Source of the DNA: a virus
Taxonomy: Duplodnaviria > Heunggongvirae > Uroviricota > Caudoviricetes
DNA length: 64,000 nt
IMG/VR virus record: IMGVR_UViG_3300046786_000272
Coordinates: 14,062 to 78,061 of that record
Reading direction: 5' to 3' (one strand)
Shown: piece after piece, positions 1 through 64,000 of the stretch
How the letters are laid out: every line of letters begins with the position of its first letter
Position numbering within the stretch: the first letter of the stretch is position 1
The notes under the pieces: generated by a model
What the model was told of the DNA's origin: nothing
Databases searched by the model: none
The model's input: only the letters and a program-made list of their open reading frames with translations
Position numbers and translations under genes: made by a program

Positions 1-470
1 CAAATAAACACCACATTACTGGAAAAGCACTGCATGATTTATTTGTTAAAAAGTTTAAAAGAACTCCTGATGATTGGGTCAAGGGAAAACTTGACGAAAC
101 TGACGATGAGCCTTCTTCTGAGATTGAAGATGAAGTAAACAAGTTTGCTCAATGGACAGGTAAAAAATTAAATCTAAAAAACATCCCTAAGATTGAGTTG
201 AGTTATGATACCCAAGACGCACAAGACAATCATCATACAGGTAGACACGTTACCGGTGGTGGAGATATTTGGGTTTATGTAAAGAATCGTAATCTAGTTG
301 ATATATTACGCACTGTATTTCACGAATTGGTTCATGTTCGCCAAGATGAGTTGAACATGATTAAACCTGGATCAAGCTATCCTGGTAGCCCAATCGAAGC
401 TATGGCTGATATGCTTGCGGGCAAGTATATCAAGATTTACGGCGAAAAGAACCATCACATCTTTCAATAA
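1..470 (+). CDS. 5'-truncated CDS; hypothetical protein with HExxH (HELVH) metallopeptidase-like motif
   Basis: Frame 3 is open from window start through the listed ORF 198..470. Motif FHELVHVRQDE. Confidence 0.5.
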   Translation, partial: NKHHITGKALHDLFVKKFKRTPDDWVKGKLDETDDEPSSEIEDEVNKFAQWTGKKLNLKNIPKIELSYDTQDAQDNHHTGRHVTGGGDIWVYVKNRNLVDILRTVFHELVHVRQDELNMIKPGSSYPGSPIEAMADMLAGKYIKIYGEKNHHIFQ

Positions 471-496
471 AATCCATTCTGTGCTATACTGCATAG

Positions 497-1090
497 ATGA
501 TTAAGATTTTAGTCCCTTTACCCAAAAAGATTACTATTGCTTGTAGCGGTGGTGTTGATAGTATGGCTGTCGTTGACTTTCTTAAACGAAAGCATGATGT
601 GACGATTGCATACTTCAATCATGGAACTAAACACGGTAGTGAGGCAATGATGTTTGTGGGAAAGTATTGTGCTGATAACAATATTCCCATGATGTACGGG
701 CAATGTCGTAGTGAAAAGGGTGAAAAAGAATCACAGGAAGAATATTGGCGCAGAGAACGATATGACTATCTGAGTGAATTGGGGCCGGTCATTACATGTC
801 ATCACTTAGACGATTGTATAGAAACATATATCTGGTCTAGTCTGCATGGTACTCCTAAAGTCATCCCACTCACACGCAATAACGTGCTTAGACCTTTTCT
901 AACTACACGTAAACAAGAATTTATTTCTTGGTGTGAGCGCCACAATGTATCTTGGATCGAAGACACTTCAAACAAAGACACAAAATATATGCGTAACTAT
1001 GTTCGCAACGAACTAATGCCTCACGCATTGCATGTTAATCCAGGTCTTCACAATGTAGTCAAACGTATTGTTGAAAACAAATCACAATGA
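497..1090 (+). CDS. PP-loop ATPase, TilS (tRNA(Ile)-lysidine synthetase) N-terminal-domain-like; lacks the C-terminal tRNA-binding domains
   Basis: SGGVDS PP-loop; CHHLDDCIETY and SWIEDTSNKDTKYMRNYVRNEL resemble the TilS HHLDDQ.ET / WxEDxSN / RN motifs; only 197 aa. Confidence 0.65.
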   Translation: MIKILVPLPKKITIACSGGVDSMAVVDFLKRKHDVTIAYFNHGTKHGSEAMMFVGKYCADNNIPMMYGQCRSEKGEKESQEEYWRRERYDYLSELGPVITCHHLDDCIETYIWSSLHGTPKVIPLTRNNVLRPFLTTRKQEFISWCERHNVSWIEDTSNKDTKYMRNYVRNELMPHALHVNPGLHNVVKRIVENKSQ

Positions 1091-2629
1091 GTACATTATT
1101 TTACAGTACTCTACTATCTTACTACGATTTTGAGTTCTAAAAAACTCAGCAGGATATTCATTTCTGCGCTTGTTTTCAATGTCATCTTTAGGTACACCGT
1201 ACCACAATAGATTGGGAATCGACCACGTAACTACTTTGCGATGTTCTGCTAGCTTTTCGTTCAGTCTATTTGCATGATACCCTGCACTATCTCTAGTCCA
1301 ATTGTCATTTTTCCAATCAGCAAAAATTGAATTAGGTTGAGATGGCAACATAGTAAACCCATACTTAGATGAATTTTTATCAAACTCTGATTTAATCGAC
1401 CATACAGGACCATCGTCAGGGCCATTTAATCCTAGGCGTTCAAATGTTATACTATGTAAATCATTCTGTATGAACCAATCAGCAGTACTATCTACACTCT
1501 CGATGGTTTCACCTGTAATGCCTACAATAAAGTTAGTATGAATAGGTACTTTGTGATCCCATATATTGTGATACAGTTCAGGAATAAATTCTCTAGCATG
1601 TTTTCCACTCCATGCTTTGCCCACAATGTTACTAGCACTTGGGTGTAATGATTCTAAACCAAAGAACGCTCCATACAATCCTGACTCTTTAAGATAATGT
1701 GCAGTGTCAGGGAAACGATGTACTAAGTCTGCACGAATATAACTTGCGTAGTTGATTTTAAACGGAAGCGTTTGTGTCATGTCATAGAACGCCTTCATTT
1801 TAGTTTCTGTATCGTTAAAGGTATCATCAATGATATAATATGTTGTGGTGCCAAAGTTCTCGTAGTTGTATAGAATTTCTTCTTTTAAAAATTCCATACC
1901 GCGTATATAATCTAATTTCTTTTTACCCAAATGAGGGTATTGGCAAAATCTGCAAGCAAAGATACATCCTCTGCTTATATCCAGTGGTAATGGTTCACCG
2001 GGTAAGATGCCATCTTGTTTAGACCATTTGAAGTCATCTACTTCAATGTTGTATATTGGATTTCTAGCCTTGTTGTATACTGGTCTCTTGTTTGGATCCC
2101 ACCAACATTCTACTGATTCTGGTGGCTCTGAACCTGTAGTTAAGTGATTCATATATTCTAAAAAGATTTCTTCAGATGCTGTAGTATATGACATTACGGT
2201 AGCATCAACTACTCCTAGTCCTGCTAGCTTTTCCGATTTGTAACCACCTAATACTATTTTTATATCAGGAAAGTCTTGCTTAATTCTTTTTAGGATATCT
2301 AAGTTAGATTCAGAGATCCAATACTTTCTACCATTTGAATGTGTATGCACAGACAATGCTAAAAAGGTTGTTGATATTGCCAAAACTTTTGTGTCTTTTG
2401 TGATAAATTTTCTGGTTAATTTTTCTATGATATCACTGGGTAGAAAATCAATGAAGTCGATAACCTGGGATGTATAGTTGTGCTTGCGTAACCAATATGC
2501 AACCTTATAAGGACCGATTGTCCTTGAAACACCCCAATCAACCCCACCATTCCAAAAGATTATATTCATGCAAATATTTAGTATGTGTTTTATGTTACCT
2601 AAAATAGTTGACTTCTCTACACAAGCCAA
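1082..2629 (-). CDS. Cobalamin (B12)-binding radical SAM enzyme
   Basis: CIFACRFC = CxxxCxxC radical-SAM cluster motif preceded by an N-terminal B12-binding-like domain (IKIVLGGYKSEK). 515 aa. Only minus-strand gene in the first 22 kb. Confidence 0.65.
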   Translation of the reverse strand: MACVEKSTILGNIKHILNICMNIIFWNGGVDWGVSRTIGPYKVAYWLRKHNYTSQVIDFIDFLPSDIIEKLTRKFITKDTKVLAISTTFLALSVHTHSNGRKYWISESNLDILKRIKQDFPDIKIVLGGYKSEKLAGLGVVDATVMSYTTASEEIFLEYMNHLTTGSEPPESVECWWDPNKRPVYNKARNPIYNIEVDDFKWSKQDGILPGEPLPLDISRGCIFACRFCQYPHLGKKKLDYIRGMEFLKEEILYNYENFGTTTYYIIDDTFNDTETKMKAFYDMTQTLPFKINYASYIRADLVHRFPDTAHYLKESGLYGAFFGLESLHPSASNIVGKAWSGKHAREFIPELYHNIWDHKVPIHTNFIVGITGETIESVDSTADWFIQNDLHSITFERLGLNGPDDGPVWSIKSEFDKNSSKYGFTMLPSQPNSIFADWKNDNWTRDSAGYHANRLNEKLAEHRKVVTWSIPNLLWYGVPKDDIENKRRNEYPAEFFRTQNRSKIVEYCKIMYSL

Positions 2630-2636
2630 GTATACT
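2608..2636 (+). promoter_or_regulatory. sigma70-like promoter TTGACT-17-TATACT in the divergent intergenic region
   Basis: TTGACT 2608-2613, 17-nt spacer, TATACT 2631-2636, followed by AAGGAG RBS and ATG at 2660. Confidence 0.5.
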
Positions 2637-2659
2637 AACTAGATATTTAAGGAGAACCT

Positions 2660-2926
2660 ATGTCAGACTATAACCGCACTTTCAATAACGAAGCAAAAAT
2701 CAAACTAACACAACTTATCAATGAGGGCATGACTGTAATGCATGAGATTGATACATTGAATGGTGGCTTGAACGACACTATTAAAGCAGTTGCAGAAGAA
2801 TTGGAAATCAAAGCTTCAACATTGAAGAAGGCAGTACGCATTGCACACAAAGCATCATTGGGTCAAACAAATAAGGACCATGATGAACTCAACACCATCT
2901 TGGAGACAGTTGGTAAGACTCTATGA
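2660..2926 (+). CDS. hypothetical protein (88 aa)
   Basis: ORF with AAGGAG RBS; its stop overlaps the start of the next gene. Confidence 0.55.
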   Translation: MSDYNRTFNNEAKIKLTQLINEGMTVMHEIDTLNGGLNDTIKAVAEELEIKASTLKKAVRIAHKASLGQTNKDHDELNTILETVGKTL

Positions 2927-5637
2927 GTTATATTGATGCGATTCACAGTAGAGATGAGGATCGTATTTATGTAGTTGAGAGGGATACTGCCGGCAAACGG
3001 CAGTATAAAGAATTCCCGACTAACTACGTATTCTATTATGCTGATCCTAAGGGTAAGCACCGTAGCATTTACAACGATTCGGTATCTAGATTCAGTACAC
3101 GAAAGCGTACTGAGTTTGAGAAAGAACGTAGGATTCATCATGGCAAGAAATTGTTCGAGAGTGATGTTAACGTTGTATTCCGTTGTCTAAGTGAAAACTA
3201 TTTAGGTGTTGATGCCCCTAAACTACACACATGCTTTTTCGACATTGAAGTAGACTTTGATCCTGAGAAAGGCTTCAGTCCTACAAGTGATCCATTCAAT
3301 CCTGTAACAGCGATTAGTTGTTACTTAGATTGGCTAGATCAATGTGTTACTCTAGTCATTGCGCCTAAGCATATGTCTAAAGAAACGGCGAATGAGATTG
3401 TCAGTGAGTTTGAAAACACTATGCTATTCACAAATGAGAAGGACATGTTTGATGTGTTCTTTCAATTGATTGAAGATGCAGATGTGTTAACTGGTTGGAA
3501 CTCAGAAGGCTATGATATTCCATACATGGTCAATAGAGTTACACGTGTCATGTCGAAAGATGATACTCGCAAGTTCTGCTTGATGGGTCAATTGCCTAAG
3601 CCAAGAGAATACGAACGATTCGGCAAAGTTGAAATGACATATGACTTAGTAGGTCGTATTCACATGGACTATTTACAGTTGTACAAGAAGTATAACTATG
3701 AATCACGACACAGTTACAAACTAGATTCTATCGGTGAGATGGAAGTAGGTGAGAACAAAACACAATATGAAGGTACACTTGACCAGTTGTATAACAAAGA
3801 CTTTAAAAAGTTTATTGAATACAACAGACAAGATACAATGCTTTTAGTGAAGATTCACAACAAGCTTAAGTTTTTAGAGTTGGCAAATCAACTAGCACAC
3901 GAGAATACTGTACTGCTTCCAACAGTTATGGGTTCAGTGGCTATGATTGAAATGGCTATTATGAATGAATCGCACGAGCGAGGATTAGTTGTTCCAGATA
4001 AAAAACGAAAGGTTGAAGATGCAGATGAAATCCAGCAAGCGGCAGGTGCCTTTGTTGCTACGCCGAAACGAGGCATGCACGAATGGGTCGGAGCAGTTGA
4101 CATTAACTCGCTCTACCCCTCGGTTATTCGTGCCCTTAACATGGCCCCAGAAACAATCGTTGCTCAAGTCAGACAAACACTCACTGACCAGTACATGAAA
4201 GAAAAGGGACTCAAACTTGCAATGGAGAAAAAACGTTACAAGGATGGGGACGATGCGGTTGAAGGTGCTATCTTATGGGAAGGATTGTTTGGTGCATTAG
4301 AGTACACAGCAATCATGAGCCAAGAACGTGGTACTATCTTAACTGTAGACTTTGAAGATGGTCGCACTGTGGAAATGAGTGCGGCAGAAGTATGGAAGAT
4401 GATTTTTGATAGTCATAAGCCTTACATGTTATCAGCAAATGGTACAATCTTTACTTACGAGAAAGAGGGTGTGATTCCTGGTCTATTGACTCGTTGGTAC
4501 TCAGATCGTAAGACGATGCAGAAGAAACTAAAAGAAGCTACAACTGATAGTGATAAAGAGTATTGGGATAAGCGTCAATTAGTTCGTAAGATTTTACTTA
4601 ACTCAGCTTACGGTGCGTTGTTGAATGAACACTGTCGTTTCTATGATAAGCGTATCGGTCAAAGTGTTACATTGAGTGGTCGTCAGATTGTTAAACACAT
4701 GATGAGCCAGATCAATCAAACTGTTGCAGGTGAGTATTCACATGAAGGTGAAGCTATTGTATATGGAGATACTGACTCATGTTATTTCTCTGCGTACAAA
4801 ACATTGAAGCCTCAGATTGAATCTGGTGAGTTATCTTGGGACAAAGAGTTGTGCATTGGGTTGTATGATTCAATCGCAGACGAAGCTAATGATAGTTTCC
4901 CAGCATTCATGGAGAAAGCATTTCATGCTCCTCGTAAGAATGGTGAGATTATCAAAGCTGGTCGTGAATTGATCGGTGATCGTAGTATCTTTATCACGAA
5001 GAAGCGTTATGCTATCAACATCTTTGACAAAGAGGGCAAGCGCAAAGACAAAGATAAACCTGGTGATATCAAAGCTATGGGTCTTGACTTGAAACGTGCT
5101 GATACACCTAAGTATGTGCAAGAGTTCTTGTTAGAAGTTCTCAGTATGGTTATTCAACATGGTAAACAACGTGATGAAGTCATTGAGAAGGTAAAAGAAT
5201 TCAAACGTGTACTAGCCGCACAAGACAGTTGGACTAAAGGTTCTCCTAAGGGTGTGAACAAGCTTACATACTACGGTGATCTTGAAGCTAAGAGTGCATC
5301 AGGCAAAGCAAACATGCCTGGTCACGTTCGTGCGGCATTGAACTACAATTACTTGCGTAGAGTAAATGGAGATCAATATAGTCAGAAGATTGTTGATGGT
5401 ATGAAGGTAATCGTTTGTAAGTTAAAACCTAATCCCTTAGGATTTACAAGTGTTGCTTACCCAACTGATGAACTACGATTGCCTCAATGGTTCTGCGAGT
5501 TACCATTCGATGATAAAGAAATGGAAAAGACTCTAGTTGACGAAAAGATTGACAACTTACTGGGCGTGTTAGATTGGGATATTCGTTCTAACACAGATAC
5601 AAATTCAACGTTTGATGATTTATTCACATTCGGTTAA
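2923..5637 (+). CDS. Family B DNA polymerase (T4 gp43-like) with 3'-5' exonuclease domain
   Basis: Exo I motif FFDIEVD; KILLNSAYGAL (KxxxNSxYG); YGDTDS catalytic motif. 904 aa. Confidence 0.92.
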   Translation: MSYIDAIHSRDEDRIYVVERDTAGKRQYKEFPTNYVFYYADPKGKHRSIYNDSVSRFSTRKRTEFEKERRIHHGKKLFESDVNVVFRCLSENYLGVDAPKLHTCFFDIEVDFDPEKGFSPTSDPFNPVTAISCYLDWLDQCVTLVIAPKHMSKETANEIVSEFENTMLFTNEKDMFDVFFQLIEDADVLTGWNSEGYDIPYMVNRVTRVMSKDDTRKFCLMGQLPKPREYERFGKVEMTYDLVGRIHMDYLQLYKKYNYESRHSYKLDSIGEMEVGENKTQYEGTLDQLYNKDFKKFIEYNRQDTMLLVKIHNKLKFLELANQLAHENTVLLPTVMGSVAMIEMAIMNESHERGLVVPDKKRKVEDADEIQQAAGAFVATPKRGMHEWVGAVDINSLYPSVIRALNMAPETIVAQVRQTLTDQYMKEKGLKLAMEKKRYKDGDDAVEGAILWEGLFGALEYTAIMSQERGTILTVDFEDGRTVEMSAAEVWKMIFDSHKPYMLSANGTIFTYEKEGVIPGLLTRWYSDRKTMQKKLKEATTDSDKEYWDKRQLVRKILLNSAYGALLNEHCRFYDKRIGQSVTLSGRQIVKHMMSQINQTVAGEYSHEGEAIVYGDTDSCYFSAYKTLKPQIESGELSWDKELCIGLYDSIADEANDSFPAFMEKAFHAPRKNGEIIKAGRELIGDRSIFITKKRYAINIFDKEGKRKDKDKPGDIKAMGLDLKRADTPKYVQEFLLEVLSMVIQHGKQRDEVIEKVKEFKRVLAAQDSWTKGSPKGVNKLTYYGDLEAKSASGKANMPGHVRAALNYNYLRRVNGDQYSQKIVDGMKVIVCKLKPNPLGFTSVAYPTDELRLPQWFCELPFDDKEMEKTLVDEKIDNLLGVLDWDIRSNTDTNSTFDDLFTFG

Positions 5638-5645
5638 ACTGGTAG

Positions 5646-5674
5646 TTGACTTACGTATTAAGTGCCGCTATAAT
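5646..5674 (+). promoter_or_regulatory. sigma70-like promoter TTGACT-17-TATAAT
   Basis: TTGACT 5646-5651, TATAAT 5669-5674, upstream of the ATG at 5718. Confidence 0.5.
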
Positions 5675-5717
5675 ACTAAGAACAACTACCTAAATAGTTA
5701 CTATACAAAGGAAAAAC

Positions 5718-6449
5718 ATGAAAGATAATTTACAAGACTTGATTCAATACACACATGGTCTAGGTGTCATTGACTTGATTAAAATCACAGGTACAGACAA
5801 AGAGACACAAATCAATGCTATTGCAGAAGACAAGAGCGTTGTTGTCAGTGGCACTACAAAGCACCCGATCGCTGAATTTATCGGCACATTTGGTATGCCT
5901 AACTTGAGCAAACTAAAGACGATCTTGGGCTTTGATGACTACGGTACTGACTCAAAAATTAACGTTACACAAACACAACGTGACGGTGTCGATGTTCCTA
6001 GCGCAATTCACTTTGAAACTAAGTCAGGTGATTTCGTTAACGACTATCGCTTGATGGCAAAGACTATCGTTGACGAGAAAGTTAAGAGTGTTACATTCAA
6101 AGGTGCTACTTGGAATGTTGAGTTTACTCCAACTATCGCAGGTATTCAGCGTTTGAAGAAGCAAGCGCAAGCAAACAGTGAAGAACAAAACTTTGCTACA
6201 AAAACAGATAATGGTGATTTGAAGATTTACTTTGGTGACCCATCAACTCACAGCGGTAACTTTGTGTTTCAATCAGGTGTGACTGGTAACTTAACTAAGC
6301 CTCACAAGTGGCCTGTGAAAGTATTCCAAGCTATCATGGATCTTCCCGGTGACAAGACTGTTCGTATCAGTGATGCAGGCGCAGTTGAAATCACAGTCGA
6401 TAGTGGTCTAGCTACATATCGTTACTTGTTGCCCGCACAAGCAAAATGA
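5718..6449 (+). CDS. hypothetical protein (243 aa); position next to the polymerase makes a replication accessory role possible
   Basis: ORF with own promoter and AAGGA RBS; no diagnostic motif recognised. Confidence 0.55.
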   Translation: MKDNLQDLIQYTHGLGVIDLIKITGTDKETQINAIAEDKSVVVSGTTKHPIAEFIGTFGMPNLSKLKTILGFDDYGTDSKINVTQTQRDGVDVPSAIHFETKSGDFVNDYRLMAKTIVDEKVKSVTFKGATWNVEFTPTIAGIQRLKKQAQANSEEQNFATKTDNGDLKIYFGDPSTHSGNFVFQSGVTGNLTKPHKWPVKVFQAIMDLPGDKTVRISDAGAVEITVDSGLATYRYLLPAQAK

Positions 6450-6823
6450 TTGACTACGTAGTTGGTGGTGAGTACCTCAATGTTACTAGTAACAAAGGTG
6501 CTCAGCCTTATATCAATATGTCTAGTACTCAGCCTATGATAGGTGCATTGTCATACGACCACAATAGTCAACAGATGAAAGTCTATGATGGTAATGGATG
6601 GATGACTATTGGTGGAGGTAGTGCTACTGTCAATCTATCAGCAAACGCTATCAGTATATTGAAGTGGGCTGAAAAGAAAATGTTCGAAGAATACGAACGT
6701 GAACGATTAGCAGAAACTAATCCTACTATCAAAGACCTTATAGATCAGATTAAACAAAAAGAAGAACAAATTAAAGTTGTTCAAACATTGATTAAAGAAG
6801 AAGAAAAAATTGCAACAAGATAA
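6446..6823 (+). CDS. hypothetical protein with C-terminal coiled-coil
   Basis: ATGA overlap with the upstream gene; K/E-rich heptad-like C-terminus. Confidence 0.5.
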   Translation: MIDYVVGGEYLNVTSNKGAQPYINMSSTQPMIGALSYDHNSQQMKVYDGNGWMTIGGGSATVNLSANAISILKWAEKKMFEEYERERLAETNPTIKDLIDQIKQKEEQIKVVQTLIKEEEKIATR

Positions 6824-8387
6824 TCTATCAGCAAAACAAGATCCTGAATGGGCACTGTTCTTACCAGCAGTCTCTAGCTTTTACATCAGTGGGCTAGGTA
6901 AACAACGTAAAGGTGAAAATTATTTTGACCAGTCACGTATTCCTGCAGGGTTCAACGGTGATGTTGAGAAATTGAACTTCTTGAATAGCAAAGAAGGTGT
7001 CTATACTTATAAGTGGGGTTTGTATTCTGCTGGTCACGCAAATTTAGATCCAACTAAAGATGACTCTAGTGAGAGTATCATCCGTGAGCGTGAAGAAGGT
7101 ACGTTCATGTTGGGTGACTCAGGTGGATTTCAGATTCTCAAATGTCAGTGGCCTGCTGATTGGAAAGATCCTAACTGCCCACGTGCAATGAAGAAACGTA
7201 AAGAAGTTCTCACGTGGATGGATACATACATGGACTATGGTATGTGTTTAGATATTCCATCACAGTCCTTAACAACCTTTAACATTAAGGATCCTAAGAC
7301 TGGTAAGAGTGCTCACGGTATCAGTACTATTGAGGAAGCTATAACTGCTACCCATATCAACAACGAATACTTTATCAAGAATCGTTCGGGTAAATGCAAG
7401 TTCTTAAATGTATTGCAAGGTCGCAATCATACACAAAGTGATGATTGGTATGCTGAAATGAAGAAGTATTGTGATCCAAATATTTACCCAGAGAATCACT
7501 TTAATGGTTGGGCATTCGGTGGTCAGAATAAGATTGATCCTCATTTGATGTTGACCCGTATGGTTGATATTATTCATGATGGATTACTACAAGAAGGTAA
7601 GCATGACTTGATTCACTGCTTGGGTACAAGTATTTTAGAGTATGCTGTATTGTTTACGGATATTCAGAAAGCTATTCGCAAGTATCACAACCCAAAACTT
7701 CAGATTACATTTGACTGTGCAAGCCCATTCTATAGTGCGGCTAAAGGTTTAGGTTATTTCAATACAAGTATTGAACACAATAAAAAGTGGGCATACAGTA
7801 TGGAAAAGACAATGGATAATAAGAAGTATGGCGTACCTCAAACAGGTATGGCAGGTGGTGACCAACGTAAGTTTAGTGATGCTATTATTAATGACGGCAT
7901 CCATAAACTCTTTACAGATAGTCCAGTAACTGATAAACTAGTCGTTAAGGACGTGTGTTATAGGGGTCAAGGCTTCTTAGGCGCACATAATAAAGAAACA
8001 AAAACTAGTTGGGATACTTTGAGCTACACATTGATTCAGTCTCATAATGTTTGGATGCATATGAATGCAGTTCAAGAGGCTAATCGTCAATATCAGAACG
8101 GTGTTGTTCCTAAGATGCTAGTTCATAAATTAGAAGGTGACAAATTCTTTAGTAATCTTGTTGATGAAATCTTTAGTAAGAAAACTAAACAAGAAGCACT
8201 AGATGTTATTAACTATCACAATAGCTATTGGAAGCAGTTTCAATCAGGTAGTCAAGGTATTAGCGGTAAGAAAACTGAGAACGCTATGACTATGTTTGAC
8301 CAATTGTTTGAAGTAGCTAGTGAGCCTGAAGTAGACGAAATCGTTGAAGATAGCGATGATGCAATGTTAGAAGTATTGGGGGATTAA
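6810..8387 (+). CDS. tRNA-guanine transglycosylase superfamily protein, DpdA-like (candidate DNA 7-deazaguanine transglycosylase)
   Basis: FMLGDSGGFQIL matches the TGT/DpdA catalytic LTDSGGFQ motif; 525 aa; no CxCxxC zinc motif seen. Confidence 0.6.
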   Translation: MQQDNLSAKQDPEWALFLPAVSSFYISGLGKQRKGENYFDQSRIPAGFNGDVEKLNFLNSKEGVYTYKWGLYSAGHANLDPTKDDSSESIIREREEGTFMLGDSGGFQILKCQWPADWKDPNCPRAMKKRKEVLTWMDTYMDYGMCLDIPSQSLTTFNIKDPKTGKSAHGISTIEEAITATHINNEYFIKNRSGKCKFLNVLQGRNHTQSDDWYAEMKKYCDPNIYPENHFNGWAFGGQNKIDPHLMLTRMVDIIHDGLLQEGKHDLIHCLGTSILEYAVLFTDIQKAIRKYHNPKLQITFDCASPFYSAAKGLGYFNTSIEHNKKWAYSMEKTMDNKKYGVPQTGMAGGDQRKFSDAIINDGIHKLFTDSPVTDKLVVKDVCYRGQGFLGAHNKETKTSWDTLSYTLIQSHNVWMHMNAVQEANRQYQNGVVPKMLVHKLEGDKFFSNLVDEIFSKKTKQEALDVINYHNSYWKQFQSGSQGISGKKTENAMTMFDQLFEVASEPEVDEIVEDSDDAMLEVLGD

Positions 8388-8388
8388 C

Positions 8389-8601
8389 ATGCCATATAAA
8401 AATCGTATTAAAACACTAGAAGAATCACATAGACTAGTTGACAATCAGTTGTTCCAATTAGAGAAGTCAGGTAGCAACGATTCTGATAAAATACAGAAAC
8501 TACGTGAAACAAAAGATAAGTATCTCACCGATCTGCGTATCATGCGCCGAGCACAATGGGATCATGACCATGAAACAATTGACTATGAGGATGACAGATG
8601 A
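8389..8601 (+). CDS. hypothetical protein (70 aa), DUF465/YdcH-like
   Basis: Short coiled-coil protein with pattern L..H..LD..I..LEK....D...L..LK..K..L.D. Confidence 0.45.
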   Translation: MPYKNRIKTLEESHRLVDNQLFQLEKSGSNDSDKIQKLRETKDKYLTDLRIMRRAQWDHDHETIDYEDDR

Positions 8602-9053
8602 TTGAACAACGTAACCAAGTAATGTTAGAAACACGAACACGTATCAAAGATAAAGCCAAGCGTATGATCTTTGTTACTTTTCAAAAAGAAGGTATTCATA
8701 AATACCCGGCAGCCGCATCAGACTTTAACCTCAAAACAGGTGACCAGTATGATGTTAGCTTTTTAGGAACTCCACATCGTCACATCTTTCACTTTAATGT
8801 GGCGATTGAAGTATTTCACAACGACAGGGATATTGAGTTTATTCAATTCAAACGTTGGCTAGAGAATCAATACTCTAACGGCATCTTAGAATTGAATTAC
8901 AAAAGTTGTGAAATGATTAGTGATGACCTCTATGATGTTATTGCTAGTAGATATCCAGAACGTGAAATCATTATCACAGTCTCCGAAGACGGTGAGAATG
9001 GTGCTACGATTCAATATAAACTTAACCAACCTTATCAACAACTCGCTATTTAA
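8598..9053 (+). CDS. hypothetical protein (151 aa)
   Basis: ATGA overlap with the upstream gene. Confidence 0.5.
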   Translation: MIEQRNQVMLETRTRIKDKAKRMIFVTFQKEGIHKYPAAASDFNLKTGDQYDVSFLGTPHRHIFHFNVAIEVFHNDRDIEFIQFKRWLENQYSNGILELNYKSCEMISDDLYDVIASRYPEREIIITVSEDGENGATIQYKLNQPYQQLAI

Positions 9054-9066
9054 AGGAATTAATAAA

Positions 9067-9273
9067 ATGGCAAAACCTACTTTTCAACCTAATCCCCGCG
9101 TCCGTCAGATTTTTGAAGACCTAGAAAAATATCTAGAATTCTGTCAGGATTTCGGTTACAAGTTTGATGAATCCACGATGTATGACATGCGTAGTTTTGC
9201 ATATCGTCAGCATCAAAAGAACTTGGCAGGTAAGCCTGCTAAGGACATGTGGCAGGAAGCAATTATCCGATGA
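9067..9273 (+). CDS. hypothetical protein (68 aa)
   Basis: ATG at 9067 preceded by AAGGA. The listed ORF 8920..9273 extends upstream without an RBS and overlaps the previous gene. Confidence 0.45.
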   Translation: MAKPTFQPNPRVRQIFEDLEKYLEFCQDFGYKFDESTMYDMRSFAYRQHQKNLAGKPAKDMWQEAIIR

Positions 9274-10031
9274 AGATAGTTGTAGTCACTGGTGGATTTG
9301 ATCCACTACACAGCGGTCACATTGAATACTTCAAGGCTGCTAAACAACTCGGTGATAAACTAATCGTTGGGTTGAACAGTGACGAATGGCTGACTCGTAA
9401 GAAGGGTCAGCCTTTCATGCCTATGGAAGAACGACTAGCTATCATAAGTCATCTAGCAATGGTAGACGGTACCGTTAAATTTAACGATGACGATAATTCT
9501 AGTATAGATGCAATTCATAAAACAAGAACATCATTTCCAGACGCAGAAATTATCTTTGCGAATGGTGGTGATAGAACATCATATAATATACCCGAAATGT
9601 CAGAGAAAGATGTTGTCTTTAAGTTTGGTGTAGGCGGTGAGAACAAAATGAATAGTAGTTCTTGGATATTACGTGAATGGAAACAACCAAAAACATTGCG
9701 TGACTGGGGATACTATCGTATACTACATGATGTGCCCGGCTGTAAAGTAAAAGAATTAACAGTAGAGCCAGGTAAGAGTTTAAGTATGCAAAAACATTTT
9801 AAACGTCATGAATTTTGGCATGTTACTGAAGGTAAATGTATACTTGATATGAAATTACCCAGTGGATATAGTTTGCCACCTATGGATCTTGTAACACACA
9901 GTCAAGTACAAATTCCACAGGGTGATTGGCATAGACTAAGTAATCCATATAGTACACCATGTCGTATCGTAGAGATACAATATGGTGATGAATGTATTGA
10001 AGAAGACATAGAAAGAAAAAATAATGCGTAG
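9270..10031 (+). CDS. Bifunctional sugar-phosphate nucleotidyltransferase (RfaE-domain-II / HldE-C cytidylyl/adenylyl-transferase-like) fused to a PMI-type cupin domain
   Basis: IVVVTGGFDPLHSGHIEYF (HxGH nucleotidyltransferase motif, RfaE-II-like); C-terminal WGYYRIL...VKELTVEPGKSLSMQKHFKRHEFWHVTEG is cupin-like as in ManC / type II PMI. Confidence 0.65.
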   Translation: MKIVVVTGGFDPLHSGHIEYFKAAKQLGDKLIVGLNSDEWLTRKKGQPFMPMEERLAIISHLAMVDGTVKFNDDDNSSIDAIHKTRTSFPDAEIIFANGGDRTSYNIPEMSEKDVVFKFGVGGENKMNSSSWILREWKQPKTLRDWGYYRILHDVPGCKVKELTVEPGKSLSMQKHFKRHEFWHVTEGKCILDMKLPSGYSLPPMDLVTHSQVQIPQGDWHRLSNPYSTPCRIVEIQYGDECIEEDIERKNNA

Positions 10032-11211
10032 ACTTATTTACATGGGACTAGAGCCCTATAAAGCACGATACACATTGCAACTACAGCAGTGGAATACACG
10101 TGTATTTGAAAAACGCAAAATTACATACGTAGTCGTTCCGGGTGAAACACTTGATGATGAAGAAGCTATTGTTACTGGTCAAGTACTAGATGCACATGGT
10201 CGTAGTTATTTTGCCATGAGCCAGATGATGAATCTTGTTATGTGGATGAAGCAAGGTAAAATCAATAATGAAGACGTTATCTATTTTGAAGACATGTTTC
10301 AACCGGGCTTTGAGAGCTTGCCTTATATTCTTAATCAAGTCCCTGCATCGCATCGTCCGAAGATTTATGTTAGGTGTTTGGCGCAGTCAATTGATCCTGA
10401 CGATTTTGTTCACGTTTGGGGGATGTCCAAATGGATGGGACTCTATGAACAGATGGTTTGTGAGGCCGTACTACAATCTGGCGGTGCAGTTCTTGCGACT
10501 AACGAAGAAATGGTCATCAACATGAAGATTGCAGGTTGGACAGCACCGATCTACAATATCAGTGGTTTAGCATTTGGCATGGATGAAGTACGTGAACGTG
10601 TAAATCATCAACTTAAACCATTTGAAGAACGAGCTATGCGTGTTGTATTCTCAGCACGTTGGGATCAAGAGAAACAACCAGACTTCTATATGGATCTGAT
10701 TGAAGAATGGCATGAGCGTTATGGCAACAACGTTGAGTTCTGTGTTTGCTCAGGTAGTAAATTAAAAAGCAATAATGATAGCTATATGGCTCGTACCCGT
10801 GACTTAGTAAGTCGTGGTTTATTGACATTGCATGAGGATTTGAATAAGAATGATTACTACAATATTGTTAATAATAGTCGTGTTGTCTTTAATTGTGCTT
10901 TACAAGACTGGGTTTCGAACACCGTTAGCGAAGCCGATGCTCTTGGTTGTAATGTTCTCTATCCTGCTTATCGTAGCTTCCCTGAGACATTCGCCAACGA
11001 TGCATCTAGACTTTACGTTCCTTGGTCTATAGATGACGCTATTAACAAACTACATCCATTATTGAGAGACCCTCATTATAATCAAGGTGCTATCGCAAAA
11101 CATAACGATGGTACCATAGACAGAATTTGTGACATCCTTGAAGGTAAGGGTGAACAATATTTGCGAATGTCAACTGACTATCGCAAGCATACACGTGAAG
11201 CAAAATATTAA
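10024..11211 (+). CDS. putative GT-B-fold glycosyltransferase; weak resemblance to T4 DNA alpha/beta-glucosyltransferases
   Basis: N-terminus MRRLIYMGLEPYKARYT resembles T4 AGT/BGT starts; size and sugar-metabolism context fit; similarity is weak. Confidence 0.35.
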   Translation: MRRLIYMGLEPYKARYTLQLQQWNTRVFEKRKITYVVVPGETLDDEEAIVTGQVLDAHGRSYFAMSQMMNLVMWMKQGKINNEDVIYFEDMFQPGFESLPYILNQVPASHRPKIYVRCLAQSIDPDDFVHVWGMSKWMGLYEQMVCEAVLQSGGAVLATNEEMVINMKIAGWTAPIYNISGLAFGMDEVRERVNHQLKPFEERAMRVVFSARWDQEKQPDFYMDLIEEWHERYGNNVEFCVCSGSKLKSNNDSYMARTRDLVSRGLLTLHEDLNKNDYYNIVNNSRVVFNCALQDWVSNTVSEADALGCNVLYPAYRSFPETFANDASRLYVPWSIDDAINKLHPLLRDPHYNQGAIAKHNDGTIDRICDILEGKGEQYLRMSTDYRKHTREAKY

Positions 11212-11221
11212 GGAGAAAATT

Positions 11222-11416
11222 ATGAGCGCACAAAATGATATTGAAACAAGCTTGGCAGCATACAATGCTGAAAATGAAAAGTTTAACAAAGGCAATGCGG
11301 CAGCAGGTACACGTGCCCGTAAGGCCCTTGCTGAACTAGCTAAAGCAGTTAAGGCTCGCCGTAATGAAATTACAGCAGAAAAAGCCGCACGTGCAGAAGC
11401 AAAAGCTAAGGCTTAA
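11222..11416 (+). CDS. small Ala/Lys-rich histone-like DNA-binding protein (64 aa)
   Basis: GGAGAAAATT RBS then ATG; KALAELAKAVKARRNEITAEKAARAEAKAKA; GC-rich codons. Confidence 0.55.
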   Translation: MSAQNDIETSLAAYNAENEKFNKGNAAAGTRARKALAELAKAVKARRNEITAEKAARAEAKAKA

Positions 11417-11418
11417 TT

Positions 11419-11712
11419 ATGGCACTGACTCCAGCAAATGACCGTATCTTGGTCAAGCCGCAGGAAGTAAAGACTAGAACTGAGTCAGGGTTTTATATCC
11501 CTGACTCGGCTCAAGAGAAACTACCGCGTGGTACAGTATTCAAGGTAGGCAAAGGTCGCAGACTAGACGACGGTACTTTCGCTACACCTGAAGTAAAAGA
11601 GGGCGATGTAGTCATCTACACTGAATCAGGTCCTCAAAAGATTACGGTGGGAAATCAAGACTACATTGTAATGAAAGAAGAAGATATTCTTTGTATAGTA
11701 GACGAAGAATGA
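11419..11712 (+). CDS. groES: Co-chaperonin GroES (Cpn10)
   Basis: DRILVKPQEV...GKGRRLDDG...VKEGDVVIY...ILCIVDE aligns to GroES along its length. Confidence 0.85.
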   Translation: MALTPANDRILVKPQEVKTRTESGFYIPDSAQEKLPRGTVFKVGKGRRLDDGTFATPEVKEGDVVIYTESGPQKITVGNQDYIVMKEEDILCIVDEE

Positions 11713-11779
11713 TAAATAGTTGTGAGACACAACGGTCTCACAATGTCAAAACAAAAACCATCACAAAGGAAGGTTATCT

Positions 11780-12460
11780 ATGAGTTATAATAAAACAAAA
11801 ACAGATCCAGCATTGGGTCAACGAGTGCATGAGCACTTAGTCAAAATGGGAGTCGAAACCCCTACATTTCAAACATCAATGGATCGTAAAGATAAGATAG
11901 CAGAGATTGAAAAGTCTTTCAGTCATATCATGCAAGTCTTGGGACTTGATTTAGAAGATGATAGTCTTATGGAAACACCCAAGCGTGTTGCTAAGATGTA
12001 TGTCAATGAAATCTTTTGGGGTCTAGATTATGAAGCTTTTCCAAAGTGTACAACCGTTGATAATAAGATGCAGTATAATGAAATGGTCGTGGAACGTAAT
12101 GTTAACGTCCAAAGTAACTGTGAACATCACTTTGTCGTTATTGACGGCCTCGCTACTGTGGCATATGTTCCTAAGCAAAGAGTCCTCGGACTATCTAAAA
12201 TCAATCGAATCGTGGAATACTTTTCTAAGCGACCACAGATTCAAGAGCGTCTTACTGAACAAATCTTTCACACCCTACAGTTCATCCTTGATACAGAAGA
12301 CGTTGCAGTTATGATTGACGCACAACACTATTGCGTTAAGAGTCGAGGTGTAGAAGATACAGGTAGTTCAACTGTTACTTGTCGCTTAGGTGGTGGTTTC
12401 AAAACTGACCCTGCGGCACGACAAGAGTTCTTGCAGATTGCAAACAAGGGTTGCAAATGA
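11780..12460 (+). CDS. folE: GTP cyclohydrolase I
   Basis: NCEHHFVVIDG (CEHH zinc motif), 226 aa, FolE-like throughout. Confidence 0.85.
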   Translation: MSYNKTKTDPALGQRVHEHLVKMGVETPTFQTSMDRKDKIAEIEKSFSHIMQVLGLDLEDDSLMETPKRVAKMYVNEIFWGLDYEAFPKCTTVDNKMQYNEMVVERNVNVQSNCEHHFVVIDGLATVAYVPKQRVLGLSKINRIVEYFSKRPQIQERLTEQIFHTLQFILDTEDVAVMIDAQHYCVKSRGVEDTGSSTVTCRLGGGFKTDPAARQEFLQIANKGCK

Positions 12461-12894
12461 GTGAAATTATTGAAGATACTATCAGTAGAAATAAAAAATT
12501 TCAAGAAGAAAGAACTCGCAGATTAAAAAGAATGCGAGAACTTAAAGCACCTGATATCATAATTCAAACTGAAGAAATGATATCAAAAATGACTATAGCG
12601 GAATATAACATCTTCTGTCAGCAAGCCGATCAAGAAGATAAAAAAATTAAAGCAGAATACGCTAAAAATAATCCCATTCAAAAACATATAGTTGATGAAA
12701 TTTATGATAGGGAAAGCAAACTCTCTTATACTTTCCTTACTTACTCATCTACTGTACAGTGGACGATGGCGATTAATCCTTTGAGTTTTATGAGTGCAGA
12801 TGATTACTATAATGATTTGTATCAAACTTTTTTAGACCATGCCCAAGAACTTTATCAAAAGAGATTCAAAGAACAATGGGAAGCTGACCAATGA
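12451..12894 (+). CDS. hypothetical protein (147 aa)
   Basis: ORF in series with neighbours. Confidence 0.5.
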   Translation: MQMSEIIEDTISRNKKFQEERTRRLKRMRELKAPDIIIQTEEMISKMTIAEYNIFCQQADQEDKKIKAEYAKNNPIQKHIVDEIYDRESKLSYTFLTYSSTVQWTMAINPLSFMSADDYYNDLYQTFLDHAQELYQKRFKEQWEADQ

Positions 12895-12957
12895 ACTTAC
12901 TAATTTTATTAATCGTAGTTGCAGTCGCTGTAACAATCATTCGTAGATTGCCAAAGA

Positions 12958-13257
12958 GTGATTGTACAGGTGATTGCAATCAAGGACGTAACTGTGACTG
13001 CAAAAATAAACAGTCTTAATATGACTCCTGAAGAGGCCCAAGCTTTCATTAGAAAGATAATGGGACCTCCCAAACGAGTATTAGAAGGTACCGAACGTGA
13101 GCACATGCTAACTGTGTTGCGTTTGGTTGAACCTATTAGGTCAACGAATAATCAACGTTCATTCACTGATGAATATGTACATGCTGGAAAGATGTATGAT
13201 GTTCATTACTTTGAAGGTGAAACTGTAGTGGAGGAATATTTAGATGAGGAATCTTAA
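12958..13257 (+). CDS. hypothetical protein (99 aa)
   Basis: ORF. Confidence 0.45.
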   Translation: MIVQVIAIKDVTVTAKINSLNMTPEEAQAFIRKIMGPPKRVLEGTEREHMLTVLRLVEPIRSTNNQRSFTDEYVHAGKMYDVHYFEGETVVEEYLDEES

Positions 13258-13435
13258 ATTAATTGATGCAGTGGTAGCATTGCATGAAATAAAGAGATTA
13301 GTGGAAGAAGAATGTGGTATCTGTAGAGTAAGTATAGAGATAGAACGATGTGCTAACCAACTACATGAAATGTCATTGCAAGATGCAAAGAATAGTATAA
13401 TTGCAGGACAAGTTATTCAGAAAGCTAAAGAATGA
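13244..13435 (+). CDS. hypothetical protein (63 aa)
   Basis: ORF overlapping its neighbours by a few nt. Confidence 0.4.
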   Translation: MRNLKLIDAVVALHEIKRLVEEECGICRVSIEIERCANQLHEMSLQDAKNSIIAGQVIQKAKE

Positions 13436-13902
13436 TTTTCAATCATGTTAAAAAACTTAAACAAGAAGGCAAGAGAATTGGCATCACGTTTAGTACGTTC
13501 GATATGTTACATGCGGGACATATTGCTATGCTTAGTGAAGCGAAGAATCACTGCGATTATCTTATTGCAGGACTTCAAACAGACCCTACAATCGACCGTC
13601 CAGACACTAAAAATAAACCTATTCAAAGTATTGTGGAACGTCAAATCCAACTGGCTGCGTGTCGTTACGTTGACGAAGTGGTTGTGTATAGTACAGAGCA
13701 GGACCTCGCTGATCTCTTACTCATACTTCCGGTGGATGTCAGAATCCTTGGTGTTGAATATGCCGATACAGAGTTCTCGGGTAAAAGTGAGTGCGAACTC
13801 AGATCCATCAGTCTTGTCTTTAATGGTAGAGATCACTCCTTTAGCTCCAGTAGCCTACGTAAACGTGTCTATGATAGTGAAACCAAAAAGCGAGGACAAT
13901 AA
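13432..13902 (+). CDS. Cytidylyltransferase-family nucleotidyltransferase (RfaE-II/TagD-like)
   Basis: GITFSTFDMLHAGHIAMLSEAK HxGH motif; 156 aa. Confidence 0.7.
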   Translation: MIFNHVKKLKQEGKRIGITFSTFDMLHAGHIAMLSEAKNHCDYLIAGLQTDPTIDRPDTKNKPIQSIVERQIQLAACRYVDEVVVYSTEQDLADLLLILPVDVRILGVEYADTEFSGKSECELRSISLVFNGRDHSFSSSSLRKRVYDSETKKRGQ

Positions 13903-14204
13903 TGAGTAATTTTTACAATTCGTTCATGAGTAAATACCGTGTCAAACATGTGCAGGTAGTTCGTGACCGCAATTTTGAGACTATCAATTACAGTTACAAT
14001 CAATCTGCTAGTTATTACGCTGATCGTGAAGAACTTATTGAAATGGAACTCACACGTAGTGGATTTGAAGATTTGGTCAAGATGGATCGTGAGTATGACA
14101 ACATATGGCAAGACCAGCGTGATGAAGCATACTTGCGTAGAACGTACCCTGCAGTAGCAGAAGCATATAGTAAATATCGTATGATGTTAGAACTGTACAA
14201 ATAA
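13902..14204 (+). CDS. hypothetical protein (100 aa)
   Basis: ATGA overlap. Confidence 0.5.
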   Translation: MSNFYNSFMSKYRVKHVQVVRDRNFETINYSYNQSASYYADREELIEMELTRSGFEDLVKMDREYDNIWQDQRDEAYLRRTYPAVAEAYSKYRMMLELYK

Positions 14205-14213
14205 AAAGAAGAT

Positions 14214-15236
14214 ATGCTAAAAAAGAACGTATACATATTATATCCTGCAGGATACTACGGAACATATGTTAATTGGGCAATAAACATTTCGGATTCTGAT
14301 AGGGCTAAAGAAACAGTACTTGATCCTATCAATAGAGAGAAAAGTGATGAGTATGGTGGGGTAGGTACTAGCCACTTACATACAAAGATTCCAACTCATC
14401 AGGGACCAATGAGTCACTTTATGTGGGTAATGTATAACAAGCCAGTTGATACTAGGATATATAATATCAATATGGGCGCAGATACTTTGCCCCCTCTAGA
14501 AAAGACAATCTCAATATTATTAAACTCTGACCCCGACCCAACAATCATTGTTATCCATGACAACAGTGAAATGGACATGATAAATTTCGGGACCATCAAT
14601 GCTATAACAAAATGGCCTACTCAGTTTGCTATTAGGGCAATATACGAGCTATTTGGTCCTGATAAGAAATTGTATAAGTTTGATCCATTCAACTGTGCTG
14701 ATGATATAAATTTTAGAAACTTAATAGTTGAGCACCACTCTATACTGACTAGAAGGAACAATCCGATCAATCACGCAACGTTGAAGAACTTTGTCAATAT
14801 GGAAGACTCTTGGTACAGAATAAGAAATAAACTTCAACCGCATGAGATAAACGAAGAAACTTACATAAATCCACAAACATATGTTATGGATGACAAGTAT
14901 AAGTCAAACATTTTTGAACTATCTTGCTTAAATGTAGTCACACCACAATTTCCAGACATTCTTGAAAATATATTAAATTTATCTAAACTCAGTGATTCTT
15001 ATGATACAAGTCAGGTAAGAACTATACACCAATCTTTCATTGACTCACAACCCAATCTCAAGTGGTTTGATTCTATAAACAATTGGAGAGAAACAGGAGT
15101 TTTGGATAAATATCTACTTTCCCATTCATGCATACAGGGCATGGTTCTTAAAGAATTACTAGAAAAGAATGCCAATTTAAAAGATACTATAGATTGGAAA
15201 ACAATGTCTTTAGAAGATATTAACCAATTTTGGTAA
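14214..15236 (+). CDS. hypothetical protein (340 aa), AT-rich gene
   Basis: Long ORF; lower GC than the flanking genes. Confidence 0.55.
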   Translation: MLKKNVYILYPAGYYGTYVNWAINISDSDRAKETVLDPINREKSDEYGGVGTSHLHTKIPTHQGPMSHFMWVMYNKPVDTRIYNINMGADTLPPLEKTISILLNSDPDPTIIVIHDNSEMDMINFGTINAITKWPTQFAIRAIYELFGPDKKLYKFDPFNCADDINFRNLIVEHHSILTRRNNPINHATLKNFVNMEDSWYRIRNKLQPHEINEETYINPQTYVMDDKYKSNIFELSCLNVVTPQFPDILENILNLSKLSDSYDTSQVRTIHQSFIDSQPNLKWFDSINNWRETGVLDKYLLSHSCIQGMVLKELLEKNANLKDTIDWKTMSLEDINQFW

Positions 15237-15313
15237 ATACAATAGCGGCCTTGGCTTCATCCCGCTTTACAAACTCTGCCAGCCTATGCTATAATTAACA
15301 TAGGAGAAAAAGC

Positions 15314-15817
15314 ATGTCATTACAACCAGTCAGTTATAAATTTACAAGTACTAAAGAGTACCACGATTCATTCCCTTGCGCTTATCGCCAATGGAGAGCA
15401 GATAGTCACTGCAATATGATTCACGGTTACAGTTTCAGTATGAAGTTCTATTTTGGTACAAACGACCTAGATGTTCGCAATTGGGCGGCAGACTATGGTG
15501 GACTAAAAGAATTGAAAAAGATTCTTGAGGATCAATTTGACCACACATTACTAGTCGCACAAGACGATCCCGAACTTGAAACATTCAAGATGCTACAAGA
15601 AAAGAAATTAGCTAAACTAACTATTCTTCCACGAATCGGTTGCGAGAGTTTAGCAGACATGCTTTACAAGTATGTCAATGGCGTTTACATCCCTGACATG
15701 TGGGGTCAAGGTGAAGCAGAACGTCTATGGTGTTATCGTGTAGAAGTACGTGAGACACAAAGCAACATGGCTTTCCGTGAAGGTCATCGTGAATGGAATG
15801 AGGATTTGCTTGCGTGA
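15314..15817 (+). CDS. queD: 6-carboxy-5,6,7,8-tetrahydropterin synthase (QueD / PTPS family)
   Basis: HCNMIHGYSF resembles the QueD CxxxHGH zinc motif; PTPS-like length and context with FolE/QueE. Confidence 0.65.
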   Translation: MSLQPVSYKFTSTKEYHDSFPCAYRQWRADSHCNMIHGYSFSMKFYFGTNDLDVRNWAADYGGLKELKKILEDQFDHTLLVAQDDPELETFKMLQEKKLAKLTILPRIGCESLADMLYKYVNGVYIPDMWGQGEAERLWCYRVEVRETQSNMAFREGHREWNEDLLA

Positions 15818-16578
15818 ATGATGTTAAGCAATTAACAATAGCAGGTTCATCTATACTTATTCCCTGGACATCTCAATACAAAGAACTGCTTTTCTTTCAA
15901 GCAGTTCCTAGAGATAATAGAACGATAGACGATATAGATGAAGATGCTAGAATAGCTAAACTAAAACGTAGATTCGAATACACATTGAATCCTCTATTAG
16001 AAACTTTAGCAAAACTTCCAGTAGGTGCTACTATACTGGACATAGGCGCCGGCAACAGTTTAATAGACGTAATCATTAATGCAAAGTTTCTAGATAAAAA
16101 ATTTAAATTTATTTTAGTAGACGAAGATAATACATATCCACCAAAGGATCCTAGTAATGAATTCTACAAAAATGATTATACGACATATAATGATTGGTTC
16201 TTTATTGAGAAATTAGTAGAAGTCAATAATATGGATATCAACTCATTTACAAAAAAATTACCTGAAGCTGATTGGTCCGATACCCCAGTTGATTTAGTAA
16301 TTTCATCAGCATCATGGGGATGGCATTATCCAATTGATACCTATTTAAATAAAACACATACTGTATTGAAAGACAGTGGTTATTTGTATATCAGTGAGGT
16401 ACTCAACGTTGATGACTCACTTGAAAAACTATCTAATATATTTAAACCGATTAATGTGACTATGAGTAAGTTTTCACCTACCCAATCACTAATCGAAAAC
16501 AAGAGAGTTCTAGTTTTTGTAGTTGCTAATAAGATGGATGTTCGTAAATTTGCATTTATATTCTTAGGACAAAAATAA
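15814..16578 (+). CDS. Class I SAM-dependent methyltransferase-fold protein
   Basis: ILDIGAGNSLIDVI motif I (GxGxG) about 70 aa from the N-terminus; ATGA overlap with queD. Confidence 0.5.
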   Translation: MNDVKQLTIAGSSILIPWTSQYKELLFFQAVPRDNRTIDDIDEDARIAKLKRRFEYTLNPLLETLAKLPVGATILDIGAGNSLIDVIINAKFLDKKFKFILVDEDNTYPPKDPSNEFYKNDYTTYNDWFFIEKLVEVNNMDINSFTKKLPEADWSDTPVDLVISSASWGWHYPIDTYLNKTHTVLKDSGYLYISEVLNVDDSLEKLSNIFKPINVTMSKFSPTQSLIENKRVLVFVVANKMDVRKFAFIFLGQK

Positions 16579-16580
16579 CT

Positions 16581-17663
16581 GTGCAGTTTGTACTAAAATC
16601 AGAAAGTGACTATAAAAGACCAGAGTCGTATTTAAAAGACTTTGGATGTTTTAGAATATCACGTTACTTGGAAATTCATACTAACGGGGACGTAAGTATA
16701 TGCTGTCATTCTTGGTTACCTGAATTTTGCGGTAATATACTCACTGATACAGTTGAAGATATTCTTAATAATTCTAATAGGCTGTCTATGATAAAAGACA
16801 TGGACAGTGGAGAATTCACTAATTGCAATGACCATTGTCCGTTTATTAGTGCTATGCTTTCTGGTAAACAAGAATCAGTTAATTTCATAGTACCACTACG
16901 TGCATTACCCTTTCACAAGAAGAACAAGCCGCTAGTGATTAACTTTAGTTATGACCAGTCGTGTAACTTACAATGCCCTAGCTGTAGAAATTCTTTAATA
17001 CTTCATAAAGTAGGAGAGAATAACTTGTTAGTTAGAGTTCATGCAGGGGTAGAAAAACTAGTTGATTATCTATTATCACAGGGTGAAAATCTTGTTTTGA
17101 ATATTACTGGCAGCGGTGATGCTTTTGCTAGCCCCACATATTGGCAGTATTTAAAAACACTATCAACTAAAAATATAGGAGCTAATCTCCAAATCAAATT
17201 GATGACTAACGGTATCTTAATGACTGAAGCACGATGGAATGATATAAAGCCGTTATGGAATAATATTACTCACATAGGGGTAAGCATTGATGCGTTTACT
17301 AATGAAACTTACTCAAAGATAAGAGTCAATGGATCTAAAGCTACACTAGATAAAAATTTAAAAATTCTCAATGAACTCATTAAGAATAAAAGCTTTACAA
17401 GATTAACAGGTTGGCAAACTAACTATACTGTGCAAAAAGATAACTACAAAGAGCTTATAGATTATGTTAATTGGCAACTGTCATATGACCAACTGTCAAC
17501 TATATTTTTTAACTGTATAGATCAATGGGGTCATTTGAATGACATGACATTCAACCAATTAAATATAAATCAAGAAGACAAACTACTATTAAAAGAAATA
17601 TTATCTAACGACATTTTTAATAATAAAAAAGTAATGTTAGGGAACCTAAACTCATTTAGATAA
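16581..17663 (+). CDS. Radical SAM enzyme with atypical N-terminal Cys-rich extension
   Basis: CNLQCPSC (CxxxCxxC) near residue 128; additional N-terminal cysteines (ICCHSW..FCGN..CNDHCPF); GTG start. Confidence 0.55.
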   Translation: MQFVLKSESDYKRPESYLKDFGCFRISRYLEIHTNGDVSICCHSWLPEFCGNILTDTVEDILNNSNRLSMIKDMDSGEFTNCNDHCPFISAMLSGKQESVNFIVPLRALPFHKKNKPLVINFSYDQSCNLQCPSCRNSLILHKVGENNLLVRVHAGVEKLVDYLLSQGENLVLNITGSGDAFASPTYWQYLKTLSTKNIGANLQIKLMTNGILMTEARWNDIKPLWNNITHIGVSIDAFTNETYSKIRVNGSKATLDKNLKILNELIKNKSFTRLTGWQTNYTVQKDNYKELIDYVNWQLSYDQLSTIFFNCIDQWGHLNDMTFNQLNINQEDKLLLKEILSNDIFNNKKVMLGNLNSFR

Positions 17664-17671
17664 GGCATATT

Positions 17672-18847
17672 ATGAACAAAACAACAAAAAATGTAGCAGT
17701 GATCGGTGCAGGCATCACTGGCATCACCACAGCATATTATCTTGCTAAACAAGGTTATCAAGTAACTGTCTACGAACAAGAACCACATGCGGCAATGCGT
17801 ACTAGCTTTGCTAATGGTGGTCAAGTATCAGTAAGCAACAGTGAAGTTTGGACTACATGGAGCAACGTCAAGAAGGGCATTAAGTGGCTCTTTAAGAAAG
17901 ATGCCCCATTACTGATTCGTCCTCGCTTAGACTTTAAGCAATGGAAGTGGATCGCTAAGTTCTTGTATAACACTGCTACCAATCAGTATGAAAAGAATAC
18001 TAGCGAAACAATCAAGATGGGTCTGGAGTCTAGTAAATTGTACAAAGAAATTATGTACACTGAGAAACTAAGTTTTGACCAATCACCATCGGGTATTCTT
18101 CACTTCTATAAAGATGAACAATACTTTGAGGCTGCGAAACAAGCACAATATATCTATCGTAAGAATGGTTGTGAGTGGGATATTGTTGATACCCAACGAG
18201 TTAAAGAACTAGACAGTACACTAGAGAACGTTGAAGGTATTGTCGGTGGTGCTTGGACATTGAGTGATTGGACAGGTGACATTCACAAGTTTTGTATTGA
18301 ACTTGAAAAAGTATTAGTAAAAAAATACGGTGTAGTGTTTAACTATAATTGGAAGATCAATCATATTGAAGAAGTTTCATTCTATGATGCTGTAGTGATT
18401 TCGAATGGTGTAGGTAGCACTCAATTAGCAAAGACGGTAGGAGATAGTATTGATGTTTATCCCGTAAAAGGATACAGCATCACTATCAATAATGTAGATA
18501 AGAAACATCTACCTGTAGTCAGTCTGTTAGATGACCAAGCTAAGATTGTTACAAGTAGTTTGGGTAATCGTTTTCGTGTTGCGGGTACTGCTGAACTAGC
18601 GGGTGAGAACTATGATATTCGTCATGACCGTATCAAACCATTACTTGATTGGGTAAGAACTAACTTCCCAAACATGAGCACACATGATTATACTAGCTGG
18701 GCATGTCTCAGACCAATGACTCCTAATATGATGCCTATTACCAAAAGAAGTGACAAGAACAGTAAAGTATATTATAATACAGGACACGGGCACTTAGGCT
18801 GGACCTTAGCACCATATACAGCAAAACTTATTTCGGAACAAGTATGA
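17672..18847 (+). CDS. FAD-dependent oxidoreductase (DAO / glycine-D-amino-acid oxidase family)
   Basis: VAVIGAGITGITTAYYLAKQGYQVTVYE dinucleotide-binding fold; 391 aa. Confidence 0.75.
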   Translation: MNKTTKNVAVIGAGITGITTAYYLAKQGYQVTVYEQEPHAAMRTSFANGGQVSVSNSEVWTTWSNVKKGIKWLFKKDAPLLIRPRLDFKQWKWIAKFLYNTATNQYEKNTSETIKMGLESSKLYKEIMYTEKLSFDQSPSGILHFYKDEQYFEAAKQAQYIYRKNGCEWDIVDTQRVKELDSTLENVEGIVGGAWTLSDWTGDIHKFCIELEKVLVKKYGVVFNYNWKINHIEEVSFYDAVVISNGVGSTQLAKTVGDSIDVYPVKGYSITINNVDKKHLPVVSLLDDQAKIVTSSLGNRFRVAGTAELAGENYDIRHDRIKPLLDWVRTNFPNMSTHDYTSWACLRPMTPNMMPITKRSDKNSKVYYNTGHGHLGWTLAPYTAKLISEQV

Positions 18848-19692
18848 GTCATTTAAAAATATCAGAGTTATTTTACAGCATTCAAGGTGAGGGTAAATTC
18901 ATGGGAGTTCCCTCTGTGTTTTTACGAACATATGGATGTAATTTTACATGCGGTGGATTCGGCATGCCTAAAGGAGAATTGAGTAGTGAGAGAGATGTTA
19001 TTGCGATTAAAGCAGAAGATTATACAGATTATAAATCCTTACCACTTGTCAGTACGGGCTGTGACTCTTATGCATCTTGGGACCCTGCTTTTAAACACCT
19101 TAGTCCTGTTCTCGATACCGATGTTATTGCTGACAGCATTGTTAGTACACTTCCTAGAGGTCGTTGGATGGATGAGCACTTGGTTATCACGGGCGGTGAA
19201 CCTCTTCTTGGATGGCAAAGAGCGTATCCAGACTTACTTTCACATGAAAAAATGAAAAGTCTTAAAGAGATGACGTTTGAAACGAACGGCACTCAGCGCA
19301 TCAGTGAAGAATTTGGTAAATACTTGCATCAATGGCAACGCAACAGAGCAAAAGACGCTATCACATTCAGTGTCAGTCCTAAACTCAGCATTAGTGGTGA
19401 GAAGTGGGAAGAAGCAATCTGTCCTGATATAGTATCTCATTATAAACAATATGGCTTTGTTTACTTGAAGTTTGTTGTTGCAACTAAGGAAGATGTTAAA
19501 GAAGCTGAACAAGCAGTTGACGAATATCGCAAACGAGGTTTTACAGGTCCTGTGTATTTGATGCCGTGCGGTGGTGTTGAGAGTTTGTATAGCTTGAATG
19601 CACGTAATGTAGCAATCGAAGCAATGAATAGAGGATGGCGTTACAGTGATAGATTGCAAGTGCCGTTGTTTAAAAATGAATGGGGAACATGA
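18844..19692 (+). CDS. queE: Radical SAM 7-carboxy-7-deazaguanine synthase (QueE)-like
   Basis: FLRTYGCNFTCGGFG cluster region, QueE-like size, position in the FolE/QueD context; motif is a variant. Confidence 0.55.
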   Translation: MSHLKISELFYSIQGEGKFMGVPSVFLRTYGCNFTCGGFGMPKGELSSERDVIAIKAEDYTDYKSLPLVSTGCDSYASWDPAFKHLSPVLDTDVIADSIVSTLPRGRWMDEHLVITGGEPLLGWQRAYPDLLSHEKMKSLKEMTFETNGTQRISEEFGKYLHQWQRNRAKDAITFSVSPKLSISGEKWEEAICPDIVSHYKQYGFVYLKFVVATKEDVKEAEQAVDEYRKRGFTGPVYLMPCGGVESLYSLNARNVAIEAMNRGWRYSDRLQVPLFKNEWGT

Positions 19693-19871
19693 ACTCATTA
19701 ACAAGAGCATTAGGTGGCTGGTTATTTCATCTATATAGATGTGACGTATGTAAGAAAAGCATGAACATACATGAGGGGTTAGTATTGAATCCTAAAGACA
19801 ATACTAGAGTTATACACAAAGAATGTAGGGGCAAAAATGAAACAAGTAGTAATCACAAGAAATCAGTTTGA
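19689..19871 (+). CDS. hypothetical protein (60 aa) with CxxC..C
   Basis: ATGA overlap with queE stop. Confidence 0.4.
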   Translation: MNSLTRALGGWLFHLYRCDVCKKSMNIHEGLVLNPKDNTRVIHKECRGKNETSSNHKKSV

Positions 19872-20025
19872 GAAACTAAAAGAAGTATTTGAAATGTACG
19901 ACCTTGATAGAGTAATCTTAACCGAAGACGCTAGTAAGGGTGCTGGTATAGGAGCAACTACAACTATTGAGTTTGACCCTAAGCAGTCTATCAAGATGGA
20001 CATTACAGACGTAGAGAGTTGGTAA
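19837..20025 (+). CDS. hypothetical protein (62 aa)
   Basis: ORF; overlaps the previous one by 35 nt. Confidence 0.4.
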   Translation: MKQVVITRNQFEKLKEVFEMYDLDRVILTEDASKGAGIGATTTIEFDPKQSIKMDITDVESW

Positions 20026-20268
20026 ATGTTATACACTGATAGTGATGTAATGGGTGCTCCGAGAGAAGAAGACTGGGGCCTTAATAAGGTACAGAACTGG
20101 GAATACAAACTGTGTTGGAGACCGCAGACCTGTTTTTTAACAGGAAAGCAATTATGGGCTAAACGAGCGTATCACGGTGTGCGAATTATTAGCGGTCCTG
20201 GTGAACCTGTATACGAAGATTACTGGGTATGCAGAAATGAATTTTTAATTTGGAGATTAACAAAATAA
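20026..20268 (+). CDS. hypothetical protein (80 aa)
   Basis: TGGTAAATG junction. Confidence 0.45.
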   Translation: MLYTDSDVMGAPREEDWGLNKVQNWEYKLCWRPQTCFLTGKQLWAKRAYHGVRIISGPGEPVYEDYWVCRNEFLIWRLTK

Positions 20269-20471
20269 TGGAAACTAAAAAAAGAACTGTAGTTAGAATG
20301 ATAACATATAGACTTACTGCATGGGTATTTACAATTTTTTGGACATACTTGTTTACCGGTAACTTAGGTAATTCAGCGGGCTTTGCGACTGCATTGCATA
20401 TATTGTTAAGTGTTGACTATTACATTCACGAACGTATCTGGCTCAAGATTAAATGGGGAAAGATAGAGTGA
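20250..20471 (+). CDS. hypothetical small membrane protein
   Basis: Two hydrophobic segments (LTAWVFTIFWTYLFTG..; FATALHILLSV). Confidence 0.45.
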   Translation: MEINKIMETKKRTVVRMITYRLTAWVFTIFWTYLFTGNLGNSAGFATALHILLSVDYYIHERIWLKIKWGKIE

Positions 20472-21796
20472 GAACATACGACAAGCGTATTGGATTCTTA
20501 GTAAGTTATCAGACTCTTATACCGCATGGTGGTATAGGTCAATTTACCAAGAGCTTCTGCGAACTGATGGATCAACACAATATTAAGGTTGATATCATTA
20601 CGGATAAAGAACCACAGGATAGTGACTTTGTAAAATCACTTAAAGCTAATGTTATAGCCCCTCTGGAATCATTACGTTACACAGACCATAGTAATATCTT
20701 TATGTATGGTGATACATTCTGCTATGAACGTATGGCTAACTTCCGTAATGCAATTGTTGAAGCATTAGAACATAATATATATGATGCATTTATCTGCAAC
20801 ACATACGAAACTGTTCAGGTTGCTAGTACAATGGGTCTAGAAGATTGTATTCAGATTATTGCTTATACTCATTTGGAAAGTCAGATATTTAAAGACACGA
20901 AGAACCCCTTCTTATTCAACACCAATGTAATGATGCGTCAGCAATTAAGCACGACAAATATTGATGTAGGCACACAAAGTAAATTCAATCAACTTAACTT
21001 AGACGAATCTTCTTATCATCTCCCTATCCCGATCACAGAGCGAGACTTACTAACTGAGTACAACGGTGACCGTGAAGGCATACTGTTTGTAGGTCGTTGG
21101 GAAGAAGGTAAAAATCCTGAGTTGTTTATTGAGTTGATTGAACAGACTAAATTACCTGCAAAGGTGATGACTAGCCCTAATGGTGTTAAGAAGTTTGAAG
21201 ATAGACTGTCTAAGCTAGGTGTCAAATATGATGTTCGTGCTAGTATCACTGGACAAGAGAAAGTAGACTTTATTAAGTCTAGTAGAATCGCATTCAACCC
21301 TAGTGTAGTTGAAAGTTATGGTATGGCATTCTATGAACAACATATTCAGTTGCCTACACTTGTACTAGAAAAACAGCGATGGACTAATAACTTCAATAGT
21401 GATTTCTTTTATACATGTACTAAGAAAGACATGGCTGAGAGAGCTAAACAATTGTATGATAGTTTTGAAAAAGCAGAAACATACTATAACTTGGGAGCAC
21501 TAAAGCATTTCAATACCATGGAGAATCATGTATTTCACAAATGGAATGATTGCTTTCATGCATTTGAGCCTAGAACTTCTAATAGTAACACTGCTAAAAT
21601 TTGTAATGAAACTACAGTAAAATTGCAAGATTACATCACTGCTTTAGGTCGTAAGATTATTTGTATTGACGATATTCGTAGTGTTTTGACAAATAAACAT
21701 AAGTTCAGAATTATCTACACAGATGAAGATACATACTTGACAAAAGATCCGTCATTTGAACCAAACGAACAAGAAGAAAGTTTATTCTCATGGTAA
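20453..21796 (+). CDS. Glycosyltransferase, GT4-like (GT-B fold)
   Basis: GILFVGRWEEGKN and ESYGMAFYEQ (E-x7-E motif). Confidence 0.55.
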   Translation: MGKDRVRTYDKRIGFLVSYQTLIPHGGIGQFTKSFCELMDQHNIKVDIITDKEPQDSDFVKSLKANVIAPLESLRYTDHSNIFMYGDTFCYERMANFRNAIVEALEHNIYDAFICNTYETVQVASTMGLEDCIQIIAYTHLESQIFKDTKNPFLFNTNVMMRQQLSTTNIDVGTQSKFNQLNLDESSYHLPIPITERDLLTEYNGDREGILFVGRWEEGKNPELFIELIEQTKLPAKVMTSPNGVKKFEDRLSKLGVKYDVRASITGQEKVDFIKSSRIAFNPSVVESYGMAFYEQHIQLPTLVLEKQRWTNNFNSDFFYTCTKKDMAERAKQLYDSFEKAETYYNLGALKHFNTMENHVFHKWNDCFHAFEPRTSNSNTAKICNETTVKLQDYITALGRKIICIDDIRSVLTNKHKFRIIYTDEDTYLTKDPSFEPNEQEESLFSW

Positions 21797-22632
21797 AAAA
21801 AGTTTTAATTACAGGTAGCTCAGGCTACATCGGTAGTCATCTTGCTAAGATGCTAATGGATAAAACATTAGAGTATGAAGTACATGGGCTGGATGTTAAT
21901 GAACCCCAACAAACAATGCATAGATTTTATCGTCAAGATATCAATAGATTGTTTACGATTGACGAAGAATTTGATGCAGTCATACATTTAGCCGCATTAG
22001 TTCGTGTAGGTGAAAGTGAGCAAATACCTATCAAGTACTATATCACTAACTTGAATGGCACGATGAATGTAGTTAACAAGATAAAGACAAAGAACTTTAT
22101 CTTTGCAAGTACAGGTGCCGCACAAGATTGCTCTAGTGCATATGGCATCAGCAAACGTGCGGCAGAAGATGTAGTCAGCGAGTTCTGCACACACCATAGA
22201 CCTACACCATATACTATCTTTCGTTTTTATAACGTAATCGGCAGTGATGGTTTTGATCCTACTAATCCAGATGGACTGATGTGGAACTTAATGAAAGCAC
22301 AAGAGACAGGGAAATTTACTATTTTTGGTAACGACTATGATGTATCTCCTGACGGAACTTGTGTGCGTGATTATGTGCATGTGAATGAAATATGTGACTC
22401 ATTAATACAAGCAATTGAAAAACCTAGCAATAGTGTAGAATGTTTAGGACACGGTGTTGGGTACACAGTTAGCGAGATTGTCAATTTATTTCAGAAAGTC
22501 AATGACGTTGACTTTGATGTAGTATACGGCCCAAGAAGAAAGGGTGACTTATCTAGCTCAGTGCTAGAAGATGTGTCACCCTATATGAAGAACATGTATA
22601 CTATGGAAGAATTACTCAGACTTCCCGTATAA
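21790..22632 (+). CDS. NAD-dependent epimerase/dehydratase (SDR family)
   Basis: VLITGSSGYIGSHL Rossmann motif; YGISK (YxxxK) catalytic dyad. Confidence 0.8.
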   Translation: MVKKVLITGSSGYIGSHLAKMLMDKTLEYEVHGLDVNEPQQTMHRFYRQDINRLFTIDEEFDAVIHLAALVRVGESEQIPIKYYITNLNGTMNVVNKIKTKNFIFASTGAAQDCSSAYGISKRAAEDVVSEFCTHHRPTPYTIFRFYNVIGSDGFDPTNPDGLMWNLMKAQETGKFTIFGNDYDVSPDGTCVRDYVHVNEICDSLIQAIEKPSNSVECLGHGVGYTVSEIVNLFQKVNDVDFDVVYGPRRKGDLSSSVLEDVSPYMKNMYTMEELLRLPV

Positions 22633-23421
22633 CTCAAATGCAGTGATAGATTCTTTATCACCGATCTTTTCTAATACGTAATTAAATCCTTGTGGATGTT
22701 TTGCAATGATATCTTTCTTTGCTTTACATCCACTAAGTATTTTTGACTTGAATATAGGAGCAGAACCATCGGTGCATCTTACTGATAACGCTAGTCTATT
22801 CGCATCACCATCTTGCGTCTTATGGATAATATCACCCCTCATTAAAAGCAAGTCGCCTGCACGTAATTCAGGACTTGTAGCAATATCGTCTAAGTCACCT
22901 CGTATCACATAAGTGATACCTTTATCATCATTGGTTACACGAGTATCTGAACCTAGCTTGTGATACGTTGATGCACCACCGCCTATTATTGCGTTAGCAT
23001 ATATCTTTAACTTGTCACGAACGGTATCTAACGATATTAAACTTATACCAGAAGTCAACGGATCATCTTTTTCTACTATGATATAGAAATTTAGATAATT
23101 GATATGTTGTTGCAAGATATAAAATGATTCATGATCTTGGTGCCACCCTGGTCTCATATATTGATTACTGAAATAAACAGCCTCTGGTGTAATCAAATCA
23201 ACATGTAAACTAGTCTGCTCATTGATAGCATCTAACACTTCATTGATTTTCTCTTGTAGTGATATCATTACCCCAGGTGATGCTAGGTGTGTTTTTTGAT
23301 TTTTATTATCACTTTCTTCACTGTTATGGTAATCTGATGCGATGAAACTAGCATCAGCATCAGATATCCAATTGGGGATTACTGCGAATCCTTTAGTATC
23401 AAAATCAGAAAAATCTAACAT
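22612..23421 (-). CDS. Phytanoyl-CoA dioxygenase (PhyH)-like Fe(II)/2-oxoglutarate oxygenase
   Basis: PGWHQDHESF (HxD facial-triad-like); 269 aa; convergent 21-nt tail overlap with the epimerase. Confidence 0.45.
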   Translation of the reverse strand: MLDFSDFDTKGFAVIPNWISDADASFIASDYHNSEESDNKNQKTHLASPGVMISLQEKINEVLDAINEQTSLHVDLITPEAVYFSNQYMRPGWHQDHESFYILQQHINYLNFYIIVEKDDPLTSGISLISLDTVRDKLKIYANAIIGGGASTYHKLGSDTRVTNDDKGITYVIRGDLDDIATSPELRAGDLLLMRGDIIHKTQDGDANRLALSVRCTDGSAPIFKSKILSGCKAKKDIIAKHPQGFNYVLEKIGDKESITAFELYGKSE

Positions 23422-23433
23422 ATTATTATTCCC

Positions 23434-23988
23434 TTAAAGGCTCTTACCCCAACGAGTATTAATTACATTCCAGTTAATAATCTTCCACTGTTCTTTTAAG
23501 TATTTCTTTTTGTCAGAACCGTAATCTAACATGAATGCATGTTCCCACCAATCTACTAATAGTAGAATGTCGTTGCGAACTTCATGGTTCTTTATTGTTT
23601 TAATCTTACCATCAGTTGCTAAGTATATCCAACCACTACCTTGAATCTTCATTGCTTCTTCTTCAAACAGCGACTTCATACTATCATATGAACCAAAATG
23701 TTTGTTGATAAAGCCCATCATAGGACCGTTTGGTTTGTTAGTGTTTCGTACTTCACGGAACTGAGGGAATAACATGTTATGCAAGAATGCGCCTGCATAG
23801 TTAAAGTCTCTGTCTCCCTCTTTCTTATTATATCTTTCAGCATAACCATGCGCCAACTTGCCGTAGTGTAAGTCCAATGTCTCTTTAGATAGTACAGGAC
23901 TTACTTCTTTTGGCTCAAAGTTAAGCTGAATGATTTCTATATCTTGAGGTTTACTCTTCTCCTCAAGTAGCTGAATTAAGTCACGCAT
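23434..23988 (-). CDS. Fe/Mn superoxide dismutase-like
   Basis: LDLHYGKLAHGYAERYN and LLLVDWWEHAFMLDYG resemble the SOD HHxKHH and DVWEHAYY motifs. Confidence 0.55.
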   Translation of the reverse strand: MRDLIQLLEEKSKPQDIEIIQLNFEPKEVSPVLSKETLDLHYGKLAHGYAERYNKKEGDRDFNYAGAFLHNMLFPQFREVRNTNKPNGPMMGFINKHFGSYDSMKSLFEEEAMKIQGSGWIYLATDGKIKTIKNHEVRNDILLLVDWWEHAFMLDYGSDKKKYLKEQWKIINWNVINTRWGKSL

Positions 23989-25619
23989 TAGTGTTTCAAA
24001 AGTAATGTGGATATAATATTAGGATCATTAGCACTGATATCACCTTCACCAGGGGCAACGATAACATTATACTTCATACCTGCAGGGATACTCTTACGCT
24101 TAGCCATGTATTCATCATAGTTAAGAATAGAGTTAGCACTGAGTCCATACTGTTTTGCTAGACGTTGTTTTAGTTCAGGTAACTTGTCAGGTTGTACTTG
24201 CCATTGGCCTTGTGACCCCTTAACTAAGTTTTTCTTTTCGTCCTTAACTAACAAATCTTGGAACAACTCATCAGGAACAATACGACTGTTCTTAGTTGTA
24301 TCTAAGTTAGCATCACTTGCTTTAACTTGTTTCTCTTGACTTGTATGAGCACCTTCACTCCAGTTGATAATGAAGTTGTCTGGCTTCTTAGCTAATGCGG
24401 CACCAGCCATTTTTGTGTAAGCATAGAATCTAACATTAGGATGCTTTGCAGCCATCTTCAATGCCATGTCTAAGTATTCTGGGCTAAAGAAGTCACCAGC
24501 ATCATGCCATCGAACAGTTACTTGCCAACCATTTGGAAACTTCTTATCACCCTTTTGTCCAGCAGCCTCTTCTTTACTAATCTCTGCGCTTAGTTGATTG
24601 AAGAAACCATCAGGATCATTCAACAAGTAAGTTAAAATACGACCATCACTTAACCAAGCGGCTTTGAACTGAACCTTGCCACCCTTCATAGCGAAACAAT
24701 CTACTTTACATGAACCAGCACCTGGACATGTGTTTACAATGATTAGGTTGTTTGTATCTTCATCTAATGCAATACCTGTCAATGCGGCAAAGCCTACGTT
24801 AAAGAACTGCTCGAACTCTCCGTTTGAATGCTTCATCTTTTCGTTTTGCTTTAGTAAAGACTTTGGTCGCTGTGCTAATGCTTGTTTAATTTTATCTTCA
24901 TCGTATGTTTTTCCATCTGGACCAACATATTCAATTACACTACTACGATGGATATAAGGCATCTTGTATCTGTCACTCTTAGTCTTACCAGACACATACT
25001 TCTCATTGCCCTTTTTATCTACCTTAACATTACCTGCTTTGTCAACATCAGGAGTACCAATAATACGTTTCATGTAGTCTTGGAATTCATCACCACCAAA
25101 ATCACGTGCTTGTGCTGGTAGTTTAGTTGCTTCATCTAAGCCAGATAGCTTACGAATTCTTGCTAAGTGTTCTTCACTTTCGTTGGCTGCATCTTTAAAA
25201 TTCTGTGCTGTAGGTGCGCCCTTGCTTCCAGGCTTACGCATCTTTTCACCAGACCCGTGCTTAATACGGTTTTGTTTAGCGTGTATGTTTGCCCATAAGC
25301 CTTTACCCTCGTCAACTTCTAAGTCACCTGTCATATCATCAAGGTCATTATCGTGAGGTCCAGTGTGTTTGGCATGTATCTTACCCCACTTTTTAGCATA
25401 AGCAGGATCAGTATCCATACGATCACCGTGTGCCAACAACTTTTCAAAAGAACCTTTTAAATTATCTAGTGCTGGCCCTACATCTACTTGTTCTTCATCC
25501 TCGTCAACTTTTTCATCACCAGCTTTAGCAACGAATTGTTGAGGAGTCATAATTTGAATGCCACCGGGTGCACCGGGCATCTTTGGCTCTGTGCCTTCCA
25601 TTAATTCTTTAAAGTTCAT
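23988..25619 (-). CDS. hypothetical protein (543 aa)
   Basis: Long ORF; internal repeated K.HAK.. motifs (KIHAKHTGP, ANIHAKQNRIKHG); Cys cluster NTCPGAGSCKVDCFA; RWHDAGDFF...FYAYTK. Confidence 0.55.
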   Translation of the reverse strand: MNFKELMEGTEPKMPGAPGGIQIMTPQQFVAKAGDEKVDEDEEQVDVGPALDNLKGSFEKLLAHGDRMDTDPAYAKKWGKIHAKHTGPHDNDLDDMTGDLEVDEGKGLWANIHAKQNRIKHGSGEKMRKPGSKGAPTAQNFKDAANESEEHLARIRKLSGLDEATKLPAQARDFGGDEFQDYMKRIIGTPDVDKAGNVKVDKKGNEKYVSGKTKSDRYKMPYIHRSSVIEYVGPDGKTYDEDKIKQALAQRPKSLLKQNEKMKHSNGEFEQFFNVGFAALTGIALDEDTNNLIIVNTCPGAGSCKVDCFAMKGGKVQFKAAWLSDGRILTYLLNDPDGFFNQLSAEISKEEAAGQKGDKKFPNGWQVTVRWHDAGDFFSPEYLDMALKMAAKHPNVRFYAYTKMAGAALAKKPDNFIINWSEGAHTSQEKQVKASDANLDTTKNSRIVPDELFQDLLVKDEKKNLVKGSQGQWQVQPDKLPELKQRLAKQYGLSANSILNYDEYMAKRKSIPAGMKYNVIVAPGEGDISANDPNIISTLLLKH

Positions 25620-26041
25620 TTCTTAAGGTTCCTAATTTTTTGTTCTGCCAACATTACTAATTGTTCAAGTTGTTCTACACTTTCGCAGTTCCAACGGCGT
25701 AGTGCCTTGTTGATTGGGCTATCTGGATCTCGTTTAGTCTTAGCACTTGCGTGTGCTTTCTTCATACCACTCATACGAGCGCAGAATGATTTACGGCGTT
25801 TAGCACTCTTAGAACCCTTCTTTAGTTTTGAAGGCTTTGTAGTTACAGCAGTCTTTAGTTTACTGCCCGGATTCTCTCTACGATATGCTTTAACTGCTTT
25901 ACTGCTCATGCCGTCAGTTTTGTCCTTTTTGTTGACCTTTTGCCAGTCTTCATCCAGTCCTTGCTCTTTCTTTTTAGCAATGGCAATAGCGGCTTGCTGT
26001 GCTGGGTTAGCGGCTTCAGCTAAAATTTCTGTTATTCTCAT
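25616..26041 (-). CDS. hypothetical basic protein (141 aa)
   Basis: ATGA-type overlap with the downstream gene; K/R-rich; shares KKAHASAK flavour with the neighbour. Confidence 0.5.
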   Translation of the reverse strand: MRITEILAEAANPAQQAAIAIAKKKEQGLDEDWQKVNKKDKTDGMSSKAVKAYRRENPGSKLKTAVTTKPSKLKKGSKSAKRRKSFCARMSGMKKAHASAKTKRDPDSPINKALRRWNCESVEQLEQLVMLAEQKIRNLKK

Positions 26042-26059
26042 AGTATTATCCGTAAATAG

Positions 26060-26088
26060 TTGACTTTATTGCGTAGGTATGCTACACT
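26060..26088 (+). promoter_or_regulatory. sigma70-like promoter TTGACT-17-TACACT
   Basis: TTGACT 26060-65, TACACT 26083-88, upstream of the uvdE-like gene. Confidence 0.45.
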
Positions 26089-26117
26089 ATATCTATTATT
26101 TATCACTTTGGTCTACT

Positions 26118-27140
26118 ATGCACTCTTTTGACATTACTACTAAACGTATCGGTTTTGCTTGCAAATTCGCTGAAATTAACAAAAAAGGCGAGATTGCTTC
26201 CGTCGAAGGTCTCAACACAGGAGGCACTACAATGGCATGGGCAAAGCGTAACAAGCGTGACGTTGTAGAACAAAAAATCATTGATGTAGCAAAAAGTAAC
26301 ATTCTTGCTACACATGCACTTGTCAAAAAAGTTGCAACACTAGAACCCGAACTGCGTATGGTTCGTATCACAAGTGACATGTTCAGTTTCTACACACATG
26401 ATGACTACAAAGACTTCTGGCAATCAAATGATGTTCAATCTAATCTAGCACGTTGGATGGCACCGATCGGTGAAACAGCACGACAAAACAATGTTCGTCT
26501 TTCGTTTCACCCTGACCAATTTGTAGTTTTAGCAAGCGACCGTGAAGAGGTAGTAAATAAGAGTATCGAAGAATTTGAATATCATGTTGACATGGCAAAA
26601 TTTATGGGCTTTGGTAAACAGTTTCAAGATATCAAAATCAACGTACACATTTCTGGTCGCAAGGGTCCTCAGGGTATCAGAGATGTATTTGGTCGACTAT
26701 CACCTGAGGCACGTAACACACTAACACTCGAAAATGAGGAATACACACATGGACTATCTGACTGCTTATCATTATCTGACCTCGTCCCTACGGTCTTGGA
26801 CATTCACCATAATTGGATTCGTGAGGGAACCTATATTGACTGTAATAGTGACCTTGCTAAAAAGGTTATTGATAGTTGGCGCGGCATTCGCCCTACTATC
26901 CATTACAGCGTATCTAGGGAAGATGTACTTGTTGGCCATTCCGGATCACAGCTACCCGATCATGGTGCGTTGATTGCTGAAGGATACAACAAACAAAAGT
27001 TGCGGGCACACAGTGACTACTTCTGGAATGATGCAGTTAACGATTGGGCATTGACATTTCGTGATAACTTTGATATCATGTGTGAGGCTAAGGGTAAGAA
27101 CTTAGCAAGCTTCAAACTACTTGAACATGCCAAACGATAA
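26118..27140 (+). CDS. uvdE: UV damage endonuclease (UvdE/UVDE family)
   Basis: RLSFHPDQFVVL, KINVHISG, TLTLENEE, DIHHNWI match the UvdE signature blocks (RLSMHPGQF / KINIHVGG / RLTLENDD / DYHHHW). ATG 26118 chosen because the ATG at 26079 lies inside the promoter. Confidence 0.75.
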   Translation: MHSFDITTKRIGFACKFAEINKKGEIASVEGLNTGGTTMAWAKRNKRDVVEQKIIDVAKSNILATHALVKKVATLEPELRMVRITSDMFSFYTHDDYKDFWQSNDVQSNLARWMAPIGETARQNNVRLSFHPDQFVVLASDREEVVNKSIEEFEYHVDMAKFMGFGKQFQDIKINVHISGRKGPQGIRDVFGRLSPEARNTLTLENEEYTHGLSDCLSLSDLVPTVLDIHHNWIREGTYIDCNSDLAKKVIDSWRGIRPTIHYSVSREDVLVGHSGSQLPDHGALIAEGYNKQKLRAHSDYFWNDAVNDWALTFRDNFDIMCEAKGKNLASFKLLEHAKR

Positions 27141-27600
27141 TAATTCTGCTAACGGTGTGCATAGCTATGATAGCACTAGCACTGGAAACTTAATTCACTT
27201 CTTTAACAGGAATGTGAGTGAGTATCCTACCGAAGCAGGGGGACCAAAGTTTGATTTGATTCCTGTTACTAAGCAAAAAGATATTATGATTAATCATGCT
27301 AGGTTGTATGCCCAGCAGGAATATGATCGTATTATGGAGCTTGTTAATGTATTGCAAAAACAAGCACTAGATATTAAACGTAGATTAGACGTAACAGACG
27401 CAGTACATGCGGCTGAATATCAATTTCAAATAGTAATGGGTAACTGTTACTGGATAGTATGGGATAAAAGAAAAGAGAAGACGTTGCTAGTACTCAATGG
27501 GCCTAATGATTGGTCGACTGGTATACCGGAATCTTATGAGTATGTCACACAAGTTAAATACATGGGAGATCATACATGGATGGAAATAAAAGAGGACTAA
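27121..27600 (+). CDS. hypothetical protein (159 aa)
   Basis: ORF. Confidence 0.5.
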   Translation: MNMPNDNNSANGVHSYDSTSTGNLIHFFNRNVSEYPTEAGGPKFDLIPVTKQKDIMINHARLYAQQEYDRIMELVNVLQKQALDIKRRLDVTDAVHAAEYQFQIVMGNCYWIVWDKRKEKTLLVLNGPNDWSTGIPESYEYVTQVKYMGDHTWMEIKED

Positions 27601-27601
27601 T

Positions 27602-28030
27602 ATGGGATTATTTGATAAACTATTTGGCAAGAAGCCAGAACCAATAAAGGTTGAAGAACCTAAAAAAGAACGTAAGCCACGCAAACCTAAGGAAAAGAAG
27701 GTTGAACCTACACTTTCAGCTAAAGAAAAAGCTACTGCTGCCGGCGAACCCTACGTATCTATTCTAACTGTTGACATTGACCCTACTAATATCAACAACG
27801 GTGCGTTTGAACTAGATTGGAATGACAAGTTTATTCTAAATCTTATTCGTGCAGGATATAAACAAAAAGATAGTGACACTGACCAAGTTATGGTAGATCG
27901 TTGGTTTCAGTCAGTGTGTCGTAACATCGCACTAGAAATCTATGAACAACAGCAAGCAGATCCTGACAATAGAGATATGCGAGTTGTCAGAACTAAAGAC
28001 TTAGGTGATGGCAGGAGCGAAGTGAGTTGA
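27602..28030 (+). CDS. hypothetical protein with Lys-rich N-terminus
   Basis: ORF; TAATATG junction. Confidence 0.5.
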   Translation: MGLFDKLFGKKPEPIKVEEPKKERKPRKPKEKKVEPTLSAKEKATAAGEPYVSILTVDIDPTNINNGAFELDWNDKFILNLIRAGYKQKDSDTDQVMVDRWFQSVCRNIALEIYEQQQADPDNRDMRVVRTKDLGDGRSEVS

Positions 28031-29220
28031 ACTTACCAAAGATAAATGAGTACATACCCAATGACTTGTTTACATCTTTAGGTAATGATATGATAATTGT
28101 AGATACATCTGATTTTGTACCTACAACGCAAGAACATGTAATAGCAATAGCACACTATATTCATTCTATTTGTGACGCAAAAGAGGAATATAAAATATGC
28201 TTTGATATCACTAGTGAAGGCATAACGTATCACCAGATTAACGAAGTTAATAAAGTCATTGTAGAATTGATTAAGATTAATCATGTACACTACCATTATC
28301 GTAATTTCTTCTTAGCATTAGGTTGTGCTCCGGATCCAATCAATCTCAGTTATTACAGACAACATTGTGCTAGATTTGGGTGGATAGAAATAAACTGTCT
28401 ATTCAAGAATTCACTTGAGTGTACTTCTGCTAATAATTACATCAGACAAAACAAAAATTCAGGCACGATAAACAATACTCCTAGAGTTAAAGGTAAAAAG
28501 TTTGTTTCATTAAATCGCCATCCTAAATGGGATAGGCTACATATTGTTGCTCAATTAATAAAACGAAACTTATTAGACAAAGGTTACTGTTCGTGTTATC
28601 TTAATAGTGATGTGGCAAATAATCATAACAACATAGCACTAACCGGGCTACATCATTATCTACCCAACACACATCTAGAAACTAAAAAAATCATTGAAGA
28701 TAATTATAAGCTGTTTCCTATTAATTTAGACTTACAGAATCTAAGTAGTGACGATGTTATATCTAGTATGAATCGTGTAGATGGAACTTGGTATTATGAG
28801 GACAGCTATTTTGGTATAGTAACTGAAAGTAAATTCTTTCATGATAAAGATCCTAACAATGCATACCTTTCAAAGCCCTCACTCAGTGGTGTGTCATTAG
28901 ACTGTTACATGTTTACTGAAAAAACGTACAAGTTCATTGCGACCAAACTACCGTTCATTCTTTCAGGATTTACCGGGGCACTAGAAGTATTAAAACGTGC
29001 GGGATACAAAACGTTCCACCCATATATCAACGAAAGCTATGACAGTATAGAAAACGATGAAGAACGACTAATGGCAATTTGTGATGAAATCGAAAGATTG
29101 TGTTCTAAAACAGACGATGAGTTTCTAGAATGGCAAACTGCATTACAACCCATAATAGACCATAATTTCAATTTACTAAAAGAACAACGGAACATACACT
29201 TTATATACAGAATCAACTAA
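28027..29220 (+). CDS. hypothetical protein (397 aa), AT-rich gene
   Basis: ATGA overlap; markedly AT-rich codon usage. Confidence 0.5.
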   Translation: MNLPKINEYIPNDLFTSLGNDMIIVDTSDFVPTTQEHVIAIAHYIHSICDAKEEYKICFDITSEGITYHQINEVNKVIVELIKINHVHYHYRNFFLALGCAPDPINLSYYRQHCARFGWIEINCLFKNSLECTSANNYIRQNKNSGTINNTPRVKGKKFVSLNRHPKWDRLHIVAQLIKRNLLDKGYCSCYLNSDVANNHNNIALTGLHHYLPNTHLETKKIIEDNYKLFPINLDLQNLSSDDVISSMNRVDGTWYYEDSYFGIVTESKFFHDKDPNNAYLSKPSLSGVSLDCYMFTEKTYKFIATKLPFILSGFTGALEVLKRAGYKTFHPYINESYDSIENDEERLMAICDEIERLCSKTDDEFLEWQTALQPIIDHNFNLLKEQRNIHFIYRIN

Positions 29221-29303
29221 TTTGGGCAACATCTTGCCCAAAACTGCTTGTCTTAAATTACGAACTGTGATAATATACGCATATTATTACTCAGAATCAT
29301 ATC

Positions 29304-30302
29304 ATGAAATACGCACTCATTGACACAGCAAACACATTCTTTCGTGCCCGTCACGTTGCATCACGCAATGCAGACACATGGGAGAAGATCGGTATGGCTC
29401 TACATCTTACATTGGCTAGCGTCAATCAAGCTGTCAGACGTTATGGTATTGACCACGTAGTATTTTGCTTGGAGGGTCGAAGCTGGCGTAAGGACGTATA
29501 CGAGCCTTACAAGAAAAATCGCATCGTTGATGCAATGTCAGTGACTGAGGCTGAGAAGGAAGAATCGGAAATGTTTTGGCAAACATACGAAGCCTTCACT
29601 ACATACATCAAAGAAAAGACCAATGTTTCTGTACTCAGACACGAACAAGCTGAGGCAGATGATTTGATTGCACGTTTTATTCATCTACACCCAAATGACA
29701 CGCACTACATTATTTCTACTGATTCTGATTATGTACAACTTATCAATGACACAGTGTTCCAGTACAATGGTGTCACAAACGAGCTTATCACCCTCAACGG
29801 TTACTTCAAAGAAAATGGTAAGCCTGTATTAGACAAGGAAAAGAATCCTAAGTTGCTAGAAAGCCCCGAGTATTTGCTATTCAAAAAAATCGTGCGTGGT
29901 GACGCAGGCGACAACGTATTCAGTGCATACCCAGGTGTTCGTGAAACTGGTACTAAGAATAAAGTTGGTATTCGTGAAGCGTTTGAGGATCGCAATAATC
30001 AAGGCTTTAACTGGAATAACTTCATGTTGCAAAAGTGGGTCGACCATAATGATGTTGAAATCTGTGTGCGTGATGCATATAATCGCAATAAAATGTTGAT
30101 TGACTTGAAAGCACAGCCCGAAGATATTAAACAAAAAGTTGACCAGCGTATTCGTGAATCTGTACGCATTAAAACTACTCCTCATGTCGGAATCCATTTT
30201 ATGAAACTTTGTGGCAAATATGAACTTACGAAAATCTCTCAGCAAGCTGACTCTTATACTGCATGGCTTAATACACCGTATCAAGGGAACGTACATGAAT
30301 GA
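29304..30302 (+). CDS. 5'-3' exonuclease / flap endonuclease (T4 RNase H homologue)
   Basis: CLEGRSWRKDVYEPYKKNR, AEADDLIAR, ISTDSDYVQL align to T4 RNase H CIDNAKSGYWRRDFAYYYKKNR / YEADDHIAV / ISSDGDFTQL. Confidence 0.85.
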   Translation: MKYALIDTANTFFRARHVASRNADTWEKIGMALHLTLASVNQAVRRYGIDHVVFCLEGRSWRKDVYEPYKKNRIVDAMSVTEAEKEESEMFWQTYEAFTTYIKEKTNVSVLRHEQAEADDLIARFIHLHPNDTHYIISTDSDYVQLINDTVFQYNGVTNELITLNGYFKENGKPVLDKEKNPKLLESPEYLLFKKIVRGDAGDNVFSAYPGVRETGTKNKVGIREAFEDRNNQGFNWNNFMLQKWVDHNDVEICVRDAYNRNKMLIDLKAQPEDIKQKVDQRIRESVRIKTTPHVGIHFMKLCGKYELTKISQQADSYTAWLNTPYQGNVHE

Positions 30303-30531
30303 TTTAATTGAGAAGCAATTATACTTGGGTATCGTTGCGGTTCTCAAGGATGATAAACTCTATTACGAATCTAACATTGGTGGTAAAGGTGCCTACAATC
30401 ATTTTCGTGACGGTGGTGAAGAGGCATTGATTACATACATTACTGCAATGGCTCCACTCATTCTAAAAAATGAACGTGAGAAACTTGACAAACGTGCTAA
30501 ACAATTGATGTGGGAAGAGTTGAAGAAATGA
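30297..30531 (+). CDS. hypothetical protein (78 aa)
   Basis: ATGAATGA overlap with the upstream stop. Confidence 0.45.
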
Positions 30532-30755
30532 CATTCACTGTACAAGAAAATCGTATCAAAGAGATTCGTCAAGACGATGCTCATTTTAGAATGATTGATG
30601 GTATCAAAATGGTACCACGTGCTGGAATTGAAATTTCTAAAAGTTGTCCATATAACTATCAACAAATTCTAGCCGATTGTATTGACCGAGGCTGGGTAAA
30701 GCCAGTCGCATATGTCAAGACTAAAGAACTGTTCTGGGAAGTATTGGGAGATTAA
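30522..30755 (+). CDS. hypothetical protein
   Basis: ORF; start overlaps the upstream gene. Confidence 0.4.
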   Translation, partial: EEMTFTVQENRIKEIRQDDAHFRMIDGIKMVPRAGIEISKSCPYNYQQILADCIDRGWVKPVAYVKTKELFWEVLGD

Positions 30756-30756
30756 T

Positions 30757-30993
30757 ATGAATGATAAAGAAATTAGAATTGACGGCCTCACTGCCGAACA
30801 AGTGCAAATGCTTGACATGATGTGGTCAATTGAATCTTACCAAGACTATCAAGATTGGATCGACAACCTAACGCACGAAGATGCGGTGATGGCTCAAGAG
30901 CTACAGGATCTATTAATGATAGAAATGTTTGAGCATGAACTAGATGATGATGTTGGTATTGCTAAAGAATATTTGAAAAAATTTCAACTATGA
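30757..30993 (+). CDS. hypothetical protein
   Basis: TAATATG junction; ATGA overlap downstream. Confidence 0.45.
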   Translation: MNDKEIRIDGLTAEQVQMLDMMWSIESYQDYQDWIDNLTHEDAVMAQELQDLLMIEMFEHELDDDVGIAKEYLKKFQL

Positions 30994-31451
30994 AGAAGAT
31001 ATATTATGAAAAAGTTGGACGCAAATATGTCCCGGTTGCGGAATATGACAGTGATTACATGGATAGCTTTCCAAAAGGTAATCATTTGGTTATGTGCTAT
31101 CCCGGAGGCACTAGTCGCAGGTTTAATGTTGATCCTAACTATGCCGCGATGATTGCCGCGGCCCGTGTTGCTGAGGATGTTATCTGTAGAGAGATTAGTA
31201 AAGCAAGCGAACTTAGACCACAGCGCACCCTACTCACGGAAGGTCAAAAGAAAGCATGGACAAAGTTAGCTAAGGAATTCGGAGACGAACTTGCCACACT
31301 TCATGGATTATGTATTCGTGATTGTGCAGAAGCAGGTGTTAAAGCAATGATGGAAGAAGCTGACAAATTAATGACAAACCCATCTGTCAAAAAAGCTTAT
31401 GAGCACTTCCAATTGGTTTGTGAATTAACAAAGGAAAATCAACATGATTAA
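30990..31451 (+). CDS. hypothetical protein (153 aa)
   Basis: ORF. Confidence 0.5.
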   Translation: MKKIYYEKVGRKYVPVAEYDSDYMDSFPKGNHLVMCYPGGTSRRFNVDPNYAAMIAAARVAEDVICREISKASELRPQRTLLTEGQKKAWTKLAKEFGDELATLHGLCIRDCAEAGVKAMMEEADKLMTNPSVKKAYEHFQLVCELTKENQHD

Positions 31452-31620
31452 GGTAATTTTAGCGTTTGTAGTACTTTTTGTTCTATTTTTTGCGGGCATT
31501 ACGCTAGCCCGAAATATGACAGGAAAAGAAGCACTGGCCTTGACAAAAATGCTAGGGTATAGTATAATTTGTACTGTACTGACAATTGCAGTATTAATTT
31601 CAATCGTTGTAATTTTTTAA
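31444..31620 (+). CDS. small two-TM membrane protein (58 aa), not in ORF track
   Basis: ATG 31444 overlaps the upstream stop; hydrophobic VILAFVVLFVLFFAGI and IICTVLTIAVLISIVVIF. Contains an internal TTGACA-18-TATAAT (31540..31569) that may instead be the promoter of the next gene. Confidence 0.35.
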   Translation: MIKVILAFVVLFVLFFAGITLARNMTGKEALALTKMLGYSIICTVLTIAVLISIVVIF

Positions 31621-31628
31621 GGATACAC

Positions 31629-32441
31629 ATGAAAAACGTTTTTAAACTCTCCGCTATCGTTGCCCTCGTGGCATTGGCAACTGGTTGTACCCGTATTGAG
31701 ACAGGTGAAGTTGGTCTTCGCCGTGGCTTTGATAAACAGGTGTCTGGTCAAGAACTGTTGCCTGGTTCGTTCAATCAAGTGATTGTTGGTGAAGTGCTTA
31801 CATTCCCAATCAAGGATGTTACTGTTAAGGTTGAGGACATGACTCCATTGGCTAAAGACAATAGCACAATGAAAGATTTTGACGCATTGGTTGTTTACAA
31901 CATCAATCAAGCTAATGTCAGTGACCTGTACAATACCAAGAACAAAAGCTTTCACGCCAATCATGGTGGTGATGTTTATTTGATGTACAATTACATTTTT
32001 AACGCAACACGTAATGCTATTTACAAGGCTTCACGTAAATACGAAGCACTGGACATGGCTGATAATCGTCAGTCTATGGAAGCAGATATCCGAGATATCG
32101 TTATCAAAACACTTGCAGAAGAAAAACTTGATGGCATGATTAATGTTAGCCAAGTATTGATTCGTAACATTGTACCAGCTGATGCTATCGTTGCTAGTGC
32201 TAACGAATTGGTCAAAGCCAAGAATGAATTGAAACAAAAAGAAGTTGAAGTTGCAACCGCTCAAGCAGAAGCCCGTCGTATTGCCGCACTGAACAGTAAT
32301 GCAGGTGCTATTCAATACATGGATGCTCAGGCTCGTATGAAGCAAGCTGATGCATCCCTCAAAGTAGCAGAAGCTATTGCATCATTCAAGGGTCAGACTC
32401 TTGTTATTGGTGCTGGCGCTAACGTCAACGTAGGTAAGTAA
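31629..32441 (+). CDS. SPFH/band-7 (stomatin/prohibitin-like) domain lipoprotein
   Basis: MKNVFKLSAIVALVALATGC lipoprotein signal (lipobox LATG|C); coiled AQAEARRIAALN region typical of SPFH. ATG at 31629 with AAGGA RBS preferred over the listed 31569 start. Confidence 0.7.
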   Translation: MKNVFKLSAIVALVALATGCTRIETGEVGLRRGFDKQVSGQELLPGSFNQVIVGEVLTFPIKDVTVKVEDMTPLAKDNSTMKDFDALVVYNINQANVSDLYNTKNKSFHANHGGDVYLMYNYIFNATRNAIYKASRKYEALDMADNRQSMEADIRDIVIKTLAEEKLDGMINVSQVLIRNIVPADAIVASANELVKAKNELKQKEVEVATAQAEARRIAALNSNAGAIQYMDAQARMKQADASLKVAEAIASFKGQTLVIGAGANVNVGK

Positions 32442-32443
32442 TT

Positions 32444-32563
32444 ATGATGTCCCTGAATGAATTCAGTATGTTTGTCACTGGAGTATTCTGGGGCATCTTT
32501 ATTATCAAGCCATTATGGGACATAGTGGCTAAGATTTACAAAAACGCTAAGGAAAGAACATGA
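32444..32563 (+). CDS. small membrane protein (39 aa), not in ORF track
   Basis: TAATTATG junction; hydrophobic FVTGVFWGIFIIKPLW; ATGA overlap downstream. Confidence 0.3.
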   Translation: MMSLNEFSMFVTGVFWGIFIIKPLWDIVAKIYKNAKERT

Positions 32564-32727
32564 ACAAATTTCGTGAATGGTATACTAGAAACAGTAATGA
32601 GATTACTTGGTTTCTTATAGGTATCTTGACTATCGGTGGACTTGAATCACTGGTGCGTGAACAATACGGGAACGCCGCATTGAGTTTCGGTATCGCATAT
32701 CTTAATTACTTGATGAACAAGCGATGA
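32560..32727 (+). CDS. small membrane protein (55 aa), not in ORF track
   Basis: ATGA overlaps on both sides; TM segment WFLIGILTIGGL. Confidence 0.35.
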   Translation: MNKFREWYTRNSNEITWFLIGILTIGGLESLVREQYGNAALSFGIAYLNYLMNKR

Positions 32728-33047
32728 ACAATTTACCAAACAAGTTTCGCCCTAGCTCGGCAATGGATACTAAGAGTATCATGCGTGAGCGCCGAAAGTA
32801 TGGTGCATGTCTGGGGAACTACAATTGGCAAAGTCGTATTGAATGGTACCCAGTTGGGTTTAAAACCAATCATAAAACAATCTTTAAACAGTTTGGCAAA
32901 CTTCACTATCTTGCTTGTCACAGCCCTGAGACAATACAAAAGAAGTGGCAGAGTGCATACAACAACTTTCACACGAAACACTTTGGTACATTTAAAGGTG
33001 CGAGTATTCGTTACCTTAATAAATACTCCTGTCACAGTTGGTTATGA
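32724..33047 (+). CDS. hypothetical protein (107 aa)
   Basis: ATGA overlap; the opposite-strand ORF 32733..33035 is judged a shadow. Confidence 0.45.
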   Translation: MNNLPNKFRPSSAMDTKSIMRERRKYGACLGNYNWQSRIEWYPVGFKTNHKTIFKQFGKLHYLACHSPETIQKKWQSAYNNFHTKHFGTFKGASIRYLNKYSCHSWL

Positions 33048-33280
33048 ACTTAGCAGAATATTTTAAACTAAACCGATATCAAGCAAAATATGATATCGGT
33101 GATCGCATTTTTGGCAAATGGAATAAGATTCCGTTTGTGGGTACGGTCGGTAATGATACATTGATTAACGAGATTGAAGGTCCTCGTATAAGTGTGCATT
33201 TAGATTTACCAATTAAGTATCAAGACAAAATATATACTGTTATAATCGTAAAACATAAGGATGTAAAATTATACAAATAG
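33038..33280 (+). CDS. hypothetical protein (80 aa)
   Basis: ORF overlapping the upstream stop. Confidence 0.45.
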   Translation: MVMNLAEYFKLNRYQAKYDIGDRIFGKWNKIPFVGTVGNDTLINEIEGPRISVHLDLPIKYQDKIYTVIIVKHKDVKLYK

Positions 33281-33289
33281 GAACATTGA

Positions 33290-33511
33290 ATGAACGATAA
33301 AATAAGAATTATAAAAGAAAACGCTATCACAGAATCCACATCAACTACAGATTTTCCATGGGAATTGTTTGCTGAAATGTTGATTAAAGAATGTGCAACA
33401 GTTGTTAGGAATACGGGCACCCAGTGTGCCTTTACTACCTATGACCTAGTAACAGTTAAATGCACGATTGATAAATGTGCCGAGACACTTGAGAATTACT
33501 TTAAGGAATAA
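33290..33511 (+). CDS. hypothetical protein (73 aa)
   Basis: ORF. Confidence 0.45.
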   Translation: MNDKIRIIKENAITESTSTTDFPWELFAEMLIKECATVVRNTGTQCAFTTYDLVTVKCTIDKCAETLENYFKE

Positions 33512-33512
33512 T

Positions 33513-33974
33513 ATGTCTAATCTAATTGCGAAACCAGTAGTTAAAGATCAGTTTTGGATTGTTACTAATGGTAGCGAGAAAGTTGGCAATGTAGTAGCCA
33601 ATGGTTCTGGCTTTGAATTGAAACTAAACGGTAGCAAGTCACAGCATAAGAATACAAACGCTATTAAGAAATATGGCAAGATTGAGTTCGCTAGTGAAAA
33701 GTACACTGGGAAGTCAAAACAAGACTTGCCGTTTTCTGATTATCCTACAACAAAGAAGATACACAATTCTGTATTAGATATCAAGCGTAAACTGCATTTG
33801 TTTACAAAAACTTTAAAGAGTAAATGTTATTATGCGGCAGGTTGGTATGTGTTAAAACAAGGTAACACAAATGAAATCGCATTCTGCCCTAAATACATCT
33901 TTATTCAACGATATGAGTACTTAGGCCCTTATAAAACAGAAGATGAAGCTAAAAATGTGATAAATAGTCTATGA
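33513..33974 (+). CDS. hypothetical protein (153 aa)
   Basis: ATG at 33513 after AAGGAATAATATG; in frame with listed ORF 33468..33974. Confidence 0.5.
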   Translation: MSNLIAKPVVKDQFWIVTNGSEKVGNVVANGSGFELKLNGSKSQHKNTNAIKKYGKIEFASEKYTGKSKQDLPFSDYPTTKKIHNSVLDIKRKLHLFTKTLKSKCYYAAGWYVLKQGNTNEIAFCPKYIFIQRYEYLGPYKTEDEAKNVINSL

Positions 33975-34174
33975 TTAATATTAAACGTTTCATAGAAAAA
34001 GTATCGTATACTGAAGGAAGACAAGGGAAAGATGTTGTTATCCCTATAAGTGAGGCTCGAATCTTGCGTGACGAGTTAGCAATGATATTAGTTGACCTCC
34101 ACGATACAAGTAAAAACGAAAACACGGCACCGGAACAGGTAATTCAAGTAGAAGTTACCGGCGGTAAATTTTAA
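33971..34174 (+). CDS. hypothetical protein (67 aa)
   Basis: ATGA overlap. Confidence 0.45.
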   Translation: MINIKRFIEKVSYTEGRQGKDVVIPISEARILRDELAMILVDLHDTSKNENTAPEQVIQVEVTGGKF

Positions 34175-34467
34175 TGAGCAGAACACAACCCAAAGTACTA
34201 CTTGAACTAGTAGATAAAGTGACTTACAAATGCGACCAGATTGTGGAAGCATCTGGTATTTGGGCCGTGTTTTATGATGGCCAGCCTATCAACCTCAAGT
34301 CACAACACTATCTAGACAACGAAGCAACACCTAAGTACAAAAAGACTAGCTTTAGCAATCCTGGTCATGCCAGAAATCTTTGCAGAAAATTAAACCTGCA
34401 GTTTAAAACAAACAAATTTACAGTTGTCTTTATGAACTCGGGTAGAGTCGTCTACCCAGATGAGTAA
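34174..34467 (+). CDS. hypothetical protein (97 aa)
   Basis: TAATG overlap. Confidence 0.45.
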   Translation: MSRTQPKVLLELVDKVTYKCDQIVEASGIWAVFYDGQPINLKSQHYLDNEATPKYKKTSFSNPGHARNLCRKLNLQFKTNKFTVVFMNSGRVVYPDE

Positions 34468-34864
34468 TAAAAAGTCCCTAAAAGAAGTTATCACTGAGGC
34501 TGTGCAAGGTCAGTTGCCAGCCATTGCACATGACCGTGTTAGCACTGTAGATAGTATACTCACTAAATGGTGGGCTAGTGGTAGACAAGACGGATTACGC
34601 CTTACTGAATGGGGCGACATGAATTTCAGATTAGCTGAGATTGAATACTATCAAGCAGACTTTAAATTGCGTGAAGGCACTAGTCATCACGCATACCTAC
34701 TTGAGCTAAACAAAAAAATCAAATGTCCTTACTATCTCGGTGTAAATAAAGAAAGTAAGAATAAACAAACGTATATTAGATTCTATGACAGCAAGATTGC
34801 TATGATGGTAGAATTGTACGGAAGTCTCAATGATTACTTAGATTCCATAAAGGTAAAAAGATGA
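34460..34864 (+). CDS. hypothetical protein (134 aa)
   Basis: ORF. Confidence 0.5.
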   Translation: MSNKKSLKEVITEAVQGQLPAIAHDRVSTVDSILTKWWASGRQDGLRLTEWGDMNFRLAEIEYYQADFKLREGTSHHAYLLELNKKIKCPYYLGVNKESKNKQTYIRFYDSKIAMMVELYGSLNDYLDSIKVKR

Positions 34865-35031
34865 CAGAAAAGAAAAACCCAAATCCATTCATCAGAATGG
34901 CACAAGAAGCAAAAGAACGTGCTACTAAAATTACCCCTGAAAAAGCACAGCAAATACAGAAAGCTAAAGCACCTAAACCAAGTAAAGGTTTTGGGTCAAG
35001 TGTAATGCGAAAAACTGGGCGTGGTGGTTAA
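34861..35031 (+). CDS. small basic protein (56 aa), not in ORF track
   Basis: ATGA overlap with the upstream gene; K/R-rich (..KAKAPKPSKGFGSSVMRKTGRGG). Confidence 0.35.
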   Translation: MTEKKNPNPFIRMAQEAKERATKITPEKAQQIQKAKAPKPSKGFGSSVMRKTGRGG

Positions 35032-35113
35032 TAACTTGTCAACGAATACAAGAGCTACCGCGTTATATATATGTAGACACAAATTGTTCTACTTAACTTA
35101 AAGGAAACTTAAA

Positions 35114-35389
35114 ATGAAATCAGTCGCAACACTTATCGCTACTTTGGTAGCAACAGCATCTTTCGCCGCAGAACCTGCTAAGGCTCCTGTAGCACCAGCA
35201 ACACCAGCTCCGGCAGCATCTGCACCAGCACCCGCTAAAGCAGAAGCACCTAAGACTGAAATGAAGTTGGCTAAGAAGAAGGAAGACAAGGCTGCCCCCA
35301 AAGCAGAGGCCACTAAAAGTACCCCTGCCAAGACAGAAGCGGCACCAGCAACACCTGCTCCAAAAGCAGACGCCAAACCAGCTAAGTGA
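35114..35389 (+). CDS. secreted Ala/Pro/Lys-rich low-complexity protein (AlgP/histone-H1-like repeats) with signal peptide
   Basis: AAGGAAACTTAAAATG RBS; MKSVATLIATLVATASFA|AEP signal peptide; APAxxAPA/KAEAPK repeats; locally GC-rich. Confidence 0.6.
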   Translation: MKSVATLIATLVATASFAAEPAKAPVAPATPAPAASAPAPAKAEAPKTEMKLAKKKEDKAAPKAEATKSTPAKTEAAPATPAPKADAKPAK

Positions 35390-35426
35390 AGTAGATGACA
35401 ATGATGGTCCCGATGTAGTTGAAATA

Positions 35427-35570
35427 GACATGCATCGGGGCTATAGTCGCCCCAAACTAGTCCCGGTTAATCTTTGGGATGATGATGCGGAATTACCCGA
35501 AAGAATCACAAAAAGGTTAGCTGAGATTAGAGACCAAGCTCTACAAAAATACCGAGAAAGTATGTTATAA
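35427..35570 (+). CDS. possible small ORF (47 aa), not in ORF track
   Basis: Open frame ATG 35427 to TAA 35568; no clear RBS. Confidence 0.2.
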   Translation, partial: DMHRGYSRPKLVPVNLWDDDAELPERITKRLAEIRDQALQKYRESML

Positions 35571-35650
35571 TCTATTCGTAGGTGATAAATACTTTCAGAG
35601 TTAGTCCTCTCTATAAAAGGGCAACACTTAAACACACACAGGAGAAAATT

Positions 35651-35920
35651 ATGTTTAATCAATACGCATTCCAGGCCGTCGACGCCGTTCAAAACGCAAA
35701 GAAACAATTCGTTTCTACATTCGTTCAACACGAACAATTCGCTAAAGTACTCAACGGTTTCGTTGATGCTCAAGCGGCATATACCAAAGAAGCAATCACA
35801 GCAGGTTCTGTAGCCGTATCAGGCGTACAAGGAATCTTGACCGATCGCACACCTTATGTTAAGTTTGCGGAGAAGATTCAGTCTTACTTCCCAACATCTA
35901 CAAACAAGAAGGCTAAGTAA
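35651..35920 (+). CDS. hypothetical protein, phasin-like helical (89 aa)
   Basis: AGGAGAAAATTATG RBS; MFNQYAFQAVDAVQNAKKQF.. helical; the listed 35582 start lacks an RBS. Confidence 0.5.
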   Translation: MFNQYAFQAVDAVQNAKKQFVSTFVQHEQFAKVLNGFVDAQAAYTKEAITAGSVAVSGVQGILTDRTPYVKFAEKIQSYFPTSTNKKAK

Positions 35921-35921
35921 T

Positions 35922-36119
35922 ATGATTAGCATTTTGTTAACGATATGCGGTTTAGCTGTTGTAGGCATCGTAGGCCCATTAGTTGCAATGGCTAGTGAAT
36001 CTAACACATATGGTTCTAGATTAGAAGAATACATTGTCAGCAAAAATCCACAAGACACAGCGGATGTTGAACGTCTAGCTAGAGAATATGACTTAGCTGT
36101 TAATAGGAGGTTCCTATGA
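35922..36119 (+). CDS. small membrane protein (65 aa)
   Basis: TAATATG junction; TM ISILLTICGLAVVGIVGPLVAMA. Confidence 0.45.
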   Translation: MISILLTICGLAVVGIVGPLVAMASESNTYGSRLEEYIVSKNPQDTADVERLAREYDLAVNRRFL

Positions 36120-36340
36120 TTAACAAAATCAAGCAACTCTTACTAAACGTACTTGAGGCTATTCAGTCTATTAAAGAATACAAAGCGAGTAAGTTAAAAT
36201 GAACCAATGGCAACCAATGACTGACGAAGATTGGGAATGGGTTAATCATGGTACACTACCAGCTAAGTTACCAAAACCAATTGACAATCAACCTAAACCA
36301 GCATACAATTAATACACATACACTTTTTTAAGGAAATAAA

Positions 36341-36610
36341 ATGACAGACTTTACACCAAAAGTACCCGAAGTTAAATTTAACAAAAACGGTTACGAAATT
36401 CGTTCAGATATCTTGGCACTAGCTAAAGATGTAGTACAACAAGAATATCAAATGAAATTCCAGGGTTGGGAATTAAGCGCACAACGTGACGAGAAAACAG
36501 GACAACTTATTTCTACAGTTACAATGCCTGAGTTTCCAGGTCTAGACAAGATCCTTGAGACTGCTGAAAAGATGTATGGTTTTGTAAACCAAGCTTCTAC
36601 TAAAAAGTAA
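36341..36610 (+). CDS. hypothetical protein (89 aa)
   Basis: AAGGAAATAAAATG RBS. Confidence 0.55.
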   Translation: MTDFTPKVPEVKFNKNGYEIRSDILALAKDVVQQEYQMKFQGWELSAQRDEKTGQLISTVTMPEFPGLDKILETAEKMYGFVNQASTKK

Positions 36611-36624
36611 TACTTAAGTAAAAC

Positions 36625-36653
36625 TTGACAATAAATCCATAGTGTGTGATAAT
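36625..36653 (+). promoter_or_regulatory. sigma70-like promoter TTGACAATAAAT..-GATAAT (variant of the repeated promoter family)
   Basis: TTGACA 36625-30, 17-nt spacer, GATAAT 36648-53. Confidence 0.5.
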
Positions 36654-36674
36654 TCAATATCACAGACACTATGG
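36637..36674. promoter_or_regulatory. imperfect palindrome CCATAGTGTGTG-N-CACAGACACTATGG overlapping the -10 and start site (operator candidate)
   Basis: Arms ccatagtgtgtg / cacagacactatgg are reverse complements except for 2 extra nt. Confidence 0.4.
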
Positions 36675-37924
36675 ATTTTCCTATGCGTATTTTAATTTGT
36701 TTTCTCGCTATTCTATTAACTGCATGCGGTGGGGGCGGTGGTGGATCCGGAACAGTTGCGCCATCTACTACCCCCGTTTCAACTTGCACACTTAAAACAT
36801 ATTCTACTAATTACCCTAGTCAATATCTAGGTTCTAATAGTATACCAACACCCACTCAACGTTTTGATTCTACTGTTAGTAGGATGATTGGATTGAAAGA
36901 TTATTATCCATACGAAAATAATGGTTGTGATAATTATGAATATACTAGACTATTGTATAAGAAAACATTAGATAGATTACAAACATTAGGAGTTGATACT
37001 GTTGAAATTTATCAATATGCTCCAGTTAATAATTTTAACGATACTATTTGGACTATTAATGAATCACGATTGCAAATACCTAAAGCTGAATTAGTTTGGT
37101 TCTTTCAAGAGGCACATCGTAGAAATTTAAAAGTAACATTAGTATGGCAATTATGGAATGTTGATTCTCAAAACAATTACATTAATACGACAAACCCCAC
37201 AGAAACTGATATGGTTAAAGTGTTGCGTGGATGGCGTGATGTTATTAAAGCAATGGCTGTGATTAGTGCTGAAAATCAAGTAGATAATTTATTGATTCAG
37301 TGGAGTGCATTTTACTATCCTGTAGTTAGAGATTATCCAGAAACCGCAACACGTGAATTTCTTTCTATTATCAGTGATATTAGAACCGTGTATTCAGGTA
37401 AACTGTTTATGGGTACTCCTAGATTCTATGACCGCCGCATTATCGAAAAAGTTGACGCTATCGTTATTCCATTGACTCCTAGTAATTGGTCGTACAATGA
37501 TGATACTAATATGTCAGTTAGTTTATTGCGTGACAGATATAGTGACGCAATTGCAGGGCATTATTTAGAATTCTCATTGTATTCAGGGATGAATCCTAGA
37601 GATATTCCTGTAATCTGGGATTTCAATATTCAAAGCCGTGACAAAGCATTAAGTCAGGGTTGGGTTGAAGATGGGTTTTGTGTTAATAATTGTATTCAAA
37701 ACACGTATGTAACTGATTTTAGTGTGCAAGCATTAGCGGTCGAGGGAGCTTTTCAGGCTATTAAAAACCAATCATATTTCAAAACATACGGGATTAACTT
37801 TAGTACAGGTTACTGGCATACTGATACTATGACCCCCGGAAATGAGGGTTATCCTAATATATCACAATCTATTAGAAATAAACCTGCAGAATCAATAGTT
37901 AAGCACTGGTATGCTAAATACTAG
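36671..37924 (+). CDS. lipoprotein (about 413 aa); possible glycoside-hydrolase-like fold but unassigned
   Basis: MRILICFLAILLTACGGGGGGSG lipoprotein signal (lipobox LLTA|C); the true start may be the Met at 36683. Confidence 0.6.
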   Translation: MDFPMRILICFLAILLTACGGGGGGSGTVAPSTTPVSTCTLKTYSTNYPSQYLGSNSIPTPTQRFDSTVSRMIGLKDYYPYENNGCDNYEYTRLLYKKTLDRLQTLGVDTVEIYQYAPVNNFNDTIWTINESRLQIPKAELVWFFQEAHRRNLKVTLVWQLWNVDSQNNYINTTNPTETDMVKVLRGWRDVIKAMAVISAENQVDNLLIQWSAFYYPVVRDYPETATREFLSIISDIRTVYSGKLFMGTPRFYDRRIIEKVDAIVIPLTPSNWSYNDDTNMSVSLLRDRYSDAIAGHYLEFSLYSGMNPRDIPVIWDFNIQSRDKALSQGWVEDGFCVNNCIQNTYVTDFSVQALAVEGAFQAIKNQSYFKTYGINFSTGYWHTDTMTPGNEGYPNISQSIRNKPAESIVKHWYAKY

Positions 37925-37927
37925 ACT

Positions 37928-38560
37928 ATGCAACAATATTCTATCATAACAATCAACGGCGCAAGTGGTCCTTTTATTTCAAATGTGTTTACACAATTAG
38001 GACTAACATGTGAGTATAATAACTACAGACCATTAGAATCTGAGGAATCTGCGGTTATTATATCTTATCAACATGGAACATTTGCTTGGGTAATGACCAG
38101 TCATTTTATAGATAATATATTAGAGCCCTATATTGATGGTGATACATCCATGTTTGAAGCTTGGGAAGAGCATTGGATTGGTCCTGATATTATAACTACT
38201 CCACTAGAAATTACGCCAGAATCTTGGGCTAAACATGTAATACGTAGTTATGACCATATTGGTAAATATGCTCCATTAAATGGTTTATATGAAGAAATAG
38301 AAAAGTCAATTAAAAATGATAATTGCGACAGATTCCATATTGAATTAGAAAATCTAATAATGAATCCAGAAAGCGTATTAAAATATATAGGCGAAATAAC
38401 CAGTCAGGATACTACTGATATCAAAGACCACTTTCTAGCAAACTGGGCCGCAACAAAAGAAAAAATGAAACCGTGGATGGATGCTATCATTGCAGAAAAT
38501 GACGGAACAACGGACTTGACAATAAATCACTTTGGGACTACAATACAGATTACAGTTTAA
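37928..38560 (+). CDS. hypothetical protein (210 aa)
   Basis: ORF. Confidence 0.5.
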   Translation: MQQYSIITINGASGPFISNVFTQLGLTCEYNNYRPLESEESAVIISYQHGTFAWVMTSHFIDNILEPYIDGDTSMFEAWEEHWIGPDIITTPLEITPESWAKHVIRSYDHIGKYAPLNGLYEEIEKSIKNDNCDRFHIELENLIMNPESVLKYIGEITSQDTTDIKDHFLANWAATKEKMKPWMDAIIAENDGTTDLTINHFGTTIQITV

Positions 38561-38573
38561 AAACAGGTGATCT

Positions 38574-38813
38574 ATGTCCGAAGCCCGCGACTTGAATAAC
38601 ATCAAGTTCATCCAAGAAACTCTTGCCGATACAGGTCCTGCAGGATTTCGTTCCTGGTATAATAAGCAAGAAGTATACATTCAGGAATATGTTGTAAATT
38701 TACTACAAATGTATTCAATTGAGATCCAAGACTTGGCTCAATCGTTGTCAGGTTCCGTTCAGGAAGCGTCTGACGTACTCGATAAATTTCGCCTTAACAC
38801 ATCCAAAACTTGA
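38574..38813 (+). CDS. hypothetical protein (79 aa)
   Basis: ORF. Confidence 0.45.
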   Translation: MSEARDLNNIKFIQETLADTGPAGFRSWYNKQEVYIQEYVVNLLQMYSIEIQDLAQSLSGSVQEASDVLDKFRLNTSKT

Positions 38814-38838
38814 CAATAAATGGGTTTGGGTATATAAT
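38810..38838 (+). promoter_or_regulatory. repeated early-type promoter P1: TTGACAATAAATGGGTTTGGGTATATAAT
   Basis: TTGACA 38810-15, 17-nt spacer, TATAAT 38833-38; ATG at 38871. Confidence 0.6.
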
Positions 38839-38870
38839 CATTACATAGACAGTTAACTAAAGGACTCGAA

Positions 38871-39143
38871 ATGTCAGCACTCACAGAATACACCCTGGAA
38901 ATCTACAAACAAGACAAGCGTACTAAGGAAGGCAAACGACTGATTGCCAAGCAAGATTTTGCTCCTAGTACTAAAGACTACATTAATGCAGTAGTTGAAG
39001 GTAAGCGTCGGTTGGGTTTCATTGTTGAAGTTTTTGAGACTTTCGTGACCCGCAAAAACACAATGTCAGGTCGTGATTTCCAAGAGCGTTACGACACTCC
39101 ATATTTTTGCTCTCCTTCTAGCGAATCCTACTGGTCAATGTGA
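38871..39143 (+). CDS. hypothetical protein (90 aa)
   Basis: Own promoter P1; ORF. Confidence 0.55.
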   Translation: MSALTEYTLEIYKQDKRTKEGKRLIAKQDFAPSTKDYINAVVEGKRRLGFIVEVFETFVTRKNTMSGRDFQERYDTPYFCSPSSESYWSM

Positions 39144-39144
39144 T

Positions 39145-39173
39145 TTGACAATAAATGGTTTTGGTGCTATAAT
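39145..39173 (+). promoter_or_regulatory. repeated early-type promoter P2: TTGACAATAAATGGTTTTGGTGCTATAAT plus conserved leader AGAATCTTAGACAGTTAGATAAAGGA
   Basis: TTGACA 39145-50, TATAAT 39168-73; ATG at 39207. Confidence 0.6.
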
Positions 39174-39206
39174 AGAATCTTAGACAGTTAGATAAAGGAA
39201 TACACG

Positions 39207-39953
39207 ATGCCTGGATTTGTTGACGTTAGCGGTATGACATACGAACAAGTGCGCCGCATGGGTCATGCTGATGACTACGATGCTCCCACTCGCAACCCAT
39301 ACGCATATCGCAAACCCGCATTTGGTGCTTCTAAGGTTACTATGTCATTCAATGCCGATGACGTGTGGGCAGTAGCATGTGCGGCATTCAGAATCAATGG
39401 TTCGTATGTCAAAGCTATTGCACCCGGTACTACACAAAAGACCAATCGTCAAATTGCTGAGGAACTGTTGAAAGACCAATCATTGGTAACTAGCGATGAC
39501 CGTGCGAAGGGTCAACTGGCTCGTCAATACTACAAAGGTCTCACATTCAAAGTAATTGAAGGCAAAACTCTCAACGACTTTAATAAGAATGCAATGGAGA
39601 TTGCAAGTCTTGAGACTATCACTACAACCTATCAACTTGCAATTATTGTTAGTTTGCCAGCATCTTATGAAAAGTCTAGTAAGCGTGATGACGTTGATCG
39701 CCGTATCAATTTTGCACGTGGCGGATATGTAGGTGTTGTAGGTGAGAAAGTCTCGCTTAACATTGAAGTACTCAAACAATTGTGGAGCGAGAAATATAAC
39801 ACATGGTACTTGACCGGTATCACTACCGAGGATCAAGTTGTGTTCTTTGCTTGCAGAGAGAATTTTGATATTGGTACACATCTCACTATCACAGGCTCTG
39901 TTAAGGGACAACGTGAAACTTCAACTCAACTCAACCGTGTAAAGGTAATCTAA
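39207..39953 (+). CDS. hypothetical protein (248 aa)
   Basis: Own promoter P2; ORF. Confidence 0.55.
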   Translation: MPGFVDVSGMTYEQVRRMGHADDYDAPTRNPYAYRKPAFGASKVTMSFNADDVWAVACAAFRINGSYVKAIAPGTTQKTNRQIAEELLKDQSLVTSDDRAKGQLARQYYKGLTFKVIEGKTLNDFNKNAMEIASLETITTTYQLAIIVSLPASYEKSSKRDDVDRRINFARGGYVGVVGEKVSLNIEVLKQLWSEKYNTWYLTGITTEDQVVFFACRENFDIGTHLTITGSVKGQRETSTQLNRVKVI

Positions 39954-39954
39954 A

Positions 39955-40080
39955 ATGAATTTTATTTATGGCGTAGTATTTGGTATTGTTATCGCTACAG
40001 TTGGCTTTAGCGGCATCGCTAAAATGGCTGACAAAGGTGTTGACAAAGTTAAAGAAGTTACCCTTGAACAAGTCAAGTGA
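39955..40080 (+). CDS. possible small membrane protein (41 aa), not in ORF track
   Basis: TAAAATG junction; hydrophobic FIYGVVFGIVIATVGFSGIA. Confidence 0.25.
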   Translation: MNFIYGVVFGIVIATVGFSGIAKMADKGVDKVKEVTLEQVK

Positions 40081-40109
40081 AATTTAAACGTAAGCAACTG
40101 GAGGATAAA

Positions 40110-40520
40110 ATGGGTCTAGATATGTACGCATACGTTGGTCGTCCCGGTCAACGTGACGAATTCTATGAGAAGGCTGAATGGAACGAAGATACTAAAGAGT
40201 TTGATAGTCCGATTTCAAAGCCTGTTGAAATTGCTTACTGGCGCAAGCATCCTTCACTTCATGGTTGGATGGAACAACTTTGGCAGAAGAAAAATCCTGA
40301 GGATATGTCTACTTTCAACGGCATTGAACTTGAACTAACTTGGGAAGACGTTGACGAACTTGAACAAACAGTAGTTCACGGACAACTACCGTTCACTGAA
40401 GGTTTCTTCTTTGGTAAGCCTGCAGATAATGTTTACTACCATGAAGACCTCAAGTTTTGCCTTGAAGCTAAAGCAGAATTGTTCTTGGGCAACAAAGTCT
40501 TTTACAACAGTAGCTGGTAA
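40110..40520 (+). CDS. hypothetical protein (136 aa)
   Basis: GGAGGATAAAATG RBS; in frame with listed ORF 40077..40520. Confidence 0.55.
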   Translation: MGLDMYAYVGRPGQRDEFYEKAEWNEDTKEFDSPISKPVEIAYWRKHPSLHGWMEQLWQKKNPEDMSTFNGIELELTWEDVDELEQTVVHGQLPFTEGFFFGKPADNVYYHEDLKFCLEAKAELFLGNKVFYNSSW

Positions 40521-40523
40521 TGT

Positions 40524-40853
40524 ATGAGACTAATGTTAGGCACAAAAGAACGTCCAAGTTTACTCGTCAATGTTGGGCAAGAGTATAGTCCCACTCACTT
40601 TGACTTTTGGGTAGTCAATGGTGCATGGGATGGAACATTCTATAATGGATATGTGACTGTGCATCATCCTTATAATCCACATTCTAGTCTTGACAAGATT
40701 GAGATACTGTGCGATAATCAAGATAGGTTACGATGTAATGATTGGAGTGGTGGTTACCAAGAAGTGTTCGATAACTTCCATGATGAAAGTTATGTTGCAC
40801 CTAAGCCCAAGCCAGTAGTATTTGATGACATGGATGATGATATCCCTTTTTAA
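40524..40853 (+). CDS. hypothetical protein ending in the SSB C-terminal-tip-like motif DDMDDDIPF
   Basis: Last codons gat gac atg gat gat gat atc cct ttt taa (40824..40853); body (109 aa) is not an obvious OB fold. Confidence 0.5.
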   Translation: MRLMLGTKERPSLLVNVGQEYSPTHFDFWVVNGAWDGTFYNGYVTVHHPYNPHSSLDKIEILCDNQDRLRCNDWSGGYQEVFDNFHDESYVAPKPKPVVFDDMDDDIPF

Positions 40854-40960
40854 ACTATGTACATTACAAACAAATACGATTCAATCAAACTACCTTATAG
40901 TGAAGAACTACTAGAGTGGTTGATTGAGAATTATCCCTTTTCAAAATATAGAGTAGTAGA

Positions 40961-41314
40961 ATGAGCGGCTATCACATGATCCTTCAAATTGAACGATTAA
41001 AAGAGACAGCAGACAAACTTGGTTTCATGCTTTGCTATCCACGTGCTGGATGGGGACAAGAGCACGGTGACCTAGTTGCGATCAAGCCTAAGGACAAAGA
41101 TGCATTGCCTATCTATGCACGTGATGCACAATTCTTTACTGGTACTATTGATGAAATGATGTCCTTCTTTCGTGGTATTGAATGGGCCCGTCAATATGAC
41201 GAAATGCTCCGAGTGTCCACAGACGTAAAACGTGAGCGCAAGGAACAGGATGTTCGTAATAAACAAATGGTTGCAATATTGATGGATGAAAAAGTTCCTG
41301 AGATTACAACCTAA
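40961..41314 (+). CDS. hypothetical protein (117 aa)
   Basis: ORF. Confidence 0.5.
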   Translation: MSGYHMILQIERLKETADKLGFMLCYPRAGWGQEHGDLVAIKPKDKDALPIYARDAQFFTGTIDEMMSFFRGIEWARQYDEMLRVSTDVKRERKEQDVRNKQMVAILMDEKVPEITT

Positions 41315-41325
41315 GTAAATAGCGT

Positions 41326-41523
41326 ATGCTTAAAAACTCTATTATTATAATTCTTTCTATCATGGTTGTACTGTTCTGGCTCAAGGACGATTCAGATGAT
41401 GAATTTGATCCGGAAGGAGTTATCATTGAATACAACTGCCGCTCAATAGATGAGTATGAAAGTGTGCCACCTGAGGTTTTGGATGAGTGTCGTATACGCG
41501 GCTTGTTGACTGTAAGGAAATAA
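41326..41523 (+). CDS. hypothetical protein with N-terminal TM segment (65 aa)
   Basis: IIIILSIMVVLFWL hydrophobic N-terminus. Confidence 0.4.
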   Translation: MLKNSIIIILSIMVVLFWLKDDSDDEFDPEGVIIEYNCRSIDEYESVPPEVLDECRIRGLLTVRK

Positions 41524-41524
41524 A

Positions 41525-42004
41525 ATGACTATTCTATATCGCATTAAACCCGCAGATAAAAAATCTGTTGAGGCATTCTATGACGTATACAAAAAAATGC
41601 CTGATGGCTCTACTAAAGGATGGAATGTAACTGAACTATATCGTTGGGGACAAGGGTTCGTTGAAGGTGAAGACGAATTACCATATAGTGATGACAGATA
41701 TCATAGTGTCGATCCTACTATTGGTTGGGGGTGTGAACTTGATGACCTCTGTGCTGTAGATTTTGAATTTGATGATAGTTTCACGGACGAAGAAAAAGCT
41801 GAAATTGAACAAGCATGGGAAGACGGTGGTGCAGGTTGGCTCTATGATGGTGACCATGATTGGCTAGTAGAAGACGATAGTGTTACTATTTTAGGACCCT
41901 TTGTGGTTGACAAAATTGACGAAAACGTGTATAATGAGTCTATTGAAGTAATTGAATTGAAACCCAGACCCCCACGTGACAAAACTAGTGCGTGGCCCTT
42001 CTAA
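41525..42004 (+). CDS. highly acidic Trp-rich protein (159 aa)
   Basis: D/E-rich (..ELDDLCAVDFEFDDSFTDEEKAEIEQAWEDGGAGWLYDGDHDWLVEDD..). Confidence 0.5.
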   Translation: MTILYRIKPADKKSVEAFYDVYKKMPDGSTKGWNVTELYRWGQGFVEGEDELPYSDDRYHSVDPTIGWGCELDDLCAVDFEFDDSFTDEEKAEIEQAWEDGGAGWLYDGDHDWLVEDDSVTILGPFVVDKIDENVYNESIEVIELKPRPPRDKTSAWPF

Positions 42005-42012
42005 GGATTAAA

Positions 42013-43362
42013 ATGTCAGCAAGTTGGATTAATAAACTAAACGAATCAGATGGTCGTCTTCACAAGGAAGATGTACTCAAACAAGCCCTTGAAGCCGCTA
42101 CTCTTGGTAGCACAAATTCGCAAGTCTTTCTAGGTCTATTGAAAGCATGTTACAATCCTTACGTAACATTTGGTGTCAAAAAGATTCCTGACACTGTAGG
42201 TATAGTTGGCGCTGAGAACCCTTGGCAGGCATTTAACGAACTTCTCGTTCAACTTTCTCAGCGCCAACTTACTGGTCACGCCGCACGTGATGCAATTCAA
42301 GAAATGGCAGAACAGTTTGATAGTGATGAATGGAATACATTCTGTGCCCCTGTCATGCGCCGAGACATGCGGGCTGGTATCTCGTCAACTACTATCAACA
42401 AAATCTGTAAAAAGACAGAATACGAAATCCCAATCTTTGGTTGCCAACTTGCAACTAACAGTGAAGGTCGTCCTGAAATGAAGGGTACTAAGCGACTTGA
42501 GCCTAAACTAGACGGTGTTCGTGCGTTGTTCACTGTTATCCCTAGCGACTTCGGTGGTGTCACTGTTGTTTGCTATAGCCGTAATGGTAAAGTGTTTGAA
42601 AACTTTACTCACATTGAAGAACAAATTAGTGAGAATTTTACTAAACTAGTTCGTGCGTGTAACGGTACTGACCAAGGTCGTAGCCTCACTGATGGTTTTG
42701 TACTTGACGGTGAAGTGATTGGTAATACATTCCAAGAACTTATGCGACAAGCACGCCGTAAGACTGACGCACAGGCAGATGATAGTGTGCTAAACATTTT
42801 TGACATTATCCCTCTTGCTGATTTCCGTCGAGGTCATTGGAATGCTCAACTGAAAAAGCGTATCGCATTGCTTGATGCTATTCGCCCTGTTATTGACACT
42901 ATGCCCAACGTTGAACTGTTGCCTCACATCATGGTTGATCTTGACACTGCCGCAGGTAAGGATCAACTTGAGCGTTATGCTAAGGATAATGTAAACGCAG
43001 GGTTCGAAGGCATTATGATTAAGAACATGGATGCCCCATATCAGTGCAAGCGTAGCACTGACTGGATGAAGTGGAAGCCAACAATTACTGTAGACTTGGA
43101 GGTCGTAGGTGTTGAAGAAGGTACTGGACGTAATATCGGACGCTTGGGAGCACTTGTGTGTGCAGGTGTTGATGACGGAAAGGAGATTTCCGTCAATGTT
43201 GGTAGTGGTTTCTCTGATGGTGATCGAGATGACTATTGGATTAACCGCAATTTGGTTATTGGTAGAACTGCTGAGGTCTTGTGTGATGTGATTACACAGA
43301 ACCAAGATGGTACTTACAGTCTGCGCTTCCCTCGCTTTGTTCGTTTTAGGGATGACAAATGA
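42013..43362 (+). CDS. ATP-dependent DNA ligase
   Basis: KLDGVR adenylation motif (KxDG); about 450 aa; AAGGATTAAAATG RBS favours the 42013 start over the listed 41992. Confidence 0.8.
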   Translation: MSASWINKLNESDGRLHKEDVLKQALEAATLGSTNSQVFLGLLKACYNPYVTFGVKKIPDTVGIVGAENPWQAFNELLVQLSQRQLTGHAARDAIQEMAEQFDSDEWNTFCAPVMRRDMRAGISSTTINKICKKTEYEIPIFGCQLATNSEGRPEMKGTKRLEPKLDGVRALFTVIPSDFGGVTVVCYSRNGKVFENFTHIEEQISENFTKLVRACNGTDQGRSLTDGFVLDGEVIGNTFQELMRQARRKTDAQADDSVLNIFDIIPLADFRRGHWNAQLKKRIALLDAIRPVIDTMPNVELLPHIMVDLDTAAGKDQLERYAKDNVNAGFEGIMIKNMDAPYQCKRSTDWMKWKPTITVDLEVVGVEEGTGRNIGRLGALVCAGVDDGKEISVNVGSGFSDGDRDDYWINRNLVIGRTAEVLCDVITQNQDGTYSLRFPRFVRFRDDK

Positions 43363-43634
43363 ATGAGCGAATTAAACAACTAGTAAAGAAAGCGGGCGGT
43401 CATTTTCAAACGCACAATTTAGCAAGTAATCCGGTACAATATCGTGAGTCCATTGAGTTATGGGATGATAGAATTGAAAAGTTTGCTAAGTTACTTGTCG
43501 AAGATGTGTTAAACGAAGTTAAAGAACGTGCGTATTATACAGGCGACAGAGACTGGAGTGACGAAGTAGATCGCCCTTGGATTCAGTTAGAGTTTGGGTA
43601 TGGTCCACTACAGGAGATGAAGAATGACAAATGA
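43359..43634 (+). CDS. hypothetical protein; paralogue of 43900..44100
   Basis: MNERIKQLVKKAGG...EKFAKLLVEDVL matches MNEKIKQLAEQAGM...EKFAELIVKEML. Confidence 0.5.
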   Translation: MNERIKQLVKKAGGHFQTHNLASNPVQYRESIELWDDRIEKFAKLLVEDVLNEVKERAYYTGDRDWSDEVDRPWIQLEFGYGPLQEMKNDK

Positions 43635-43730
43635 CCCAATGACAAATTATATGTGTGCGGCAATTGTTGCTGTAGGCTTTGGATATGTATTGTGGTTCTT
43701 TCACAAGTATTGTGTAATTAGGGATGACAA

Positions 43731-43898
43731 ATGATTCCCTACACTGACTATGAAAAACTACTCCTGCTCGAAGAACTTGAGCGTGGCGAAAAGGTTGTGT
43801 TACCCGTTAGTTTAGAACATGCTGAATGTATGCTTCGGCTTGCACAACTATACATCAATGAACACAGGAAAGAAATGCTTGACATTTTAAAGGCGTAA
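43731..43898 (+). CDS. possible small ORF (55 aa), not in ORF track
   Basis: Preceded by the same GGGATGACAAATGA junction as at 43349. Confidence 0.3.
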   Translation: MIPYTDYEKLLLLEELERGEKVVLPVSLEHAECMLRLAQLYINEHRKEMLDILKA

Positions 43899-43899
43899 T

Positions 43900-44100
43900 A
43901 TGAACGAAAAAATTAAACAACTTGCTGAACAGGCTGGTATGCACGATTTTGTCCTTGAAGCAATGGGCATTGGTGAAGAATTTGAAAAGTTCGCCGAGTT
44001 GATTGTCAAGGAAATGTTAGTGACTTGTGATGGACATCCTGCTTGGACTGGTCGTATGATCGGTGAACAGATTAAACAACATTTCGGAGTCAAAGAATGA
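43900..44100 (+). CDS. hypothetical protein; paralogue of 43359..43634
   Basis: See paralogue. Confidence 0.5.
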   Translation: MNEKIKQLAEQAGMHDFVLEAMGIGEEFEKFAELIVKEMLVTCDGHPAWTGRMIGEQIKQHFGVKE

Positions 44101-44256
44101 CAGACAAAGAATTTTTCCTACAATATAATATCAATTGGAAACAAGAGTACCAAAACTGGTATTCTTTTGTTGACACTATGACTGAATCTCTGTTAGAATC
44201 TAGTGATATGACAGAAGCAAAAGAAGTTATTGCTAGAGTCAAAAAACATATATAAA
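44097..44256 (+). CDS. possible small ORF (52 aa)
   Basis: ATGA overlap; followed by a terminator-like hairpin. Confidence 0.3.
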
Positions 44257-44282
44257 TTACTGTTTTTACAGGTATAAATAAT

Positions 44283-44326
44283 TCTATACAGTGCCCGTTT
44301 GGGGCTGTATAGAATCTTGCTTTTTT
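44283..44326 (+). terminator. rho-independent terminator-like hairpin (ttctatacag..ctgtatagaa) followed by a T-run
   Basis: 10-bp perfect arms around tgcccgtttgggg, then TCTTGCTTTTTT; lies just upstream of the dnaK RBS. Confidence 0.45.
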
Positions 44327-44339
44327 AAAGGAGAAAAAT

Positions 44340-46184
44340 ATGAGCAAAGTAATCGGTATCGACCTCGGTACAACCAATTCATGTGTAGCCGTTATTGAGA
44401 ACGGAATCCCCAAAGTTATTGAAAACAGTGAAGGTGCTAGAACTACACCCTCTATCGTTGCCTATGCAAACGATGAAATCTTAGTCGGTGCAAGTGCTAA
44501 ACGACAAGCTGTTACTAATCCAAAGAATACTATCTATGCGGCTAAACGTCTAATTGGACGTAAGTTCAAAGAAGACGCTGTACAAAAAGATATTGACTTG
44601 ATGCCCTACAAAATCGTTGAAGCAGGTAACGGTGATGCATGGGTTAAGGTAGGTGATAAGGATCTTGCACCTCCCGGCATCAGTGCAGAAGTCTTGCGTA
44701 AGATGAAAACAACCGCAGAAGATTATCTCGGCCATGAAGTTACTCAAGCTGTTATCACAGTTCCTGCATACTTTAACGATAGTCAACGTCAAGCAACTAA
44801 AGACGCAGGTAAGATTGCGGGTCTTGAAGTATTGCGTATTATTAATGAACCAACAGCGGCAGCATTGGCATATGGTGTTGACAAACAAGACAAGACAGAC
44901 CGCAAAGTTGCAGTCTATGACTTAGGTGGTGGTACATTTGACGTTTCTATCATTGAGATTGCTAACGTTGATGGTGAAAAACAAATTGAAGTACTATCTA
45001 CAAATGGTGATACATTCTTAGGTGGTGAAGACTTTGACCAACGCATCATGGATTTCTTGGTCGATGAATTCAAGAAAGAGTCAGGAGTTGACTTGAAGCA
45101 AGATATGCTTGCATTGCAACGACTGAAAGAAGCTAGTGAAAAAGCTAAGATTGAATTGTCTAGTTCTCAACAAACTAGCGTCAACTTGCCGTACATCACT
45201 GCTGATGCAACTGGTCCAAAGCACATGAACGTTAGTATCAATCGTGCAAAGCTAGAACAGTTGGTTGAAGAGTTGATTCAACGAAGTGTCGGACCTTGCA
45301 AAACAGCAATGAAAGATGCTGGTGTTAGTGCTAGTGATATTGACGAAGTTATCTTAGTCGGTGGTATGACACGTATGCCTAAGGTACAGGAGACAGTTGA
45401 AAAATTGTTTGGTAAGCAACCTCGCAAAGACGTTAACCCTGACGAAGCGGTTGCCGCAGGCGCCGCAATTCAAGGTGCAGTGTTGAGCGGTGATCGTAAA
45501 GACGTATTGTTGCTAGACGTTACTCCACTATCATTGGGTATCGAAACAATGGGCGGTGTAATGACTAAGTTGATTCAGAAGAATACAACTATCCCCACAA
45601 AGCATTCACAAGTGTTTAGTACCGCTGATGACAATCAACCTGCAGTTACTATTAAGGCTTATCAAGGTGAGCGTGAGTTTGTTCAACATAATAAGTTGTT
45701 GGGTGAGTTTAACTTGGAAGGTATTGCACCAGCACGCCGAGGCACACCTCAGATTGAAGTTACACTTGATATTGACGCAAACGGTATCATGCATGTATCA
45801 GCTAAAGACAAGAATACAGGCAAAGAAAACAAGATTACTATCAAGAGTAATAGTGGATTGACTGATGCAGAAATTGAGCAAATGATTAAAGATGCTGAAT
45901 TGAATGCAGAAGAAGATAAGAAGAAGCGTGAAATCGTAGAGACTAAAAACTCCGCTGAATCACAGATTCATTCTATCCGCAAAGACCTTGAAGAAACTAC
46001 TGTTTCCCAAGATGTTAAAGATAAGATTGAACAAGCTATTACAGAAGTTCAAACTGCTATCAGCACTGAGGATAAGGAACAGATTACCCAAAAGTTGAGC
46101 GAGTTGTTTGTTGCGGCACAACCATTAATGGAAGCTAAAAACAAACCTTCTGACGAAACGGTAGTTGATGCCGAAGTAGTATAA
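44340..46184 (+). CDS. dnaK: Molecular chaperone DnaK (Hsp70)
   Basis: [23 protein letters not shown], 614 aa, bacterial-DnaK-like throughout. Confidence 0.95.
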
Positions 46185-46245
46185 CCGTTATTGTTTACAA
46201 CGTTATCATGGTAGCGTACAATTAATATAATTAAAAGGAGCTACT

Positions 46246-46776
46246 ATGGTAACAATCGTTAAACATGAATGGCATCAACATGATCGCCAATATGCAATTG
46301 AGCTTGATGAACAATTGCTTCAAGAAATCTATCCCGATTTAGATGAGGATGAGATTGCACAGAAACTTGCAGACATTGAATCAGGTGAAGTTGACTACGA
46401 AGAAGTACTCAATGATGCATATGACAATGATGTAGAGATTGAGTGGGACTTTCAGTATGATGATTGTTGGACTGACCGTAAAGGTGGTTACGATGTTACA
46501 TACGAGCTAGGTGATGAATCTAGTTGGGTCACTCCTGATACTCCGCCTGAACCTACACACAAGTGTACCAAGTGTAAGTGGAAAGGTCAGGAATACGATG
46601 CTGAATGGCAGTGGGAAGACAGTGAAGGTAACGAATATGATGAAGCAAAACATGTTTGCCCTATGTGCGATTCAAAATTAGAATTAACTGAACATGGTGT
46701 TAGCGAAGAAAACGCTAAGAGGAAACGCATGGCAGAAATAGAAGCTATGTTTACCGAAGAAGAAGAGGAGAACTGA
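46246..46776 (+). CDS. highly acidic Trp-rich protein with CxxC..CxxC zinc ribbon (176 aa)
   Basis: D/E-rich; CTKCKW..CPMCDSK. Confidence 0.5.
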   Translation: MVTIVKHEWHQHDRQYAIELDEQLLQEIYPDLDEDEIAQKLADIESGEVDYEEVLNDAYDNDVEIEWDFQYDDCWTDRKGGYDVTYELGDESSWVTPDTPPEPTHKCTKCKWKGQEYDAEWQWEDSEGNEYDEAKHVCPMCDSKLELTEHGVSEENAKRKRMAEIEAMFTEEEEEN

Positions 46777-46777
46777 A

Positions 46778-47320
46778 ATGGCTGAATGGAGTGTAAAACC
46801 TACATGGAAGAAATCAATCTTAGAACGTAACTATCTACACAAAGATGGTCAAACGATAATGATTGAAACAGGTTGGCGTTGGGGTGAGTTTACTGTTTAT
46901 ACAGACGATGACACACCACCTAATCTAGAGGCAGGTGTAGATATCTATGACTGTGGATATGAAAGTGAATTAGTTGAAACAACTGATGGTTGCTGGGAAG
47001 AACACGACTTTGACGAGTGTGATGAAGAAACACAAGAATGGTTAGAAGAATTCTTTGACGAAGGTAACAGCTGGCTTGACCTAGAAGAACACGGTTGGCA
47101 TCAAGGTGACTGTGAAATGATTATTGACTGTGATATGGAAATCACACGAATGGACGGTGACGGAGACGAAGAACCTATCATTACTGGCATGCAGGATGAA
47201 GGTGAAGAAATCAAAGAAGCTTTGAAACTAGAGCCTAATGCTCAGTGGCCATTCTCAAACAGTGATTTTGTAGAAACTGCTAAGTGGCCCTTTGATAAAC
47301 CTAAAGAAGGTAGCAAATGA
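46778..47320 (+). CDS. highly acidic Trp/Cys-containing protein (180 aa)
   Basis: D/E-rich (..EEHDFDECDEETQEWLEEFFDEGNSWLDLEEHGW..). Confidence 0.5.
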   Translation: MAEWSVKPTWKKSILERNYLHKDGQTIMIETGWRWGEFTVYTDDDTPPNLEAGVDIYDCGYESELVETTDGCWEEHDFDECDEETQEWLEEFFDEGNSWLDLEEHGWHQGDCEMIIDCDMEITRMDGDGDEEPIITGMQDEGEEIKEALKLEPNAQWPFSNSDFVETAKWPFDKPKEGSK

Positions 47321-47532
47321 TTCCGAGTGAACTAGTCGGAAAATCATACACATTTGAAGATGGTAACAAGATTGAAGTAGTTCAAGTTAAGCTACGAGAC
47401 AGTGATTACGATGGATTAGTTCCGTGGGTCACTTATCATGTTACTCAAGGAAGAGGCATGCCACAGAAATTAGTGCTCCCTATCAGCGAGTTTGGTGCTG
47501 TATATGGTCACTTATTTGGCATGGAAGACTGA
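47317..47532 (+). CDS. hypothetical protein (71 aa)
   Basis: ATGA overlap. Confidence 0.45.
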   Translation: MIPSELVGKSYTFEDGNKIEVVQVKLRDSDYDGLVPWVTYHVTQGRGMPQKLVLPISEFGAVYGHLFGMED

Positions 47533-47542
47533 TAAATATAGA

Positions 47543-49126
47543 ATGTTCAAAAAATATACAAGTTTTTCTAATCTAACTTTACTAGTGGCATTGTCACTAA
47601 GTTCAGTTGCGGCTTACTACAGTATCATAGGTTTAACCGCTATCTTTGCAGGTGCGGTTATTCCTGTCATCATTATGGGTTCTATCCTCGAAGTAGGAAA
47701 GATCACTACTACTGTTTGGCTACGTAAGTATTGGAATCGTGCTGGTTGGGTACTCAAACTTTACCTAGTACCTGCTGTTGTTGCATTGGCACTACTAACC
47801 TCTATGGGTATCTTTGGTTTCTTAAGTAAAGCACACATGGAAACAGGTATCACATCAGGTGATAGCCAATCTAAACTTGCATTGTATGATGAAAAGATTA
47901 AAACGCAACGTGACAATATTGAGTTAGCACGTAAAGCACTAACTCAAATGGATGCACAAGTTGACCAAATGCTAGGTCGTACTGATAGTGACAAGGGAGC
48001 AGAACGTGCTGTTGCCATTCGTAAGCAACAGGCTAAAGAACGTGCATCATTACAAAATGATATCGGTCTAGCTCAAAAAGAAATAGCAAAGTTAAATGAA
48101 GAACGTGCTCCTATCGCCGCAGAGAATCGTAAGATTGAAGCAGAAGTAGGTCCAATCAAGTATATTGCCGCATTGATTTACGGTGATAATGCTGATGCGA
48201 ACATGCTTGAAGCCGCAGTACGTTGGGTTATTATTTTGCTTGTTGTGGTATTTGATCCACTTGCTATCGCACTTGTACTAGCGGCTAACGCAAGCAAAGA
48301 GTGGGACAAAGAAGAACCTGAGGAAGAAAATAAGCCGGATGCTTGGGTTGCTGACGTAGGTGAAAAGCCAACTATAGAAGAAATAGAACCTGACATTGAT
48401 GAAGGCAACAAGCTGATTGATGAGTTGGAAAAAGAAGTACCTGAAGTTATTATACCTGAGGTCATCGTTGAACCCATGAAGTTTAATGATCCGGGTGAGC
48501 ACCCTGATGATTTTGTTGAGTATGAAGAAGTTAAGCCAGAAGTAAAAACAGAAGATTCTGAGATTGAATGCTTAAAATGCGGTACTGTATTAGTTGATAT
48601 CCCTAGAATAGGTTTGTATTGTCCAAACACCGAATGTGGCGTTGAGATTGAATTAGAAGAAGCTGAACCTGAGATTGAACCAGTTGAAGCTGTGCCAGAA
48701 ATCGTTACAGAGAATGTGACTGTTGAAGTTCAGGAAACAAAACCTTTTGAAGAACATGGTGATTATGTCCTCTATGAGGGTAAGCACATGCACCGAGATG
48801 CTCTTAAGAGCATGAAGCCCGAATTGTTTAGACTAACTGCTGATTCTACTACCAGTATCAAGACAAGTTTTGGAACAGATTTTCCCAAAATAGCTACCAA
48901 AGGTGATATTAGGGTCCGTGTAGATGTGCTACCAAACCGTGTATACAAGTTTGACGGTAGAAAATGGATAGAAATCAACAAGGAACAGTCGGATACATAT
49001 TTGTACGACCAAGAATACATCAAGTTTTTAATTGAGCGTATAGAATTGGGCGAATACGATATTGACTTATTATCTGATGCAGAAAAACAACAAGTTGAAG
49101 ATTACTTAAGTAACCAAAAAAGTTGA
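47543..49126 (+). CDS. membrane protein with 3-4 TM helices, coiled-coil, acidic E/P/V-rich repeats and a zinc ribbon
   Basis: TM segments (LLVALSLSSVAAYYSIIGL, VIPVIIMGSIL, LVPAVVALALLTSMGIFGF, VIILLVVVFDPLAIALVLAA); CLKCG..CPNTEC; EAEPEIEPVEAVPEI repeats. Internal Met start chosen. Confidence 0.55.
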   Translation: MFKKYTSFSNLTLLVALSLSSVAAYYSIIGLTAIFAGAVIPVIIMGSILEVGKITTTVWLRKYWNRAGWVLKLYLVPAVVALALLTSMGIFGFLSKAHMETGITSGDSQSKLALYDEKIKTQRDNIELARKALTQMDAQVDQMLGRTDSDKGAERAVAIRKQQAKERASLQNDIGLAQKEIAKLNEERAPIAAENRKIEAEVGPIKYIAALIYGDNADANMLEAAVRWVIILLVVVFDPLAIALVLAANASKEWDKEEPEEENKPDAWVADVGEKPTIEEIEPDIDEGNKLIDELEKEVPEVIIPEVIVEPMKFNDPGEHPDDFVEYEEVKPEVKTEDSEIECLKCGTVLVDIPRIGLYCPNTECGVEIELEEAEPEIEPVEAVPEIVTENVTVEVQETKPFEEHGDYVLYEGKHMHRDALKSMKPELFRLTADSTTSIKTSFGTDFPKIATKGDIRVRVDVLPNRVYKFDGRKWIEINKEQSDTYLYDQEYIKFLIERIELGEYDIDLLSDAEKQQVEDYLSNQKS

Positions 49127-49132
49127 TGTATA

Positions 49133-49157
49133 ATTGATAGTATGTTACACTATCAAT
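49133..49157. promoter_or_regulatory. perfect 9-bp inverted repeat ATTGATAGT-N7-ACTATCAAT in intergenic region
   Basis: Seen directly; overlaps TTGATA / TAATAT promoter-like hexamers upstream of the 49183 gene. Confidence 0.3.
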
Positions 49158-49182
49158 ATCGTTAACTACTAATAGGTTATTT

Positions 49183-49812
49183 ATGAATATCCGTCTCTCT
49201 GTACTCGCATTGTCACTTGTTTTGGGTGCATGTGCTACAAAAACTACCAACGATTCTGAACCAATCAGAAATCAGAAGTTGTCAACTTCTTTTAAAGAAG
49301 ACACCATCCATATTGAAACAGATTGCACTTGGTACAAGCCTTGGAAGAGTGAATGTGAAGTGGTATCTATTACTACAGTAGGTAGTGCTACTACTAACGG
49401 CAACACTGTTAACAATCGCAACACAGCCCTCACTAGAGCTAAGGACAAAGCACTTGCTAACGTTGCTCACTTTATGAGTGAAGAAGTTTCTAGTAATCGT
49501 GTATCTACTACACTGGCTAAGAACGTTGAGAAGGCAAGTGATCGCCTTAAGTCTAGAGCTAAAGAAGGTGAAGTTGTTGAAATGTCTGACAAGGATGCAG
49601 AAAAAGACACTAACTTTACTGTGCGTGAAAATAGCAATGACACTGCATTTAGTCTTGCTGAAAACATTCGTGTGAATGCACGTGCAAGACTGCGTGGATT
49701 TATCCCTGTTAAACAAGAAGTATCCGGGCCTCAAGAAGTTACAGTAACTATGCGTTGGACTAAAGATAGCGACAATACAGCTAGCCAACTCCGCAAACGT
49801 TTCGGTAACTAA
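49183..49812 (+). CDS. lipoprotein (209 aa)
   Basis: MNIRLSVLALSLVLGACATKT lipobox (LGA|C). Confidence 0.6.
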   Translation: MNIRLSVLALSLVLGACATKTTNDSEPIRNQKLSTSFKEDTIHIETDCTWYKPWKSECEVVSITTVGSATTNGNTVNNRNTALTRAKDKALANVAHFMSEEVSSNRVSTTLAKNVEKASDRLKSRAKEGEVVEMSDKDAEKDTNFTVRENSNDTAFSLAENIRVNARARLRGFIPVKQEVSGPQEVTVTMRWTKDSDNTASQLRKRFGN

Positions 49813-49813
49813 T

Positions 49814-50791
49814 ATGCTCAAACTACTTTTTGTAGTAGTATCTTTATTCATATCTAACGCCTTCGCCAATGATTACATCCGTGTAGTCGGTGAGGGCGCT
49901 ACACTTGAATCTGCTAAAGAAAACGGCTTTCGTGAAGCTGTGCAAATTCGTGCCGGCACTATTGTGCTTAGTGAAAGAGAAAGTACATTACAGCGATTAG
50001 AACGTGATGATATCAACGTCTATAGTGCTGGTTATGTACGAGACTATAAAATCAATAACGTTAATACATTCAATGGCAAATACAGTGTAACTATGGATGT
50101 GTTAATTGCTGATAGCAGACTGTTTAATCAATTGCTATCTACCGGCAAGTCTACTACTGAAATAGACGGGGCAGTTGCAGGTACAAGTTATAAGTCTTTC
50201 ATCAATCAACGAAACAAAGGTGATGTTGTTTTGAGTAGAGTATTAGCTACATATCCGCAACATGCATTCAACATTAAACAAGAAGCACCTAGCATAACAA
50301 CCGATCAATATCGCAATACATTGTTACGAGTTCCTTATCAACTTAGTTGGAACTATGATTACGTGGTAGCATTCAGTGAAGCCATGAAGATGTTTGATGA
50401 TAATAGGTTTGGTAGATTTACTCCTGCTCCCAGTAACGTAGTTGTTATGGGAAAAAATCCTAGTAATTTCCTCATAGGATCTAGCACTCAGTATAGATTT
50501 AATGATATAATCATGCTTGACAGAATTAAAGATTCAGTCACAGGATCAAGAGAAGTTAGACTAATGCTATCTCTACGTGATGACGCCAATAAAGTGATGC
50601 TTAAAACATGTTCTGCTCCGATGTTAGTTAACGGCGGACCTAGTTTTTATAGCATCGGTGATCCTAAGTACTTTGTTATTTATGGTAATACTACTGAACA
50701 AGGTGTATTCCAAACAAATCTCAAAGATCGTACCGTGATAGACCGAGCTAGAACCGTTGAGTTGTCTGTTGTAGCAGAAGCAAATTGTTAA
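49814..50791 (+). CDS. secreted protein with signal peptide (325 aa)
   Basis: MLKLLFVVVSLFISNAFA|ND signal peptide. Confidence 0.55.
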   Translation: MLKLLFVVVSLFISNAFANDYIRVVGEGATLESAKENGFREAVQIRAGTIVLSERESTLQRLERDDINVYSAGYVRDYKINNVNTFNGKYSVTMDVLIADSRLFNQLLSTGKSTTEIDGAVAGTSYKSFINQRNKGDVVLSRVLATYPQHAFNIKQEAPSITTDQYRNTLLRVPYQLSWNYDYVVAFSEAMKMFDDNRFGRFTPAPSNVVVMGKNPSNFLIGSSTQYRFNDIIMLDRIKDSVTGSREVRLMLSLRDDANKVMLKTCSAPMLVNGGPSFYSIGDPKYFVIYGNTTEQGVFQTNLKDRTVIDRARTVELSVVAEANC

Positions 50792-50827
50792 AAATACTGC
50801 AGGAAAAATAAAAAGATAAATTATAAT

Positions 50828-52024
50828 ATGTCAAATGAAAATAAACTAAACCATTGTTCCTTTTGTGGTAACCACAAAGATATAGTAAAGAAACTTATCG
50901 TAAGTGATAACGTTGCTATTTGCAGTGACTGCATTGAACAATGCACTCAACTTATAACTGATGACAGTTCTGTAGTAGAGTCAGAAGGACCCAAACAAAA
51001 CTACGATCCATCTGATATCAAGAACTTCTTAGACTTGCACATCATTGGTCAAGACCATGCTAAAATGGTTCTTAGCGTAGCAATCGCTAATCATTATAAA
51101 CGAATCACACATCCCCCTAAAGATTTAGAAATTCAAAAGGGTAATGTATTGTTGATTGGGCCTACTGGTAGCGGTAAGACATTGCTTGCTAAAACAGTAG
51201 CAAAGTACCTTAACGTTCCTTTCGTAGTAGCTGATGCAACTAGCTTGACAGAAGCAGGTTACGTAGGTGATGACGTTGAATCTATGATTAGTATGCTTCT
51301 CACTAACGCCGGCGGTGATGCTAAACTAGCAGAAAAAGGTATTGTTTTCATTGATGAAGTTGATAAGATTGCACGTAAAGGTGAATCCGCAAGCTTGACA
51401 CGTGATGTATCAGGTGAAGGTGTTCAACAAGCATTGTTGAAATTAGTTGAGGGCACGGTATGTCGTGTGCCAGCAGGTGGTGGCAGAAAGCATCCATCAG
51501 GTGAAATGATTGAAATCAACACAAAAAATATCTTATTCATTGCAGGTGGTGCATTTGTTGGCTTGAAAGATATTATCTCTAGTAGACATTCAGGATCTAG
51601 TATTGGATTTGGTGCAGAGATTAAAGACAAGAAAAAAGAAGGTGACTTGGGTCTAGTATCACCTGATGACCTCACTAAGTTTGGTATGATTCCTGAATTG
51701 ATCGGTCGTTTTACTACTGCGGTTAGTGTAGCAAACTTGACCAAAGAAGAACTTATCAAGGTACTTACTTCTGTTAAAAATAATTATATTGACCAATATA
51801 AGTATTTGTTTAGTATCGACCAGATTGATTTGCAATTCAGCGATGATGCATTAGAACAAATGGTTGACAACTGTATGAAGTTGAATACTGGTGCTCGTGG
51901 ACTTCATACTGAGATTGAACGTGCTTTGATGCCGCACATGTACAATACTAAGAAGTATCGTGAAAGCGAAATCAAAGTGGTAAATATTACACAAGCGGGT
52001 GTAGTAGAACCAAAAGCACTGTAA
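50828..52024 (+). CDS. clpX: ATP-dependent Clp protease ATP-binding subunit ClpX
   Basis: N-terminal C4 zinc finger CSFCGNHKD..CSDCIEQC; Walker A GPTGSGKTLLAKTVA; ClpX-like throughout. Confidence 0.9.
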   Translation: MSNENKLNHCSFCGNHKDIVKKLIVSDNVAICSDCIEQCTQLITDDSSVVESEGPKQNYDPSDIKNFLDLHIIGQDHAKMVLSVAIANHYKRITHPPKDLEIQKGNVLLIGPTGSGKTLLAKTVAKYLNVPFVVADATSLTEAGYVGDDVESMISMLLTNAGGDAKLAEKGIVFIDEVDKIARKGESASLTRDVSGEGVQQALLKLVEGTVCRVPAGGGRKHPSGEMIEINTKNILFIAGGAFVGLKDIISSRHSGSSIGFGAEIKDKKKEGDLGLVSPDDLTKFGMIPELIGRFTTAVSVANLTKEELIKVLTSVKNNYIDQYKYLFSIDQIDLQFSDDALEQMVDNCMKLNTGARGLHTEIERALMPHMYNTKKYRESEIKVVNITQAGVVEPKAL

Positions 52025-52125
52025 CCTAAATACTAGAATTTTTTGCGTATTTTTAGTATAATAAATACGTATGTAGATGCCGATGGTCGGGTCTACTAAG
52101 TCATCTTGCTTAATAGGAGAAAAAT

Positions 52126-52569
52126 ATGACAAATCAACTAACCCTTCGTTCCTTAGACATTCCGTCTATTCACAAATTTGCAGTAGGTTTTGACAATCTA
52201 TTTGATGAAATGTTGCGTATCAATGCACAACAAGGCTCTACTAACTATCCACCATTCAACATTGTTCAAATCAATGAAGATGAGTATCAGATTAGTTTAG
52301 CAGTCGCTGGATTCGGGCCTGACAATATTGATGTTACTAAAGAAGGTAACTATCTTGTTATTGAAGGTACACCTGTATTGCCACTAGACGAAATCAATTA
52401 CCTACACAAAGGAATCAGCACACGTAGTTTCCGTCGTGAGTTCAAACTTGCTGACCATGTGGATATTGAGAATTGTAATCTTGAATTGGGTATCCTCTCA
52501 ATTAATTTAAAGAGAACAATTCCTGAAGAACAGAAGCCCAAGAAAATTGCAATTAACTACAATAAATAA
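52126..52569 (+). CDS. Small heat-shock protein (Hsp20/IbpA-like, alpha-crystallin domain)
   Basis: 147 aa; YQISLAVAGFGPDNIDV...GILSINLKR pattern typical of Hsp20. Confidence 0.65.
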   Translation: MTNQLTLRSLDIPSIHKFAVGFDNLFDEMLRINAQQGSTNYPPFNIVQINEDEYQISLAVAGFGPDNIDVTKEGNYLVIEGTPVLPLDEINYLHKGISTRSFRREFKLADHVDIENCNLELGILSINLKRTIPEEQKPKKIAINYNK

Positions 52570-52594
52570 TATAATGTAGTTTGAAGGAAACACT

Positions 52595-52900
52595 ATGTCA
52601 AAAACAGAAACTAAACTTAAAATCAAGCCAATCACAACACTTGCTGAACCACCATTGTTTAAGATTATCTACTTCAACGATGATGTGACTAGCGTGGAAT
52701 TCGTGGTAACTTCGTTGATTGATTACTTTAATTATACGAATGATACTGCGGCTGATATCACTAACAGCATCCATAATACTGGTAGTGCAGTTGTTGCTGT
52801 TTTGCCATACGAAATAGCAGAGCAAAAAGGAATTGAGGTTACACTTGACGCACGTAGTCAGGGATTCCCGCTACAAGTTAAGGTAGAAGCAGAAGCTTAA
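52595..52900 (+). CDS. clpS: ATP-dependent Clp protease adaptor ClpS
   Basis: PPLFKIIYFNDDVTSVEFVVTSLIDYF aligns with ClpS PxxYKVxLxNDDYTPMEFV. Confidence 0.8.
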   Translation: MSKTETKLKIKPITTLAEPPLFKIIYFNDDVTSVEFVVTSLIDYFNYTNDTAADITNSIHNTGSAVVAVLPYEIAEQKGIEVTLDARSQGFPLQVKVEAEA

Positions 52901-53640
52901 ATCTTTATTTCTATTCTCTTAGCCCAATAGGGCTTTCTCTTGTAATAAGAGTTGTTCAAGTAGTTGATGCCATTGATAACGGTGTCAACTACTTTTCCAT
53001 ATGTTCCATATACCCAATGTGATACTTTCTTTTCAGTATCACTAGTTAATATCAAGTCCAATGAGAGTTGTGAGTCTATTGCGCTAGGCTCTTCACCAAA
53101 ATATAAGTCTACACCAGGCACTGAGTGTGAGACTATCAATATCTTTTTAACGTCCAAGTGTCTTTGGAGTCGTTCTATAGTAGACTTCAAATAATACAAA
53201 TCCTCGTATCTTTGATTGTCAATAGCTATTTCTGTTTTCATGTCCGAGGTAGCTATTTCCCCGTACCATCCATTTGCGCCAACGATTGCGATTCCATCAA
53301 CTATAACTACATGATGATGTAGCATCACTACCTTCTGTAGATTTTTACTGATTCTAAAAATGTCATCAGTGCGTTGATTTATATCAGTGGCGCCCTCGTA
53401 TTCTAGGGTTCCTATAGTGTAAAATACACCTTGATAAAACCTAGATAAATGCGCTAAGGTCTGGTGTATAGTCCTTAGGTCGTTACTGATATTACCAGCA
53501 ACTATGCAATACAAGCTTGTAGCCTTCCCCTCCCAGTTAAACGAGTCTTCCGGTGATAGGTTTAGGTCACTTATTATGTCAAAACCAATAGTCATAAAGG
53601 CATGATAACAGGTTTCCCTGTTATCATGATTACTTAGCAA
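52897..53640 (-). CDS. hypothetical protein (247 aa); degenerate metallophosphoesterase-like motifs
   Basis: IISDLNL (DxH-like, H replaced by N) and VAGNIS; weak. Confidence 0.4.
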   Translation of the reverse strand: MLSNHDNRETCYHAFMTIGFDIISDLNLSPEDSFNWEGKATSLYCIVAGNISNDLRTIHQTLAHLSRFYQGVFYTIGTLEYEGATDINQRTDDIFRISKNLQKVVMLHHHVVIVDGIAIVGANGWYGEIATSDMKTEIAIDNQRYEDLYYLKSTIERLQRHLDVKKILIVSHSVPGVDLYFGEEPSAIDSQLSLDLILTSDTEKKVSHWVYGTYGKVVDTVINGINYLNNSYYKRKPYWAKRIEIKI

Positions 53641-53902
53641 CAGTCATTTTTGGCTTTTTTGCTGTCCTAGCTTTTGGCTTTGCGGGCGCTTTCGCTTTGG
53701 CAGGTGCCTTAGCTTTTGGCTCAGCTTTCTTTTTAGTAGCAGTTATTGCAGGGGTAGCTGGTGTAGCTTCCACAACAGGTGCTTCTACCTTTACAGCTGG
53801 TGCTGCCTCTACTACAGGGGCTACTTCTACCTTATAAGGTACTTCGGCTACTGTCTCTTGTTTTGTGGATAATCCCAACAAACGCTTAAAAAAGTCTAAC
53901 AT
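53630..53902 (-). CDS. Ala/Pro/Lys-rich low-complexity histone-H1/AlgP-like protein (90 aa)
   Basis: AAPAVKVEAPVVEATPATPA...KAKAPAKAKAPAKPKARTAKKPKMTVAK. Confidence 0.5.
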   Translation of the reverse strand: MLDFFKRLLGLSTKQETVAEVPYKVEVAPVVEAAPAVKVEAPVVEATPATPAITATKKKAEPKAKAPAKAKAPAKPKARTAKKPKMTVAK

Positions 53903-53983
53903 TTTTATCTCCTAAACATATATTTACTCTAGGGCTAAAACATAGCATTTTTTCTGCAATGCGCCCACTTAAATACATTTATT

Positions 53984-54475
53984 ATGTTCCTAAGAAATAA
54001 CCTCAAAGACTTGATGCAGGAAGAGCTACCTAGTATAGCCTACCAAAAACGTCTGTATTATAGGACAGATTATGATGAAGTAGTCAAGCTTTATCGTATG
54101 CTAAACAAGCAAGTATTCAACAATAAATTGATTATGCCCGAGATTGAGGTTATGGGACGTTGCAGAAAGTACTGGGGCATGTGCTACGGCTCAACAACAA
54201 TGCCCACAAAAACTAAGAGTTTTTGCAAGATACGTATGATGGATAAGTGGTATTGCAAACAATGGCTTATCACAGTATTAGCACATGAAATGTGCCATCA
54301 ATATCAGTGGGATGTTGAGGGATTGAAAAGACTATATCAAGGGAAAGAACCGATAATGAGTCATGGACCTAGTTTCTTTATCTTTAGGGATAAATTAAAG
54401 AAACTAGGTATTCCTTTAAAGAGCGCACATAGCAAGCGCAAATGGTTTAAACATCAAAATCTATTTAAGTGCTAA
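53984..54475 (+). CDS. SprT-like zinc metalloprotease domain protein
   Basis: VLAHEMCHQYQWD (HExxH) in SprT-like context. Confidence 0.55.
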   Translation: MFLRNNLKDLMQEELPSIAYQKRLYYRTDYDEVVKLYRMLNKQVFNNKLIMPEIEVMGRCRKYWGMCYGSTTMPTKTKSFCKIRMMDKWYCKQWLITVLAHEMCHQYQWDVEGLKRLYQGKEPIMSHGPSFFIFRDKLKKLGIPLKSAHSKRKWFKHQNLFKC

Positions 54476-54493
54476 AACGCATAAATACACATT

Positions 54494-55993
54494 ATGCGTG
54501 AATATCTAGACCTAATCCAAATCCTTTCAGAAGCCCCAGTTGGCTTAAGTGCCAACGAAATCAAAAAATATGACTGGCGCTTTAAAAAATTCATTGAATA
54601 CATTACTCAAAAAAAGCCCTTTACAAAAATTGATGGTAGTGAAGTTATCGCTGACCCTAGAGAAGCAAGACGTTTCCAACAACTGTTTAATAATGGACAG
54701 TTTGGTGGTGCATTAAAGATTCGTTTAAGTGATGGTGACGAGATAGCATTAAGTCAATTGGCTAAGACAGGTGACTTTGGTGGCGCCGCAGTAGCCGCAG
54801 GACAGGATGCTAGTCAAGCAGGTAAAGAAGGATTAGTAGTTAAACCTAGTCAAATTGGTATCTGTGATAAGAATATCCCGGCAGAAGATTTGTATGAAGT
54901 TATTGAATCTAACGCCGCATTAGCTAGTACAGACTATGGACAAGTTGTTCAACTATTAGCTACTATGATTGTTTCAGGTGATGCAGTGATGTTGCCGCCC
55001 GAGTATCAAGGAAAAGAAAAAGAAAAAGTTCGCAAAGCTATCGTTGACTACGCAGGCGAATACTTAGGTGTACTAGCACTAATTTACAATCGTAGTCGTT
55101 TCCCTAGAAAAGCAGAATTTCAAAAGTGGATGGGGGCAGATACTAATCAGTTAACAGTTAACTTCCCCTTGAAGGCTAATACTAACTTAGCAGATAGTTA
55201 CGCTACTGTTACTAACAGTGCAACTAATCACACACTAAACATCTCTAGTAAAGGCACAGGTGGTGGAGCCGCTCCTGCTATCTCAGGATTAAAAGTTCCT
55301 GACTATATCAGAAATGATCCTAACTATGAAAATGCTATTCAGTTCATTGATATTTGTCAGAAATTAGGAACTGTTCCTCAAGCGTTCGCGGCTATGGATT
55401 TGATTTTTCAAGTTAATCCAAACGCAATAAACAAGAAATGGCACAAGTTCTTACCTTTCTCACAGAAGAACCCTAAATTAGCTACACTAGCTAAACAAAG
55501 TTTAGACTTGAAAAAGCAACGTGTTGACCAACCACTTCCAGCAAAGTATCAGTCTTTGTTCAACGATATCAATTCTCCTAGCGCCAGCGACGGTGGTAAA
55601 TTAATTTATTGTATTAAACGTGAAGTAGCAGATGCTATGAACAGTCGTGATGCTATCCCTGAGTTTAAAGATGCCATCATTCAGATTTTGGAAATGAACT
55701 TTATTCAACAGTATTGTGATTATAAGAGTGGTCAACTAATGTTCGCTACGCAATGGCCTGCAAAGCTTGATGGTAAGATTAGTGTTGAAAACAAGTCTAG
55801 TGCTATTGACCCAACAGCAGGTGGTTTCAGCTTTAAACTTGGCCGCACTGACGATTCAGTAAGCGCAGAGCCCGGAGAAGAGCCAGTAGACGGATTAGAA
55901 AACGAACCCGATCTAGCGACTGCATCTAAAGAGATTGCAGAACCTACGAAGACTAAAGAAAAAGAAACTGGTCAACGTAAAAAGAGAAAATAA
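54494..55993 (+). CDS. hypothetical protein (499 aa) with basic C-terminal tail
   Basis: Long ORF; C-terminal KTKEKETGQRKKRK. Confidence 0.55.
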   Translation: MREYLDLIQILSEAPVGLSANEIKKYDWRFKKFIEYITQKKPFTKIDGSEVIADPREARRFQQLFNNGQFGGALKIRLSDGDEIALSQLAKTGDFGGAAVAAGQDASQAGKEGLVVKPSQIGICDKNIPAEDLYEVIESNAALASTDYGQVVQLLATMIVSGDAVMLPPEYQGKEKEKVRKAIVDYAGEYLGVLALIYNRSRFPRKAEFQKWMGADTNQLTVNFPLKANTNLADSYATVTNSATNHTLNISSKGTGGGAAPAISGLKVPDYIRNDPNYENAIQFIDICQKLGTVPQAFAAMDLIFQVNPNAINKKWHKFLPFSQKNPKLATLAKQSLDLKKQRVDQPLPAKYQSLFNDINSPSASDGGKLIYCIKREVADAMNSRDAIPEFKDAIIQILEMNFIQQYCDYKSGQLMFATQWPAKLDGKISVENKSSAIDPTAGGFSFKLGRTDDSVSAEPGEEPVDGLENEPDLATASKEIAEPTKTKEKETGQRKKRK

Positions 55994-55995
55994 GT

Positions 55996-56035
55996 ATCCA
56001 TAATAGTTGATTTTGTATTGTTATGGATGTACAAT
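55996..56035 (+). promoter_or_regulatory. promoter TTGATT-17-TACAAT for clpP, with 8-bp inverted repeat ATCCATAA..TTATGGAT flanking the -35
   Basis: TTGATT 56007-12, TACAAT 56030-35; IR arms at 55996-56003 and 56021-56028. Confidence 0.45.
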
Positions 56036-56058
56036 ACAGTTTTAACTAAAGGATCCTT

Positions 56059-56646
56059 ATGAGTCTAGTACCAATCGTTGTAGAACAAACCGCTAAAGGC
56101 GAACGCAGTTATGACATTTACAGTCGTCTACTGCGTGACCGAGTCATTTTGCTTGAGGGTGAAGTTCACGACCAAATGGCAAACTTGATTGTTGCCCAAT
56201 TGTTATTCCTTGAATCAGAGGATGCAGACAAAGATATTTCAATGTACATTAATAGCCCAGGTGGTAGTGTTACTGCAGGTATGGCAATCTATGATACAAT
56301 GCAATTCATCAAACCAAACGTTCATACTATCGTAATGGGACAAGCATGTTCAATGGGTTCACTACTTGCACAAGCAGGTGCTCCAGGTAAACGTTTTATG
56401 TTGCCTAACGCACGACACATGATTCATCAACCAAGTGGTGGCGCACGTGGTATGCAATCTGACATTGAAATCAGTTATCGAGAAATCACATTCTTGAAAA
56501 AACGACTGACTGAAATCTATGTTAAGCACAACAGTGCAGGAAAAACATACGAAGATTTTGAACGTGATATGGATCGTGACAAATTCATGAGTGCTGAAGA
56601 GGCATTGGCATACGGCTTGATTGACAAGATCGTTGAAAAACGTTAA
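56059..56646 (+). CDS. clpP: ATP-dependent Clp protease proteolytic subunit ClpP
   Basis: [24 protein letters not shown]...[10 protein letters not shown]...MIHQPSGG: near-canonical bacterial ClpP with Ser/His/Asp triad context. Confidence 0.9.
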
Positions 56647-57317
56647 TGATTAAATTCACCCCTGTACCCATCAGTGGACATGAAGCAATCCTAGGGAAAG
56701 ACTTCAACAACAAGTTTGCTACATTCATGGCTGACTTTTATGCACCATTCAAAAAGCATAACCTTGATATTCAAGTTGCAAAAGAGACATGGGAGTATGG
56801 CGTAACTGCCGGCGTGCCTAATGCCTCTTGGGTGGGTGCAGGGAAAAATGTAGTAGATGTTAAATCTCCTACCGCTGACTTAGACGTTAAAGGTCTTAGT
56901 TGTAATTGGATCGCAAGCAATCAGACTACAGAGGCAAGTTTCTTGCAGAATAACAAAAAAGAAAATGACAATTTTGCTAAGTTATTTGAATCAAAAGACT
57001 TTACAGCCTTGAAGGAAATGTTTGTCGATCCTTTGCAGGAAAAAATCAAAAACACTAATAACCTACACATGTTTTGTATTATTCGTGACAAGGAATATAA
57101 AGATGTGTATTATGCATTGATGAAGGTAGAACCCACTTCATTGACGGACACTGAGTTTGTCAATGGGATGTGCCTTGACGCAGGTCGTAGTGTTTCCGTT
57201 CCTATGATAGACCCTGCATACGGTAAAACGTATATCTACATCCCAAAGCGCAGACTAGAACTAAGACTAAACCCTGCAGGAATGAGTACTTTTTTAGTAA
57301 ATTCGCACAGATACTAA
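56646..57317 (+). CDS. hypothetical protein (223 aa)
   Basis: TAATG overlap with clpP. Confidence 0.5.
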   Translation: MIKFTPVPISGHEAILGKDFNNKFATFMADFYAPFKKHNLDIQVAKETWEYGVTAGVPNASWVGAGKNVVDVKSPTADLDVKGLSCNWIASNQTTEASFLQNNKKENDNFAKLFESKDFTALKEMFVDPLQEKIKNTNNLHMFCIIRDKEYKDVYYALMKVEPTSLTDTEFVNGMCLDAGRSVSVPMIDPAYGKTYIYIPKRRLELRLNPAGMSTFLVNSHRY

Positions 57318-57320
57318 AGG

Positions 57321-57349
57321 TTGACAATAAATGGATTTGGGCTTATAAT
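57321..57349 (+). promoter_or_regulatory. repeated early-type promoter P3: TTGACAATAAATGGATTTGGGCTTATAAT plus conserved leader
   Basis: TTGACA 57321-26, TATAAT 57344-49. Confidence 0.6.
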
Positions 57350-57381
57350 AGAGTCTTAGACAGTTAGATAACGGAGCAAAA

Positions 57382-57849
57382 ATGAAGATCGTAATCAACA
57401 CTCAAATCCGCGAAAACTACGGTGACGCTAACAAGCCCTATTGGAAGTTCAAAGGTGGTGACGTTTACGTTGTTTCCAATCTCTCTCCTGAACAAGTTAT
57501 CAAAGTTAAAGAGAACGGTATCCCCACTCTCAAGGCCCTGATTGAAGTTAAAAATGCGGGTTTCGAGGAGTACGTGATTGACTATTCTATCCTTGACGAT
57601 GACGCCGTTGTGTGCGAACCCTGGGAATCCCCCACTGAGCTATCTTGGAAGAACGGGCGTTGGGTCGCTATTCGCACGGTAGAGAACGGTGAGTATGGTC
57701 ACTTGCGTTCCGAAATCGAACGTAGGACTGAGGAATACGACATGCTGATGGAAGGTGGTCGTGAAAACTACCGAGTAGTTTATACCATGCGTAACGGTGA
57801 TGTGGTCAACGGTTTGGACTTTACTGAGTATTTTTGCGAGGCCGCATAA
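57382..57849 (+). CDS. hypothetical protein (155 aa)
   Basis: Own promoter P3. Confidence 0.55.
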   Translation: MKIVINTQIRENYGDANKPYWKFKGGDVYVVSNLSPEQVIKVKENGIPTLKALIEVKNAGFEEYVIDYSILDDDAVVCEPWESPTELSWKNGRWVAIRTVENGEYGHLRSEIERRTEEYDMLMEGGRENYRVVYTMRNGDVVNGLDFTEYFCEAA

Positions 57850-57851
57850 GG

Positions 57852-57880
57852 TTGACAATAAATGGATTTGGGCGTATAAT
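57852..57880 (+). promoter_or_regulatory. repeated early-type promoter P4: TTGACAATAAATGGATTTGGGCGTATAAT
   Basis: TTGACA 57852-57, TATAAT 57875-80. Confidence 0.6.
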
Positions 57881-57909
57881 ACATGTATTGATTGATTAAA
57901 GGAGCTTGT

Positions 57910-58152
57910 ATGACAGTTAAGCGTTTCAAACAAACACAGCGTTTCCGTGTCAACGTTGGTGAGGTTTCGTTCTATTCAACAGCCAAACAGATTCGCAACG
58001 GTGTAGGCGACTTTATTAAGTGCAATGCCGCAACACAAAAAGCACTAGATGCACTTGAATACATCCGTTCTGGTACAGGTGCTGCCGATCAATGTACCTC
58101 GGGTCTTGCAGGTACTTGGGAAGGTCTGCAAGTACAATTGAATGTGGCTTAA
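57910..58152 (+). CDS. hypothetical protein (80 aa)
   Basis: AAAGGAGCTTGTATG RBS; the listed ORF starts at an upstream TTG inside the leader. Confidence 0.5.
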   Translation: MTVKRFKQTQRFRVNVGEVSFYSTAKQIRNGVGDFIKCNAATQKALDALEYIRSGTGAADQCTSGLAGTWEGLQVQLNVA

Positions 58153-58248
58153 TCATGGCATGGCTTTTTGTGATTATTTTAGTACTACTAGGGCACCTCG
58201 GTTGGGCTTTCTTTTTTGCAATACTGATTTTAATGCTTGGCTAAAAGG

Positions 58249-58277
58249 TTGACAATAAATCAGTTTGGGTATATAAT
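58249..58277 (+). promoter_or_regulatory. repeated early-type promoter P5: TTGACAATAAATCAGTTTGGGTATATAAT
   Basis: TTGACA 58249-54, TATAAT 58272-77. Confidence 0.6.
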
Positions 58278-58311
58278 AGAATCTTAAACAGTTAAACAAC
58301 AGGAGTTAGAA

Positions 58312-58773
58312 ATGGGTACTCGTTCACTTATCGGCGTGATGCATGGTGATAAATGTAAAGCAGTTTATTGTCACTGGGATGGTTACCTGTCGCACAATGG
58401 CAAAATTTTGCAAGAGCACTATAACAGTGCCAAAGCAAATAATCTAGTAGCACTGGGTGATATCTCAAGCCTGCGTCCCGAGATTGGCGAAGAACACCCG
58501 TTTGATGCTCCAGGTAGCTATGGTGATGCTGAGTACACAGCATTCAAAGAAAAGTATGGCAACATGACTACCTTCTATGGTCGTGATCGTGGCGAAACTG
58601 GTGTTGACTTCAAAGTGTTCCAAAACTATGATGAAGTGTTGGACTTTGCAGACGGCACTTTGGCAGAATTCTACTATATTATGAAAGATGGTGTGTGGTA
58701 CGTTGCTGACTACGACAATCGTGAACTCCGTGTGTTAGCAGACGAATTGGCTAAAGAAACTGAGGAAGTATAA
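58312..58773 (+). CDS. hypothetical protein (153 aa)
   Basis: Own promoter P5; AGGAGTTAGAAATG RBS. Confidence 0.55.
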   Translation: MGTRSLIGVMHGDKCKAVYCHWDGYLSHNGKILQEHYNSAKANNLVALGDISSLRPEIGEEHPFDAPGSYGDAEYTAFKEKYGNMTTFYGRDRGETGVDFKVFQNYDEVLDFADGTLAEFYYIMKDGVWYVADYDNRELRVLADELAKETEEV

Positions 58774-59108
58774 TGGAAGCGGTACGTGAAGTCACTGTAT
58801 GGAATGACTCTAATAATGCAAATCATACATACCTATTTGATGGTATGAAGATGGTTGCATATATTAAAGTTGGCGACACTGTACCATTCTATTTCAAAAA
58901 CCCGATCACAATCGACAAGCGTGGTCGTAAGTTTACTCCAGTTAAGCCAAATCCCTTTAAACAAATTAAAGAAAAGAGTACGGTTATTAAAGTGTCAGGT
59001 AGCAAAGGTGCTATATACTCTATTGACACAGAAGAAAAAACATGCACGTGTCCTGGCTTCTCATTTCGAGGTGCATGTAAACATTTGACAGAATTGGAAA
59101 ATAAATGA
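58773..59108 (+). CDS. SWIM zinc-finger protein (111 aa)
   Basis: CTCPGFSFRGACKHL = CxCx(n)CxH SWIM motif. Confidence 0.55.
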   Translation: MEAVREVTVWNDSNNANHTYLFDGMKMVAYIKVGDTVPFYFKNPITIDKRGRKFTPVKPNPFKQIKEKSTVIKVSGSKGAIYSIDTEEKTCTCPGFSFRGACKHLTELENK

Positions 59109-59953
59109 AAGTAGCACTATGCAGTGATCTACACTTAGAGTTTCAAGATATCAACCTTACGAATGATGAAGGTGCAGAAGTCCTTATCCTTTCAGGTGAC
59201 ATTATGATCGCCGAAGACCTGCACAATCATAAACACTTTGACTACAACCCATATACCCCAGGTGCACTCGCTGATTTGGGACGTAGACAATTAACTGCCC
59301 TTCGCTTCCGTGACTTTTTGAAGCGTTGTAGTTTTCAATTTCCGCATGTTGTTTACATTGCAGGCAACCATGAATTCTATCACGGTAAGTGGAAGGCAAG
59401 TTTGGATCACTTGCGTGAAGAATGTGCTCAGTTCACTAACGTCTATTTCCTAGAAAATGACATGAAAACAATCGGTGAGCATACGTTCATTGGTTGCACA
59501 TTGTGGACTGATATGAATAAGGGTGACCCTCTTACTCTACATGCCATTGGCGACATGATGAATGACTTTAGAATCATTCGGAATGACGAACATGGATACA
59601 CTAAGTTGCGTCCCGCACATGCAATGTGGAGACATCATCAGTCACTAAGCTACATCAAAAACGTTGTTCAAGGTATGCATGATGAAAAGTTTGTAGTGGT
59701 AGGACACCATGCTCCTAGCAAACAATCTACTCATCCAAAATATCAGAATGACCAATTGATGAACGGTGGTTATAGTTCGGACCTTAGTGAGTTCATCCTT
59801 GACCACCCACAAATCAAATTGTGGACTCATGGTCATACTCATGACCCGTTTGATTATGTGATCGGTGAAACTAGAATCGTATGTAATCCTCGCGGTTATG
59901 CGGGGCACGATCCTCAGGCTGATGTGTTTCAGTTGAAGTATTTGGACATCTGA
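59105..59953 (+). CDS. Calcineurin-like metallophosphoesterase
   Basis: LCSDLHLEF (DxH), ILSGDIM (GD), GNHEFY (GNHE), GHHAP / GHTH motifs. Confidence 0.8.
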   Translation: MKVALCSDLHLEFQDINLTNDEGAEVLILSGDIMIAEDLHNHKHFDYNPYTPGALADLGRRQLTALRFRDFLKRCSFQFPHVVYIAGNHEFYHGKWKASLDHLREECAQFTNVYFLENDMKTIGEHTFIGCTLWTDMNKGDPLTLHAIGDMMNDFRIIRNDEHGYTKLRPAHAMWRHHQSLSYIKNVVQGMHDEKFVVVGHHAPSKQSTHPKYQNDQLMNGGYSSDLSEFILDHPQIKLWTHGHTHDPFDYVIGETRIVCNPRGYAGHDPQADVFQLKYLDI

Positions 59954-59978
59954 ATGAAATCAGGTGTCCAATACTTGT

Positions 59979-60006
59979 TGCTTAATCAGGAGTATTATCG
60001 TATAAT
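59979..60006 (+). promoter_or_regulatory. sigma70-like promoter TTGCTT-16-TATAAT
   Basis: Upstream of ATG 60053 with AAAAGGAAAAAAGTTATG RBS. Confidence 0.4.
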
Positions 60007-60052
60007 CTATGTACGTTGTGAGAACAACGAAACATTTAAAAGGAAAAAAGTT

Positions 60053-60319
60053 ATGAATACGACTACAACAAAATCTCAAGCCCTTATCGAGGCTTTACAA
60101 AAAGGTGAGCAACTAACTGCGAAGCAGATCACTAGCCGTTTCGGCATTGCAAACCCAACTGCTACCGTGAGCGACCTTCGCATCCGCGGTGGTTTCGCTG
60201 TTTACGCTAACAAGCGTACTAACAAGCGCGGTGATACTTACACCAAGTACCGTTTGGGTACACCTAGCCGCGCAGTTGTCGCCGCAGGTTACAAGGCTTT
60301 GTCAATGGGTCTTGTGTAA
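60053..60319 (+). CDS. small GC-rich basic protein, possible HTH/winged-helix DNA-binding protein (88 aa)
   Basis: Own promoter, strong RBS, terminator; markedly higher GC than its flanks; basic composition. The listed ORF 59954 start is probably upstream of the true ATG. Confidence 0.55.
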   Translation: MNTTTTKSQALIEALQKGEQLTAKQITSRFGIANPTATVSDLRIRGGFAVYANKRTNKRGDTYTKYRLGTPSRAVVAAGYKALSMGLV

Positions 60320-60336
60320 TCTCAAATTGAGATAAC

Positions 60337-60364
60337 AGAAAAGGGCAGTAATGCCCTTTTCCTA
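60337..60364 (+). terminator. rho-independent terminator (GAAAAGGGCA gtaa TGCCCTTTTC)
   Basis: 10-bp GC-containing stem, 4-nt loop, T-run within/after the 3' arm. Confidence 0.6.
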
Positions 60365-60365
60365 C

Positions 60366-60394
60366 TTGCGTAATAATCAATTATGTGCTATAAT
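60366..60394 (+). promoter_or_regulatory. sigma70-like promoter TTGCGT-17-TATAAT
   Basis: TTGCGT 60366-71, TATAAT 60389-94; AGGAGCAATCAATG RBS follows. Confidence 0.5.
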
Positions 60395-60422
60395 TGTTTA
60401 TCAATTTCTATAGGAGCAATCA

Positions 60423-60941
60423 ATGAGTTTCTTTCACAATCTTATGGTCAAACTAGGTCGCTATCGTTTGATTCCTGATCGTCAAACAGGTGAAGACTAT
60501 ATGCATCGCTATTACTTGTTTTTGAAAGACCGCAAGTGGTTCCCTTTCAATTTCACATTACACAAAATCGTTCGCAGTGATGACCCTATCATGCACGACC
60601 ATCCTTGGGGTTACTTGACAATTGTCCTTAAAGGTGGTTACTGGGAACATACACCAATCTTCAATAGTGAAGGTAAGATGTTTGCAGAGTTTCAGACATG
60701 GCGTGGACCAGGTAGTATTATCAAACGTAAAGCAGGTGAGTATCATTGGCTTGAACTTGATGGAAGTGTCGGACCTGCTACTACATTGTTCTTCATGGGC
60801 AAGCAACAACGTGAATGGGGCTTTCTTGTACAGACAAAGAAAGGTCTGCATCGTTGGATCAAGTGGACAGACTACTTGAGTGACTGGAAACCCTATCACG
60901 CAAAGTATGTAGCAAAAGCCGCAAGCAAAAAGAAAGACTGA
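60423..60941 (+). CDS. hypothetical protein (172 aa)
   Basis: ORF with RBS. Confidence 0.55.
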   Translation: MSFFHNLMVKLGRYRLIPDRQTGEDYMHRYYLFLKDRKWFPFNFTLHKIVRSDDPIMHDHPWGYLTIVLKGGYWEHTPIFNSEGKMFAEFQTWRGPGSIIKRKAGEYHWLELDGSVGPATTLFFMGKQQREWGFLVQTKKGLHRWIKWTDYLSDWKPYHAKYVAKAASKKKD

Positions 60942-60942
60942 T

Positions 60943-61260
60943 ATGAACTACGGAGAATCATTTAATTTTAGTATTGATGAATACGGCAGTGAACTAACAC
61001 AACAATGTCACATGACATTGTATTGGTTAAACCGCAATGGTTATTTGACGAATGAAGATACTGAGGAACTAGTCAGTAGAATGCTTGTTACTCCTGTTCG
61101 CAATCGTCCTAGATTAGGTCAGCGTTTGCTTGCACGATTCTTTAACAAAGAATCAGCAGAAAACAGCTATGTGTTTCCAATCACACTGGTCGAAGATTGT
61201 TATAACAGTAATAGTCACGATGAAGGTAACGATAAACCAACATTAAAGGTAGTAAAATGA
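60943..61260 (+). CDS. hypothetical protein (105 aa)
   Basis: TGATATG junction. Confidence 0.5.
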   Translation: MNYGESFNFSIDEYGSELTQQCHMTLYWLNRNGYLTNEDTEELVSRMLVTPVRNRPRLGQRLLARFFNKESAENSYVFPITLVEDCYNSNSHDEGNDKPTLKVVK

Positions 61261-61538
61261 ACGAAGATACAAGAGAAATTATACTGATCCTCTCAGAGGA
61301 ATGTGCTGAGGTAGCAAAAGAAGTTTCAAAGATTATGCGCTTTGGACCCGATCAGATCAAACCTGGCAAAGATAAAACAAACATTGCTGTATTGGAAGAA
61401 GAACTTGGTGACTTGCTTGCTATGATTGAGCTATTAGTCGATAAAGATATCGGTGTCACTAATGAGGGTCTTGAATTTGCTAAAAAGGCTAAATTTGAGA
61501 AGCTAAAGAAATGGTCCAACATCATTATTAATAAATAA
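61257..61538 (+). CDS. hypothetical protein (93 aa)
   Basis: ATGA overlap. Confidence 0.5.
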   Translation: MNEDTREIILILSEECAEVAKEVSKIMRFGPDQIKPGKDKTNIAVLEEELGDLLAMIELLVDKDIGVTNEGLEFAKKAKFEKLKKWSNIIINK

Positions 61539-61544
61539 TCTATT

Positions 61545-61913
61545 ATGCTTGATCTTATCCTTCTTGCTTTCGTATTTTATATTGGTTACAACCTCGGACA
61601 AATAGTGTTGTCTTGGCAACTGCGTGACTTGATTGTCAAAGAAGCTAGAAAAGAGGGCTTTAAAATTGATAACTCATACAATATAATTGAAGATCCAGAT
61701 GATAAACCAAACGTATTGCAATTATTTGTAGAAACATCTAATGATATGTTGTATCTGTATGAGCGAGATAAAAACAACTTTATCTGTCAAGCCAAGACAC
61801 TAGAAGAACTTGCGAACCTGTCATTGAAATATAAAAATATCAAGTATGCCGCAGTATTACACGGTGACGATGTAGTGGCATTTGTAAATGGAGAGGTAAA
61901 ACTAAAAGTATGA
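61545..61913 (+). CDS. hypothetical protein with N-terminal TM (122 aa)
   Basis: LDLILLAFVFYIGYNL hydrophobic N-terminus. Confidence 0.5.
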   Translation: MLDLILLAFVFYIGYNLGQIVLSWQLRDLIVKEARKEGFKIDNSYNIIEDPDDKPNVLQLFVETSNDMLYLYERDKNNFICQAKTLEELANLSLKYKNIKYAAVLHGDDVVAFVNGEVKLKV

Positions 61914-62449
61914 AAGTCAATCTAGGGAAGTTCCCTTTAAAAGGGAATCGTAGAAAAATAAACGTAAGTCTTGACACTTATGATACATGGAACTTGGACC
62001 ACACTCTGGCACTAATCATTTACCCTGCACTGTTACAACTTAAAGCAGTCAAGCATGGTATTCCTAGTGAGTTCGTTGATGATGTTGGTGGTGAGGATTA
62101 TGTTGCCCAAGACAGTTTTGACTTCTATAAAGAAACACATCAAGAATCTTGGGAGATTGCATCAAAGCGTTGGGATGAAGTCCTTGACAAAATGATCTGG
62201 TCATTCAAGCAATTGTGTATTGATGACTACGGTGATTTGTATCATCACGGCAGTAGTGAGTTTGACTTTGTAGAGACAGAAAAACTATACCCCAACCCTG
62301 TAACAGGAGTGCCAGAACCGACATATAAAATGGTCGATAAAGATCCTGAATCACATTGGTTTGATGCTGAAGGGCACAAACTACACGAAGATAGAATTCA
62401 AGAAGGTCTTGAACTATTTGGTAAATACTACAGGAGTCTTTGGGATTGA
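61910..62449 (+). CDS. hypothetical protein (179 aa)
   Basis: ATGA overlap. Confidence 0.5.
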   Translation: MKVNLGKFPLKGNRRKINVSLDTYDTWNLDHTLALIIYPALLQLKAVKHGIPSEFVDDVGGEDYVAQDSFDFYKETHQESWEIASKRWDEVLDKMIWSFKQLCIDDYGDLYHHGSSEFDFVETEKLYPNPVTGVPEPTYKMVDKDPESHWFDAEGHKLHEDRIQEGLELFGKYYRSLWD

Positions 62450-62688
62450 ATTACTTTACTTTTGACCATACAGTTAGTATGCTCTCACAATTTAACAAAC
62501 CACCTACAGCTAAGATAAGTAAAAAAGAGTATCAAGTCTTCTGCAAAGAGTATATATTTGAGCAATTAAAAGGTAAACGATTTGGTAGTGCATTTTGCGA
62601 AAGATTTGATATCACTGACTACGTAATCAAATGTTTGATTGACGAAGATATTGCCCGAGAAATGATTGAAGTAAATTATATAAAATGA
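62440..62688 (+). CDS. hypothetical protein (82 aa)
   Basis: Overlap on both sides. Confidence 0.45.
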
Positions 62689-63008
62689 CACACCTAGTAA
62701 CAGAAAATTGTATTAAATGTAAGCACACTGATTGTGTGGTTGTATGTCCAGTCGATTGCTTTGTAGAAGGTCCAAACTTTCTAGCAATCAACCCTGATGA
62801 ATGTATTGACTGCGGTGTATGCATTCCTGAATGTCCAGTTGATGCTATCGTAACAGATGACCATGAAGGTATTGATGTTAAGTTTTGGTATGACCTTAAC
62901 AAACGGCTGAGCAACAAATGGCCTACTATCACTAAGCGCAAGCCTGCCCTACCTGATGCGGCAGAATGGAAAGACAAACCAAACAAGATTAACTTGTTAG
63001 AAGAATGA
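62685..63008 (+). CDS. Ferredoxin, 2x[4Fe-4S]-type (7Fe/FdxA-like)
   Basis: [17 protein letters not shown] and [15 protein letters not shown]: two CxxCxxC..CP cluster motifs; 107 aa. Confidence 0.8.
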
Positions 63009-63526
63009 AACAAAAATATATTGACTACTACATGGATGTAGCAGAGCGTACAGGTAAACTCAGTCACGCAATTCGCAGACAAGTTGGAGCTGTCATTGTC
63101 AAAGACAATAGAATTCTCTCATATGGATACAACGGTATGCCCACAGGATGGGATAACGATTGCGAATATAAAGACTACATGAGCGGTGATGCAGGTGGTT
63201 GGCTAAACCCAGACGAGATTGAAGAACGATGGCCCTTTAAGGAATATGATCCTGAAGTACAATCTAATCGCAGATATCGGTTGGTAACTAAGGATGAAGT
63301 GTTACACGCTGAAAGTAACGCAATCGCTAAAGTGTCCGGTTCAACTGAATCTAGCGAAGATGCTACATTATTTGTTACTACTGCACCTTGCATTCATTGT
63401 GCTAAGATGATTTTTCAATCAGGCATCAAAAACGTTTTCTACCGTGATTCGTACCGTGATACGGCAGGGGTAGATTTCTTAACAAAAGGTGGTGTTAGTG
63501 TCACCCAATACGCAGTACAAGACTGA
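63005..63526 (+). CDS. dCMP (deoxycytidylate) deaminase
   Basis: HAESNAI (HAE) and PCIHCAKMI (PCxxC) zinc-binding motifs of the CDA/dCMP deaminase family; ATGA overlap upstream. Confidence 0.8.
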
Positions 63527-63698
63527 TATCCTAATTGATTTTGGGAATTTAAAACCCTTGAGCAACTGGTGTGAATCTAATTGCTCGGGGGAATGGGGTT
63601 ACGAATGCTTAGTGCCTGCAGGAGCAGATGCAGGAATGTATGAGTTCTATTTTGAAGTAGAGAACGATTACGTAAATTTTATACTTTGGAAAAAATGA
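63489..63698 (+). CDS. hypothetical protein (about 69 aa); start uncertain
   Basis: ORF overlaps the deaminase by 38 nt in another frame; the true start may be downstream. Confidence 0.3.
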   Translation: MVLVSPNTQYKTDILIDFGNLKPLSNWCESNCSGEWGYECLVPAGADAGMYEFYFEVENDYVNFILWKK

Positions 63699-63967
63699 AA
63701 TACTATAACTTTCACCGTGAGAATAACAAGTTTGACGACATTCTAAAAGATCCAGCGGTTATGAAAGCCGTAGATTTCAAACTACAATGGTATCAATATC
63801 TTATCATCGGTATTAGATCAGAGAACAATGACAAGACTTTCAGCTACATCACGTTGATGTATGGGGAAGATATGGTTAATGAGTTAAGCAAAGACTACAC
63901 ACCCGTTGCAGGTGTTGATTATATGCCCAAGCGTGATAAGAATAGATATACAAAAGTTCAGCGATAA
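63686..63967 (+). CDS. hypothetical protein (93 aa)
   Basis: ORF. Confidence 0.45.
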   Translation: MEKMKYYNFHRENNKFDDILKDPAVMKAVDFKLQWYQYLIIGIRSENNDKTFSYITLMYGEDMVNELSKDYTPVAGVDYMPKRDKNRYTKVQR

Positions 63968-64000
63968 GCAATTAGTTGAGCTTCAGGAATACGTGTCTTA

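Follow-up and report, generated by a model that had tools for sequence, protein, structure and literature searches.

A QueC-less 7-deazaguanine gene cluster with DpdL and a long-form DpdA-like transglycosylase, probably for DNA modification, in a jumbo phage

Related 7-deazaguanine systems

A route to modified phage DNA that dispenses with QueC and includes DpdL is already known and has been published for other phages (PMC10516641). One of these, the Cellulophaga phage phiST, encodes FolE-QueD-QueE-DpdL-DpdA3, and its DNA is ~100% 2'-deoxy-7-deazaguanosine (dDG). DpdL, defined by the signature LxxxHRHxF, is the proposed 7-carboxy-7-deazaguanine (CDG) decarboxylase and marks the QueC-less branch to dDG; its activity is a prediction, and when the DpdL and DpdA pairs of phiST and of the Acidovorax phage ACP17 were co-expressed in Escherichia coli, no dDG was obtained, for which the authors suspected missing enzymes (PMC10516641). 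The DNA analyzed here, a 64-kb stretch (the window) of a tailed-phage genome of ~350 kb (related contigs reach 348 to 360 kb), follows the same QueC-less logic. The relevant genes are as follows.

497..1090, + strand: TilS N-domain-only PP-loop ATPase, 197 aa (TIGR02432)
2923-5637, + strand: family-B DNA polymerase (Pfam PolB; context only)
5718-6449, + strand: homolog of a virion structural protein, 243 aa, p243 (homology to PA5oct gp170; context only)
6810..8387, + strand: long-form DpdA-like DNA-guanine transglycosylase, 525 aa, of the TGT/DpdA superfamily, a distant sister of DpdA2
8598..9053, + strand: DpdL homolog, a T-fold QueD paralog and proposed CDG decarboxylase (blastp; signature L-GTP-HRH-I-F)
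9249..10031, + strand: sugar-nucleotide enzyme combining a nucleotidyltransferase with a mannose-6-phosphate-isomerase-type cupin (PF01467, PF01050, TIGR02199, TIGR01479)
10024..11211, + strand: GT-B/GT4-type glycosyltransferase that co-occurs with DpdL, candidate extra step or accessory factor
11780..12460, + strand: GTP cyclohydrolase I (FolE), GTP to H2NTP (NF006824, PF01227)
13432..13902, + strand: RfaE-domain-II-like nucleotidyltransferase (PF01467, 1.6e-12; TIGR02199, 76 bits, below cutoff)
15314..15817, + strand: QueD-type 6-carboxytetrahydropterin synthase, CxxxHGY variant, H2NTP to CPH4 (PF01242, phrog_2389)
18844..19692, + strand: QueE-type radical-SAM CDG synthase, CPH4 to CDG (phrog_2076, motifs)

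As in phiST, FolE, a QueD with the CxxxHGY motif, QueE, DpdL (35% identical), and a TGT-superfamily enzyme are clustered near the replicative polymerase. However, phiST, with a genome of 78 kb, has a PolIII-type polymerase and lacks a GT4 partner, and its DpdA3 is short (259 versus 525 aa) and marginally related to the window enzyme. The closest published architecture is that of the T4-like ACP17, which combines DpdL and DpdA with the absence of QueC (PMC10516641) and encodes, in one cluster next to PolB, QueD (55% identical), FolE (61%), DpdA, a GT4-like protein (24%), DpdL (57%), and QueE. Its 424-aa DpdA, however, is clearly a DpdA2 (35% identical to that of VH7D) and is linked to the window enzyme only at the profile level.

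Among cultured phages, the same long-form transglycosylase has its closest counterpart (33% identity) in the Pseudomonas jumbo phage PA5oct, where the transglycosylase, GT4, DpdL (56%), and QueE (gp168, gp167, gp166, and gp162) follow PolB and the structural protein in the same order, whereas QueD is encoded elsewhere in the genome. PA5oct also shares the short TilS-like protein (39%), and its DNA is G-modified, as judged from experimental restriction resistance. The products gp168, gp167, and gp166 are annotated as “hypothetical,” and only QueE and a PTPS are named in the preprint.

The nearest named subfamily to the window transglycosylase is DpdA2 of the vibriophages nt-1 and VH7D (PMC6884629, PMC10516641), likewise from myoviruses of the T4 superfamily. 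The conserved His of DpdA1 and bDpdA is lacking in both, and both are invisible to Pfam TGT, yet they are undetectable to each other by BLAST, and the C-terminal helical region is longer in the window enzyme. In the DpdA2 phages, QueC is accompanied by QueF or ArcS, and 0.01 to 0.1% of G, a low level, is replaced by preQ0, preQ1, or G+; the window, in contrast, has DpdL and none of these three genes. The bacterial DpdA of Salmonella Montevideo (PDB 7ui4; PMC10164549), 13% identical to the window enzyme, inserts preQ0 and needs the ATPase DpdB, no homolog of which was seen in the window; its His181 is replaced by a TGT-like Gln in the window family. The T4-like Campylobacter phage CP220 provides a precedent for complete G replacement with FolE, QueD, and QueE and no QueC, but its product is dADG and its enzyme a DpdA3, and no CP220-type match to the window transglycosylase was found.

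On balance, we consider it reasonably probable that the window encodes a DpdL-branch system for post-replicative replacement of guanine, with dDG DNA as its product. The likeliest route is GTP to CPH4 to CDG to 7-deazaguanine to DNA.

Synthesis of 7-carboxy-7-deazaguanine

Gene conservation was surveyed in 80 related loci, the denominators below being the relatives informative for each gene. The preliminary description of this DNA had proposed a phage-encoded 7-deazaguanine pathway with FolE, QueD-like, and QueE-like proteins, a transglycosylase, and a PP-loop ATPase; all five ORFs were found with coordinates exactly as listed above, and profile matches bear out the pathway. FolE scores 327 bits with NF006824 (cutoff, 202) and 1e-61 with PF01227, is 61% identical to its ACP17 counterpart, and is present in 41/44 relatives. 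The QueD-like protein, found in 30 of 31 relatives, matches PF01242 (1e-16) and phrog_2389 (9e-38), falls below the NCBIfam QueD cutoff, and shares 55% identity with the QueD of ACP17 and 35% with that of phiST, both of which carry the same CxxxHGY motif. The QueE-like protein matches phrog_2076 (7e-53), with partial matches of ~50 bits, below the cutoffs, to the TIGR QueE models. It is 34% identical to the nt-1/KVP40 QueE and 47% to that of Synechococcus phage BUCT-ZZ01, and it contains FYSIQGEG and three cluster cysteines spaced CxxxC-(36 aa)-C, as in the nt-1 and PA5oct QueE. Together, these three enzymes would convert GTP to CDG, although the QueD and QueE scores below the NCBIfam equivalog cutoffs weigh against the dDG interpretation.

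DpdL and the QueC-less branch

In blastp searches, the ORF at 8598-9053 matched phiST gp040 (35% identity, E = 4e-16), a 127-aa ORF of ACP17 (57%, 1e-45), and PA5oct gp166 (56%), and alignment shows that it carries the exact published LxxxHRHxF signature. A DpdL gene lies beside the transglycosylase gene in all 67 informative relatives, and the motif is present in 71 of the 80 loci. By homology, DpdL would strip the carboxyl group from CDG to yield 7-deazaguanine (DG), so that QueC would not be needed; the null result of co-expression in E. coli counts against this reading of DpdL. The preliminary description overlooked this ORF and offered a choice between dCDG or dADG in the DNA and a non-orthologous QueC, a dichotomy that gives way once the published dDG branch is considered.

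The glycosyltransferase partner

The catalytic residues of the GT4 protein are intact, and it is conserved, with the sugar-nucleotide genes, alongside DpdL. These genes would be superfluous for plain dDG, which counts against that product. The RfaE-II-like nucleotidyltransferase, present in 36/36 relatives, possibly activates a sugar for the glycosyltransferase; the nucleotidyltransferase-cupin fusion is found in 33 of 61 relatives, in only part of the clade.

The base might be a further elaborated, for example, glycosylated, 7-deazapurine, with GT4, fed by the phage nucleotidyltransferases and an epimerase, acting on the base or on the DNA after DpdL and DpdA; alternatively, the transglycosylase might strictly require GT4 in a non-catalytic or priming role. 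We regard this as rather unlikely, although several observations speak for it. GT4 accompanies DpdL in five independent lineages (the window clade, PA5oct, ACP17, L094, and L097), is absent from QueC-type loci, and occurs in 51 of 53 close relatives; the cluster holds a GalE-like epimerase in addition to the RfaE-II-like nucleotidyltransferases; the enzymes suspected to be missing when ACP17 DpdL and DpdA failed to produce dDG (PMC10516641) would fit; and PA5oct is attacked by END nucleases, which sense hypermodified DNA. Against this, the C7 of 7-deazaguanine offers no obvious hydroxyl or amine handle for glycosylation, and phiST attains 100% dDG without such a glycosyltransferase. Moreover, GT4 folds are generic, the best matches being small-molecule or lipid glycosyltransferases, sugar genes of jumbo phages often serve surface glycans, and the co-occurrence sample is small (5 versus 2 lineages).

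Absence of QueC and the PP-loop protein

The lack of QueC in the window, noted from the outset, holds up. The SGGxDS motif occurs once in all six frames, inside the ORF at 497-1090; Pfam screens of the other ORFs detected no TGT, QueC, or QueF; and tblastn and phmmer searches of the window with phage QueC, Gat-QueC, and QueF gave no match at E < 0.06. Neither QueC nor QueF was found in any of the 80 relatives, and QueC was likewise not detected in complete PA5oct-group and ACP17 genomes, in a search whose positive control matched. QueC could still be encoded elsewhere in this particular ~350-kb genome, outside the 64-kb window. With no QueC, QueF, ArcS, or Gat-QueC present, the original label “preQ0/archaeosine-type” does not fit.

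It is decidedly improbable that the pathway ends at CDG, with dCDG in the DNA, or that the PP-loop ATPase stands in for QueC, either through amidation of CDG or dCDG, which would give ADG or dADG, or by producing preQ0. The absence of QueC from the window would agree with either variant, as would CP220, whose pathway stops at CDG and whose DNA has 100% dADG; PP-loop enzymes share substrate adenylation with QueC; and the short PP-loop protein, encoded in 32 of 43 informative relatives, is essentially confined among cultured phages to the PA5oct group, which also has the module. However, the universally conserved DpdL provides a direct use for CDG. The PP-loop protein, correctly described at first as TilS-type, passes the TilS N-domain equivalog-domain cutoff (TIGR02432, 121 bits; cutoff, 93.6) but matches the QueC-like phrog at only 3.7e-4 over 40 residues. 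It is missing from ACP17 and from the other 11 relatives, and in PA5oct its gene lies among early genes, ~55 kb from the module. On these grounds it is an improbable QueC substitute and probably not part of the 7-deazaguanine system.

The transglycosylase and its substrate

The 525-aa protein is recognized as a member of the TGT/DpdA superfamily, as first suggested, by fold and by profile-profile comparison, and not by standard HMM libraries. In hhalign comparisons, it matches VH7D DpdA2 (95.6%, E = 1e-8, over the DSGG, LD-IP, QG, HxLG, and D-S motifs) and ACP17 DpdA (95.8%). The match to phiST DpdA3 is only 56% (E = 1e-4); because the window enzyme is not of the DpdA3 type, the phiST chemistry may not transfer. 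Among the catalytic residues, D103 of the DSGGF motif is the acid/base and D302 the nucleophile, D148 serves base recognition, and Q203 and the G237/G238 loop complete the set. The three Asp residues, invariant among 47 diverse members and alignable at the motif level to E. coli Tgt, match the D95/D130/D256 active site of DpdA (PMC10164549).

A DpdA-like gene is present in all 80 relatives, and the order PolB, p243, transglycosylase is kept across deep lineages (PA5oct, Vibrio phage 2.275.O, L093, L097, and L098); gp170, the PA5oct homolog of p243, was identified as a “structural protein” by ESI-MS/MS. In Vibrio phage 2.275.O, this transglycosylase family occurs together with both QueC and QueF; in L093 it accompanies QueC, and in PA5oct, L094, and L097 it accompanies DpdL. 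It is therefore the constant partner of 7-deazaguanine synthesis genes.

The protein is most likely a TGT/DpdA-type enzyme acting on DNA; in E. coli, plasmid DNA acquires deazaguanines through the action of VH7D DpdA2 (PMC10516641, Table 2). It is highly improbable that these genes instead serve tRNA modification or produce a small molecule, either a pterin glycoside or a deazapurine nucleoside, with the TGT-like protein acting on RNA: tRNA is the classical TGT substrate, and a phosphoribosyltransferase gene adjoining FolE and QueE in L094 recalls deazapurine nucleoside pathways, but the best structural match of the protein is the DNA enzyme DpdA, its nearest profile is DpdA2, validated on DNA, its gene is fixed beside that of the DNA polymerase in all lineages, no tRNA genes were found in the window, PA5oct DNA resists restriction at G-containing sites, and pterins need neither QueE nor DpdL.

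Implications

In the dDG interpretation, the transglycosylase would exchange guanine in phage DNA for DG by the double-displacement mechanism of TGT, with D302 as the nucleophile and D103 as the general acid/base, and the resulting dDG DNA would resist host restriction. What is new here is the long-form transglycosylase family, very divergent, environmentally abundant, unannotated, and everywhere labeled “hypothetical,” together with its glycosyltransferase companion, a GT4 enzyme that partners DpdL in five lineages. This conserved partner may point to a further step that modifies the base or to a missing cofactor.

A probable QueC-less module of the DpdL branch

The window carries a QueC-less 7-deazaguanine DNA modification module of the DpdL branch, for which 2'-deoxy-7-deazaguanosine (dDG) is the most probable product, a reading we hold at somewhat better than even confidence. 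All ORFs named in the preliminary description lie where it had placed them, and its observation of a 7-deazaguanine pathway without QueC was borne out; its interpretation, which called for either a carboxy- or amido-deazaguanine in the DNA or a non-orthologous enzyme for the missing step, was right only in part. The apparent paradox is dissolved by the published DpdL branch, and the finding is to that extent largely explained. What is new here is a very large unannotated DpdA2-like family, recognized in jumbo phages, and a DpdL-branch-specific partner, the glycosyltransferase GT4. The genes concerned are listed below, together with their occurrence in 80 related loci.

Genes of the module and its surroundings, and their occurrence across 80 IMG/VR loci from this clade (loci with the gene/loci long enough to show it)
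1082-2629, B12-radical-SAM protein: 1/47
6810-8387, plus strand, transglycosylase (long-form, DpdA-like, 525 aa): 80/80
8598-9053, plus strand, DpdL homolog (151 aa): 67/67
10024-11211, GT-like gene (GT4): 51/53
11780-12460, FolE: 41/44
13432-13902, nucleotidyltransferase: 36/36
14214-15236, 340-aa ORF: 0/35
15314-15817, QueD: 30/31
15814-16578, methyltransferase: 0/30
16581-17663, SPASM radical-SAM protein: 1/29
17672-18847, DadA-like oxidoreductase: 3/29
18844-19692, QueE: 26 loci
QueC, QueF, and Gat-QueC: 0/80

The key gene, passed over in the preliminary description, is the small ORF located two genes downstream of the transglycosylase. It has no HMM match and is 35% identical to phiST gp040 (E = 4e-16), 57% identical to an ORF of phage ACP17, and 56% identical to PA5oct gp166. 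Its LGTPHRHIF stretch exactly reproduces LxxxHRHxF, the signature that takes the place of the CxxxHGH motif of QueD. Cui et al. used this signature to define DpdL, a paralog of QueD with the proposed function of decarboxylating 7-carboxy-7-deazaguanine (CDG) to 7-deazaguanine (PMC10516641). The protein from the window is accordingly a proposed CDG decarboxylase, an activity that is a proposal for the founding members as well; a literature search on DpdL turned up a single relevant paper, from 2023. Phage phiST encodes FolE, QueD, QueE, DpdL, and a DpdA, has no QueC, and replaces approximately 100% of its G with dDG (PMC10516641). Given this precedent and the presence of DpdL, the lack of QueC is the expected state of a known branch rather than a gap. 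The same combination of DpdL with DpdA, FolE, QueD, and QueE, without QueC, is found in the window, in its 80 relatives, and in the complete genomes of PA5oct and ACP17, the latter being the closest published architecture to that of the window.

FolE is canonical, as first described (NF006824, 327 bits, cutoff 202; TIGR00063, 241 bits, cutoff 182). The QueD-like ORF matches PF01242 (1e-16) and a "QueD-like" PHROG (9e-38) and scores 36 bits against TIGR03367, below the cutoff of 89. Its CNMIHGY motif keeps the catalytic Cys and has Tyr in place of the second His of CxxxHGH. This C-x3-H-G-Y variant is common to the QueDs of phiST and ACP17, and the ORF shares 45% identity with QueD from Iggy, a dPreQ0 phage, which suggests that it is the usual form of QueD in these phages. 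The QueE-like ORF matches phrog_2076 over its full length (7e-53) and the TIGR QueE models at about 50 bits, below their cutoffs of 200 to 300. It contains FYSIQGEG and the cysteines C32, C36, and C73, spaced as CxxxC-(36 aa)-C, the same arrangement as in the QueEs of PA5oct and of nt-1, a phage with proven deazaguanine DNA (PMC6884629). The nt-1 genes are scattered, with neither DpdA nor QueC in view around QueE.

The absence of QueC from the window was confirmed in several ways. The six-frame scan revealed a single SGGxDS motif, that of the PP-loop protein (497-1090), and no PP-loop protein combining a QueC model match with a Zn-binding C-terminal Cys cluster was found in the window. A Pfam screen of all remaining window ORFs yielded no QueC, QueF, or TGT, and in direct searches phage QueC and Gat-QueC gave best E values of at least 0.06, while QueF and YhhQ gave nothing. 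Cultured relatives were searched genome-wide with a chimeric query that joined their own DpdA-like proteins to phage QueC. All 11 complete genomes of the PA5oct group, Phosso, and ACP17 matched the DpdA-like part only and had no QueC match; in the control, Vibrio phage 2.275.O, the query matched QueC as well as the DpdA-like protein.

The PP-loop protein is indeed of the TilS type (TIGR02432, 121.4 bits, cutoff 93.6) and consists of the catalytic domain alone, with 197 aa and no tRNA-binding domains (full-length model NF007942, 64 bits, cutoff 606). PA5oct gp064 is similarly short. In cultured phages, such TilS_N-only proteins are essentially restricted to the PA5oct group (39%); two uncultured phages of ~640 kb (LR756502 and LR745206) also encode one. 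ACP17 lacks the gene, as do 11 of the 43 informative close relatives. In PA5oct, ~55 kb separate it from the module, and it is surrounded by small early genes, with tRNA-Ser genes ~6 kb away. The window itself has no tRNA genes. The TilS_N match, the patchy presence, and the distance from the PA5oct module make a role as a QueC surrogate unlikely, and with DpdL present, an amidating enzyme is not needed.

The transglycosylase and its probable relation to DpdA2

The preliminary description had called ORF 6810-8387 TGT/DpdA-like and had proposed profile searches as the check. The superfamily placement stands, on the strength of fold, hhalign comparisons, and conserved residues; recognition by standard HMMs, taken by itself, would have put the protein outside the superfamily. 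No significant match was obtained in Pfam, NCBIfam, or PHROG scans, nor with phmmer or a profile of 47 diverse family members against PDB sequences, and of the methods tried, only fold comparison and hhalign detected the relationship. PF01702 does not match the window protein and hits one of the 47 members at an E value of 0.088. It likewise misses the published DpdA3 of phiST and the DpdA of ACP17, so that its failure is a sign of divergence and does not argue against membership in the TGT/DpdA superfamily.

The protein has the TGT-type (β/α)8 barrel fold. Positions S73, D103-S104-G106, D148/P150, H269/G272, and D302 are invariant in the alignment of diverse members, the three active-site aspartates (D103, D148, and D302) being shared by all 47. 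Compared with E. coli Tgt alone, the family aligns at an hhalign probability of 85%, with the pairs LGDSGGFQ/LTDSGGFQ, MCLDIP/MIFDEC, NVLQG/GIIQG, GWAFGG/GYAVGG, IHCLG/YLMGVG, and ITFDCASP/DMFDCVMP. This motif-by-motif correspondence points to D103 as the general acid/base, D148 as the base-recognition Asp, and D302 as the nucleophile, roles that have been defined for DpdA and TGT (PMC10164549).

Within the superfamily, the nearest profile matches are of the DpdA2 type. The family aligns with VH7D DpdA2 (gp012) at 95.6% hhalign probability (E = 1.1e-8, 182 columns) and with ACP17 DpdA at 95.8%; these two proteins are 35% identical to each other (E = 2e-51). VH7D gp012 belongs to a type defined on nt-1 (PMC6884629), and in E. 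coli it inserts preQ0 and preQ1 into plasmid DNA (PMC10516641, Table 2). The family lacks the His that is conserved in DpdA1 and bacterial DpdA, with LNVLQG (Q203) aligned to GIIQG of Tgt; the lack of this His is a described feature of DpdA2 (PMC6884629), which the two groups thus share. There is no BLAST-level similarity to the DpdA2s of nt-1 and VH7D, and tblastn with the window protein matches only PA5oct, Phosso, and Vibrio 2.275.O. Judged from these alignments, the enzyme is best described as a putative deep, long-form, distant sister group of DpdA2. Membership in DpdA3 was rejected, with 56% hhalign probability over 82 columns for phiST CGPG_00065 (gp042) and an E value of 0.08 with the family HMM. 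DpdA1 of phage 9g shows no relation to the family at the profile level.

The enzyme is predicted, on indirect grounds, to exchange guanine in DNA rather than in tRNA: it resembles a DNA enzyme most closely in structure and DpdA2 most closely at the profile level, its gene is linked to PolB, and the DNA of PA5oct resists restriction.

Accessory genes and genomic setting

Several enzymes encoded near the module were considered as core components and rejected, each being present in no more than 3 of 29 to 47 informative relatives. The B12-radical-SAM protein, the methyltransferase, the SPASM radical-SAM protein, the DadA-like oxidoreductase, and the 340-aa ORF are variable accessories. Three of them form an island between QueD and QueE (15814-18847) that comprises a SAM methyltransferase, a radical-SAM protein with an N-terminal SPASM/twitch domain, and a DadA-like FAD oxidoreductase (NF009074, 456 bits); the B12-binding radical-SAM protein, which is PhpK-like, is encoded upstream. 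A locus whose transglycosylase is 95% identical (L001) keeps an ORF at the methyltransferase position and both the SPASM and B12 radical-SAM genes and lacks the DadA-like gene. The island may contribute chemistry specific to individual strains.

The window also encodes a sugar-nucleotide toolkit (9249-10031, 13432-13902, 20453-21796, and 21790-22632) that may serve either DNA or glycan modification. It consists of two RfaE-domain-II-like nucleotidyltransferases, one of which carries a fused PMI-type cupin, together with a GalE-like epimerase and a second glycosyltransferase-type protein, which is GT1-like. GT4 co-occurs strictly with DpdL and the DpdA2-like enzyme in jumbo/T4-like phages. It is conceivable, if rather improbable, that it belongs to the DNA modification machinery, in which case the base would be an undescribed sugar-bearing or otherwise elaborated 7-deazapurine, with the sugar possibly supplied by the phage nucleotidyltransferases and epimerase, or that it is a missing factor for DpdL and DpdA. 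The predicted structure of GT4 was obtained from a shallower alignment, without the rows for PA5oct, ACP17, and the distant DpdL-type locus L094, hence its pLDDT of 78. Were GT4 indeed part of the modification machinery, a widespread uncharacterized DNA chemistry would be at hand, since the clade is very abundant in metagenomes; GT4 is also a candidate for the factor lacking in failed heterologous reconstitutions of dDG. As noted, plain dDG remains the favored product.

The source of the window is a jumbo T4-superfamily myovirus, of whose genome the window covers less than one-fifth. It has 38% GC, with almost all genes on the plus strand, and its PolB (2923-5637) is 44 to 50% identical to those of Sinorhizobium phage Phosso, Agrobacterium phage Atu_ph07, and RaK2-like phages. 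INPHARED contains no near-identical DNA (no megablast match to 2923-8387), exact protein matches of window genes are confined to contigs of 3 to 4 kb, and relatives with 79 to 95% protein identity are found on metagenomic contigs of up to 348 to 360 kb. The proteostasis set is unusually complete, with full-length Hsp70/DnaK (PF00012, 1e-259), ClpX with a zinc finger, ClpP (2e-81; an ORF within 44 to 64 kb), a ClpS adaptor, Hsp20, and a GroES-like Cpn10 (44340-46184, 50828-52024, 52126-52569, 52595-52900, and 11419-11712). DNA repair and stress genes code for a UvdE UV endonuclease, an ATP-dependent DNA ligase, a SprT-like protease, an Fe/Mn superoxide dismutase, an Hc1 histone-like protein, MazG, and dCMP deaminase (26079-27140, 41992-43362, 53984-54475, and other ORFs in the 22- to 64-kb region).

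The family across phage lineages

At 90% identity, the transglycosylase family falls into more than 6,300 clusters, and at 50% into 811; two distant members, P0141 and P0175, are absent from IMG/VR. The window (2923-8387), PA5oct, Vibrio 2.275.O, and the metagenomic loci L093, L097, and L098 share the gene order PolB, ~245-aa virion protein, (small ORF), transglycosylase. This synteny, also listed for L004, is kept across very divergent jumbo phages, and an inserted ORF interrupts PolB in three cases: PA5oct (a Hef-like homing endonuclease), L093 (a nucleoside deoxyribosyltransferase-like ORF), and L098.

What follows the transglycosylase differs between lineages. In Vibrio 2.275.O, where it matches the family profile at 1e-101, the succeeding genes encode QueF, a YhhQ-type transporter, QueC, an Ntn amidohydrolase, FolE, QueE, and QueD; in L093, they encode QueC, FolE, and QueE. 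DpdL accompanies the transglycosylase in PA5oct, L094, L097, and the window. A single transglycosylase lineage is thus linked to different branches of 7-deazaguanine synthesis, which is strong guilt-by-association support for the role assigned to the enzyme and implies shifts in substrate specificity. The gene set of 2.275.O (L012, 15210-18295), a cultured jumbo vibriophage whose transglycosylase is annotated as hypothetical, includes QueF and QueC, a YhhQ-type transporter for precursors, and an Ntn amidohydrolase encoded separately, and it predicts dPreQ1- or dG+-type DNA. L094 (5962-7777) carries a phosphoribosyltransferase (PF00156) and a kinase-like ORF between FolE and QueE; this arrangement hints at a nucleotide-level (PRPP-dependent) deazapurine route in some lineages.

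PA5oct, the closest cultured carrier of a window-type transglycosylase, is the only experimental anchor for the family. It is targeted by nucleases that sense hypermodified DNA, in a study that names QueE and a PTPS in this phage and no transglycosylase (PMC12191111). All public copies of the family, including PA5oct gp168, are labeled hypothetical. The G modification of this therapeutic phage now has a proposed genetic explanation in gp168 (transglycosylase), gp166 (DpdL), gp167 (GT4), and gp162 (QueE). A predicted function is assigned to a large "hypothetical" family, the DpdA "signature" is extended to jumbo phages that dominate some metagenomes, and a lineage that is paired with QueC and QueF in some phages and with DpdL in others offers a natural system for the study of specificity shifts in DpdA.

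Follow-up and report, generated by a model that had tools for sequence, protein, structure and literature searches.

In the 64,000-nucleotide stretch of DNA analyzed in this study (hereafter the window), which derives from a giant freshwater phage, a protein of 197 amino acids was identified that, judged by its motifs and profile matches, is a domain-minimal viral variant of TilS with predicted activity. The protein probably functions as a tRNA(Ile2) lysidine synthetase that aids AUA decoding, and a probability of roughly 0.7 was assigned to this reading. The C-terminal domains of TilS are thought to be needed to separate tRNA-Ile2 from tRNA-Met, because both tRNAs share the CAU anticodon, and to our knowledge all TilS enzymes that have been studied biochemically include at least the domain CTD1. 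The viral family described here, which is large and under selection, keeps the catalytic domain alone and is often paired in a cassette with a CAU tRNA of its own. Two questions are now testable in this family, namely what the minimal machinery for lysidine synthesis is, and how discrimination may proceed without reading the tRNA body.

The signatures SGGVDS, HHLDDCIETY, and WIEDTSNKDTKYMRNYVRNEL, which had been taken for those of the TilS catalytic domain in a preliminary description of the sequence, were all found in place (Table 1). The protein scored 121.4 bits against the NCBIfam model TIGR02432 (lysidine_TilS_N), above the curated cut-off of 93.6, with profile positions 1-189 of 189 covered. 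Similarly, the Pfam PP-loop family PF01171 spanned it end to end (positions 1-182 of 182, E = 4.5e-33). Among solved structures, sequence matches were to TilS only (1wy5, 1ni5, and 3a2k, with E-values from 5e-15 to 1e-9), and the protein already carries an automatic annotation as TilS. The same description held that the ORF ends at 197 amino acids and lacks the C-terminal tRNA-recognition domains, and this was also borne out. CTD1 and CTD2 of TilS were absent, with no Pfam match besides PF01171 at E <= 0.1, the full-length equivalog NF007942 reached only 63.8 bits against a cut-off of 606, and the alignment to 1wy5 ended at residue 227 of its 317 residues, with the window protein ending at its residue 197. 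PP-loop tRNA thiolases of the TtcA/TtuA type were also considered and rejected, as their models scored 13-15 bits against cut-offs of 272-450 and no CxxC motif was found in the protein; in a structural search, TtuA was placed below every TilS structure.

Table 1. Positions of the short TilS gene, its motifs, and the 7-deazaguanine-related genes in the window
Feature	Position	Strand	Basis
Minimal-TilS gene (197 aa, predicted stand-alone PP-loop catalytic domain)	497..1090	+	ATG start, ORF list
SGGVDS, ATP pyrophosphatase PP-loop, residues 17-22	545..562	+	sequence
HHLDDCIETY, TilS HHxxDxxET motif, residues 102-111	800..829	+	sequence
R132-P133, TilS Arg-Pro (A. aeolicus R167-P168)	890..895	+	alignment, conservation 0.97 and 1.0
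WIEDTSNKDTKYMRNYVRNEL, TilS D.SN ... RNxxR motif, residues 153-173	953..1015	+	sequence
FolE	11780-12460		window gene
QueD-like gene	15314-15817		window gene
QueE-like gene	18844-19692		window gene

The best match in both sequence (E = 4.8e-15) and fold (E = 3.9e-11) was the type II TilS of Aquifex aeolicus (N-domain and CTD1; PDB 1wy5, 2e21, and 2e89; 317 amino acids). This enzyme has the same PP-loop N-terminal fold and shares the SGGxDS, HHxxDxxET, RP, D.SN, and RNxxR motifs with the window protein at an overall identity of about 29%. In contrast, the window protein stops at the end of the N-domain and is without CTD1, which contacts the anticodon stem in type II TilS. The type I enzymes (N-domain, CTD1, and CTD2; E. 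coli 1ni5 and G. kaustophilus 3a2k) share the catalytic domain and presumably its chemistry, while the window protein lacks both of their C-terminal domains. In type I TilS, these domains recognize the tRNA body and the acceptor stem and contribute to catalysis; deletion of CTD2 alone cuts TilS activity greatly, and substitutions in CTD1 lower it further (PMC11947777).

Among viral proteins, the same stand-alone N-domain was found in the TilS of the Pseudomonas jumbo phages PA5oct and MIJ3 (gp263, 203 amino acids), which is 39% identical to the window protein over its full length. That protein was annotated as TilS by the original authors, who only hypothesized a role and left its function open (PMC6892783). 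MIJ3 belongs to another phage family, and a distance of 10 kb separates its gene from a tRNA cluster with two Ile2-like CAU tRNAs, whereas the window gene lies beside a DNA polymerase gene in a tRNA-free 64 kb. Putative TilS proteins have additionally been described in 39 of 41 chlorovirus genomes (PMC7589089) and in the Ralstonia phage RsoM2USA (PMC8504454), and in both cases they were proposed to offset a host codon bias against AUA. The RsoM2USA protein is longer (349 amino acids), and its match to the window protein is limited to residues 81-194 of the latter.

An AF2 model of the window protein was obtained at moderate confidence (pLDDT 74.5), and the first four ranks of a Foldseek search with this model were all TilS structures. 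Conserved residues were defined by identity across the three solved TilS (A. aeolicus, E. coli, and G. kaustophilus), and family conservation was computed over 134 representatives of the short family. Nearly all positions identical in the three solved TilS were conserved at 0.9 or above among these representatives, and this set included SGGxDS, H42, R85, R88, D106, E109, G118, R132-P133, D156, N159, R166, and R170. In the PP-loop, S17, G18, G19, D21, and S22, which are identical in the solved enzymes, had values of 0.93-0.96. For H102, D106, and E109, which align to H133, D137, and E140 of A. aeolicus TilS, the values were 0.98-0.99; R88 aligns to R113, and H103, which aligns to H134, was conserved at 0.78. 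Residues D156, N159, R166, N167, and R170 correspond to D191, N194, R201, N202, and R205 of the A. aeolicus enzyme and are identical in all three structures, with conservation of 0.95-0.99 in the short family except for N167 (0.75). One conservative change was noted, where R174 of A. aeolicus is replaced by K139 in the window protein (family conservation 0.84). The same active-site residues were invariant across 33 close relatives of the window protein. Conservation specific to the short family was noted at P9, F28, T44, E81, W84, F134, and N181-P182-G183. The loop from G118 to R132 comprises 13 residues in the window protein compared with 17-21 in the solved TilS (17 in A. aeolicus), and its residues 118-124 had a pLDDT below 50 in the model. 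With this shorter loop, the amine used or the mode of tRNA binding could differ from those of the solved TilS.

The protein had previously been called truncated. Its shortness is real, but it is a stable, selected, and widespread architecture and not the product of decay. Homologues share their start methionine and end point with the window protein; among the 120 clusters listed, most were 196-198 amino acids long (range 191-206), and the same length was found in more than 1,500 clusters at 90% identity. At 50% identity, 194 clusters scored E <= 1e-30, and the best 150 of their representatives had a median length of 206 amino acids, nearly all falling between 190 and 230. A displaced C-terminal part of TilS was not found after the stop codon in the window or in its relatives, where the sequence continues into a convergent radical SAM gene and a small DsbA-like ORF, respectively. 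The dN/dS ratio against close relatives was 0.06-0.10. An inactive remnant of a captured bacterial tilS might be suspected from a length under half that of cellular TilS and from the loss of domains without which known enzymes do not catalyze efficiently. In effect, this reading is refuted by the evidence for selection and conservation, namely the low dN/dS, the invariant catalytic residues, and the recurrence of the same length at 90% identity, with about 200 amino acids also found in 150 or more of the 50%-identity clusters. A search of genome contigs with the single protein recovered only two matches, of which one was distant and the other was a short homologue on a MAG scaffold of 15.7 kb.

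According to the proposed mechanism, the SGGVDS PP-loop would bind ATP-Mg, and in a tRNA with a CAU anticodon the C2 carbonyl of cytidine 34 would be adenylated by the enzyme. The AMP would then give way to an amine, either the epsilon-amine of lysine or one closely related to it, and the lysidine formed would shift the specificity of the tRNA from AUG/Met to AUA/Ile. Because both C-terminal domains are absent, only the anticodon arm of the tRNA would be recognized. The enzyme and a tRNA(CAU) of its own would move together as a two-gene cassette in most lineages, while in the window lineage the substrate may be a tRNA encoded elsewhere in a genome of roughly 350-520 kb, or the host tRNA-Ile2. 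The expected benefit would be AUA decoding for an AT-rich phage.

The modification of a phage or host tRNA, one of two roles raised in the preliminary description, was strongly supported at the family level, both by the conservation of the active site and by adjacent tRNA(CAU) genes. Linkage was analyzed in 25 groups of protein-ascertained IMG/VR loci outside the lineage of the window, dereplicated at 80% identity. A tRNA(CAU) was found within 200 nt of the short TilS and on the same strand in 10 of the 25 groups, with gaps of 15-135 nt, and within 2.5 kb in 13 groups. Another tRNA was found within 200 nt in two groups only, and tRNA genes of any kind occurred within 10 kb in 21 groups. Hence, the CAU anticodon was carried by 10 of the 12 adjacent tRNAs, compared with a background frequency of about 5% (binomial p of about 1e-11). 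In a reverse test, loci were picked only by an Ile2-like tRNA(CAU) pattern, and controls were picked by another CAU-tRNA pattern. A short TilS was present in 24 of 120 Ile2-like loci compared with 1 of 120 controls (Fisher p = 4.8e-7), and in those 24 loci it nearly always adjoined the tRNA(CAU). The cassette TilS proteins were 42-54% identical to the window protein.

Across 38 groups, a tRNA was the only recurrent partner of the short TilS. No protein neighbor occurred in more than six of these groups, and a search among them for a trans-acting stand-in for the C-terminal domains found none. Further examples of the linkage were observed in the megaphages LR756502 and LR745206, where the gene lies within arrays of 25 and 13 tRNAs, respectively, and in a 518-kb contig with a window-like QueD (81-84%) and ClpX (48%), which carries the TilS-tRNA cassette together with an additional tRNA cluster that includes three CAU tRNAs. 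An exact-match scan with the cassette tRNA of one locus (L227) returned only its own phage group.

The best E. coli matches of the tRNAs of locus L104 and of MIJ3 were RefSeq tRNA-Ile with a CAT anticodon, and most TilS-adjacent tRNAs were nearer to those tRNA-Ile than to the elongator or initiator tRNA-Met of E. coli. In four loci (L085, L084, L248, and L237), the adjacent tRNA(CAU) had a class II-like long variable arm and a Leu-like D-arm; these genes gave no BLAST match against E. coli, and their local alignment indicated a weak, Leu-like resemblance. A tRNA-Leu(UAA) took the adjacent position in L241 and L243. This variety suggests that little depends on the tRNA body. Together with the absence of the domains through which cellular TilS discriminates against tRNA-Met, and with the shorter loop near the active site, the varied bodies are consistent with a TilS-type tRNA chemistry of relaxed or different specificity, which would act on any CAU tRNA (potentially including host elongator tRNA-Met and the long-variable-arm phage tRNAs) or use an amine other than lysine. 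This reading is considered unlikely, though it retains some weight: most of the adjacent tRNAs are ordinary Ile2-type in appearance, a wholesale conversion of tRNA-Met would also harm phage translation, and all positions at which the lysine-using TilS structures agree are retained. If tRNA-Met were modified, the outcome would be host takeover or reprogramming.

A more speculative possibility, which is regarded as improbable, extends the limited recognition further. The minimal TilS may read the anticodon loop only and have evolved alongside phage tRNAs dedicated to it, among them Leu-like class II tRNAs with a CAU anticodon. It would provide private, host-independent AUA decoding and, in some lineages, perhaps AUA reassignment or conversion of the host tRNA-Met, and the window lineage, whose TilS gene would have parted from its tRNA and lies in the replication module of a phage that has FolE, QueD, and QueE without QueC, might have gained a second, non-tRNA substrate.

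A different neighborhood was observed in the lineage of the window, where the gene order is HExxH protein, TilS, DsbA-like ORF, DNA polymerase, and clamp. The place of TilS immediately upstream of the last three genes was kept in about 80 close relatives, and it was the same in a sister lineage with 57-59% identity. The window begins inside the gene of the HExxH protein, which has 189 amino acids in relatives, and inserts often separate this gene from the TilS gene. A functional link to the B12-binding radical SAM gene (1082-2629, minus strand) was also considered and rejected, as that gene was present in only 7 of 80 relatives. The search for tRNA genes elsewhere in the phage, which had been suggested as a check, gave a divided outcome. 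Genes for tRNA(CAU) adjoin the TilS gene in other phage lineages, as described above, whereas ARAGORN detected no tRNA genes in the 64-kb window or within 10 kb of the TilS gene in 40 close relatives. No Rfam families were found in the window, and the lineage was not among the matches listed in two IMG/VR pattern scans for CAU tRNAs. With no tRNA in the window or near the gene in relatives, the substrate tRNA of the window lineage can therefore only be inferred.

The replication-module setting of the TilS gene in the window is not a translation context. Its conservation in about 80 relatives and the sister lineage, together with the lack of tRNA genes within 10 kb, would fit a modifier acting outside translation, which would adenylate the C2 position of cytosine in DNA, in the nucleotide pool, or in another RNA. 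Such a role is judged very improbable. Elsewhere the family is linked to tRNA(CAU) and not to replication genes, the window lineage matches the family consensus at the conserved sites, and a 2-substituted cytosine in the genome would be mutagenic. The pairing of a lysidine-type 2-substituted cytosine shifts from G to A.

The second role raised in the preliminary description was that of a repurposed activator for a missing QueC step. In this role, 7-carboxy-7-deazaguanine made by the FolE, QueD, and QueE enzymes of the phage would have its carboxylate adenylated by the PP-loop domain, which would thereby stand in for QueC in the missing step towards preQ0 or an amide derivative. The window encodes FolE and the QueD-like and QueE-like proteins (Table 1) with QueC missing, and SGGxDS in the short TilS ORF is the only PP-loop motif across the six frames of the window. 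Additionally, FolE is kept downstream in close relatives, and two other groups carry a lone QueD-like gene at a distance of about 5 kb from the short TilS. Fold, profile, and synteny evidence nevertheless stand against this substitution, which is considered highly unlikely. The earlier distinction of the protein from QueC held, as no QueC family was matched at E <= 0.1 in Pfam or NCBIfam. QueC and the window protein have in common the PP-loop ATP pyrophosphatase superfamily and SGGxDS, and the sole QueC-like profile match, a PHROG at E = 3.7e-4, was confined to residues 10-49 inside the PP-loop. The six cysteines of the protein (positions 16, 58, 70, 101, 107, and 146) form no zinc-binding cluster of the QueC type. 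In the profile comparison proposed earlier, TilS was far ahead and the zinc tail of QueC was absent. In the Foldseek search, QueC appeared only at ranks 43 and 48 with E-values of about 0.015-0.02 (about 1.5e-2 at best, compared with 4e-11 for TilS), and a strong constraint was observed on TilS-specific residues outside the PP-loop.

The genomic context was similarly unfavorable to a QueC substitute. The TilS gene lies 10.7 kb from FolE with the replication module between them, and no synteny with FolE, QueD, or QueE was observed. FolE or QueE was found within 10 kb in none of the cassette loci retrieved, and in both QueD-bearing groups the short TilS is separated from a tRNA(CAU) by 15-20 nt. 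A QueC gene beside the QueD of the related 518-kb contig was looked for and not found. Phages with FolE, QueD, QueE, and DpdA but no QueC have been documented, and they make dDG or dCDG (PMC10516641); therefore, the apparent QueC gap needs no substitute. As the short TilS stands beside tRNA(CAU) in many other phages, AUA decoding is likelier than a role in a gap of a DNA-base pathway, and the tempting link of the window's TilS to its 7-deazaguanine genes was removed as unsupported.

The predicted lysidine synthetase offers a concrete case of large phages bringing their own decoding apparatus for A/U-ending codons. The window has a GC content of 38.6%, and AUA accounts for 13 per 1,000 codons and 19% of the Ile codons. 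A Megablast search of window positions 1-6000 against 50,697 phage records gave no match, and relatives were found at the protein level only, among Phosso, Atu_ph07, and the RaK2-like jumbo phages, with DNA polymerase identities of 44-50%.

The motifs SGGVDS, HHLDDCIETY, and WIEDTSNKDTKYMRNYVRNEL, from which the preliminary description had recognized a truncated TilS-like PP-loop ATPase, were all present as written in the product of the short TilS gene, which holds the only SGGxDS copy in the six frames of the window. The protein matched PF01171 (PP-loop, Pfam) over its full length (E 4.5e-33) and scored 121.4 bits against TIGR02432 (TilS N-terminal domain, NCBIfam; curated cut-off 93.6). Against the full-length TilS equivalog it scored 63.8, with a threshold of 606, as expected because it stops after the N-domain. 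The preference for TilS over QueC also held, as a better fit to QueC was not found: no QueC model was matched except for a PHROG match restricted to the PP-loop, the CxxC motif was absent from the protein, and the only solved structures with a sequence match were three TilS proteins. When an AlphaFold2 model of moderate quality (pLDDT 74.5) was searched with Foldseek, ranks 1 to 4 were TilS structures (E 4e-11 to 8e-8), followed by TtuA and LarE, and QueC did not come up before ranks 43 and 48 (E about 0.015-0.02). A TilS-like catalytic-domain protein is hence confirmed, and by the sequence of that domain it is grouped with TilS. The CTD1 and CTD2 features of characterized TilS (C-terminal tRNA-binding domains) are missing and the activity is putative, so the protein is filed as a domain-minimal viral variant rather than as a standard member. 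That it is a functional, domain-minimal viral TilS acting on tRNA, with a predicted activity and a predicted substrate tRNA, is given a probability of roughly 0.7.

Coordinates of features in the window and, where a locus is named, in loci fetched around short TilS relatives
Feature	Location	Strand	Remarks
HExxH-protein gene	1-470	+	3' part, clipped by window start; ORF listed as 198..470
Short TilS gene	497..1090	+	ATG start, 197 aa
B12-binding radical SAM protein, 515 aa	1082..2629	-	convergent with TilS, 9-nt overlap at TilS stop codon
Family-B DNA polymerase	2923..5637		44-50% identity to jumbo phages Phosso, Atu_ph07, RaK2, 121Q
FolE	11780..12460
PTPS/QueD-like gene	15314..15817
QueE-like gene	18844..19692
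Superoxide dismutase	23434-23988	-
UvdE	26079-27140
DnaK	44340-46184
ClpX	50828-52024
CAU tRNA gene	L085:9896-9981		long class II-like variable arm
CAU tRNA gene	L084:5180-5262		long class II-like variable arm
CAU tRNA gene	L248:10034-10121		long class II-like variable arm
CAU tRNA gene	L237:12461-12544		long class II-like variable arm
tmRNA gene	L104:5308-5609		tag ANNDIEFEDYALAA; 4.4 kb upstream of TilS-tRNA cassette

The short form is a family of its own length. The window protein had matches at E<=1e-5 in over 1500 clusters (90% identity), of which the 120 best were mostly 196-198 aa long (range 191-206); JGI pipelines already label the family, many of these 120 being named 'tRNA(Ile)-lysidine synthase'. 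In a 50%-identity library of 1.84 billion representatives, 194 reached E<=1e-30, and the best 150 of them had a median of 206 aa, nearly all falling within 190-230 aa. An alignment brought together the N-domains of the three solved TilS and 134 sequences of the short family, namely the window protein plus 133 representatives. Of the positions identical in the three, nearly all were conserved at 0.9 or more across the short family, the conserved set comprising the PP-loop, H42, R85, R88, D106, E109, G118, R132-P133, D156, N159, R166, and R170, while K139 in the window protein replaces an Arg of the solved TilS. The sole visible difference was the loop ahead of R132-P133, with 13 residues in the window protein compared with 17-21 in the solved TilS. 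The active-site set was invariant across 33 close relatives, and dN/dS to close relatives was 0.06-0.10, with dS saturated for some pairs. An inactive remnant is effectively ruled out by these ratios, the conserved residues, and the family-wide length. When one genome per GTDB species was searched with the single protein, the sole short homolog came from a MAG scaffold of 15.7 kb, so the family seems to be essentially viral, as far as a pattern-based search can show.

The decisive evidence for a role on tRNA was the tRNA context in other lineages, for which loci of divergent members (42-54% identical to the window protein) were fetched. A tRNA(CAU) gene formed a cassette with TilS, on the same strand and 15-135 nt away, in L082, L085-087, L104, L227, L229, L236, L238, L248, L264, L267/272/273, and L269, and it was found 0.9-2.1 kb from short TilS in six further loci. 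Counting protein-ascertained loci only, dereplicated at 80% identity into 25 groups, tRNA(CAU) lay within 200 nt of short TilS in 10 groups and within 2.5 kb in 13; another tRNA (Leu-UAA) lay within 200 nt in only two, and any tRNA within 10 kb in 21. CAU accounted for 10 of the 12 adjacent tRNAs but for about 5% of the other tRNAs at these loci (binomial p about 1e-11, for groups that are not fully independent). Starting instead from the tRNA, 24 of 120 IMG/VR loci chosen only for an Ile2-like tRNA(CAU) pattern held a short TilS among the matches listed, nearly always directly beside the tRNA; with another CAU-tRNA pattern, one of 120 did so among the matches listed (Fisher p 4.8e-7). No protein-coding neighbor recurred in more than six of 38 groups. 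This family-level adjacency supports the earlier proposal that the protein modifies tRNA.

By similarity, short of a formal isotype call, the adjacent tRNAs appear to be of the Ile2 type. Most were nearer to RefSeq tRNA-Ile(CAT) than to E. coli metT (elongator) or metZ (initiator), the best matches of the L104-adjacent tRNA and the MIJ3 tRNAs among 5,426 E. coli genomes were RefSeq tRNA-Ile with a CAT anticodon, and the initiator 1:72 mismatch was found in none of the TilS-adjacent tRNAs. Beside or near short TilS there were also CAU tRNA genes of 83-88 nt with long variable arms (Table), of which that in L237 has a D-arm closely resembling tRNA-Leu, and in L241 and L243 a tRNA-Leu(UAA) lies directly downstream of short TilS. 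If LeuRS charges the long-armed CAU tRNAs, a recoding of AUA would be implied. L104 also carries a tmRNA gene, and L248 has a tRNA with anticodon CUA, resembling an amber suppressor, roughly 1.9 kb downstream of its TilS gene.

Within the lineage of the window itself, ARAGORN and Rfam found no tRNA gene in the 64 kb, and there was none within 10 kb of short TilS in 40 close relatives. The gene order in 80 close relatives was the HExxH protein, an occasional insert, short TilS, a DsbA-like ORF of 88 aa, DNA polymerase, and a clamp-like protein. The HExxH gene, whose product has 189 aa in the relative L001 and the motif HELVH, is kept upstream though inserts often intervene. The radical SAM protein scored 74 bits, far under the cut-off, against a PhpK-like P-methyltransferase family; its gene occupies the TilS-adjacent site in only seven of the 80 relatives, and it is therefore a sporadic accessory insert and was rejected as a TilS partner.

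Comparator genomes showed related arrangements. The contig IMGVR_UViG_3300017917_001342 (518,643 bp; L227, L407) has QueD (81-84%), ClpX (48%), and a 544-aa protein in common with the window, and its short TilS (50% identity) stands in a cassette with tRNA(CAU). A separate tRNA cluster holds three more CAU tRNAs, one of them a 98.7% identical copy of the cassette tRNA, so a similar cluster beyond the 64 kb is plausible, though unproven, for the window's phage, and the contig is a useful comparator. In the megaphages LR756502 and LR745206 (about 640 kb), short TilS is 47% and 45% identical to the window protein and lies within arrays of 25 (L400, LR756502.1 386298-406876) and 13 tRNAs (L401, LR745206.1 364005-384583) in 10 kb; both arrays also carry tRNA-Ile(UAU), a second way to read AUA. 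The Pseudomonas jumbo phage MIJ3/PA5oct encodes a 203-aa homolog (39% identity) 10 kb downstream of 12 clustered tRNAs, among them an initiator-like tRNA and two Ile2-like CAU tRNAs; the gene was published as TilS, with its role left open (PMC6892783).

The window has FolE, QueD-like, and QueE-like genes, and neither QueC nor DpdA/TGT was recognized in its 64 kb. The 'missing QueC step' of the preliminary description thus stands as gene content, which is also what favors a substitution of QueC by short TilS in the 7-deazaguanine pathway. As the role of the TilS-like protein it is unsupported and highly improbable: the gene lies 10.7 kb from the FolE/QueD/QueE genes with replication genes between them, its TilS-specific residues are constrained, and the QueC zinc site is absent. 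Neither FolE nor QueE occurred within 10 kb in any fetched cassette locus, and in the two further groups where a QueD-like gene lies at a distance of about 5 kb, there is also a tRNA(CAU) 15-20 nt from TilS. Moreover, there are known phages that have FolE, QueD, QueE, and DpdA but lack QueC, and their DNA contains dDG or dCDG (PMC10516641). Of the two interpretations, only modification of tRNA is supported. The cluster (11780-19692) may yield a derivative of the CDG or DG type, or one that is new. Also encoded there are a cytidylyltransferase-like gene, a 340-aa ORF, a SAM methyltransferase, a radical SAM enzyme with a SPASM domain, and an FAD (DAO) oxidoreductase; the 340-aa and a 360-aa protein matched no solved structure.

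TilS binds ATP in its PP-loop and adenylates C2 of C34, after which lysine attacks (PMC12069591, PMC11947777); short TilS would follow the same steps, since the residues are retained. Characterized TilS reads the anticodon and acceptor stems through CTD1, plus CTD2 in type I, and removal of CTD2 much lowers activity and relaxes specificity (PMC11947777). Recognition would have to differ in short TilS, as the N-domain alone could touch only the anticodon arm, and a dedicated tRNA beside the gene would fit a co-evolved enzyme-tRNA pair. AUA makes up 19% of Ile codons in the window (13 per 1000 codons, phage window usage only), which appears compatible with the argument from codon bias put forward for TilS in chloroviruses (PMC7589089). 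Virus-encoded TilS genes were noted earlier in MIJ3/PA5oct (PMC6892783), RsoM2USA (PMC8504454), and chloroviruses (PMC7589089); neither the N-domain-only architecture as a family nor the TilS-tRNA(CAU) cassette was described in the literature searched, of which coverage is incomplete.

The window has a GC content of 38.6%, and megablast of nt 1-6000 against 50,697 phage records found none related at the DNA level. IMG/VR contigs bearing the ORF at 77-82% identity attain lengths of 249, 349, and 525 kb; given these sizes and the polymerase kinship to jumbo phages, the window is a piece of a very large, myovirus-like uncultured phage, which we take, from the IMG sample series, to be probably of freshwater origin. 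The phage also encodes a full-length DnaK/Hsp70 (Pfam E 1e-259), a ClpX with a zinc finger, an Fe/Mn superoxide dismutase, and a UvdE UV-endonuclease.

Follow-up and report, generated by a model that had tools for sequence, protein, structure and literature searches.

Modification of DNA with 7-deazaguanines is a major route by which phages evade restriction. To our knowledge, eight 7-deazaguanine derivatives of DNA are known, none of which is glycosylated, and no glycosylated purine analogue has been described earlier in any DNA. Glycosyltransferases that decorate a 7-deazaguanine in a nucleic acid are found in eukaryotes, where mannosyl- and galactosyl-queuosine are formed in tRNA, the acceptor being the cyclopentenediol of queuosine. 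The DNA of Cellulophaga phage phiST, which encodes DpdA and DpdL, contains 100% dDG; no dDG was obtained in E. coli from the DpdL and DpdA of phiST or of phage ACP17, and according to the authors other enzymes may be needed (PMC10516641). The DNA of PA5oct is resistant at G-containing restriction sites, the chemistry not having been identified (PMC12191111). The huimycin cluster combines FolE, QueD, QueE and QueC with a methyltransferase and a glycosyltransferase proposed to transfer GlcNAc directly onto a 7-deazapurine (PMC7439116).

The window analysed here, a 64-kb stretch (64,000 nucleotides) from an environmental jumbo phage, carries genes for exchanging guanine for 7-deazaguanine in DNA. 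From 5718 to 22632 the genes lie on one strand and are packed, with junctions that are mostly overlaps or gaps of 0–13 nt, and with four gaps of 63–77 nt. The ORF coordinates of the original prediction all held, as did its view that glycosyl-transfer capability sits inside a DNA base-modification island. The genes of the deazaguanine pathway, with the small ORFs among them and the glycosyltransferase (GT) at issue, are:

6810..8387, + strand: DpdA/TGT-like DNA-guanine transglycosylase, long form, 525 aa (profile comparison and TGT motifs)
8389..8601, + strand: conserved 70-aa ORF between the DpdA-like gene and DpdL (63% identical to the same-position ORF in the relative L002)
8598..9053, + strand: DpdL, QueD-like T-fold, proposed 7-carboxy-7-deazaguanine decarboxylase (similarity to phiST DpdL, signature motif)
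9067..9273, + strand: conserved 68-aa ORF between DpdL and the nucleotidyltransferase-cupin gene (L002 has an ORF of 68 aa in the corresponding position, with 79% identity)
10024..11211, + strand: GT4-like GT-B glycosyltransferase, core partner of DpdL (GT-B fold, conserved motifs, linkage)
11780..12460, + strand: FolE, GTP cyclohydrolase I, first step toward 7-deazaguanine (Pfam GTP_cyclohydroI, E 1.4e-61)
15314..15817, + strand: QueD, 6-carboxytetrahydropterin synthase (Pfam PTPS, E 1.1e-16; NCBIfam QueD weak)
18844..19692, + strand: QueE, 7-carboxy-7-deazaguanine synthase, radical SAM (PHROG 2076 'QueE-like radical SAM', E 7e-53)

Five NCBIfam QueE models also match the QueE ORF, every one under its own cut-off. 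The ORF at 6810 is, from profile comparison and motifs, assigned to the DpdA/TGT superfamily: its profile (A2) aligned to E. coli Tgt in hhalign with 92% probability (E 6e-7, all motifs aligned), and the TGT motifs occur in order (DSGGFQ, substrate-binding LD/FDE, QG, LG.G and FDC..P). Its structure model is of low confidence, and the fold comparison with TIM-barrel TGT/DpdA rests on that model. The DpdL ORF is 35% identical (E 1e-10) to CGPG_00067 of phiST, the DpdL described by Cui et al. 2023 (PMC10516641), and the family signature LxxxHRHxF, which replaces CxxxHGH, is seen as LGTPHRHIF, with H60, H62 and F64 invariant across 12 lineages. Its product is proposed to be a putative decarboxylase giving 7-deazaguanine, an activity that is unproven in the defining paper too (PMC10516641). 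The 70-aa ORF has no family match, and the 68-aa ORF overlaps the downstream nucleotidyltransferase-cupin gene by 4 nt.

Following the established pathway, FolE, QueD and QueE would convert GTP to 7-carboxy-7-deazaguanine (CDG), and since no QueC was found among the roughly 50 ORFs scanned in the window, whose sole PP-loop protein (497–1090) is a TilS N-domain, the pathway would stop short of preQ0. DpdL, a CDG decarboxylase by proposal in the literature, and the adjacent GT at 10024 would process the deazapurine, the latter moving a sugar onto it from a nucleotide-activated donor, and the DpdA/TGT-like enzyme would put the modified base into phage DNA in place of guanine. We give about an even chance to the segment being a 7-deazaguanine DNA-modification module of the DpdA/DpdL type that includes a glycosyltransferase of its own. 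The identities of the genes, their genomic linkage, the fold and the catalytic motifs are shown by the analysis; transfer of a sugar onto a deazaguanine, its timing relative to insertion and what the accessory genes do are inferred. The tight pairing of DpdL and GT, together with the acidity of the GT family (pI 5.4–6.2), makes us lean slightly towards joining of the sugar to the free base before insertion, as opposed to the base in DNA. That acidity, unlike many DNA-binding enzymes, also counts against a DNA-glycosylating module, as does the expected DpdL product, plain 7-deazaguanine, which has no obvious C7 hydroxyl or amine for a sugar; this would leave N2, O6, the CDG carboxyl or a carbon as the acceptor.

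The protein at 10024 had been predicted to be a GT-B-fold protein with weak T4 DNA glucosyltransferase-like features, of which the fold stands: it has two Rossmann-like domains in GT-B topology and a C-terminal EX7E motif with basic donor-diphosphate residues. Across the family alignment this motif reads E-x7-E in PA5oct, ACP17, BUDD, Phosso and BCSR5, the window clade having D295-x7-E303, and R212, E216, K217 and E303 are invariant, with donor-binding or catalytic roles that may be assigned by analogy. Membership of the T4 AGT/BGT type was rejected, as the protein has no sequence similarity to T4 glucosyltransferases and no specific structural similarity either, ordinary GT4 enzymes matching its structure better. 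It falls under the Pfam gathering thresholds (Glycos_transf_1, 21.8 against 25 bits; Glyco_trans_1_2, 17 against 26.4), has no match in NCBIfam or PHROG or by PDB sequence search, and belongs to a divergent clade that has an EPxxxRYT signature of its own at the N-terminus. Between clades the GT is better conserved than the DNA polymerase (76% against 58% for L004; 61–75% against 58–63% for clade B).

In a search started from DpdL, the GT was present in 22/22 clade-A and 17/20 clade-B loci. Starting from a GT alignment, DpdL was found within 3.6 kb of the GT in 49 of 57 diverse loci, and seven of the eight loci without a nearby DpdL end at a contig edge. A single diverse locus, along with three from clade B, lacks one of the two partners, which counts against the proposed module. 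DpdA, long or of the ACP17 type, was detected in 37 of the 57, and all six cultured lineages carrying the GT have a DpdA-like gene. The block of GT, DpdL, DpdA and QueE recurs in unrelated phage families (PA5oct, ACP17, BUDD, Phosso and BCSR5), in several of which the module lies within the DNA replication block beside PolB; in BCSR5 a weak match to a PIG-L/LmbE-type deacetylase lies close by. The Kyanoviridae phage BUCT-ZZ01 has a single gene string of QueE, PRTase, QueD, FolE, a GT4-like gene, DpdA, DpdL and GT. The original prediction left the acceptor as DNA or a protein; this near-obligate linkage to DpdL, DpdA and QueE in unrelated phages means that the acceptor of the GT is best read as nucleic-acid-related, although not by the hmC/hmU route then envisaged. 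The DpdL lineages without a GT (phiST, D479, Ahp1, Bakedbeans and RHph_I1_18) all have DpdA of type DpdA3, whereas those with a GT have other types, which fits a different inserted base.

The same adjacency could also mean that the GT is an enzyme missing from the dDG pathway, with no sugar kept in DNA and plain 7-deazaguanine as the final base, as in phiST. A transient glycosyl or ribosyl CDG intermediate would then be decarboxylated by DpdL, or the GT would be a non-catalytic or base-flipping partner of DpdA, and the nucleotidyltransferases, the epimerase and the GT4-like paralog would have some other role. In ACP17 the GT is located between the DpdL and DpdA genes, and it was without this intervening GT that the pair made no dDG in E. 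coli; the phosphoribosyltransferase in the BUCT-ZZ01 operon hints at nucleotide-level intermediates, and the lack of an obvious sugar acceptor on 7-deazaguanine points the same way. However, phiST-type phages make dDG with no GT, conservation of the donor-binding and catalytic motifs is strict, as for a working transferase, and several lineages have acquired additional sugar-related genes (epimerases, a second GT, nucleotidyltransferase-cupins inserted beside the GT and, as a weak match in one lineage, a possible deacetylase), suggesting that a sugar really is consumed. We consider this explanation quite improbable. If the module does include a glycosyltransferase of its own, the genes added in the window clade would most likely provide a particular donor and a second or alternative sugar; they are:

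9270..10031 (alternative start 9249), + strand: HxGH nucleotidyltransferase of the cytidylyltransferase family with a fused PMI-type cupin, accessory and clade-specific
13432..13902, + strand: second HxGH nucleotidyltransferase (TagD/RfaE-II-like), clade-specific accessory (CTP_transf_like, E 1.6e-12; HAGH)
20453..21796, + strand: GT4-like paralog of the GT at 10024, 447 aa, accessory second transferase (Pfam Glycos_transf_1, E 3.4e-5, below cut-off)
21790..22632, + strand: GalE-like SDR, accessory donor supply (Pfam Epimerase, E 1.1e-31)

Both nucleotidyltransferases are established as cytidylyltransferase-like family members, the first through CTP_transf_like (E 8.9e-15) with HSGH, followed by a C-terminal MannoseP_isomer cupin (E 2.1e-18). 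The second had been called correctly, and so had the architecture of the first, but the RfaE-II likeness given to the first does not reach equivalog level: against RfaE domain II/HldE heptose-1-P adenylyltransferase (TIGR02199) the two ORFs score 77 and 76 bits where the cut-off is 181.5, and TagD (55 bits for the ORF at 13432, also far under its cut-off) and ethanolamine-P cytidylyltransferase score similarly. The nearest solved structures to the ORF at 9270 are ethanolamine-P and glycerol-3-P cytidylyltransferases. The synthesis of sugar nucleotides that had been predicted is accordingly not established, as the nucleotidyltransferases resemble phospho-alcohol or heptose cytidylyl- and adenylyltransferases. 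The GT4 call at 20453 agrees with homology to the 10024 family by HMM, if not with a Pfam score above cut-off, and the protein is 36% identical to one encoded between FolE and DpdA in BUCT-ZZ01. The SDR epimerase was rightly recognised and is probably an NDP-hexose 4-epimerase, with GSSGYIG and YGISK as the SDR motifs GxxGxxG and YxxxK, GalE for every top match and UDP-glucose 4-epimerases as best PDB matches, though it scores 164 bits against a GalE (TIGR01179) cut-off of 262 and is ~60 aa shorter than GalE.

That these genes form a single coherent module with the core, as had been supposed, is not supported; they are add-ons of the window clade. The nucleotidyltransferase-cupin is present in 14/22 clade-A loci, without exception between DpdL and the GT and with overlapping stop and start codons at its junctions, and in 0 clade-B loci; the 13432 type, rare in clade B, lies after FolE in most loci of clade A. 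The GT4-like paralog follows QueE in all seven clade-A loci with enough sequence, and the GalE-like gene follows it in 7/7, while in clade B a different SDR directly follows the GT in 15 of the 17 loci that have a GT. Near the GT family in the diverse loci, nucleotidyltransferases occur in 0/57, the cupin in 1/57, the paralog in 3/57 and an epimerase in 4/57. Clearly unrelated genes (Hc1, GroES and a DadA-like dehydrogenase) lie in the island too, so position in a single genome supports a link of the accessory genes only weakly. In cyanophage P-TIM68 a close homolog of the nucleotidyltransferase is flanked by PolB and UvsX, and there is no GT in its vicinity.

The acceptor might instead be something other than DNA: a soluble deazapurine or pterin glycoside, formed in the manner of huimycin/dapiramicin or of the cyanobacterial biopterin glucoside made with FolE, PTPS, an SDR and a GT, or else, for the accessory genes at least, a protein or glycan of the virion or the host. 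The clade specificity of the accessory genes agrees with this, as do the huimycin precedent, the acidic GT family and the similar nucleotidyltransferase and epimerase genes of T4-like cyanophages without neighbouring deazaguanine genes. We consider it unlikely, given the DpdA-type genes in the diverse and cultured GT loci, the position of the module by PolB in several families and the experimentally modified G of PA5oct DNA; moreover, 5zer matches no better than 16 other GT4 enzymes.

Two further ORFs had been taken to indicate pyrimidine modification:

22612..23421, − strand: PhyH-like ORF (PhyH E 0.0067, 17 bits against a cut-off of 22; WHxD...H...R by eye)
63005..63526: dCMP deaminase (dCMP_cyt_deam_1, E 4e-22)

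In this T4-like scheme hmC or hmU would be made and then glycosylated, with the oxygenase possibly acting as a base-J-type hydroxylase, and the deaminase, together with an oxygenase-like ORF adjoining the epimerase, would suit it. The deaminase gene is real, but lies 40 kb off and has no bearing on the module. The PhyH-like ORF is convergent as described, but its score is sub-threshold, it occurs in 0/6 relatives with sequence past the epimerase and it has no homolog in cultured phages; base-J-type hydroxylation followed by glucosylation, which would call for a TET/JBP-family oxygenase coupled to the GT, is not supported on these grounds. No dCMP/dUMP (thymidylate-synthase-like) hydroxymethylase was found among the roughly 50 ORFs scanned in the window, and the GT, dissimilar in sequence to its T4 counterparts, is linked to guanine-pathway and not pyrimidine genes. 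The hmC/hmU chemistry is largely refuted by context and is very improbable, the island acting on guanine via 7-deazaguanine.

We tentatively suggest, while regarding it as somewhat doubtful, that guanine in the DNA of these phages is replaced by a sugar-bearing 7-deazaguanine, the GT4-like enzyme having evolved together with DpdL and one particular type of DpdA, with elaboration in the window clade by a second sugar or unusual donor, and that this explains the G modification of PA5oct. If so, the nucleotidyltransferases, isomerase-like cupin, epimerase and second GT would be the means of that elaboration, and a new class of DNA hypermodification is predicted in a very abundant environmental lineage, whose metagenomic sequences number in the thousands. 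DNA of this kind would influence sequencing, restriction mapping, and recognition by type IV restriction, DNA-glycosylase and END-type defences. The GT is also a candidate for the enzyme whose absence blocks reconstitution of the DpdL pathway, and offers a hypothesis for the guanine modification of the therapeutic jumbo phage PA5oct.

Compared with known systems, the GT shares with the T4 alpha- and beta-glucosyltransferases of hmC a GT-B fold, a phage origin and, presumably, transfer from a host or phage NDP-sugar onto a modified base, but its partner pathway makes a purine analogue and not a hydroxymethyl-pyrimidine. The eukaryotic queuosine glycosyltransferases differ in that the window has no queuosine-forming genes (QueA, QueG/H). 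The huimycin/dapiramicin clusters (PMC7439116) resemble the window, by cluster composition only, in a FolE/QueD/QueE core with a GT4-type GT; there the glycosyltransferase HuiG and the methyltransferase HuiC act on a preQ0-derived base, and a SAM methyltransferase adjoins QueD in the window. The huimycin clusters have QueC, lack DpdA/TGT and yield a free metabolite, whereas the window has a DpdA-like gene and its scanned ORFs gave no QueC. The phiST type (PMC10516641) has in common with it FolE, QueD and QueE without QueC, DpdL with LxxxHRHxF, a TGT-superfamily transglycosylase and a site beside the DNA polymerase. However, phiST has a short DpdA3 and no glycosyltransferase, while the window has a long divergent transglycosylase, a GT4-like GT-B near DpdL with only the small ORF and nucleotidyltransferase-cupin between, and additionally a second GT, an epimerase and two nucleotidyltransferases. 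PA5oct (Pseudomonas jumbo phage, Wroclawvirus) has no nucleotidyltransferase-cupin, GT4-like paralog or full-length epimerase nearby, and its GT is only 23% identical to that of the window. PA5oct and other Rak2-like jumbo phages, whose PolB is 44–50% identical to that of the window, share its backbone synteny of PolB, structural protein, DpdA-like gene, GT-B and DpdL, with QueE and RNase H later.

The genes of the island define a guanine pathway rather than the pyrimidine (hmC/hmU) chemistry of the original prediction, and the GT-B glycosyltransferase 10024 very likely works in this deazaguanine pathway. Three enzymes that lead to 7-carboxy-7-deazaguanine (CDG) are encoded, with no QueC found among the window ORFs scanned, where the sole PP-loop protein seen is a TilS N-terminal domain:

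11780, FolE, present
15314, QueD, present
18844, QueE, present
497-1090, + strand, TilS N-terminal PP-loop domain encoded on its own (121 bits, exceeding the cut-off; not QueC)

DpdL (8598, 151 aa), a QueD-like T-fold protein, is 35% identical to CGPG_00067 of phage phiST, the founding DpdL, and has LGTPHRHIF where the signature of the family reads LxxxHRHxF. The DpdA-like protein (6810, 525 aa), a putative long-form DNA-guanine transglycosylase, had no Pfam hit; an hhalign comparison of its family profile with E. coli Tgt gave a probability of 92% (E 6e-7), with the Tgt motifs DSGGFQ, LD-IP, QG, IHxLG and FDCASP in register. Long and ACP17-type DpdA sub-alignments matched each other at a probability of 55% only, which made this Tgt comparison necessary. 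Pfam, NCBIfam and PHROGs gave no usable match for the glycosyltransferase, the DpdA-like protein, DpdL or ORFs 12451-12894 and 14214-15236, and PDB profile searches with the glycosyltransferase and DpdA families returned no matches. This gene set is the one tied to 2'-deoxy-7-deazaguanine (dDG) (Cui et al., PMC10516641), which replaces every G in the DNA of phiST (PMC10516641), and DpdL has been proposed, but not proven, to be a CDG decarboxylase (PMC10516641). In Vibrio phage Bakedbeans (8221-9402), DpdL is fused to an unidentified N-terminal domain, making up the C-terminal portion of a protein of 383-393 aa.

The placing of the glycosyltransferase in this pathway rests on its linkage. In relatives the conserved order is PolB, a 243-aa structural protein, a 125-aa ORF, the DpdA-like gene, a small ORF, DpdL, in some a nucleotidyltransferase-cupin, and the GT-B gene. 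Among 80 IMG/VR loci (L019-L098) fetched through DpdL and scored where at least 4.5 kb lay downstream, the glycosyltransferase was present in 22/22 loci of the window's environmental clade (clade A) and 17/20 of a second environmental clade (clade B). A reverse search with an alignment of the PA5oct, ACP17 and Phosso glycosyltransferases (three lineages) returned 57 diverse IMG/VR loci, 49 of which have DpdL within 3.6 kb of the glycosyltransferase; seven of the other eight end at a contig edge beside it, leaving one true exception. The same block occurs in the unrelated cultured phages BUCT-ZZ01, PA5oct, ACP17, BUDD, Phosso and BCSR5. In the T4-like cyanophage BUCT-ZZ01, whose glycosyltransferase is 62% identical to that of the window, the genes run QueE-PRTase-x-QueD-FolE-GT4like-DpdA(HADSGGLQ)-DpdL-GT, and in PA5oct the order is DpdA-like, glycosyltransferase (23% identity), DpdL (56%) and QueE. 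A PAPS_reduct protein lies beside FolE in BUDD.

Judging from sequence identities, the glycosyltransferase (10024-11211) appears to be under a constraint that is unusually strong for a phage enzyme of this kind, with 76% identity to the window in relative L004, where the DNA polymerase (2923-5637) has 58%. Across clade B the corresponding ranges are 61-75% and 58-63%, and the DpdA-like protein there falls to 44-49%. Between the two clades the DpdA-like protein is 37-49% and QueD 81-88% identical. The family alignment retains R212/K217, predicted to bind the diphosphate, has the EX7E motif as D295-x7-E303 in the window's clade, and shows a family-specific N-terminal signature, EPxxxRYT.

A non-DNA acceptor, whether a soluble glycoside built on a deazapurine or a pterin or, for the accessory genes, a protein or glycan, is disfavored by the location of the glycosyltransferase in the replication block, by the presence of DpdA in 6/6 cultured lineages that bear it and in the majority of the diverse loci, and by restriction data for PA5oct. 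The pterin-glycoside version (FolE, PTPS, SDR and glycosyltransferase) is only a minor alternative, since the glycosyltransferase comes together with QueE and DpdA.

All ORFs listed in the original prediction are present where it placed them, but T4-like hmC/hmU glycosylation, or the hydroxylate-then-glycosylate logic of base J, does not agree with what they encode. The dCMP deaminase is real, yet no dCMP/dUMP hydroxymethylase was found among the scanned ORFs of the window, and the T4 glucosyltransferase-like features ascribed to 10024 do not extend to any specific similarity to the T4 enzymes. The PhyH-like oxygenase (22612) shows a WHxD...H...R pattern but scored 17 bits against a cut-off of 22; it is convergent, is conserved in 0/6 relatives whose sequence continues beyond the SDR, had no homologs in cultured phages, and thus does not belong to the sugar module in which it had been placed.

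In the mechanism that we propose, GTP would be converted to CDG by FolE, QueD and QueE, an established pathway; the deazapurine would then be processed by DpdL and the adjacent glycosyltransferase, which would move a sugar from an NDP-donor, and the DpdA-like enzyme would exchange the product for guanine in DNA. DpdL has been predicted to use the free base as its substrate (PMC10516641), and its pairing with the glycosyltransferase, together with the acidic pI of the latter's family (5.4-6.2 throughout), makes us lean slightly towards glycosylation of the free base. The five DpdL lineages without the glycosyltransferase (phiST, D479, Ahp1, Bakedbeans and RHph_I1_18) all have a short DpdA3-type transglycosylase, whereas lineages with it have a long or ACP17-type DpdA (iterative HMM), a difference that fits the insertion of a bulkier base. 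The main weakness of the predicted glycosylation is that plain 7-deazaguanine is without an obvious sugar acceptor, and we put the DNA base ending up sugar-bearing at somewhat under an even chance.

The glycosyltransferase may instead be needed to make or insert dDG with no sugar left in DNA. DpdL and DpdA of ACP17, expressed without the intervening glycosyltransferase, gave no dDG in E. coli (PMC10516641), as would be expected if this were so, and the phosphoribosyltransferase of BUCT-ZZ01 (15093-15554; Pribosyltran, E 3e-13), between QueE and QueD in the operon that holds DpdA, DpdL and both glycosyltransferases, points the same way in that it suggests a deazapurine branch at the level of nucleotides. 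The failed ACP17 reconstitution also lends the proposed glycosylation indirect support. Against this, phiST makes dDG without this glycosyltransferase, and extra sugar genes recur beside it, which argues that a sugar really is used.

Instead of the single sugar module that had been predicted, we find a glycosyltransferase that very likely belongs to the deazaguanine pathway, with the nucleotidyltransferases, cupin, SDR and GT4-like paralog as accessories. In the 57 diverse loci there were no cytidylyltransferase-type nucleotidyltransferases, one cupin, four SDRs and three GT4-like paralogs. Both HxGH nucleotidyltransferases were borne out (9270 and 13432; CTP_transf_like, E 8.9e-15 with HSGH and 1.6e-12 with HAGH), as was the PMI-type cupin on the first (MannoseP_isomer, E 2.1e-18); the RfaE-II-like label holds for the HxGH family only, RfaE-II and TagD scores being far under their cut-offs, and among solved structures the closest are cytidylyltransferases for ethanolamine-phosphate and glycerol-3-phosphate. 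The nucleotidyltransferase-cupin occurs in 14/22 clade-A loci, always exactly between DpdL and the glycosyltransferase with overlapping stop and start codons, and the second nucleotidyltransferase follows FolE in most. In Prochlorococcus phage P-TIM68 (6986-7447), as in other marine T4-like cyanophages, a protein about 50% identical lies between gp43 PolB and UvsX, with no glycosyltransferase or deazaguanine genes nearby. This nucleotidyltransferase family may have a separate function linked to replication.

The SDR (21790) is GalE-like as predicted (Epimerase, E 1.1e-31; best PDB matches all UDP-glucose 4-epimerases), and 20453 (447 aa), predicted to be a GT4 enzyme, matches Glycos_transf_1 weakly and is a paralog of the 10024 family. 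These two follow QueE in 7/7 clade-A loci with enough sequence, while a different SDR directly follows the glycosyltransferase in 15/17 clade-B loci that bear it, and BUCT-ZZ01 has its GT4-like paralog between FolE and DpdA. Between DpdL and the glycosyltransferase of Burkholderia phage BCSR5 (9399-12147) are encoded a P-loop protein (AAA_28), a PP-loop protein resembling PAPS reductases and a protein that weakly matches PIG-L/LmbE-type deacetylases (a sugar de-N-acetylase family), a further lineage-specific elaboration of this core. In T4 the donor is host UDP-glucose; by analogy, most lineages with the glycosyltransferase probably use a host-derived donor, and the predicted accessory genes suggest that the window's clade probably supplies or diversifies its own.

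Other genes of the island were set aside. The DAO-family gene between QueD and QueE (17672-18847) was weighed as a candidate MnmC-like amine oxidase for the base. It encodes instead a D-amino-acid dehydrogenase of the DadA type, with a nearly full score (456 bits; cut-off 494), is also found in relative L002 but otherwise rare, and resembles an auxiliary metabolic gene that was inserted into the module. The methyltransferase (15814-16578) and ORF 14214-15236 (340 aa, no detectable family) occur in 0/80 related loci and are strain-specific; at the corresponding position L002 encodes a fusion of an APS-kinase-like P-loop protein with a weak nucleotidyltransferase, and accessory genes appear to be exchanged at this site. 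A radical SAM protein (16581-17663), sporadic in relatives (L024, L032), inverts the usual domain order, its SPASM/twitch domain (residues 23-87) coming before the radical SAM core (128-277), and has weak matches to maturases and prokaryotic viperin.

The window has a GC content of about 38%, densely packed phage genes and no tRNAs in its 64 kb. Its family-B DNA polymerase is closest to Rak2-like jumbo phages (44-50% identity; Sinorhizobium phage Phosso, Agrobacterium phage Atu_ph07 and Klebsiella phage RaK2), and a megablast search of 50,697 phage records with the 15-kb island found no nucleotide-level relatives, suggesting a lineage without a cultured close relative. This lineage is very abundant in metagenomes, with at least 7,999 homologs of the glycosyltransferase; the best matches listed are mostly 75-80% identical, on contigs that among them reach 360 kb. 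Close homologs (60-71% identity) on Haliscomenobacter, Phycisphaerae, Rickettsiales and Syntrophomonadaceae MAG contigs are probably mis-binned phage DNA, given their mutually inconsistent taxonomy. The phage has its own chaperone and protease set, comprising GroES, a full-length Hsp70/DnaK (863 bits), ClpX and ClpP, and also encodes an Hc1 histone-like protein and an Fe/Mn superoxide dismutase (ORFs for these functions: 11129-11712, 44340-46184, 50828-52024, 56059-56646 and 23434-23988). Further genes are:

26079-27140, UvdE UV endonuclease
1082-2629, - strand, member of the PhpK-like methyltransferase family (B12-binding radical SAM protein), convergent with and adjoining the TilS N-domain

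The last may form a tRNA or nucleotide modification pair with the TilS N-domain.

While 7-deazaguanine DNA systems and DpdL are already known, no report of a glycosyltransferase as their core partner, or of glycosylated 7-deazaguanine in DNA, was found in the literature searched, and the finding is readily testable as six cultured phages carry the glycosyltransferase. Indirect support for the proposed mechanism also comes from the huimycin cluster, for which glycosylation of the base has been proposed and which joins a deazapurine core pathway to a methyltransferase and a glycosyltransferase (PMC7439116).
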